Source: a virus
Taxonomy: Duplodnaviria > Caudoviricetes
DNA length: 31,397 bases
IMG/VR virus record: IMGVR_UViG_3300028586_000777
Location: 1 to 31,397 of that record
Reading direction: 5' to 3' (one strand)
Part shown: one piece after another, positions 1 through 31,397 of the stretch
Layout of the letters: the number at the start of each line of letters is the position of its first letter
Numbering within the stretch: position 1 is the first letter of the stretch
Position numbers and translations under genes: made by a program
Notes under the pieces: model-generated
What the model was told of the DNA's origin: nothing
The model's database searches: none
What the model saw: the letters and a program-made list of their open reading frames with translations, nothing else

Positions 1-246
1 CTAAACCCCCTCCATAAAAGCAATAATGCTAAACATGCTGCGGTCGCTAATATTAAAAGTAGCAGCCGTAATCCCGGCAGCTTTGGTTTTTTTGGTTTTG
101 CCAAACTCCTTAAGAAGGATATCGGAATGTTTAAGGTAAGCTTCATAGTACACCTTCCAGTCGAGTATATGCACAGGTACAAGGCCCTTGCCCATAAGTT
201 TTATAAAGTTATCGCCAAGGCTGTTTATTGTTTCATATCGCGTCAT
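1..246 (-). CDS. Small protein with C-terminal HTH-like segment (81 aa), possible DNA-binding regulator
   Basis: ATG at 246 sits 1 nt after the TAA of the upstream gene (TAAcATG), so it is preferred over the ORF-track start at 327. C-terminal AAGITAATFNISDRSMFSII resembles a helix-turn-helix. Confidence 0.55.
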   Translation of the reverse strand: MTRYETINSLGDNFIKLMGKGLVPVHILDWKVYYEAYLKHSDILLKEFGKTKKTKAAGITAATFNISDRSMFSIIAFMEGV

Positions 247-247
247 G

Positions 248-487
248 TTACCATTTATGTATTGGGCAAATATCTGTGCTGCGCACCTTGGCGCTAAGCG
301 GGCATTTACAAACGTTGCAGTAAGCACCCTCTATTTCCTTTAAAGAATCATTTATAAATTCAAGCAGTTTTCCCTGCCGGGCATGGGGGCAGGAGGCACA
401 AAGGTCTGCACGCTGTTGTGCAATCGCTTCGGAAACTTCACTTTTAGAAAGATAATTTTTCCAGCCCGATAAAATATGTTGCAGCAT
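248..487 (-). CDS. Cys-rich putative zinc-binding protein (DUF6171-like)
   Basis: Pattern R..LCASC ... CNVCKCPL.AK.....CPIHKW; 79 aa; same strand as and directly downstream of the tape measure gene. Confidence 0.65.
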   Translation of the reverse strand: MLQHILSGWKNYLSKSEVSEAIAQQRADLCASCPHARQGKLLEFINDSLKEIEGAYCNVCKCPLSAKVRSTDICPIHKW

Positions 488-545
488 TTAACAAGGATAT
501 TTTAATGCCAAATCTTAAAAACCTTTATACAATGAGTAATAAAAT

Positions 546-3347
546 TTAAAAATTAGCCGCATCCCGCACCTGTACATAGCTGTTGCCCTGCGCTATAATA
601 TCCTGTACCGCCACAACCGGCGCAGGCATCGAGCGATTTGCCGTGGCAATTTTTGCAGCAAGCTCATCTACATTTAACGATGGCGAAGCTATATCCCGCG
701 ATACAATGCCACCGCCCGCAAGATAGTTGGGCGTACTGCTGCCCCCGGCCGGGAATGCATTGTTAAACGCCATAAAATGTGCCGCTGCATTGCGGTTCAT
801 AACGCCTATAAGTTCGCCCTGTTCGGCTTCAAACTGTGTACCATCGGCACCGGTAAAAAGCGTGCCACCGTTGCTGTGGCGGTTACCGCCTATATTAAAA
901 AGTGCCCCTTTCTCTGCCTTTGGCGTTTTTGTAGATGTTATCTTTTTTACATTGGCAATACCTGCGGCCACGGCGGCGGCGGCGGCCACAGCACCCAGTG
1001 CAGGCCCTACTATAGGAATGTTACTCATAGCACCGTAAGCAGATACCGCACTTTTATAAGTATCTATTGTAGCCTGCGCCACTGCCATAGCCTTACCTGC
1101 CGCACTTTCCTTGCCCAGTATAGCCGTAAGGCTGCTAAAGGTACTGTTGGCAAGGCTAAGCTTATTATCCATAACGGCCTTTTTAGCATCAACTTCCTCC
1201 TTGTCATACTTGGCATTTATAAGGTTTACATCAGCGCCTGTCTTTTCGGCTTCAGCCAGTTTCTGTTTTCTTTCGGCATTTATTTTATCTAACTGAAACT
1301 GCAGGTCGTAATCATGGTTTACAGTATCAACGGCACGCTTATTGGCAAGGTCGGCCGCTGCTTTGCCATCATCTGCATCCTTTTTTTCGGTATCTAATTT
1401 TTCCCGGTTTACTTTAGCGGCAGCATCAATTTTCTCAAACTCCTCTTGTTTCTGCTGCTCTGTAATTATGCCATTTTGAAGTCTTACTTCCTGATACTTT
1501 TTTTCTTCTGTAGCTAAATCGTCGAGGCGCTTTATTTCCTGTTTATAAAGTTCATCATTTAAAAATTTCCCTGCAGCTAACCGTTCACTATGTGCTTTAA
1601 GATAGGTTTTTAGTTCGCGGTCGGCATTTTCCACCGCAACAGCAGCCTGCGCTTTAGCAAGGTCATTGGTAATTTTGGCATCTGCAATTTCCTTTTGCAG
1701 TTTGGCATTCGCCGATTTTCCCGCCGCAAGATATTCGGCTTCCGCCAATTTGTTCTTTGCCTTAGCTACCTTTTCGGCCAGTTCCAGTTCTTCCTTTAAG
1801 CTTTTTGCCTTAACACCCTGCTGCTCTATAAGGAGGCTAATCGCCAGGCCTTGCCTTTGCACCTCGTCATCCAGTGCCTGTTTTGCCTTTGCCTTACGGG
1901 CATCTTCGGCCTGCCGGCGTTGCTGGTCGGCATCATCATGTATTTTTTGCTTTGCTGCCTCCTGCTTTTCCACCATTTTAATTTCTTCGCCACTAAGCCG
2001 CATCTTTTCTACCTGTGCTTCCTTCAATGCATCTAATTCCTCCAGGGTAAAGCCCTTTATCTTCATGAGCTTTTCAGCATAAGCCGCACCCTGCACCTGC
2101 AGGCCTGTAAGCTCTTCGGCAGTAAGGTTTTTGCCCAGTGCCATATTGCGCACCGTTTGGTTATAGGCTTCATCGTTAAGCTTCTTGCGCTGGGCCATGT
2201 TTGTGCTTTCTATAGCGGCAGCAGCGATAAGGGCATCTAGGCGTTCCTTTTCGGATAACTTCTGGTTCTCCGACACCTTAATAAGTGCTTCTGCCTGTTG
2301 CTTTGCCTTTTCGTTATTTACCTCCTGCACCGCCATTTGTATGGCAAGTTCTTCCTGTGCTTTTTTCAGGCTTATGGTTTCTTCGGCCGTTCTTTTTACC
2401 TCAGCAGTAAAGTTGGTAACCCCCTGTGCGGCATCATCAAACCCTAAAAAAGCAAGCCCATCCGCAATAAAACCCATGGCCGCCTCTGCCGCCTTAACAG
2501 CCAGCTCAAACCCTGCCGCGATACCGTCTATAAGTATTTCGCCCAGTGGGGTAAGCAAGTCCATGAGCGCATCTGTAATGACCGAAAAAGTGGTAAATAT
2601 CTTTGTAATTTTATTAGCACTCTCTGTACTATTGTTCATGGCGTTTTGCACCAGTGCAAACACTACTGCTATAGCCGCCAGCACTATGCCAAAAGGTGTC
2701 GCTATAAAGCTTATAGCCGATTTTGTCATGCCCATAATACCCTGAGACATACTCTCGAAAGCGCCCTTAAGCAGCGGCCCTGTACCGCCGGCTTCCTGAG
2801 CACGGCTTATTAACCCTGTAAGCCCGCCGTTAAAAATATTAATGCTGTTAAAGCCCTCTTTTACCTGGTCTTTATAATCGCTCATGGTGGTAATAAGCTT
2901 TGTATTTGCCGACCCATTTTCCTTTAGCCAGTTATTATTTTCCTGTAGCTTTCTATTTATAAGGGTAATATTCTGGGCATAGTTAGCATCTGTAACAACA
3001 AGGTCTTTGCGCAGGGCAATAAGTTTGCTGTTGTTTTCTACATATTCGTTCTCTGTTTTAGATGTAGCAGCAAGGGCGGTATCAAGTGCAATTTGATTTT
3101 TAATATGTTTGTCATTGGCAAGAACTAATTCATTTAATGCTTTTGCATTAGTAGAGTATGTGTCATTCAGTACATTTATTTTTGTACTGATTTCCTTATA
3201 TTGGTCAGACTGCATTTGACCTGATGTCATAAGCTTGTTCTGTGCATTGAGCAGGCTGTTAAGCTGCCTTTCGAGTTTTAGCTGGCTCTCCATAAGGCTC
3301 TTAGTATCCACATCGAGCCGCGCCAACACTATTACATCATTTTTCAT
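546..3347 (-). CDS. Tail tape measure protein
   Basis: 933 aa, Ala/Lys/Glu-rich coiled coil, hydrophobic stretches (ATPFGIVLAAIAVVFAL; PIVGPALGAVAAAAAVAAG), C-terminal GG.RHS.GG / EAE.GE motif, tail-operon position. Confidence 0.85.
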   Translation of the reverse strand: MKNDVIVLARLDVDTKSLMESQLKLERQLNSLLNAQNKLMTSGQMQSDQYKEISTKINVLNDTYSTNAKALNELVLANDKHIKNQIALDTALAATSKTENEYVENNSKLIALRKDLVVTDANYAQNITLINRKLQENNNWLKENGSANTKLITTMSDYKDQVKEGFNSINIFNGGLTGLISRAQEAGGTGPLLKGAFESMSQGIMGMTKSAISFIATPFGIVLAAIAVVFALVQNAMNNSTESANKITKIFTTFSVITDALMDLLTPLGEILIDGIAAGFELAVKAAEAAMGFIADGLAFLGFDDAAQGVTNFTAEVKRTAEETISLKKAQEELAIQMAVQEVNNEKAKQQAEALIKVSENQKLSEKERLDALIAAAAIESTNMAQRKKLNDEAYNQTVRNMALGKNLTAEELTGLQVQGAAYAEKLMKIKGFTLEELDALKEAQVEKMRLSGEEIKMVEKQEAAKQKIHDDADQQRRQAEDARKAKAKQALDDEVQRQGLAISLLIEQQGVKAKSLKEELELAEKVAKAKNKLAEAEYLAAGKSANAKLQKEIADAKITNDLAKAQAAVAVENADRELKTYLKAHSERLAAGKFLNDELYKQEIKRLDDLATEEKKYQEVRLQNGIITEQQKQEEFEKIDAAAKVNREKLDTEKKDADDGKAAADLANKRAVDTVNHDYDLQFQLDKINAERKQKLAEAEKTGADVNLINAKYDKEEVDAKKAVMDNKLSLANSTFSSLTAILGKESAAGKAMAVAQATIDTYKSAVSAYGAMSNIPIVGPALGAVAAAAAVAAGIANVKKITSTKTPKAEKGALFNIGGNRHSNGGTLFTGADGTQFEAEQGELIGVMNRNAAAHFMAFNNAFPAGGSSTPNYLAGGGIVSRDIASPSLNVDELAAKIATANRSMPAPVVAVQDIIAQGNSYVQVRDAANF

Positions 3348-3634
3348 CCTGTTACAATTACGGTTAAAATATTACTTTCAAGGCTTATTTTTTTATCGGT
3401 CGTGCTTACTCCCATAGCAATAAGGTAGGTTCCGGGTTGTGGGTAAGCAATCTCATATTCGTAATTAGATATTTTAGTAACCGCACCCGTGGCACGTAGT
3501 GTAAAGCTGTAGGCCTCCTGGTTATACAGCGTATTGAGCCACACGGTTACGGGTGTATTTACAGCTGCCTGTATGCTGGTAAGGCCAAAGCCAAAATCTA
3601 TAAGCGGGGGTATGTTTTTAAGTTGCTGTATCAT
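3344..3634 (-). CDS. Small beta-rich protein (PKD/Ig-like), probable virion component
   Basis: 96 aa with YPQPGTYLI motif typical of PKD folds; ATGA overlaps with both neighbours. Confidence 0.55.
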   Translation of the reverse strand: MIQQLKNIPPLIDFGFGLTSIQAAVNTPVTVWLNTLYNQEAYSFTLRATGAVTKISNYEYEIAYPQPGTYLIAMGVSTTDKKISLESNILTVIVTG

Positions 3635-5889
3635 GGTATGACAATTAAAACCGTGTTAGAGTACTGATTTATAGAAGTATTTGTATAATCGTAACTGCTT
3701 ATCCTAAAATAGTGCATGCCGCTTGCTAAACGCGTTGTGGTGTAGGGGCTGCTTAAGTTTTCTGTCGCGCCACTGTAGGCCGACCAGTTAACGGCATCTG
3801 CCGAATATTCTATTATGCACGGGTAGTTATCTATGGTACGCGTAAAGTAAATTATTACCCGCAAGCCGCCTGTTCTTACAATACTTGTAATGGTAAAAAC
3901 TGCCGGGGTGGCTACCACTGCCGGGGTGTTATAAGCTACCTGCACCAGTTCGCACTTTGTAACCTTGCCGGGTATGTAGTTGTTTACCTTGTTTAAAATG
4001 TAGTAGTTAGATAGCTGCTCTATGTAGTACAGTTTCTTAAAATCAAGGTTGGCAATATCAACATCGGTAAGCCAAAGCTCTGCCGTAAGCAGTACTGCGT
4101 TGTTTAGTATTGCCTGTAGCGGGGCATAAAACCTGCTTATGATTTCTTTAAAGCTAAGGCCGCTAAAGGTTTCGCGATAGCTTGTGTTAACAGGGTTGTT
4201 AAGGTCGCCAAGTATGGGCGACGCTACATTTATGGTGCGCGATACCTGCTGCGATTTTAAAAAGTAATAGCGTTTATCTAACGGTTTATAAGTAACGGTG
4301 GGCTCACCGGGCTGTGGGTCTTCTACAATTTCTTTTTCCCAAAGTTTGTACACATTGCTGTTATCGCCCAGGTAGACAGATGGTACACGTTCCGGACTGT
4401 ATATTTTAGATTTTAAAACATCGCGTGTATCGGGCAGGTTTACATTTGCAACAGCAATTCCCCAGTCGTTATGCGAGCTTTCCTTATCGTTATAGGTATA
4501 TTTAAACAGGTTATTTTGGGCATAGGTGCCGTATATATAGTTCTCCTGTGTTTTTTTGCTGAATTTTTTGCTCCAGTTTACAACATCGGCTCCCTGCAAC
4601 TGCTCCTGAAGCGTTAAAAAGTGGTAGTCGTTGCTAAACTTATTTTTGTACATGGTAAGCCCAAAGCGGTGTACCACCTCGTTAAGAAAGTCCTTTACAG
4701 CAAAATCTGTAAATACCTCACTAAAATCAATATTCTCAGGGTCTACCCGCAGGAGCTCTATAGTAAGTTCATCGGCATGCCAGTCTTCGTTAAGTTCATA
4801 ACTGTCAGTGCCCTGTCCGCCTATTATGGCGCAAATACTATCAAAAGCATTAAGCTGAAACGGATTAGAGGTAAACTCGAATTCTTCGCCATATATTAAA
4901 TACGGCCGCTCGTTAAACACGTTTATAATGTTGTTGCCCGTTTGGTAAGCCTGCAGACTATCGCAGTTTTTGCCAAATTGTATAAAACTGTCTTTATGTA
5001 TGCCCGAGTTACCGTCGCGGTGCCCAAAAAGCCTGCCTTTTATTTTAATTTTGTAAGAGGCCGATGCCAGAACTTTTAAATGGATACCGCCATTATTGCC
5101 AAGTAGTTGCGACTGGTACAAACTTGTAGTCATGAACCGGCAATAGTATACCTTACGAATGTACATACTGTTGTTATTGCTTTGTATAAAGTGGTAATCG
5201 CTGCTCTTAAAAAGCGGAATATCGGCAGCATCATCGCGCACCTGCCCTTTAGGGAACGTCATGTAAAGCTGCTTAAAATCGGGCGAATCAAAGATAGATC
5301 CTGTGGGCTGCACGTTATCGTTGTACCTCTGGAAGATTTTTTTCCAGAGCCACGCCACACTAACCGATGGTACCAGGTAATCTATATTTACACGGTTACC
5401 GCCCATTGCAGGCTGGGTGTTGTTGCCGTTATAGTCGGCAATAATGTAGCGGTACGGCACGTTTTGCTGCCACGAATTTATTACATCCTGCACAGATTTT
5501 GTGTGCACCAGCTCTTGCAGCCCCACCTCGTTTAATGTCTTGTTCTCTATAGCCTTGTACAGCTCTATAATACCGTCGTAAATCACGGCTTCATAACTGT
5601 CGCCACCATCAGTAATTACCGCGCGGCCATTGTATACAAAGCATTCGCCCGAGGCACTGTACAGCGAGCATTTATTTTCCTGGTACGGCACCACCGAGTT
5701 GTTGCCCACAAGGGTTAAGTAGTGCATAATGCGCACATTGTTTCCCGTTTTAGGCAGGTTGAATTTATTGGTGTAGCTGGCCTGCCGGTTATCGAGGCTG
5801 TTAAGGTCGTTTACCTGCCGGGTCTGGGCAATAACGCTACCGGCATCAACATCTGCAAGCTGCCCGTTAATGTAAAGGAGTAGTGCCAA
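3631..5889 (-). CDS. Minor tail / baseplate hub-like protein with C-terminal FN3-like domain
   Basis: 752 aa; N-terminus LYINGQLAD...SYTNKFNLPKT.NN typical of Bacteroidota siphophage tail proteins; C-terminal IEYS.D..NW...L.SG.HYFRI FN3-like; TTG start. Confidence 0.7.
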   Translation of the reverse strand: MALLLYINGQLADVDAGSVIAQTRQVNDLNSLDNRQASYTNKFNLPKTGNNVRIMHYLTLVGNNSVVPYQENKCSLYSASGECFVYNGRAVITDGGDSYEAVIYDGIIELYKAIENKTLNEVGLQELVHTKSVQDVINSWQQNVPYRYIIADYNGNNTQPAMGGNRVNIDYLVPSVSVAWLWKKIFQRYNDNVQPTGSIFDSPDFKQLYMTFPKGQVRDDAADIPLFKSSDYHFIQSNNNSMYIRKVYYCRFMTTSLYQSQLLGNNGGIHLKVLASASYKIKIKGRLFGHRDGNSGIHKDSFIQFGKNCDSLQAYQTGNNIINVFNERPYLIYGEEFEFTSNPFQLNAFDSICAIIGGQGTDSYELNEDWHADELTIELLRVDPENIDFSEVFTDFAVKDFLNEVVHRFGLTMYKNKFSNDYHFLTLQEQLQGADVVNWSKKFSKKTQENYIYGTYAQNNLFKYTYNDKESSHNDWGIAVANVNLPDTRDVLKSKIYSPERVPSVYLGDNSNVYKLWEKEIVEDPQPGEPTVTYKPLDKRYYFLKSQQVSRTINVASPILGDLNNPVNTSYRETFSGLSFKEIISRFYAPLQAILNNAVLLTAELWLTDVDIANLDFKKLYYIEQLSNYYILNKVNNYIPGKVTKCELVQVAYNTPAVVATPAVFTITSIVRTGGLRVIIYFTRTIDNYPCIIEYSADAVNWSAYSGATENLSSPYTTTRLASGMHYFRISSYDYTNTSINQYSNTVLIVIP

Positions 5890-5959
5890 TGGTTTTTGTA
5901 TTGGAAGAAATCTTTTTTGAAGTTGAACGCCTTAGGTCGAAAGCCAAAAGCCGGTGTAA

Positions 5960-6665
5960 AAGGAGCGCGGATTAACGCGGATGCTGCACAATCGCGGATT
6001 AGCGCGGATTTCTTACTATGCATTTTCTCGCTTCTTTCTTCAGGCGCTGTCATTGCGAGGCACGAAGCAATCTGATTATTTATGTCAATTACGGTTAACA
6101 CCCCCATTAGTCCTCTCCCCTAACCCCTCTCCAAAGGAGAGGGGAACTCCTGCCGACCTACTCAAGCGGATTTTTTTCTTCACATTCGAGTGTAGCTGCT
6201 GGGGGAGAGGACTTTTAGCATAATTATTTTGTTTTAATATTGTGTGAACACAATAGTAACCTCTCCCCAGCCCTCTCCGAAGGAGAGGGGATAGCTACAC
6301 CCGAATGTCTTTATTTATAGATTAGCCGTTATTCTACATTTAAATCTTATCGAACTGTACCCGTTCGTTGGTCCCCCTCTCCTTCGGAGAGGGGTTGGGG
6401 GTGAGGACTTATTGTGTCCAAACGATATCAAGAGGGGAGCCAGCCCCCAACGCCGCAAAGAGCACGTGAAAGGGTTTTGCAGGTACAATTTTGATCATGA
6501 GTGTAGCTGCCCCCCTCTCTTTCGGAGAGGGGTTGGGGGTGAGGCCATCCAACCTGGTGCAGCTCAATCTAAAATCTAAAATCTTAGATCTTAAATTACA
6601 GTGTAGCTTAGTCTATCATCTCACATCTATCATCTTACACCTATCATCTATTATTTCACATCTGT
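5960..6665. repeat. Cluster of REP/MITE-like palindromes and heptamer repeats
   Basis: CGCGGAT repeats 5965-6011; CTGTCATTGCGAGG-CACGAAGCAATCT 6047-6073; CCCCTCTCC-N3/4-GGAGAGGGG hairpin elements at about 6111-6148, 6258-6300, 6373-6408, 6498-6545; AAATCT- and TCTATCA-type short tandem repeats 6566-6663. Confidence 0.85.
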
Positions 6666-6671
6666 TATCTC

Positions 6672-7826
6672 CTAAAGAGTCTGCGTAAACCGTGCCGGCA
6701 GCTCAATATCAAAAGTAAAATTAGTAAGCGGCTGGCGCGGGTTTTTAATACGTGCCCCTGTGGTTTTTAGCGTTACCTCTATCCAGTCATGGTAACCGTT
6801 GCGGGCATAAGGCCGGCCGGCAAAAAGATAAATTTTAGGGCTGTCCAGTATTCCCTCTACAATAGGGCGTTCATCTTCGGTAAGCAGTTCGGCAACAATT
6901 TTTAAAGTATCCTGACTCTCCTTCCCTATCTGTATAGTTCGGCCAAAGGCATCTTCGGGGTTATCATTGTCACGTTCAAGTTCGCCAAGCTGTTTGGTGC
7001 TGCGGTCTATGCTGTAGGTATCTTCAAACAGCCAGTAGCTGTAGCCACCCATGGCGTTGAGCCACTTAAGGTATACGCCCTCCTTGTACGGCACTTTATC
7101 GAGCGTTATAAAAACATCATCGGCAGAGGGTTGCTGCGTTGCTAATATCCGCAGGCTGTTATGCCCATCGGTCAGTGGCAGGATATCCTCGAGCGTTTCA
7201 TCATCATCGCCATTGCTAAACACCACCCTGAATACCGAACCCGTTACATTAAACTGCTGTGTGAGCAAATTAGTCTCGTTTACCACCCTAAAAACGGTAG
7301 TAGGAGCGTATACCGACACGTCATAAGGGTAACCCTGCCAGTACTTTAAATGCCATGCATTGCCCGATGCCTTTGCAAACGGACTCAGCACGTACGTACC
7401 CAATGTGCTAAGGACATTGTAGTTACCGGGCTGCACCGCGCCTGCAAGCCACGTAAGGGTATGGGTAACACTGGTAGTGCTATCGTCGCTAAGCGTGATT
7501 TCTATGGCTATGTTAAGCTGCAGCAGCGTGCCGGGCGTGGCATTATACACAAAGCTATCGGGGTTGGTACCGTTAGGGTCGGGTTGCAGGGTGTCGTTAA
7601 AATCGCGGGTGTTTATAAGCGCGGTAACATAGGGTTTAAAGTTGAAAAAAAACGTGCCGTCTGGCGCGGGGTACAGCATAACGTTAAGGCCGGCAGTATC
7701 GTTACTGCTGGTTATCCTGCACCACTTTGCCGCCAGCGGACTATCTGAATAAAAGCGGAGCACATCGTTATTGTATGCCATCCGCAGCCTTGCGGCATCT
7801 ATAGGTTTAGAGAAAATTATACTCAT
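6672..7826 (-). CDS. Distal tail (Dit)-like protein
   Basis: 384 aa; YLKWLNAMGGYSYWLF and ILDSPKIYL motifs seen in Bacteroidota phage tail proteins; lies upstream of the hub-like gene. Confidence 0.6.
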   Translation of the reverse strand: MSIIFSKPIDAARLRMAYNNDVLRFYSDSPLAAKWCRITSSNDTAGLNVMLYPAPDGTFFFNFKPYVTALINTRDFNDTLQPDPNGTNPDSFVYNATPGTLLQLNIAIEITLSDDSTTSVTHTLTWLAGAVQPGNYNVLSTLGTYVLSPFAKASGNAWHLKYWQGYPYDVSVYAPTTVFRVVNETNLLTQQFNVTGSVFRVVFSNGDDDETLEDILPLTDGHNSLRILATQQPSADDVFITLDKVPYKEGVYLKWLNAMGGYSYWLFEDTYSIDRSTKQLGELERDNDNPEDAFGRTIQIGKESQDTLKIVAELLTEDERPIVEGILDSPKIYLFAGRPYARNGYHDWIEVTLKTTGARIKNPRQPLTNFTFDIELPARFTQTL

Positions 7827-8278
7827 AAGGCAAGATTTTTTAGGTAGTTAGTAATTTGGGTTGTAAAATCAGAAAGGTATACTTCGCCCACCTTATCCAG
7901 CATTCGCTGAATCCGTTCCGGTGTTACCACGCTGTCCACAATATTTATCGTGCCTGGTTTGGGCCTCCAGCCCTCCCGCCCTATTTTGCGGGCAATAAGA
8001 AAGGCAAGGCTGCTTATGGTCATGTTCTTTTCGAGCCTCGTGGCAATGCCTTTTTGTTTTATCCATTGCTCTATAGCCTCGCTTGGCGGTGGGGTTCCGG
8101 GGGCACGGCCATTTATGTAACCGGCAGCAGTAATGCTGTAGCCGTTAGTCGTAGCTTCTACCTTTACGGTGTCTGCCCAATTGCCGCTTACCGCCTGCCC
8201 ACCGGCTTCATAAGCCGCAATAATATCTGCCTTGAGCAGTTCAAATTCGGCTGCCAAAAGTTGGCCGGCGTTACTCAT
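7823..8278 (-). CDS. Neck/tail completion protein (HK97 gp10-like position)
   Basis: 151 aa; GRAPGTPPP..AIEQWIKQKGI...LAFLIARKIGREG motif common in phage virion morphogenesis proteins; overlaps both neighbours. Confidence 0.65.
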   Translation of the reverse strand: MSNAGQLLAAEFELLKADIIAAYEAGGQAVSGNWADTVKVEATTNGYSITAAGYINGRAPGTPPPSEAIEQWIKQKGIATRLEKNMTISSLAFLIARKIGREGWRPKPGTINIVDSVVTPERIQRMLDKVGEVYLSDFTTQITNYLKNLAL

Positions 8279-8720
8279 AGTTTACAGGAAATTTAATGCT
8301 GTAGCTGCACAACAGCCCGTCCATATTAGCATCGAGCGCATCGGTAACATCTATGTTGTCCCATTGCGACACTTCGGCATCAAGGCAGGCGAGCGTGTTG
8401 CCTATATCCTGAAACACACCCAGTAGCGGTGCGATATTCATTACATATTTAGAGGTTTGCTCATTGCCCCTTTCGGCGAAATACTGCTGGTCGAAGTCGG
8501 CATGTTTTACCAAAAAGAATTTCCCCAGATAAGTAGTGGCTGTAATTTTTGTGCCCGATGTATTGTACTCGCTTTTGCGGTTAGTAAACTCATGCAGCAG
8601 GAAAATCTTATCGGTTTCGAGTGTGCCGTCCAGCAGGTTAAGGGCGGCCTTCTTGCCGTAATGGTAGGTCAGGTTTTTGCTAAGCGCAATATCCTGAAGG
8701 ATGCGTACTATGTCTTTCAT
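8271..8720 (-). CDS. Putative tail terminator / structural protein
   Basis: 149 aa, 8 nt overlap with the neck gene; function inferred from size and position only. Confidence 0.45.
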   Translation of the reverse strand: MKDIVRILQDIALSKNLTYHYGKKAALNLLDGTLETDKIFLLHEFTNRKSEYNTSGTKITATTYLGKFFLVKHADFDQQYFAERGNEQTSKYVMNIAPLLGVFQDIGNTLACLDAEVSQWDNIDVTDALDANMDGLLCSYSIKFPVNYE

Positions 8721-8725
8721 TTGAG

Positions 8726-9246
8726 TTTAAAGTTGAAAAGTTGAATGTTTGAAAGTTGTGTGTATATGAGTGCCTGAATAATAGCACGTGAATGGTCGCA
8801 GATGCAGGCAAGCGCGGATTTTTCCGGTTGCTGTCATTGCGAGGCACGAAGCAATCTCATATAGGTGAATTGTTTTTTTTACCACAAGCGCTATCGCGAC
8901 ACAAGGCATTTCACGAAGAACACGAAGCTTTGTAAGTAAGGCTTGTTCCAAGCTATGAGGACACAAGGCTTTGTGTGCCAATACTTGCGACCTCTTCTTC
9001 AAGCACTGTCATTGCGAGGGAGGCACGACCGTGGCAATCTCATACATCACTAATCTTAATAAAAGATTGCTTCGTACCTCGCAATGACAGTGCGTGAAGA
9101 AAAGTTACCAAAAGAAATATCCTGAAAAAAATCCGCGTTAATCCGCGCCCTCAAATCCGCGACCATCCGCGTTCCCTTCCTGAAAACTGCGACTGAAAAC
9201 TGATTATAAATCATGGTAAAATTCCCCCTTTGGGGGTTAGGGGGCT
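8726..9246. repeat. Cluster of REP/MITE-like elements
   Basis: AAAGTTG-type heptamers 8726-8758; CTGTCATTGCGAGG...GCAATCT at 8831-8858 and an inverted pair at 9005-9041/9064-9091; CACAAG/CACGAAG element 8877-8976; ATCCGCG repeats 9130-9175; CCCCCTTTGGGGG hairpin 9222-9246. Confidence 0.85.
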
Positions 9247-9773
9247 TGCAATTTACCATACTCTGCCTCCACCTCATTCTGGGTTTTGGTCTGGGCAAGG
9301 AGGTTAAATATCTCGCTGTAGGGTTTCCGGCCCAGGTCGAAAGGGTATTGCCCAAACAGCTTGCCCAGTTGCAGTAGCGGAAGTGTATCGCTGTAAGGTT
9401 TCAGTTTATCGGCACCTGCCATTTCCCACAGGTGGGTATCGGTATTTTGCGTGGCGAGCAGCTTGTTTTCGGTGGCAATAACACGTTCAAACTCGGCTAT
9501 CATGAACTTTCGTGCCGAAAAATACTCGATAACCGTTGCCTTCCAAAAGTCTTTTTCGGGTACCTCAAAGCAAATCTCAAATAGTTGCTGTATGCCCTGC
9601 CAGCTATTCACTTTTGGCAACAGCCTTATGCAGTATTTTACATTAGCATACGGCATTTGGTTTACGTTCATTTGCCTTTTGGCAAAGTGGTTCTTTGGGT
9701 TTAGGTGGGTTAATATATCATAAGCCGCAGGATCTTTAAGGGCGGTGTATTGTTTTAGGGTGATGTTTTTCAT
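9237..9773 (-). CDS. Putative tail assembly chaperone
   Basis: 178 aa, helical, C-terminal AG.DKL.PY...LPL.QL.K.FG..P.D....PY.EIF..L pattern; position between terminase and neck genes. Confidence 0.5.
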   Translation of the reverse strand: MKNITLKQYTALKDPAAYDILTHLNPKNHFAKRQMNVNQMPYANVKYCIRLLPKVNSWQGIQQLFEICFEVPEKDFWKATVIEYFSARKFMIAEFERVIATENKLLATQNTDTHLWEMAGADKLKPYSDTLPLLQLGKLFGQYPFDLGRKPYSEIFNLLAQTKTQNEVEAEYGKLQAP

Positions 9774-9809
9774 GAACGTGGATTTGTTTATTCGAAGATT
9801 CGGTTATAG

Positions 9810-10146
9810 GTTTTACCACAAGCGCTATTGCGCCACAAAGGTTTTCACAAAGAACACAAAGCGGTATGCTATAGACAAGGATAACAAGTTATCTTACCAA
9901 GAGCACAAGGCTTTATGTAAGTCGATGTTAACATGCTTTTCTTCACGCACTGTCATTGCGAGGGACGAAGCAATCTCTTTGTTTAAGCCTGACTATTTTA
10001 TGAGATTGCCGCACTACGTTGCACTTCGCTCGCAATGACAGTTCGTGAAGAAATCCGCGGAATCTGCGTTGCTTGCATCAGTGTAAATCCGCGTTACATC
10101 CCTAAAGGCATCAAGGCAAAATTCCCCCTATGGGGGTTAGGGGGCT
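9810..10146. repeat. Cluster of REP/MITE-like elements
   Basis: TTTTACCACAAG...CACAAAGAACACAAAG element 9811-9917; inverted pair CTGTCATTGCGAG 9950-9977 / CTCGCAATGACAG ending 10041; ATCCGCG repeats 10051-10095; CCCCCTATGGGGG hairpin 10122-10146. Confidence 0.85.
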
Positions 10147-11468
10147 CCCACCCTGATTTTAGTCTGATACGTTTTTCGTAAGGCAAACCAGTACCGCATC
10201 ATGATGCTGTCCCACTCATCGGGGCTGCGGCCTATAAGCTCCTTAATACGATCTTTCGGGATGATACCCTGCCTGCCATCTTTGTCGATATCCTTAAGTT
10301 TTACCTGCTCCATCTCTTCGGCGGTGGTTTGCTTTACGGCATCATTATCGCAAAGTTCGCCAGCCAAACGGTTGGTTATCATCTCGGCCATTTTTATCGA
10401 GCACTGGCTCTTAAGGTTGTCATAGTTGGGTTTAACGTAGGTACTGCCCTCCAACATTTCGAGCGGCGAGGAGTTGTTTACAAAACCCTTGCATTTAAGA
10501 AAGTCGACTACGCCACCACCCACACCATCTTCGTCGGCCACAATGTTAGAAAGGGCAATGCCAAAGCGGGTTTGCAATATCTTAGCCCGCCCCACCACCT
10601 CATCGAGTCCGCTTTTGGCAATACTCTCCCGCGCGATGCATACCCACCCATGCCAGATGCGGAACACCGTTTTGTCGCGGCCTTTACGGGCAACGTCAAT
10701 CGTCATAAATTTAAGTCCGGCGGGTGTAAGGTGCGAGGGGTTAAAATAGTCGGCAATGCTGTCGTTATCCATTAGCGTGGCAGGGTCATCGTCATACTCC
10801 CAATTGCCATAATACAGGCGCTCGCGGCTGTTTTTATCGAGCCGTAGAAGCGACTGTAAGTAACTGGGGTGCAGGTGTGGGTTATCAGTCGGAAGGCTCT
10901 GAATAAACCGCCGGTGGAGCGGCAGCACACCATTGCGCTGTGGTTTATAAAACTCCTTGTAAGCCCAGTTCTTGGCAGGGTTGCAGGAACCTAACATTTT
11001 GGGGATAAGGCCGTATTGGGTTAGTTTATACCTGATGCGGCTCTTTACAATTTGCCAGGCATGGTAGGCCACCTGGTTGCATTCGTCGATAAAAGCACCG
11101 CTGATTTCAAGCGAACCAAGGCTATCGAAATTAGGATCTGAAGGATATGAAAACAGGTCTTTAAGCAGTATCTGGCTGCCGTTGTTAAACTGGATTACAT
11201 GCTCTACAGACCTATATTTAAACTGATTGCCCAACCTTAAAAGCGTGGCCTGCTCAAAAAACGTGTTGAGCGTAGTCTCTTTAAGTGTTTTTAACTTAGA
11301 CCGACCCATTAACCAGCGCGTACCCGGATATTTCTGGCACATTTCTATAAGCCAAAGGCAACCCAGCGCACTCTTGCCACCACCGGCAGCGCCACCATAA
11401 AGCACCTCTTCGGTCACGTTATCTTTTAAGTAAAAGACGGCATGCTCCTGTTTAACCAGCAGTTTCAT
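10137..11468 (-). CDS. terL: Terminase large subunit
   Basis: Walker A YGGAAGGGKS, Walker B AFIDE, motif III SCNP, RNase H-like nuclease residues IDVARKGRD, DEDGVGGGVVD and SPDEWDS. Confidence 0.95.
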   Translation of the reverse strand: MKLLVKQEHAVFYLKDNVTEEVLYGGAAGGGKSALGCLWLIEMCQKYPGTRWLMGRSKLKTLKETTLNTFFEQATLLRLGNQFKYRSVEHVIQFNNGSQILLKDLFSYPSDPNFDSLGSLEISGAFIDECNQVAYHAWQIVKSRIRYKLTQYGLIPKMLGSCNPAKNWAYKEFYKPQRNGVLPLHRRFIQSLPTDNPHLHPSYLQSLLRLDKNSRERLYYGNWEYDDDPATLMDNDSIADYFNPSHLTPAGLKFMTIDVARKGRDKTVFRIWHGWVCIARESIAKSGLDEVVGRAKILQTRFGIALSNIVADEDGVGGGVVDFLKCKGFVNNSSPLEMLEGSTYVKPNYDNLKSQCSIKMAEMITNRLAGELCDNDAVKQTTAEEMEQVKLKDIDKDGRQGIIPKDRIKELIGRSPDEWDSIMMRYWFALRKTYQTKIRVGAP

Positions 11469-11973
11469 CGCTAAGGGGGTTTTGGCCGGAGCCCAAATTG
11501 AGCGTTACCGCACCGGGAGATGCCTCATCGCTATCGTCATACTTTTCGTTCCACTGGGCCGGGTTGCGGTTGCGCAGCCAGAACTGCTGACTCCTGAAGT
11601 CGGCCGGAATGTGCTTCTCGACTTCTACAAGTTCTATGCGTTCTTTCTCAACGCGTTTTCCGTTCCCGTCATAATAAATTTCCTTGCACTTAATAGCCTG
11701 CCGGGTGGTAATTATCCTATCAACCGTGGCTTGGTACAGCGAGTGTGCCACTTCCATATCGGCTTGTCGCCTACCCCGGTTAAGGGATTCGGCAAAGTCT
11801 GCATGGTCTTTTTTCCAGCGCGTAAGCATGCGCCGGCTTACGCCAAAAAACGTTGCCAGGTCCTGCTCGGTCAATCCCAGCAGCGTGAGCTTTGTTGCCT
11901 GCGCCGCATAGGTTTCGCTATATTCTTTGTGTGTGGTTTTATGTATGACGGAAGCTGTTACTGCTTCGTTCAT
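11452..11973 (-). CDS. terS: Terminase small subunit
   Basis: N-terminal HTH (GLTEQDLATFFGVSRRMLTRWKK), AD.EVA.SLY..A and FWLRNR.P.QW motifs typical of TerS; overlaps the terL start. Confidence 0.88.
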   Translation of the reverse strand: MNEAVTASVIHKTTHKEYSETYAAQATKLTLLGLTEQDLATFFGVSRRMLTRWKKDHADFAESLNRGRRQADMEVAHSLYQATVDRIITTRQAIKCKEIYYDGNGKRVEKERIELVEVEKHIPADFRSQQFWLRNRNPAQWNEKYDDSDEASPGAVTLNLGSGQNPLSDETAG

Positions 11974-12003
11974 TTTTTAAAAGGGGTGAGGAAATATTTG
12001 GGG

Positions 12004-13086
12004 TTACTTTGTAAAGTATAATATTGCAATCAAAATTCCGAAGAAAATTATACCCAAAATGGCTGAGTTAATTATATCTCGCTTCAATTTTAATTTAGAT
12101 TTTTTCTGAGACTCATTAGACAGTTCAATTTGTCTTCTGTTTTCAGCGGTTGCATTCTGAGGGATGCGTTTTGGCTTTGCATCAAATATTAAATATCTAT
12201 AAAGTGAATCAATTGTTAATGGAATAAATATAGAATTGAACGAAATAAATATTTTTAATAAAATTTTAGAAGCCAAATTATAATCAGTGAATATATTTTT
12301 AAAATCAATCCAGAAAAAAATCAATAATAATATATAAATAGTCGTGTCAATAAAATCAATAACGGTATCATCCTCTTGCTCGAAAGTATACCTTAGGTTT
12401 ATATTTAATATGGTTGAATTTGGGATTATTAATACAGTACTATGTATATCCTTAAATACTCTCTGCTCTTTTTTAAATATTTGTGCCTGTGTTAACGAAA
12501 TAGATTCTAATACACCATTGCCATCTAAAAGATAAGATGTCAGTAACCCGCTGTATAAATTACTTCCATCCTTTTCAGACTTAACTAAGACATCGACTGT
12601 AACTACGCTACATTTACCTTTAGAAAGTGAAAATTCCTTAAAATCTTTTATTTCGCCTTTGAAATAATAATGCCAGTTATTTGCAAATCGTAAAGATTCA
12701 AATCGTCTGTCTAATTTAAAATTTCTAACAACTAAATATAAAACCCAAGATATTATTATTGCTGTACCATATAATACAGCTAAATATTTATACACACTAA
12801 CAATTTCAAAAGCCTCAATATCTTTTTCATTAATAGTATCTTTAGTGATAGAATTATAGAAATGTAAACAAGTTGAATAATCTATTTTTAAAAATAAATA
12901 CTCGTAATAATTATATGCAACAAAATTTAAAATTAAGCCAAATAAGACACTATAGAATAGAGAATGAGACCAAGATTTGGAATCAAATTGTTTAGAGAAA
13001 GTTCCCTGAAAATAAATTTTTCTAAAAAGAAACCCTGGGATTAATATAAAAATTATTAACACCAGGGTTTTTAATGCGATATCCAT
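12004..13086 (-). CDS. AT-rich multi-pass membrane protein (DUF6338-like N-terminal part), accessory moron
   Basis: About six hydrophobic segments; LIPGF and NNWHYYF motifs followed by a beta-rich soluble domain; visibly much more AT-rich than the flanking phage genes. Confidence 0.75.
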   Translation of the reverse strand: MDIALKTLVLIIFILIPGFLFRKIYFQGTFSKQFDSKSWSHSLFYSVLFGLILNFVAYNYYEYLFLKIDYSTCLHFYNSITKDTINEKDIEAFEIVSVYKYLAVLYGTAIIISWVLYLVVRNFKLDRRFESLRFANNWHYYFKGEIKDFKEFSLSKGKCSVVTVDVLVKSEKDGSNLYSGLLTSYLLDGNGVLESISLTQAQIFKKEQRVFKDIHSTVLIIPNSTILNINLRYTFEQEDDTVIDFIDTTIYILLLIFFWIDFKNIFTDYNLASKILLKIFISFNSIFIPLTIDSLYRYLIFDAKPKRIPQNATAENRRQIELSNESQKKSKLKLKRDIINSAILGIIFFGILIAILYFTK

Positions 13087-13093
13087 AGATAGA

Positions 13094-13369
13094 TTATGTG
13101 AATTTCATAAGTGTTACCTTTTCACCATTTTGTTTAGTAAATGTTTTTTCGATTTTATTTAGATTATCTCCAGGTAAATCCTTTCTTTTACCTTCAGAAT
13201 CAATTCCTGTAGTAAATTCAATAAATTCCTGGCGAGTGTTTGGATCATTTAATAAGTCGACAGCTTGTTTACTCATTAATGAATCTCTTCTAAAAATGAC
13301 AGACTCTATCTTTGAAAACATTAATCCAAACATAGATAGGATGCCATATATAAGGTTACTTGTTCTCAT
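13094..13369 (-). CDS. Hypothetical 91 aa protein with N-terminal hydrophobic segment
   Basis: AT-rich, ATG with A-rich leader, ends 7 nt before the membrane protein gene, has its own promoter boxes upstream. Confidence 0.65.
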   Translation of the reverse strand: MRTSNLIYGILSMFGLMFSKIESVIFRRDSLMSKQAVDLLNDPNTRQEFIEFTTGIDSEGKRKDLPGDNLNKIEKTFTKQNGEKVTLMKFT

Positions 13370-13388
13370 TGTAAAATTTTTTGTATAT

Positions 13389-13480
13389 CAAATATAAACA
13401 ATTATTAGTCCATTAATATCTACTATAACATCTTTTTAAGATGCTGTAGTAGTAATTTATTTGTTTATTGTGCAAACGTA
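13389..13480 (-). promoter_or_regulatory. Two Bacteroidota -7 promoter boxes for the moron, separated by a hairpin
   Basis: Minus-strand TATATTTG (13389-13396) and TACGTTTG (13473-13480) match TAnnTTTG; imperfect inverted repeat CTACTATAACATCTT/AAGATGCTGTAGTAG at 13420-13452. Confidence 0.5.
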
Positions 13481-13591
13481 TTAATTAAGATTATCGTGTG
13501 CAACTATTTTATCTGCTTTAATAACTCTACTATAAGCTATTATTTATTATATTCTTAAAATTTAAGAACTTTTTCTATCTCTCCAAACCCT

Positions 13592-14056
13592 CTACTTATT
13601 AAGCCTCATCAACTCATTCGCAATACTATCTATAGCTTGCTTATTATGCTTTTTAGAAAACAGGTGAATATAGTGGTTACCGTTAACAGGGTCTTCAATA
13701 ATAATCTTCTCGTTAATGTAGTTTTCGTTGTTTTGCTTTTCGAACATCTTTACAAAAAGCTGGCTTCGGTATGCCTGGTTTAGTAAATCGGGATTTCGCT
13801 TTTGTATGGGTGCAGAATCGCAATAGCAGTATAAAATTACATTGTGCAGTTCTACATAGTTCCTTACACAACCTGCTATTTGAAATAATGTTTTAGCATT
13901 GTTAGTTTGGTCGGAAGAGATAACCAATTCTATAGTAACATCTACAACAGGAATCATCATTTCATGCGGAATAACATCTGGATTCAATTGCGAAAATTTC
14001 ACGAGATACTCGTGGCCTTCTTTAGTTGTAAACGGGAAATCCTGATCTAAATCCAT
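13592..14056 (-). CDS. Hypothetical protein, DUF6169-like
   Basis: 154 aa; ILYCYCDS...YRSQLFVKMF resembles the ILY.CD...R..LF..WF pattern of this Bacteroidota family (from memory, not searched). Confidence 0.55.
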   Translation of the reverse strand: MDLDQDFPFTTKEGHEYLVKFSQLNPDVIPHEMMIPVVDVTIELVISSDQTNNAKTLFQIAGCVRNYVELHNVILYCYCDSAPIQKRNPDLLNQAYRSQLFVKMFEKQNNENYINEKIIIEDPVNGNHYIHLFSKKHNKQAIDSIANELMRLNK

Positions 14057-14071
14057 TGAATAGCAAGCAAC

Positions 14072-14206
14072 TTACTTTTTAGGAAAGTACTTGTCCCAGT
14101 TGTCGCGCAGTTCCTTTTTAGTCGCTTCTTTATCGGCTGCAAGTTTGCGCACAAACTGCAGAAGCTTTTCTGAAGGGTTTTTTATATGTAAAGTAGTGGT
14201 TTTCAT
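14072..14206 (-). CDS. Unannotated 44 aa protein MKTTTLHIKNPSEKLLQFVRKLAADKEATKKELRDNWDKYFPKK
   Basis: ATG at 14206, TAA at 14072-14074, 15 nt upstream of the 154 aa gene, directly after a TATCTTTG box. Below the ORF-track length cutoff. Confidence 0.7.
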   Translation of the reverse strand: MKTTTLHIKNPSEKLLQFVRKLAADKEATKKELRDNWDKYFPKK

Positions 14207-14212
14207 ATGGTG

Positions 14213-14220
14213 CAAAGATA
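14213..14220 (-). promoter_or_regulatory. Bacteroidota -7 box TATCTTTG giving a near-leaderless transcript
   Basis: Minus strand reads TATCTTTGcaccatATG; 6 nt between the box and the start codon. Confidence 0.6.
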
Positions 14221-14318
14221 ATTAATTTTTCGATTGTTTAAACATCCGAACTATTATTGTCATGTTTAATCAAATATTCATGGCTCAGCAATCCGTGCTG
14301 TACCTTCATGTTACACTA

Positions 14319-14329
14319 TGTCAAAGAAC
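14319..14329 (-). promoter_or_regulatory. BoxA-like antitermination motif GTTCTTTGACA
   Basis: Resembles the NusB/NusE boxA consensus (GYTCTTTAANA-like); intergenic, on the sense strand, just after the replication genes. Confidence 0.45.
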
Positions 14330-14414
14330 GAACTCGTAATAAGGTTTTAAAGTCGAAAAAATCAAAGTCATACCCCTCTACTAACAACCATCAACAAATA
14401 ACCAAATCCACAAA

Positions 14415-14963
14415 TCAACTCTTACTACTCATTCCACCCCAAATTCTCCTCAGGTTACTGCTGTAATTAAATGTGTCCTGGGAGGCAAAATTGGCGTGGT
14501 CACGCTGACTCTCCTGTTCGGCTAACGTGCAGCGGTCGTCGAAGTACTGACGGAAGAACGTGAGTACCTTTTGTACGGTTAGGCTCTCGTAAAACTCGCC
14601 AAACTGCCCGCTTATTATCTTGCGGAAAAGGTAAGTAAGGTCGCTCATGCGCAGGGAGCCGTACAGGTTAACAACCTCTGTGGCGCAGTGCTCTATCTGG
14701 TCTTCGGTCATGGGTTTGTTAAGGTTTAGCATGTCGTTAAGGTACATGAGCCACCCCATGGTAAGGCCTATGGCAAATTCTTTTCCCTTTTCGCGGTTTA
14801 TAGCTGCCAGCGTGGGGGCTGTGGTGTTCATGGCGGCGCTAAGGCTGGTAAGCTTGTGGGCGTGCCGCATGCAGTTATTTGGACTGTAAACGGTTAGCAA
14901 TCTTTCGCCTGAAATCGTCGCTATAGCGCACTTTGCCTTTGCCGGCAGCGGGTTTTGTTGCAT
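14415..14963 (-). CDS. Replication-associated protein (helicase-loader position downstream of the initiator)
   Basis: 182 aa; overlaps the 3' end of the initiator gene; L.MSDL.YLFRKIISGQFGEFYE motif seen in Bacteroidota prophage genes following initiators. Start uncertain. Confidence 0.55.
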   Translation of the reverse strand: MQQNPLPAKAKCAIATISGERLLTVYSPNNCMRHAHKLTSLSAAMNTTAPTLAAINREKGKEFAIGLTMGWLMYLNDMLNLNKPMTEDQIEHCATEVVNLYGSLRMSDLTYLFRKIISGQFGEFYESLTVQKVLTFFRQYFDDRCTLAEQESQRDHANFASQDTFNYSSNLRRIWGGMSSKS

Positions 14964-15717
14964 CTTGTTTTAATTCAAAAAATCCTTTCCAGCCCTTGCC
15001 CATGCTTTGGTGCAGTATGGCTATGGCCGTTGTTTCGCTGGTGTGTGCCAGGGTGCCCAGTTCGGCAAGGGCGGCCTGCTCGCTTTCGGCACTGCGGTAG
15101 GTAAAGTTATGCTCGGCAGCACGGTACCGCTTCCAGGCCTGCCACTGGGCTGTAAATTCTGCGGAGGCGAAGGGAGCGATAACCTCATCTCCAACCCTTG
15201 TGCCTGCAGGAAGTATATTAGCCGCAGTTAGTTTTTCTCCCATACCCTCTTTTCCTTTTTCAGCTTCAATTACATTTTCTTTTTCATTCTCTCTTTCATT
15301 TTCATTTTCTAAAGGCTTTTTTTGGGTTTTAGTTGGGTTTTTAGGTTTAACTTCTTTAAAATTTTTAGTTATAACAGTAGCATTTACAGCATCTTTAGCC
15401 AATTCTTCTTTTCTTGGCCTACCACCTTTTTTACCATTTTCGGCTTGTTTTTCTTTGTATTGTGCACGTTTTACGCGTTCCATTTCTAAACATTCGTTAA
15501 ACAGTACGCCATCTTTTTCTATAAATTTATCGCTAATGCATAGCCACACACTATCCCAACCGGAACCCAAAATACTGCCAAGCCTATTTTTTGGTATACC
15601 CAAATTTACCCACTGGTATGCAAGCAGTTTTATAAAGGCACCGGTTTCCTGACAGGAAAGGTGCAGTGTGCCCACTAAAAAATCCTGAGCATAGAAGGGA
15701 AACGCAGGATCTTTCAT
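14875..15717 (-). CDS. DUF1376/YdaU-family phage replication initiator (lambda O-like architecture)
   Basis: N-terminal PAFPFYAQDFL.GT.HLS..E.GAFIKLL.YQW; ENGKKGGRP motif; low-complexity ENEKE linker; C-terminal W.AWK.YR...SMGKGWKGFF domain. Confidence 0.8.
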   Translation of the reverse strand: MKDPAFPFYAQDFLVGTLHLSCQETGAFIKLLAYQWVNLGIPKNRLGSILGSGWDSVWLCISDKFIEKDGVLFNECLEMERVKRAQYKEKQAENGKKGGRPRKEELAKDAVNATVITKNFKEVKPKNPTKTQKKPLENENERENEKENVIEAEKGKEGMGEKLTAANILPAGTRVGDEVIAPFASAEFTAQWQAWKRYRAAEHNFTYRSAESEQAALAELGTLAHTSETTAIAILHQSMGKGWKGFFELKQDATKPAAGKGKVRYSDDFRRKIANRLQSK

Positions 15718-15965
15718 TATACCCTTACTATATGGTCTATGATCACGTTGTTATACGTGCCTTTAGACCCCGAAATATGAAATTCCAACTCGGCTACATC
15801 GCCGGGTAGCATATCCTGCAGCAGCTCTATTTTAGTACCCAGTGCAGATGGGTAAAACATCCTGCCGGTTTCCTGTTCAAAATGCAGCTGCTGCACCGCA
15901 GTGCCCAGCTTAGTTGTTTTTATATCGCCTACGGCAGTTACTATGCCTTTTATTTTGTAGTTCAT
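15717..15965 (-). CDS. DUF3127-like OB-fold ssDNA-binding protein, copy 2 (82 aa)
   Basis: MNYKIKGIV...KIELL....PGDVAELEFHISG.....YNN; ATG at 15965 preferred because the upstream ORF extension runs through a REP; TAATG coupling to the initiator. Confidence 0.6.
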   Translation of the reverse strand: MNYKIKGIVTAVGDIKTTKLGTAVQQLHFEQETGRMFYPSALGTKIELLQDMLPGDVAELEFHISGSKGTYNNVIIDHIVRV

Positions 15966-15977
15966 GATTTTAAGATT

Positions 15978-16117
15978 AGCCCCCCAACCCCCAAAGGGGG
16001 AGCTTCGCAGTACGCTAAAATTGTGCTGCAATGCCCCTTTGGCATTAGAGGAGTTTTTGTTGTTATTATTAGTTTAATATCTGAGTGAGTTACTCCCCCT
16101 TTGGGGGTTGGGGGGCT
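15978..16117. repeat. Inverted pair of GCCCCCCAACCCCCAAAGGGGGAG REP elements
   Basis: Plus copy at 15978-16002 and reverse-complement copy at 16093-16117. Confidence 0.85.
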
Positions 16118-16356
16118 ACTCCCTGCGCCACAAGGTTATTGTACTGTATGCCGCTGTTCTTGCTTGTTTTGCCCTCCAGGGTTACGGCTACCTGTATCTC
16201 GTCGTTTTCTTTATAGGCATCAAGGTCGTCCATGCGGCGGCCGCGAAATTCTACAAATGCCCTTTGCCTGCCATCTGGTGCAAGGGTTACTACTTTTTTT
16301 TCATGACCGGCGGTGTTGCGGTACTCAATGCTCTCAATTGTTCCTGTAATTGTCAT
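16090..16356 (-). CDS. DUF3127-like OB-fold ssDNA-binding protein, copy 1 (88 aa)
   Basis: MTITGTIESI...KK.V.L....Q...VEFRG.RMD.LD.YKENDEI.V.V.LEGK......YNNL.A matches the DUF3127 pattern; ATG at 16356 with A-rich leader. Confidence 0.7.
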   Translation of the reverse strand: MTITGTIESIEYRNTAGHEKKVVTLAPDGRQRAFVEFRGRRMDDLDAYKENDEIQVAVTLEGKTSKNSGIQYNNLVAQGVAPQPPKGE

Positions 16357-16486
16357 CTTTAAATAAGTTTGAATGTTTATAAAGTTGTCAAGTCTTAATG
16401 TTTGTTGATGGTTATTAGTTGATAGTTGTTGGTTTCCGGGAAGAGTGAAGTTGCCGGCAACAAACAACCACTAACTAACAACCGCG

Positions 16487-16822
16487 CTACTCCGTAATCG
16501 TAAACCGCCTGTCGCTGTTAAACTGCATAATGGCACGGGTTTCGAGGGCTTTAAACTCCGCCGACTCAAAGTAGCTGCCCATTGCTAATGGCTCTTTGGC
16601 TGTTAATGGTTGCCCATTAGCTGTTGCCAGTTGTTTATTTAAACCTTTCAGCTCCTCATGCAGTTCGCGCAGTGTGCGGCTTATTGCACACAGGTTATAA
16701 TGTACCTGTGTGGTGTTTTCCACTTCAAATATCGACCGGCCAGAGGCTAAGTAGTGGTTATACGAAGCTTTTATTGCACTTAGTTCCACTATTTCTTTGG
16801 TTAAGAGTTGTTTGTTACGCAT
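16487..16822 (-). CDS. Hypothetical coiled-coil protein (111 aa), first gene of the leftward operon
   Basis: ATG at 16822 lies just downstream of the leftward promoter; the ORF-track TTG at 16879 falls inside that promoter. No HTH recognisable. Confidence 0.65.
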   Translation of the reverse strand: MRNKQLLTKEIVELSAIKASYNHYLASGRSIFEVENTTQVHYNLCAISRTLRELHEELKGLNKQLATANGQPLTAKEPLAMGSYFESAEFKALETRAIMQFNSDRRFTITE

Positions 16823-16837
16823 TTCTTTATATCTTTG
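16808..16837 (+). promoter_or_regulatory. Rightward promoter (toward the repressor): TTG-N19-TATCTTTG
   Basis: TTG 16808-16810, 19 nt spacer, TATCTTTG 16830-16837; exact match to the Flavobacterium/Bacteroides -33/-7 consensus. Confidence 0.65.
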
Positions 16838-16849
16838 TGAAGTATAATG

Positions 16850-16880
16850 CAAAGTTAAGTGTAATATTCCACTTTGCAAA
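16850..16880 (-). promoter_or_regulatory. Leftward promoter: TTTG-N19-TAACTTTG
   Basis: Minus strand TTTG (16880-16877), 19 nt spacer, TAACTTTG (16857-16850); exact consensus match, 27 nt upstream of ATG 16822. Confidence 0.75.
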
Positions 16881-16918
16881 ACAAAATTTAATATAATTTT
16901 CCACTTTGCTATGGAAAA
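16867..16918. promoter_or_regulatory. Candidate repressor operators
   Basis: Direct repeat TTCCACTTTGC at 16867-16877 and 16899-16909 (32 bp apart); inverted repeat TTTTCCA-N8-TGGAAAA at 16897-16918. Confidence 0.5.
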
Positions 16919-16947
16919 GTTTTAAACTGTTGGCTAAAGTTTTGATT

Positions 16948-17682
16948 ATGGAAGCATTAGAGATTAAACAAAGACGGGAAGAACTGGGGCTGACCCAAAA
17001 AGAACTGGGCGACCTTATAGGTGCGAGCCGCGAGACCATTATTAATTATGAGAAGGGCAGGCCGATACCAAGGAGTAAAAGTGAAATATTGCACAAGGTG
17101 TTAGAGCCTGCGGTGGCTTATGGCAAGGTGGTGGCTAATGAGGAGATTGTTAGTGTGGTAGACGATTTTGAAAATAAGAACGGCAACCGTTTTATACAAC
17201 TGCCCAATGGCCAGTACTACATGCTCATGCCCCTGGCAGAGTTTAATGTGCAGGCGGGTTTTTTGAGCACCTACCAGGATGCTGATTTTTTGATGGATTT
17301 AAGTCAGCATGGCATCCTTGTAGATAAGCCGGTGCAGGGCCGCTATGTGGCGTTCCGCGTAAACGGCGACAGTATGGACGATGGTAGCTCCCGCGCCATT
17401 ACCCGCAACAGCGTAGTGAGCACCCGCGAGCTGCAGCGCCACCACTGGAACGGCAAGCTGCGCTACCGCGATTTCCCGTACTGGGTTATTTACACCACCC
17501 AAAGCAAAATGCCGCTGCTTAAAGAAATTATAGAGCACAATACCGAGGAGGGCTACATTACCTGCCACTCGCTTAACGACAGCCCGGAGTTTACCGATTT
17601 TAAACTGCACCTAAACGACATCCAGGCCCTCTTTTACGTTATAGATGTAAACAGGACGGTGGGTAAAAAGAGTTTTTATTAA
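16948..17682 (+). CDS. CI/LexA-like repressor: XRE HTH plus S24 peptidase
   Basis: IKQRREELGLTQKELGDLIGASRETIINYEKG HTH; Ala-Gly cleavage site VQAGF; catalytic Ser in AFRVNGDSM and Lys in LLKEI; ATG at 16948 preferred. Confidence 0.92.
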   Translation: MEALEIKQRREELGLTQKELGDLIGASRETIINYEKGRPIPRSKSEILHKVLEPAVAYGKVVANEEIVSVVDDFENKNGNRFIQLPNGQYYMLMPLAEFNVQAGFLSTYQDADFLMDLSQHGILVDKPVQGRYVAFRVNGDSMDDGSSRAITRNSVVSTRELQRHHWNGKLRYRDFPYWVIYTTQSKMPLLKEIIEHNTEEGYITCHSLNDSPEFTDFKLHLNDIQALFYVIDVNRTVGKKSFY

Positions 17683-17695
17683 TAAAAATGAAGTC

Positions 17696-18170
17696 ATGAC
17701 TGAATATAATTTTAATGATAAAGTTAAACAAGGAGATGTTATTGTATTTAAACCATCAGATGGAGAAACAGAATATGAAGTTGTTGTAGATGAAAATGCT
17801 GAAACTATATGGGCCTCAGAATTAGAAATAGCAGGAATATTTGGTAAGAATAGAACACTTATTAATAAACATATCCGAAATATATATAAAGAAGGCGAAT
17901 TAGTGGAATATTCAACTAGTGCAAAAAATGCACTAGTTCAAAAAGAACGTGATAGAGAAGTACAAAGAGAAGTTACTTATTATAATTTGGATGTTAATCT
18001 CAATTGGGTATAGAGTTAAATCTAAGATTGCAACAGAATTTAGAAAATGGGCAACAAGTAAATTAAAAGATTATCTCATAAACGGTTATGTACTAAATAA
18101 CGACCTGCTAAAGCAAAAAACAGAAAAAAATGTCGAATTAGAAGATAGGATAAATCAATCATCAACCTAA
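17696..18170 (+). pseudogene. Frameshifted, truncated RhuM-family DNA-binding protein
   Basis: One frame gives ETIWAS...IFG...INKHIRNIYKEGEL...YYNLDV and another continues ISIGYRVKS..ATEFRKWAT..LKDYLINGY; the family motif YNLDVIISVGYRV is broken at about 17996. Confidence 0.8.
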
Positions 18171-18349
18171 TTAAAAATTAGAAGGTACTAAGCAATTAAG
18201 GCAGGTGCGTGCACCCTAAAAATCAAACTTCAATTGTACTGCAACCGCTTTCTTCTCCCCTGCTTCATTATTTAAATTAGACAGCGAAATACCCAGCAGC
18301 CGTACCTAATCTTTAGGGCGTTCCTGGTACAACAGTTTTTTAGTAGCTT

Positions 18350-20094
18350 CTAAAATCTACATTCTGAAATCTAAAATCAACTCACTGCAACACCCACTTC
18401 AGCACTTTACTAAAATACCCATCGTACCTTTGCAGAAGAAGATTTTGACCACTAAGTGCATGAGATAAGCACACACAAAGACCACAAAGAAAAACGCTTT
18501 AAGACACAAGGCTGTGCGGAAAAGCATTACAACCTCACCCCTAACCCCTCTCCAAAGGAGAGGGGGAACTCAGGCCGGCTTACTCCAACGAAAATCAATT
18601 CAGCAAGAGTGTAGCTGCTCCCCTCTCCTCCGGAGAGGGGTTGGGGGTGAGGACTTGCTCTAACCAAAGCAGGATTGCAGCTAAATCTGAAATCAACACT
18701 CTGAACCTTAAATCAACTCACTGCAACACGCGTTTCAGCACTCTACCAAAATACCCGCCGTATCTTCGCAGAGAAATTTACCACTAAGTGCACAAATATA
18801 AGCACACCCAAAGACTACAAAGAAAAACGCTTTGCTTTAGGACACAAGGCTCTGCGGAAAAGCATTACAACCTCACCCCTAACCCCTCTCCTTCGGAGAG
18901 GGGAACTCAGGCCGGCTTACTCCAACGAAAATCAATTCAGCAAGAGTGTAGCTGCTCCCTTCTCCTTCGGAGAGGGGCTGGGGGTGAGGACTTGCTCTAA
19001 CCAAAGCACGATTGCAGCTAAATCTAAACTCTGAAATCTTAAATCAACTCACTGCAACACGCGTTTCAGCACTCTACTAAAATACCCGCCGTAGCTTTGC
19101 AGAAGAAGATTTTGACCACTAAGTGCACGAAGATAAGCACACCCAAAGATCACAAAGAAAAACACTTCGCTTTATGATACAAGGCTTTGCGGAGAAGCAT
19201 TACAACCTCACCCCTAACCCCTCTCCAAAGGAGAGGGGCAACTCAGGCCGGCTTACTCCAACGAAAATCAATTCAGCAAGAGTGTAGCTGCTCCCCTCTC
19301 CTTCGGAGAGGGGCCGGGGGTGAGGACTTGCTCTAACCAAAGCAGGATTGCAGCTAAATCTAAAATCTACATTCTTAAATCAATTCACTGCAAAACCCGC
19401 TTCAGCACTTTACTAAAATACCCACCGTACCTTTGCAAATCAAGATTTTGACCACTAAGTGCACGAAGATAAGCACACACAAAGAACACAAAGAAAAACG
19501 CTTTGCTTTAGGACACAAGGCTCTGCGGAAAAGCATTACAACCTCACCCCTAACCCCTCTCCGAAGGAGAGGGGAACTCAGGCCGGCTTACTCCAACGAA
19601 AATCAATTCAGCAAGAGTGTAGCTGCTCCCCTCTCCTTCGGAGAGGGGCTGGGGGTGAGGACTTGCTCTAACCAAAGCAGGATTGCAGCTAAACTCTTAA
19701 ATCTTAAATCAACTCACTGCAACACCCACTTCAGCACTTTACTAAAATACCCATCGTACCTTTGCAGAAGAAGATTCTGACCACTAAGTGCACGAAGATA
19801 AGCACACACAAAGACCACAAAGAAAAACGCTTCGCTTTAGGACACAAGGCTGTGCGGAAAAGCATTACAACCTCACCCCTAACCCCTCTCCGAAGGAGAG
19901 GGGAACTCAGGCCGGCTCACTCCAACGAAAATCAATTCAGCAAGAGTGTAGCTGCTCCCCTCTCCTTCGGAGAGGGGCTGGGGGTGAGGACTTGCTCTAA
20001 CCAAAGCAGGATTGCAGCTAAATCTAAAATCTTAAATCAACTCACTGCAACACCCGCTTCAGTACTTTACTAAAACACCTACCGTACCTTTGCA
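18350..20094 (+). repeat. Tandem array of five ~330 bp units plus a partial sixth
   Basis: Anchor AAATCAA(C/T)TCACTGCAA starts at 18374, 18710, 19041, 19377, 19706 and 20034 (periods 336, 331, 336, 329, 328). Each full unit has a TAnnTTTG-like box, a CACAAAG-rich element and an inverted pair of CCCCTCTCC/GGAGAGGGG REPs. Confidence 0.95.
20085..20092 (+). promoter_or_regulatory. -7 box TACCTTTG, probable promoter of the head/lysis operon
   Basis: Matches TAnnTTTG, about 106 nt upstream of the protease ATG; no canonical -33 TTG at 19 nt. Confidence 0.6.
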
Positions 20095-20198
20095 TCATCA
20101 AAACAAAAAACCTTTATAGCTATAAAGCCTTTTTAATTCTTCCCTCCATATTTCTTCCGCTTTCAATCATTCAATATTTCAGTAGTTAAATAAAATGG

Positions 20199-21221
20199 AT
20201 GACAGGAAACATTTATATCTCCGGCCAGATAGGCACGTTCGACGGTACAACCGGCGTAGCGCTTATAGACGTGGTAAGCCAGGTAAAAAAGCAGCCTGAA
20301 GCCACCGCCTACAATGTGCACATAAACAGCGAGGGCGGACTGGTAGATGTGGGTTTCGACATTTACCACTACCTAAAATCGCTTAAAAAGCCCCTTACCA
20401 CCATAGGCAGCGGCATTGTAGCCAGCATAGCCACCGTAATTTTTATGGCAGGCGATAAACGGCAGGTGCGCGAAAACACCCCGTTCATGATTCACCTTCC
20501 CTGGGGCGGGTCTATGGGTACGGCAGACGAACTCGAACAGTTTGCCGACCAGCTTCGTGCCATAGAAAAAAAGATGGTGGGCTTTTACAAAAAAACGCTC
20601 AACGTGCAGGAGCAGGCTATTATGCCGCTCCTTAAAAACGAAACGTGGCTTACGGGCAGGCAGCTTGCCGCCCTGGGCTTTACTACCTCGCGGCAGGTTA
20701 AGGCCGCAGCAAAAGCTTTCATTAACCCCAACTCTACTATGAGAGGAACATTTACCGACAACGACAGGCACTGGATGGAAGGCCTGTTTACTAAAGTACT
20801 GGGCAAGTTTAAAAGCGCTCACATTTTTAACAAAGTAGTGCAGGATGCCACGGGTGCCGAACTTGATTTTACCGACCTGCCCGATGATGCAGTGATCGAA
20901 ATTGGCGCTACCGCCACCGTAGACGGTGCTCCTGCCGAAGGCGAATACCTGCTGCCCGATGGCTACACCTATGTGTTTGAAGCCGGAGAACTGACAGAGA
21001 TCATTGAGCCCGAAGAGGATGCCGAAGCAGCATCGCTACGTGTAGAGAACAAGGCTTTAAAACGCCAGCTTAACACCATAAAAAGCGAGGTACTGGCACT
21101 AAAAAGGCAGGTAACAAGCACCTTTAGTGTAGATGGTAAAAAGGTGGCACAACGCAGGGCGGGTGATACCGACAGGCTGGCCGGAATGAAAGAATATTTG
21201 AAACAAAACACCCGTAAATAA
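20199..21221 (+). CDS. ClpP-like prohead protease with C-terminal scaffold-like region
   Basis: VHINSEGG.V..G, VASIAT.IFMAG (catalytic Ser), FMIHLP (His), ETWL motifs of S14 proteases; acidic and coiled-coil C-terminus; TAATG coupling to the capsid gene. Confidence 0.9.
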   Translation: MTGNIYISGQIGTFDGTTGVALIDVVSQVKKQPEATAYNVHINSEGGLVDVGFDIYHYLKSLKKPLTTIGSGIVASIATVIFMAGDKRQVRENTPFMIHLPWGGSMGTADELEQFADQLRAIEKKMVGFYKKTLNVQEQAIMPLLKNETWLTGRQLAALGFTTSRQVKAAAKAFINPNSTMRGTFTDNDRHWMEGLFTKVLGKFKSAHIFNKVVQDATGAELDFTDLPDDAVIEIGATATVDGAPAEGEYLLPDGYTYVFEAGELTEIIEPEEDAEAASLRVENKALKRQLNTIKSEVLALKRQVTSTFSVDGKKVAQRRAGDTDRLAGMKEYLKQNTRK

Positions 21222-22279
21222 TGAGCGTTATTAATGCAGAAGGATTAACACTACACGCCCGTGAGGCCGAAACGGTAAGCGAGGTAATTTTTGCAAGGGT
21301 TTTTAACGAAAGCGACCTTGCCGAATACCACGAGATAGAAACGGGTATTGATGTAAACACCCAGATTGCTTTTGCCGGAAGGCTTGGCCTGCTGGGTAAA
21401 AAAACGGTGGGGTGCCAGCCCAATGAAGCAGGCGGTTTTGCCCTGACCGAGAAATTCTGGACACCGGTGCTGGAAGATTTCAGGCTTAGGCATTGCCAGG
21501 CAGATATGCCGGCTTTGTTTAAAATGTTCAGGAAATCGCAGCGCATAAACCCCGACTTTTTTGATGCTGTAGGCTCGCAGGAGTTTGGCGTAATTATATC
21601 GGCGGTAGAGACGGCCCTGCAGGAAAACATTCACCGCAAGGTGTGGTTTAACGATACGGCGGCGGCCACTACGGCAAACGGCGGCGTGTTTAAAGTGGGT
21701 ACAGATCTTGATTACTTTAACTCCTTTAACGGCCTCTTTAAGCAACTGTTTACTGCGGTTACTGCCGGTAAAGTTACCCGTGTGCCCATAGATGTTAACA
21801 CCGGTGCGGGGTACAATGCGCAGGCTCTTGCTGCCGATGCTGCCATTGGTATTTTCGAAAAAATGGTAACCGGTGCCGATGAAAGGCTTGTTGCCGCCGA
21901 TGACGCTTTTATACTGGCATCGCGCTCCCTAGCCGATAATTACCGTGCTACGCTGCGCAACAAGAACTTAGGTTCGGGCTTTATGGAAGTTACAGAGGGT
22001 GGCCGCCCTAAACTGTTGTTTGACGGTATAGAGGTTAAAGTGCGCTACGACTGGGACCGCTACATTAAAACCTACCAGGACAACGGTACTAAATACAACC
22101 TGCCACACAGGGCGGTATTTACTACTAAAAGCAACATTCCCGTAGGTACGCTTAGCGACGCCGACCTCTCTAAACTGGATGTGTTTTATGACAAAACCCT
22201 TAAAACCAATTTTATGGATGCTGCCTATACTATTGATGTCAAACTACTGGAAGAATATATGGTGGTAGCGGCTTATTAA
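21221..22279 (+). CDS. Major capsid protein
   Basis: 352 aa directly after the protease; size, position and FNSFNGLFKQL / R.VWF.D motifs fit Bacteroidota HK97-fold capsids. Confidence 0.8.
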   Translation: MSVINAEGLTLHAREAETVSEVIFARVFNESDLAEYHEIETGIDVNTQIAFAGRLGLLGKKTVGCQPNEAGGFALTEKFWTPVLEDFRLRHCQADMPALFKMFRKSQRINPDFFDAVGSQEFGVIISAVETALQENIHRKVWFNDTAAATTANGGVFKVGTDLDYFNSFNGLFKQLFTAVTAGKVTRVPIDVNTGAGYNAQALAADAAIGIFEKMVTGADERLVAADDAFILASRSLADNYRATLRNKNLGSGFMEVTEGGRPKLLFDGIEVKVRYDWDRYIKTYQDNGTKYNLPHRAVFTTKSNIPVGTLSDADLSKLDVFYDKTLKTNFMDAAYTIDVKLLEEYMVVAAY

Positions 22280-22283
22280 AGCG

Positions 22284-22946
22284 GCCTCACCCCTAACCCC
22301 TCTCCAATGGAGAGGGGAACCCGGCACGGAATTTAGTATGTACCGACTTTCCTTTTTACAATTATATATAAATAAAAGTGAGCATAAATGAGTGAAGCTA
22401 AGGCCTTAAACTTCGTTGCGTTAAGCAAAATATAAGTTGAGGCGTTAAAAATCATTTGCTGTCTGAGCGCAGCGAGCCTGCCTGCCGGCATAGGCAGGTT
22501 CAAATGATTTAGCCAATGCTTATAATTTGTAGCATAAGAAGTTAGAGCCTTGAACTTTTGCTTCTTTTGTTTCAAGACAAAAGAAGAGGCTAAAGATAAT
22601 TGAGATGTGTTTACACGAGCGGAGAGTAACTAAAATGCCGGGGGATGTTTTATTATAACCTCACCCCTAACCCCTCTCCAAAGGAGAGGGGAACTTGGAT
22701 GGCTGACTCAAACAGCTTCAATCATAATAGAGAAATCTTGACGATTAGTGAGAAGAGATTCCTCTATTTCGCTGCGCTGCATTCGGAATGACACTCAGAG
22801 CCGCTAATTCATTTGCATTATTATGAGTGTAGCTGCTACCCTCTCCTTCGGAGACGGGCTGGGGGTGAGGACTATTATAATCGCTTCGTGCCTCGAGATA
22901 ACGGGTAAATCCGCGGTAATCCGCCAAATCCGTGTCATCCGCGTTT
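22284..22946. repeat. Cluster of REP/MITE-like elements between the capsid and major tail genes
   Basis: CCTCACCCCTAACCCCTCTCC-N3-GGAGAGGGG at 22285-22320 and 22657-22694 with inverted partner 22824-22873; long hairpin 22400-22551; 10 bp hairpin 22561-22586; GAGATTCC...GGAATGACA 22755-22792; ATCCG repeats 22907-22946. Confidence 0.85.
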
Positions 22947-22999
22947 CAAATTATTCTTCAATAATACTTCCACAAGAATTCAACAAAAATCAAAACAAC

Positions 23000-23599
23000 A
23001 TGCCCATAGATTGCACAGGAATTTTAACTGCAGATATTCACTTCGATTGTATTAATGCGCCAGTAGGCGGTATAGAGCAAAATGTAGTGCTCATTAATAA
23101 AGACGATATAGACCTTTCCGCCACTACGCTGGGTACAGATAACAGGCTACAGGTAACGCAAATACAGCTTAAGCCCGGCAAGACAGGCTATCAGCTTACG
23201 GGTGTTAAGCAAAGCAACGGCAAGGCGTGGGAACTGGTTAAAAAAGAAAACGCGCCCGATAAGTTTAAGCACACCTTTAGCGGCGTGATCTTTAACCCCA
23301 GCCTGGCTAACAAAACACAGGCCGATAACCTTAGCAAAGGTGGTAAGTATGTGGTGGTTATAGAGCAGGTATGGAAAGGTGGTGCCAATGCCGATGCTTT
23401 TGAGGTACTGGGTTACCACTCCGGCCTCGAGCTTACTACCATGACTAACAGCTCTAAAGAGAATGATAACATGATCATGTTCGAACTGGCATCGGCCGAT
23501 GGTTTTGAAGAGACTACCATGCCTAAAACCTACTTTAAAGAAGCCGAAGCATACGGAATCAGGAAAGCGCTCTTTGACAATAATTTTATTGAGGCGTAA
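23000..23599 (+). CDS. Major tail (tube) protein, 199 aa
   Basis: ATG at 23000 after an A-rich leader; C...VGGIE..V.LIN..DI, F.HT, FEVLG...GL motifs typical of Bacteroidota siphophage tube proteins. The ORF-track extension from 22823 is REP-derived. Confidence 0.7.
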   Translation: MPIDCTGILTADIHFDCINAPVGGIEQNVVLINKDDIDLSATTLGTDNRLQVTQIQLKPGKTGYQLTGVKQSNGKAWELVKKENAPDKFKHTFSGVIFNPSLANKTQADNLSKGGKYVVVIEQVWKGGANADAFEVLGYHSGLELTTMTNSSKENDNMIMFELASADGFEETTMPKTYFKEAEAYGIRKALFDNNFIEA

Positions 23600-23608
23600 C
23601 CTCCCCTC

Positions 23609-24097
23609 ATGAATTTTACCACTATGGATATTGCCACCCTTACCCAGTCTGTTACGGGTAAGGGTGTGCCATACCTGGAGCTGTTTCTTAAAGAATACAC
23701 CTCCCTTTTTGGCGGGCCGGTTAACCCCTCCTGCCCTAAATGCCTAACCGCGTACTTAACCAACTATCAAAACCATTTTAAAGCCATGCAAAACACCTGC
23801 GAATATAAACTACACAAAAAATACGAAAACATACCGTTGCAGTTTGGCTCGCCCATACTGGTTAACAACAGCAACATCACTAATGAGTATGCCGAAACAC
23901 TCCTGCAACAGCCCAACGGCATGAGGTTTTTTGCAGAGATACCATCTGCAGGCGATCCTTTCGAAGAGGCAATTGCATTGACCGATGAGAGCCTGATTCC
24001 CGAAGAAGACGAAGAGCCAATACCCGATTTAGTCGAACAAACCCCGCTGGAGGGAAGCGATGATCCCGAGATTTTAGAAACCGGCCAACCCGAATGA
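23609..24097 (+). CDS. Hypothetical protein with CxxC and acidic tail
   Basis: 162 aa; SCPKC motif; Asp/Glu/Pro-rich C-terminus; ATGA overlap with the portal gene. Confidence 0.65.
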   Translation: MNFTTMDIATLTQSVTGKGVPYLELFLKEYTSLFGGPVNPSCPKCLTAYLTNYQNHFKAMQNTCEYKLHKKYENIPLQFGSPILVNNSNITNEYAETLLQQPNGMRFFAEIPSAGDPFEEAIALTDESLIPEEDEEPIPDLVEQTPLEGSDDPEILETGQPE

Positions 24098-25248
24098 GGA
24101 CTCTTTTAATAGATGTGTGGAAAAGGCTAACACCCTGGAGCAAGAGCGCCGATGTGTATGCCAATGATGTAGATAATGCGTACCCTGAACGCATGGACAG
24201 GCTGATTAACAACAGTGTTACGGCAAAGAGCGCTGCGGCTATTATGGTGCAGTACCTCATTGGTAAAGGGTATGGTACCGATGCCGATAGCATTATCATA
24301 AACAAAGAAAAAAACCTGAAGCTGATAGATTTTGCCGATGATGTGGCCGACGACCTTGTTAAACAACGCGGCGTGTTTATTCACATAAACTGGAATGCCC
24401 TGTACCAGATTGCCGATTGCAGCGTGGTGCCTTATGAGTGGTGCCGCATAGGCAAAAAAGACAGTAACGACTATGCCGGCAAAATAGCCATAAGTAAAGA
24501 ATGGCTTAAGCCAAAGCGCAGCGAAATAGAACTGGTAGACGTTTACAATCCGCGTAAAGCGGTGATAGATGCACAGGTAGAAAAGGCAGGCGGCTGGGAG
24601 CATTACAAAGGCCAGTTACTGTTCATAAACATGGATACCAAACTTATTTATCCGCTGTCGCGCATCGATTCGGTTTCCGAAGACTGCGATAGCGAGGCGC
24701 AGGCATCCATCTACAAAAACAAGCTTTTAAGAAAGGGCTTTTTTGGCAATACGCTGGTGGTTACACGTCCGCTTGTAGGCGAAGGCCTCGAGCCCGGCAG
24801 CACCGCGCTAACCGAAGCAGAGAGTGAGCGGGAGCGCTTTCAGCAGGCTATAAAAGACAGCCTTGGTGCACAAAACACCGGTGGCGTGCTGTGCCTTGAA
24901 ATGGATTTTGCCGGAGAGAAACTGGACGATGCCATATTGATAAAACAGATAGAAAGCAAGATAGACGACAAGCTATTTAACTATACCGAGACCAGCGTGC
25001 GCGAAAATATACTGGTGGCGTTTAACAACCTCCCGGCAGGACTCATAAAGACTAATGACTCGGCGCTATTTGGCAATTCGGGCGAGGCCATCCGCGAGAT
25101 GAAACGCACCTATTGGGAAAACACAAACAAGGAGCGCAACCTTTTAACAGCGGTCATTAATCAATTATTGCAGCGGTCGCAAGACTATGCGAGCCTTATT
25201 GTACAACCCCAAAAACTGATAGACGATGCAACCCCTGATAACCCGTAG
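24094..25248 (+). CDS. Portal protein
   Basis: 384 aa; DNAYP..M..LINNS.TA, YL.GKG, G..N.G.VL, I..AF...P.L...... motifs of Bacteroidota phage portals; followed by the adaptor gene. Confidence 0.8.
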   Translation: MRTLLIDVWKRLTPWSKSADVYANDVDNAYPERMDRLINNSVTAKSAAAIMVQYLIGKGYGTDADSIIINKEKNLKLIDFADDVADDLVKQRGVFIHINWNALYQIADCSVVPYEWCRIGKKDSNDYAGKIAISKEWLKPKRSEIELVDVYNPRKAVIDAQVEKAGGWEHYKGQLLFINMDTKLIYPLSRIDSVSEDCDSEAQASIYKNKLLRKGFFGNTLVVTRPLVGEGLEPGSTALTEAESERERFQQAIKDSLGAQNTGGVLCLEMDFAGEKLDDAILIKQIESKIDDKLFNYTETSVRENILVAFNNLPAGLIKTNDSALFGNSGEAIREMKRTYWENTNKERNLLTAVINQLLQRSQDYASLIVQPQKLIDDATPDNP

Positions 25249-25720
25249 CGACATTGCACGCTACAAGCAAATATCTAAAACGCCGTATGACGATAAGCTG
25301 CATGAGCAAATACTCGATGCGCAGCTGCTGGACCTTCAGCCGCTCATTGGCGAAAGCTTTTTCAACAAAATACTTTCTGCCCCCGAAGATTACGCCGACC
25401 TTTTAGAAGGCTGTATTTATGAGCACGACGGCATAAGCTATACCAATTATGGGCTCAGCATGGTACTTACCTACTTTGCTTATGCACGATACATGATGTT
25501 CTCAGGCGCTACAGACACACCATTTTCGGTAGTCGAAAAACTAAGCGACAGCAGCAGGCCGGTAGAGACATCGGCTAAAAAAACATTGTATACCCTTAAC
25601 CGGGAGGCAGCCGTGCAGGTGTGGGAAAATGTAAAAAATTACCTTTTGCGCACGGCACACCCCGATTATAAAACCTGCAAAACAAAGCAGGGCGGATTTC
25701 GATTTAAAAAAATAGGCTAA
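25226..25720 (+). CDS. Head-tail adaptor/connector (DUF6712-like)
   Basis: 164 aa; I.DAQ..DL.PLIGE.FF..I and L.YFAYARY motifs; overlaps the portal end. Confidence 0.7.
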   Translation: MQPLITRSDIARYKQISKTPYDDKLHEQILDAQLLDLQPLIGESFFNKILSAPEDYADLLEGCIYEHDGISYTNYGLSMVLTYFAYARYMMFSGATDTPFSVVEKLSDSSRPVETSAKKTLYTLNREAAVQVWENVKNYLLRTAHPDYKTCKTKQGGFRFKKIG

Positions 25721-28216
25721 ATGAATATTATATCTACCGTAAACGATAAGCGCTTTTCTATAAACAACATACAGTACCTAAAAAACTATGTTACAGAGGT
25801 GCGCGGCAATAAAATAGCCATTTTTAACTGCTACGAGCGGCACGACGTGCTGGTAGAGTTAACGCATTACAGCAACTTTATGGTTAACCGCGTGCGTTAC
25901 CCCAACGTGACAGATTTGCAGGCGGCGCTGTTGCCGGTGCTGTATTCGCGCAATAACCTTGGCGGCGACGGCCCGGATATCGACCAGGATAACATAGAGA
26001 TCGTGCATTACTTAAGGAGTGCATCGGCGGCTGCCGAAAACATGCTGGCACAAATAAACAGCCTCGAAATGTATACACTCGATGATAAACAAAGCCTGTG
26101 GTTTATTGTTACTGTTCCCGGTACGGCACAACCTAACGGAAAACTAACCTACCCCCGCACGTTTAAATATAAAATGGTAAACTATGGTAAGGGTACCTAC
26201 GGGCAGGGTGCGTTTCAGTTAGCGGCAAGCGATGTAGAACTAGTTTATGCAGCGCAGGCAACAGCCACCGACATAAAAAATCAGCCCGGTACACAGGTTA
26301 TTAACTATGGTGCTATTACTACCGGTATTGCATCGTGGGTTTCGCTACACAGCCCCGCTTTTAGTATACCTGCCCCCGCAAGTGCTTACACTTTTTTTAC
26401 CGGTACTGTAAATGGCACGGCCATAAGTTACTTATGGGTGGGCACGGCAGGCACTAACGGATCAGGCGGAAGGCCAGCCGCCGCATCAGACTTTTTAGCA
26501 TTAGCCGAAACCGTAACCACTACAGAGCAGGATAATATAGACGTTAAAAAGTCATTTACTTTAAGTGGTCTTTATACCACAACTACCATATTAAACAAAA
26601 TAAACAGCCTTCCTGCTTATGCGGTAAGCGAAAAACAATCGGTATGGTTTGTTGGCCGCGACCTTACCTTTACGGAAGGTGGCCTAAACAGACCCGAACT
26701 GCCTGCAACCACAAATCCGCTCGTCCTTAAATATAAAATGCTCAATAAGGGTGCAGGTATTTATGGCATGGGGCAAACACAGCTAACAGCGGCAGATATC
26801 GAGCTTGTATACAGCAATGAAGCTTCGCTGAACGACCTTGAGGCTGCCCCAGAAACCGATGTACTTTTATTTACACTTACCACAGGGCAAACGCTGAGCC
26901 AGTGGCTTAATACCAGTAACCCTGCTAAAGTTATACAGCCGCAGGAAGAAGGCTATACCCTATTTAAAAGCACAGGCGCAGATAACCGGACTTATTTATG
27001 GATAGGCAGCGGAGGAACTTATGGCAGCGGGAGAACACAGGCTGTGCAGGATAATTTTCAGTTATTAAATGAGGCAATTACTCCCGTTATACAGGATAAC
27101 ATAGATATTAAAAAAATGTTTACCATACCTAACAATTATACTACTGCAAGTATAGTTTCGGCAATAAATAGTTTAAGCGCCTACGAAATAAAAGACACGC
27201 AATCGGTCTGGTTTATTGGCAGGCAGCAAACGATGCTGCAAATTCCGGGGAACATTGGCCTCAATGAGCCCATACGGTATTTGGGTCCGTTGATCTTAAA
27301 ATACAAAATGATTAACAAAGGCAAAGGCTGGTACGGGCGCGGGGGCATTGCGCTAACATCGGCCAATATTGAACTGGTTTACACCAACGAAGCCTCATTA
27401 GAAGACCTGGAGTCGGGAGCCGAAACGCAGATTATCGACTTTATCCTGGCACAGGGCCAAAGCTTAAGCGAGTGGCTCAATGTACAGCTTCCGGATAAAA
27501 ACATACAACCTCAGGAAGAGGGATATACAATCTTTAAAGGAACTGTTGATAGCGAAGAAGTATCTTATTTATGGATAGGAGCAGCAGGAAGATATGGCAC
27601 CGGCAGGCTGCAAAGCAGTGAAACTGACTTCCAGCTACTAAATGATGTTGCACCGGCCCCGTTCATACCAGGCTATGCGCAGGTGCTTAGCCAGAATAAC
27701 AGGACATTGCAGTATGCCGTGCATGGTAACGAAACCACAGGTGCTACTACCGCCTACGGGGCAGATATAGAGCATACAGGCATCAGCGGGCTATCTGTTG
27801 CATTAGATTTTGATGAGCCAGCTGCTACAGTACGCTACCGCATTCCGGCGAAGCCGACACAAGATATTTTTGCAATGCAAAGTGATATTCACAAACCCGT
27901 TAAAACTATTACAGTTTCTACCGCGGGTTTTACCGCAGAAACATACACATTACAGGCAGAAGATAAGGATAAATGGCTGCTGTTTAACGTCTCAACCGAC
28001 TTTACAGTAAAAATTCCGGATACGGTGTTTGCAGCGAATACGCTTATAGAAGGCGAAGTTGCAGATGTGGGTCAGGCAACTTTTGTAACGGTTGGGGCAT
28101 CGCTGCATCACGGCGCATCTGAAAATCCGAGAACAGCAGAAAAAAACAGCGTGTTTGGACTGAAATTCAGGTCGGCCACAGAGGTTTCACTATATGGCAA
28201 ACTCGATTTACGATAA
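25721..28216 (+). CDS. Fibre/decoration-like structural protein with three ~185 aa repeats and a C-terminal adaptor domain
   Basis: QDNI...INSL..Y...KQSVWF...KYKM.N.G.G.YG...ELVY...YLW.G..G..G.G repeats begin near 25985, 26528 and 27092; C-terminal YTL...D.DK.L.F......V.IP...F...GQ.T...YG.L domain. Confidence 0.75.
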   Translation: MNIISTVNDKRFSINNIQYLKNYVTEVRGNKIAIFNCYERHDVLVELTHYSNFMVNRVRYPNVTDLQAALLPVLYSRNNLGGDGPDIDQDNIEIVHYLRSASAAAENMLAQINSLEMYTLDDKQSLWFIVTVPGTAQPNGKLTYPRTFKYKMVNYGKGTYGQGAFQLAASDVELVYAAQATATDIKNQPGTQVINYGAITTGIASWVSLHSPAFSIPAPASAYTFFTGTVNGTAISYLWVGTAGTNGSGGRPAAASDFLALAETVTTTEQDNIDVKKSFTLSGLYTTTTILNKINSLPAYAVSEKQSVWFVGRDLTFTEGGLNRPELPATTNPLVLKYKMLNKGAGIYGMGQTQLTAADIELVYSNEASLNDLEAAPETDVLLFTLTTGQTLSQWLNTSNPAKVIQPQEEGYTLFKSTGADNRTYLWIGSGGTYGSGRTQAVQDNFQLLNEAITPVIQDNIDIKKMFTIPNNYTTASIVSAINSLSAYEIKDTQSVWFIGRQQTMLQIPGNIGLNEPIRYLGPLILKYKMINKGKGWYGRGGIALTSANIELVYTNEASLEDLESGAETQIIDFILAQGQSLSEWLNVQLPDKNIQPQEEGYTIFKGTVDSEEVSYLWIGAAGRYGTGRLQSSETDFQLLNDVAPAPFIPGYAQVLSQNNRTLQYAVHGNETTGATTAYGADIEHTGISGLSVALDFDEPAATVRYRIPAKPTQDIFAMQSDIHKPVKTITVSTAGFTAETYTLQAEDKDKWLLFNVSTDFTVKIPDTVFAANTLIEGEVADVGQATFVTVGASLHHGASENPRTAEKNSVFGLKFRSATEVSLYGKLDLR

Positions 28217-28218
28217 CT

Positions 28219-29763
28219 ATGGGAGCAATTTTAGCAAGCAGGATGAGGCAGCGGATTATGCCGTTTGTCTCGGTATGGAAAACTGATAACATTGCCGATG
28301 GCAGCAGTGCCGCAAACCAGATTAAACTTCCGTTATACGATGGCGGTATTTATGATTTTAAGGTTGACTGGGGAGACGGCACGGCATCTAAAATAACATC
28401 GTACGGCCAGGCTGAGGTAACCCACAGCTATGTTAACGAAGGAACGTATACCGTAACCATAAAAGGGACTCTTATAGGATTTCGCTTTAGTACTTCAAAC
28501 GACAGGCTAAAATTCCTGACTGTAAAGCAGTGGGGATGTTTAAGGGTTGGCAATTTGGGTCGTATTTTTATTGGCTGCGCAAATTTAACCCTCGACGATG
28601 TAAGCGATGTACTGAACTTAAAAGGCATAACAGATTTAAGCTATATGTTTGCCAAATGTAGTTCGCTCACAAAGGTAAACCTGATAACCAGCTGGAACAC
28701 CACAGCAGTTACAACAATAAGTACTATGTTTTGGCAGGCATCTGTATTTAACCAGTCACTTAATGGATGGGATACCAGCAATGTAACCGATATGAATAGT
28801 GTGTTTAACAATGCTTTATCTTTTAATCAGTCACTAAACGATTGGGATACCAGTAAAGTAACGACTATGCTAAGTATGTTTAACGGTGCCTCAGCCTTTA
28901 ATCAGCCGTTAGACAACTGGGATACTGGTAATGTAATAAGCCTGTCGAGTGTGTTTAGCGGTGCCTCGTATTTCAATCAAAATATTAACAGTTGGAATGT
29001 TAGTAGCGTTACTACGATGCAGTCAATGTTTTACTTAGCAGCATCTTATAACCAACCTTTAAATGACTGGAATACCAGCAACGTTACAGATATGGCTCAG
29101 ATGTTTGGCCGTGCAACCTCCTTTAACCAGCCGTTGGGCAGCTGGGACACCGGAAATGTAACTAATATGACAAATATGTTTAGGCTCGCTACAGGACTAA
29201 CTGGTGTGTTTAATCAGGATCTTTCGTCGTGGAATACCGGTAATGTAACAACAATGTTTTACATGTTTGCATACAACCCGGTTTTCAATAAGCCTTTAAA
29301 TAGCTGGAACGTATCTAAAGTAACCAACATGGATTCGGTTTTCAGGCAATGTTTTGCGTTTAACCAGTCTCTAAATAACTGGGACACCAGCAACGTGACA
29401 AACATGAGTTCGTTATTTTTTGAAGCGAGAGCATTCAACCAGCCCCTTAATTTGTGGAATACGCGAAAGGTTACAAACCTCACAGGAATGTTTCAAAACG
29501 CTACAGATTTTAATCAGGATGTTAGTAACTGGGATGTTACAAGTGTTGCCAACTTCGGGAACTTTATGTTTGGTAAAACCTTCTTAAACTATTCTTCCGG
29601 CAATTATAACGCGCTTTTAAATAGTTGGGCATTGCAAAATGTCCTTACTAATAAGTCTGTACATTTTGGCACCATAAAATATACATCGGCAGCCCAGGCA
29701 GGCCGCAATAGCCTGACTACAACTAAAAGATGGGTTATTACCGATGGCGGAATAACTACCTGA
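28219..29763 (+). CDS. DUF285/BspA-like repeat protein with PKD-like N-terminus, putative receptor-binding protein
   Basis: About twelve 25 aa repeats FNQ.L..W(D/N)(T/V)..VT.M..MF; VDWGDG...H.Y...GTYTVTI PKD motif; no signal peptide visible. Confidence 0.88.
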   Translation: MGAILASRMRQRIMPFVSVWKTDNIADGSSAANQIKLPLYDGGIYDFKVDWGDGTASKITSYGQAEVTHSYVNEGTYTVTIKGTLIGFRFSTSNDRLKFLTVKQWGCLRVGNLGRIFIGCANLTLDDVSDVLNLKGITDLSYMFAKCSSLTKVNLITSWNTTAVTTISTMFWQASVFNQSLNGWDTSNVTDMNSVFNNALSFNQSLNDWDTSKVTTMLSMFNGASAFNQPLDNWDTGNVISLSSVFSGASYFNQNINSWNVSSVTTMQSMFYLAASYNQPLNDWNTSNVTDMAQMFGRATSFNQPLGSWDTGNVTNMTNMFRLATGLTGVFNQDLSSWNTGNVTTMFYMFAYNPVFNKPLNSWNVSKVTNMDSVFRQCFAFNQSLNNWDTSNVTNMSSLFFEARAFNQPLNLWNTRKVTNLTGMFQNATDFNQDVSNWDVTSVANFGNFMFGKTFLNYSSGNYNALLNSWALQNVLTNKSVHFGTIKYTSAAQAGRNSLTTTKRWVITDGGITT

Positions 29764-29785
29764 TTTATAAGATCATAACCTCTAT

Positions 29786-30238
29786 TTGCTAACAGTATTA
29801 AACGTGAAACTTTTACAATCTTTTTTAATACCCTTGCTTGCATTACTGTTGCCGGTGCAGGGAATGCTTATTGCAGTTGGCGCAGCGATTGGCCTCGACA
29901 CGCTAACCGGCATCTACAAATCAGTAAAAATAGGGCAGCCGTTAATAAGCCGGCGTTTTGCCGACATTATCCTGAAAATGTTTGTGTATGAGCTGGTAAC
30001 GCTCATGATATTTACCATCGACTACTGCCTGCTATCGGAGTTTTTTTGCCTGTGGTTTTCGGTAAGCTTCTTTTTTACCAAAGCCTGTGCAATGGTGTTA
30101 ATTTTTACCGAGATGGTTTCTATAAAAGAAAATATTGAGCAGGCGCACGGAATCGATATTTTAAGACAACTGCGCAATGCCTTAAAGAGAACAAAAGATT
30201 TAAAAAATGATGTATTTGACCTGACTAAAGATACTTAA
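29786..30238 (+). CDS. Holin (phage holin family 4-like)
   Basis: Several hydrophobic segments with LD.LTG..K, SRRF...I.K and E..SI.EN motifs; TAATG-coupled to the endolysin; start could be the GTG at 29804. Confidence 0.85.
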   Translation: MLTVLNVKLLQSFLIPLLALLLPVQGMLIAVGAAIGLDTLTGIYKSVKIGQPLISRRFADIILKMFVYELVTLMIFTIDYCLLSEFFCLWFSVSFFFTKACAMVLIFTEMVSIKENIEQAHGIDILRQLRNALKRTKDLKNDVFDLTKDT

Positions 30239-30768
30239 TGGACACTGTAACCTTAAACCGCATTAACTACCTGCATCCTGCTGTAAGGCAGGAGGCACTC
30301 GATGCCTATAGCCATATAAACAACAAGCTTTTTGGCAAAAAAATCAGGCTTCGCTTTTCCCATACATTACGTACCTGGGGCGAACAGGATGAGCTCTATG
30401 CCATTGGGCGAACACTGCCCGGTAAAAAAGTAACCAATGCTAAGGCAGGGCAATCTATTCATAATTATGGGTTAGCGGTTGATATCGTTATCCTGATCGA
30501 TACAAACGGCGACAACTCTTTTAAGACCGCGTCATGGAATACTACAAGCGACGATGATAAAGATGGTGTACCCGACTGGATGGAAGTTGTAACCTGCTTT
30601 AAAAAACTTGGGTGGGTTTGGGGTGGCAACTGGAAATCTTTTCCGGATTATCCTCACTTCGAAAAAACGTTTGGGCACAACTGGAAATCACTTCAGGCGA
30701 AATATAACGCGGGCAACGTGTTTACCGAAGATATTAATGGTGTAACATATACATGGGTTAATTTATGA
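30238..30768 (+). CDS. Endolysin, M15-family (L-Ala-D-Glu-type) Zn peptidase
   Basis: RT..EQ.ELYA.GRT.PG..VTNA..GQS.HNYGLAVD and WGGNW..F.DYPHFE motifs. Confidence 0.92.
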   Translation: MDTVTLNRINYLHPAVRQEALDAYSHINNKLFGKKIRLRFSHTLRTWGEQDELYAIGRTLPGKKVTNAKAGQSIHNYGLAVDIVILIDTNGDNSFKTASWNTTSDDDKDGVPDWMEVVTCFKKLGWVWGGNWKSFPDYPHFEKTFGHNWKSLQAKYNAGNVFTEDINGVTYTWVNL

Positions 30769-31397
30769 AAAGCTACTCATATCCCACCGTTATAATTGTG
30801 TTGCTAATGCTGCTCCTATTTATTGTAGATAATTGCAGGCGCAGGGAGCAAATGGCCGATGATGCCGTTAGCACATTATCCGATAGCCTAACGAGTTTTA
30901 CAAACAAGCTAGGATTACAGTCGGTACATATTGCAACCCTGCAGGTAAACAAAGCACAGTTGCAGGATATAGTTTTAGCAAAAGATAAAAAGCTGGCAGC
31001 GCTTACAAAAGAGTACAGCAGGGTAAATGCGATAGTGCAGTACAATCAGCTTGTAAAATACGATACTATAAACGTTAGTTACAAAGATACGGTACCATGC
31101 ATTTTTAATAGAGCAGGCAATGTAAGCACAAAATGGTACAGCTTTAACTATAACGCTTCGCAGGGTGGTTTTACTATAGACAGCCTTAGCATAAACAACC
31201 AGGCAACGAGTATAACCGGCTTTAAACGTTCGTGGTTTTTAGGGAAAGAAACCATTGTTACAGAGGTTACAAATACCAACCCTCATGTTACAGTTGGTAC
31301 TTTAAAATCTATAGCAATTGTGGTGCCTGTGCCCTGGTATAAAAAGTGGTATGTATGGCTGGGCGCAGGAATTGTGGGAGGGCTGCTGGCAAGATAA
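30765..31397 (+). CDS. Spanin-like lysis accessory protein
   Basis: Follows the endolysin with ATGA overlap; N-terminal hydrophobic helix ending in Cys, coiled coil, beta-rich middle, C-terminal WYKKWYVWLGAGIVGGLL membrane segment. Confidence 0.55.
   Translation: MKSYSYPTVIIVLLMLLLFIVDNCRRREQMADDAVSTLSDSLTSFTNKLGLQSVHIATLQVNKAQLQDIVLAKDKKLAALTKEYSRVNAIVQYNQLVKYDTINVSYKDTVPCIFNRAGNVSTKWYSFNYNASQGGFTIDSLSINNQATSITGFKRSWFLGKETIVTEVTNTNPHVTVGTLKSIAIVVPVPWYKKWYVWLGAGIVGGLLAR

Follow-up and report, generated by a model that had tools for sequence, protein, structure and literature searches.

RcGTA is controlled by host regulators, and PBSX of Bacillus subtilis kills and has a contractile tail. According to sections of PMC12946183, the characterised gene transfer agents (GTAs) come from Rhodobacterales, Desulfovibrio, Brachyspira, Bartonella, Caulobacter and Methanococcus, none of them from Bacteroidota, and PBSX packages 13.4-kb DNA. 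The window analysed here, 31,397 nt of viral DNA (IMG/VR record IMGVR_UViG_3300028586_000777), carries a phage-derived cluster that recurs in Flavobacterium and resembles each of these systems in part. Like BaGTA, as portrayed in parts of PMC3610622, it comprises clade-wide phage genes with host-like substitution rates and a retained phage-derived replication module, but it belongs to another phylum and phage family, its initiator lies within the cluster and is missing in 9/23 relatives, and it has a predicted CI-type switch of its own and dispersed promoter modules. It shares with RcGTA-type GTAs, as far as those sections of PMC12946183 describe them, host-retained head-tail genes, lack of excision and separating operons, whereas it has a predicted CI switch rather than host regulators, a TerS that kept its helix-turn-helix (HTH), a cluster size of 22–49 kb and no visible sequence kinship. 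With PBSX it has in common that it is non-excising and repressor-controlled, that its TerL belongs to the PBSX family (by a match below the TIGR01547 cut-off) and that its capsid is related to a gene annotated XkdG; unlike PBSX, it has no recognised sheath and a long tape measure. No description of the cluster was found in the literature searched, most subscription papers and the supplementary GTA and prophage tables being outside its scope. The comparisons below lead us to regard domestication of this cluster in one Flavobacterium clade as highly probable.

The original prediction had described intact head, tail, packaging and lysis genes with a minimal replication module and no integrase, excisionase or recombinase. 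Pfam and PHROG scans of the 35 open reading frames (ORFs) bore this out, recovering TerS, TerL, a ClpP-type protease, portal, tape measure, holin and M15 endolysin, a primosomal-type initiator and an SSB-like gene, and none of the three excision-related classes (Table 1). The window is, however, the whole of the virus record and both its ends fall exactly on stop codons, which indicates a cut made at gene boundaries; the absence of an integrase is therefore not readable from the window alone. The public run that matches the window best is catalogued as a leaf litter metagenome, possibly its sample of origin. The proposed S24-type repressor was upheld in its HTH (Pfam and PHROG) and in AG, GDSM and LLKE motifs present in 33/33 aligned copies, which we take to be the S24 cleavage site and the Ser and Lys of its dyad, but not by any Pfam S24 match. 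Of the gaps thought to be filled with REP-like DNA, five (363–2185 nt) do hold 27/29 REP-like matches, but the largest of them consists of six tandem predicted promoters.

Table 1. Coordinates of features in the window, with strand and basis or remark.
Feature	Position	Strand	Basis or remark
HTH protein, 81 aa, helical, predicted late activator	1–246	-	23/23 type I clusters
Cys-rich protein, 79 aa, possible zinc-binding co-regulator	248–487	-	23/23 type I clusters
Tape measure protein	546–3347	-	PHROG, E 1e-8
Tail-tip and tail-assembly genes (96, 752, 384, 151, 149, 178 aa)	3344–9773	-	Roles inferred from position
Gap, four REP-like repeats	5890–6671		
Gap, three REP-like repeats	8721–9236		
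Gap, three REP-like repeats	9774–10136		
TerL (Terminase_3, PBSX/SPP1-like)	10137–11468	-	Walker A/B and nuclease motifs kept
TerS, N-terminal HTH kept	11452–11973	-	Pfam/PHROG
AT-rich accessory island (360, 91, 154 aa)	12004–14056	-	Varies by lineage
Replication module: DUF6633 protein and primosomal-type initiator	14415–15717	-	Missing in 9/23 relatives
Early genes: two SSB-like OB proteins and 111-aa first gene	15717–16822	-	Pfam/PHROG
Predicted early promoter, -7 box	16850–16857	-	
Palindromic operator GTGTAATATTCCAC of predicted early promoter	16859–16872		
CI-like repressor, HTH and S24-type domain	16948–17682	+	Pfam/PHROG HTH, motif conservation
Six tandem predicted late promoters, ACTGCA-N8-TTCAGY..TAnnTTTG	18384–20091	+	Unit ~335 nt
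ClpP-type head protease and major capsid protein	20199–22279	+	Pfam/PHROG; weak HK97-fold matches for capsid
Gap, three REP-like repeats	22280–22999		
Virion structural protein, likely tail tube	23000–23599	+	PHROG 19979; Atlas lead 0.84–0.86 to tail-tube clusters
162-aa protein, portal, DUF6712 protein	23609–25720	+	Pfam/PHROG
Fibre/receptor-binding candidates, variable: 831-aa repeat protein and PKD+DUF285 protein	25721–29763	+	
Lysis cassette: holin, M15 endolysin, DUF6549 (likely spanin)	29786–31397	+	Pfam/PHROG

The minus strand carries a short early/replication block, TerS, TerL, the tail genes and the tape measure, and the plus strand the repressor, head protease, capsid, likely tube, portal, fibres and lysis genes. 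Judged by gene order, this divergent layout is a derived inversion and not the usual family order: the block from repressor to HTH gene is inverted in the window and in three further IMG/VR records, in which dinB lies between repressor and ClpP. Misassembly is an unlikely explanation, since those three records have the same layout; no listed contig spans the promoter array. The window's TerL is 69% identical to that of Cellulophaga phage phi10:1 and 57% to that of Flavobacterium phage 11b. For the 352-aa capsid, HK97-fold matches were weak but consistent, identity to the gene annotated XkdG in phage BS-TP3 was 25%, and a low-confidence structure model (pLDDT 60) gave no fold match at E≤0.001. 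Several minor features vary among lineages. Positions 12004–13369 form an island of 26–30% GC, whose 360-aa membrane-like ORF also lies just before TerS in G008 and G010, neither of them among the window's closest relatives. At 17696–18013, where relatives have dinB, a 105-aa ORF without a Pfam match appears to be a remnant, presumably resembling the start of RhuM/Fic-type proteins. The PKD and DUF285 protein (BspA-like 25-aa repeats, 28219–29763) is replaced by unrelated proteins in most relatives.

Relatives of the TerL in GTDB were concentrated in F. rivuli, F. subsaxonicum, F. zepuense, F. salilacus, F. beibuense, F. cerinum, F. suzhouense, F. suaedae, F. akiainvivens and neighbours. Among 401 genomes of the genus, 16 had TerL matches at E≤1e-30 (13 at ≥74% identity, one partial at 64%, two at 33–34%). 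When the same genomes were ranked by RecO, the top 14 comprised 12 of the 13 TerL carriers together with G241 and G068, which encode the repressor at 80–82% identity and further cluster genes; the thirteenth carrier, G018, ranked lower. As RecO is linked to the cluster, it is only a rough marker of the clade, and carrier monophyly depends on this ranking and on a tree of two genes whose single outgroup is partial. Twenty-six regions were assembled first and 11 more stretches afterwards; the 23 type I clusters referred to throughout are those that lie on one contig. Not counted among them are the type II clusters (four, and a decayed copy that is type II-like), two contig-split clusters, the prophage of F. 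rivuli and the IMG/VR records.

All 23 share, with local changes, the order repressor, early genes, TerS, TerL, tail genes, tape measure, Cys-rich protein, HTH protein, ClpP, capsid, tube, portal, fibres, lysis. The DUF6549/lysis end adjoins recO in 15/23, lies within 6 kb of it in two more and has other neighbours in six, four of which belong to one host subclade and have the same new flanks. In G018, ileS adjoins the repressor, and recO and ileS are contiguous in 11/16 outgroup loci compared with 0/14 clade loci, from which we infer a single ancestral insertion between recO and ileS. The cluster thus sits at a common locus in one clade, as had been anticipated, and a patchy distribution at variable loci was not borne out, given the clustering of carriers in the RecO ranking, albeit with the six displaced copies. 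In some lineages host genes and the inversion split the cluster (in F. rivuli, ~12 kb including pepP-like and dinB genes separates early and head operons). Non-core DNA made up 14–61% of the interval from TerL to DUF6712 in 19/20 residents, compared with 3% in the F. rivuli prophage; that of G018 (1%) is as compact as in the prophage. Genes gathered in the gaps include AbiH, AbiJ, HipA, Fic, SocA/Panacea and restriction-modification genes, endolysins have been swapped (M15, glucosaminidase, CHAP) and fibre genes are highly variable. In most clusters the tape measure gene is followed immediately, on the other strand, by a member of an unannotated family of ~270 aa (L210:13832–14644 and 15 other regions), sometimes in duplicate.

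The window's own flanks lie outside the record; in those of its relatives neither an integrase nor an att repeat was found, in agreement with the original prediction. No PF00589 protein was found near any cluster among the best 150 of 176 matches in 25 genomes. Pfam scans covered 147/170 unassigned ORFs that are ≥150 aa long and lie inside the first 26 regions or at most 4 kb away (the other 23 were omitted for length or position), together with 80/128 recurrent families; five later genomes were compared by BLAST alone. The scans gave one phage-integrase match, at E 1.4e-5 and below cut-off, in the second F. rivuli copy; a PF10136 protein lies past porZ in F. akiainvivens. The longest word common to both flanks was ≤12 nt in 23/24 clusters and 18 nt in one. 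That second F. rivuli copy (G001:C2 482864–516163, L143–L145) served as a free-type, positive control for the search: it is a complete-looking prophage of ~33 kb with an integrase and duplicated tRNA-Phe, whose ends form a perfect 49-bp repeat beside the two tRNA-Phe genes. Its structural genes are those of the resident cluster, with hardly any change of order (identity 77% for TerL and 68% for capsid), but it has an integrase, an att repeat, a different repressor and initiator, compact spacing and another palindrome before ClpP.

Descent of the cluster largely followed that of its hosts. A concatenated cluster tree for 20 genomes shared 14/17 splits with an rpoB+gyrB tree (shuffled mean 0.16, maximum 3); rpoB and gyrB trees shared 8/16 splits with each other, and single cluster genes gave 5–11. 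The congruence that had been expected stops short of exact identity, however: two strongly supported splits conflict between cluster and host trees, and the AU test rejected the host topology (p=0.0036), implying either some exchange or an error of the two-gene host tree at those splits. Distances at four-fold sites were similar (cluster 0.56, gyrB 0.48, rpoB 0.43), and type I TerL was monophyletic (support 0.99), with the F. rivuli prophage falling outside. Low dN/dS had also been foreseen, and pairwise NG86 estimates (4–18 chosen pairs per gene, dS 0.05–2) gave medians of 0.042 for TerL, 0.046 for capsid, 0.037 for portal and 0.059 for repressor. Values of 0.04–0.05 over near-saturated synonymous divergence indicate that TerL, capsid and portal have been under selection for most of the history of the clade. 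Medians were 0.08–0.12 for ClpP, tube and TerS (recO, 0.08) and 0.2–0.27 for tail tip, tape measure and initiator, and tail-tip, tape measure and lysis genes showed raised dS and non-orthologous swaps.

Every gene from TerS to DUF6712 was open in 19/23 type I clusters; the four decayed copies (F. akiainvivens, G241, F. beibuense RSKm HC5 and DG1-102-2) count against the cluster being essential. The initiator is open in the window and 14/23 relatives, and seven of the nine clusters without the initiator pair are otherwise intact. Repressor, activator and Cys-rich gene were kept in 23/23, decayed copies included. Culturable, named strains offer a domestication series: one genome has both an integrase prophage and a resident copy, resident clusters either keep or lack the initiator, some copies are rearranged or decayed, and a second type of cluster occupies a different site. 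This makes the transition from prophage to GTA directly testable.

Control of the cluster could be predicted in some detail. A palindrome, GTGKAATATTMCAC, is conserved between the repressor and the first early gene, beside a TAnnTTTG box that we take to be the Bacteroidota -7 consensus; the window's operator, GTGTAATATTCCAC, was found as one exact copy, at the operator site, in 4/5 genomes searched. An operator-like box also lies inside the repressor gene near 17068–17095. A sigma-70 scan gave no information on a promoter of Bacteroidota type. The possibility that the repressor is a host SOS regulator was rejected on full-operator counts equal to the reversed control in five genomes, the high-copy-module genomes being outside this comparison. 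The repressor shares a phage-repressor-like HTH and an S24 domain with the non-canonical Bacteroidetes LexA described in sections of PMC8565304, but its operator is GGA-N4-TCC and matched neither GGA-N5-TCC nor CTAA-N5-TTAG.

A predicted late promoter, ACTGMA-N8-TKCAGY followed ~20 nt on by TAnnTTTG, precedes ClpP in 23/23 type I clusters when one mismatch per arm is allowed. It is missing from the F. rivuli prophage and from the pre-ClpP position in type II; other palindromes were recognised by eye at this position in the prophage and in three viral contigs that are not type I. As the palindromes at one position differ, we interpret the element as a late promoter whose putative activator is the neighbouring 81-aa HTH protein. 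This protein was modelled with high confidence (pLDDT 94), had weak matches to sigma-region-4 and homeodomain-like proteins (E>0.7) and no fold match at E≤0.001, and one of its homologues is named Mor family by UniRef. The 2.2-kb gap upstream of ClpP, previously read as repeat DNA, is on its motifs a row of six predicted head-operon promoters, which is a new observation. The copies start at 18384, 18720, 19051, 19387, 19716 and 20044, an inverted REP pair follows five of the six, and contigs of run X1 match three unit-specific stretches of the array exactly. Shorter tandem arrays, of two or three copies, were also present in F. subsaxonicum, F. zepuense, ST-119, G014, G241 and two IMG/VR records.

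Copies of the motif were dispersed through many carrier genomes. Its strict form was found in 26/37 genomes searched, the reversed control giving 0 throughout, with 30 copies in G003, 19 in G241, 17 in G005, 16 in G008, 15 in G019, 12 in G010 and 1–6 in 20 others; it was not found in the four type II genomes, five outgroups, G025 and G028. Non-carriers had ≤2 motif copies, and the palindrome alone exceeded two copies in only 3/401 genomes of the genus, all carriers. In G003, 27/28 listed palindromes carry the -7 box, and five tandem late-promoter motifs lie distant from the cluster (G003:C1 583433–585691). Neighbouring genes were read at 63 loci in metagenome contigs, whose hosts were inferred from flank similarity to clade genomes. 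Once the sites assigned directly to ClpP were set aside, 53 distinct sites were left, of which 51 were intergenic; two of the 53 proved to be upstream tandem copies of the cluster promoter. An ordinary gene regulon was not supported for these sites: the next ORF (≥80 aa, small RNAs left out) was on the same strand at 22 and the opposite strand at 24 of the 53, with no common downstream family. AbiH, AAA, HNH, Fic, ParE and a restriction enzyme occur among ordinary genes as neighbours.

Many of the copies end a module of ~270 bp common to different loci and absent from orthologous sites in relatives. Modules hold same-strand TTYCACWWT boxes, putative repressor half-sites, at 2.67 per kb vs 0.11, and at 18 loci the box is almost identical to a segment inside the F. 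subsaxonicum repressor gene. They matched no known RNA family (Rfam, 12 loci), and as coding remnants they showed no common peptide beyond the cI-like box; no description of such modules was found in the literature searched, most subscription papers being outside its scope. Tandem and dispersed copies alike are predicted binding sites of the activator and, through the half-sites, of the repressor. The modules are a defined sequence feature. We favour a role in tuning or titrating the switch, although they may also be packaging start points. Among named strains, F. rivuli DSM 21788 has the initiator, F. subsaxonicum DSM 21790 lacks it and carries ~30 motif copies, and F. salilacus has one copy. 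Five of the six high-copy genomes are without initiator, but a link between initiator loss and module number is a lead only: four initiator-less genomes have ≤6 sites, and the lineages are not independent of one another. We would consider it rather unlikely, taken as a whole, that the cluster is an independently domesticated Bacteroidota GTA in transition, whose initiator-less lineages seeded 12–30 modules from their own control sites (the cI-internal box and the late-promoter palindrome) as packaging starts or switch decoys, and so passed from local to genome-wide transduction.

These data support one part of the GTA-like interpretation first proposed, namely long chromosomal residence under selection (common locus, no integrase or att repeat, trees, dN/dS). 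The other part, that particles carry host DNA to relatives, describes a candidate known from its genes alone, and we put its chances at about even. After one ancestral phage insertion between recO and ileS, DNA damage would lead to RecA-stimulated self-cleavage of the CI-like repressor and free the early promoter, which would drive the terminase, tail genes and small HTH activator; the activator would in turn switch on the head/lysis operon at TACTGMA-N8-TKCAGTA. In the proposed scheme the terminase, without excision, could cut only chromosomal DNA, tailed, DNA-filled particles would be built, and holin and endolysin would lyse the producing cell. With terminase, portal and capsid most constrained and nothing that can excise, particles filled with host DNA are the most likely product. 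That the record is an ordinary temperate phage at a preferred site, its integrase trimmed off, is very improbable and largely refuted: the record is indeed trimmed, its flanks lie outside it and a close integrase-bearing relative exists, but neither integrase nor att repeat was found in relatives with long flanks, including F. rivuli (98% TerL identity), pepP-like and dinB host genes lie within the F. rivuli cluster, and the cluster tree is nearly congruent with the host tree.

The raised dS and gene swaps in tail-tip, tape measure and lysis genes fit a weapon as well, in the manner of PBSX: a DNA-filled particle would kill related strains and any packaged host DNA would be filler. CI-type control, predicted to be DNA-damage-inducible, highly variable fibres and swapped endolysins (M15, glucosaminidase, CHAP) favour such a killer, but constraint is strongest on the head and terminase genes, no sheath gene was recognised among the 35 ORFs (where remote homologues could be missed) and not one of the four decayed copies has been cleanly reduced to a tail with intact lysis genes; we regard it as unlikely. 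The retained TerS HTH and an initiator in 14/23 mean that packaging could be local and not genome-wide, and a non-excising lateral transducer would, perhaps by analogy with BaGTA and its run-off replication, replicate in situ from the initiator and package headfuls from a pac site in the cluster, moving the nearby few hundred kb. The initiator open in the window, a TerL of headful-type family and the defence-like cargo of the gaps agree with this, yet seven intact clusters have no initiator and motif copies are dispersed far from the cluster, and we think it distinctly unlikely. A grounded prophage, kept for some other benefit (superinfection immunity through the repressor, defence cargo, or lysis that releases eDNA or vesicles) or helper-dependent, with slow structural decay, would account for the universal repressor, activator and Cys-rich gene, for AbiH, AbiJ, HipA, Fic, SocA/Panacea and restriction-modification genes in the gaps and for 4/23 decayed copies, but it is hard to reconcile with a dN/dS of 0.04–0.05 in the particle genes TerL, capsid and portal, whose synonymous divergence is near saturation, and seems to us improbable.

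Beside the type I cluster, type II clusters occur in one host subclade (G302:C1 1632823–1661173, G011:C2 326215–356987, G012:C1 1821110–1851844 and G026:C22 32805–59432). They too are without integrase and have related repressor, SSB, TerL and DUF6549 genes, but their head module differs (XkdF protease, HK97-type portal). Two of them lie at tRNA-Phe/coaX, the site of the F. rivuli prophage, and type II is possibly a separate domestication. At G021:C1 ~932000–952000 (L352–L353) lies a structural module of more remote kinship, in which the head operon comes ahead of the tail genes. Seven tRNA-like genes form an array (L231 15271–15846) ~9 kb past the type II cluster of G012.
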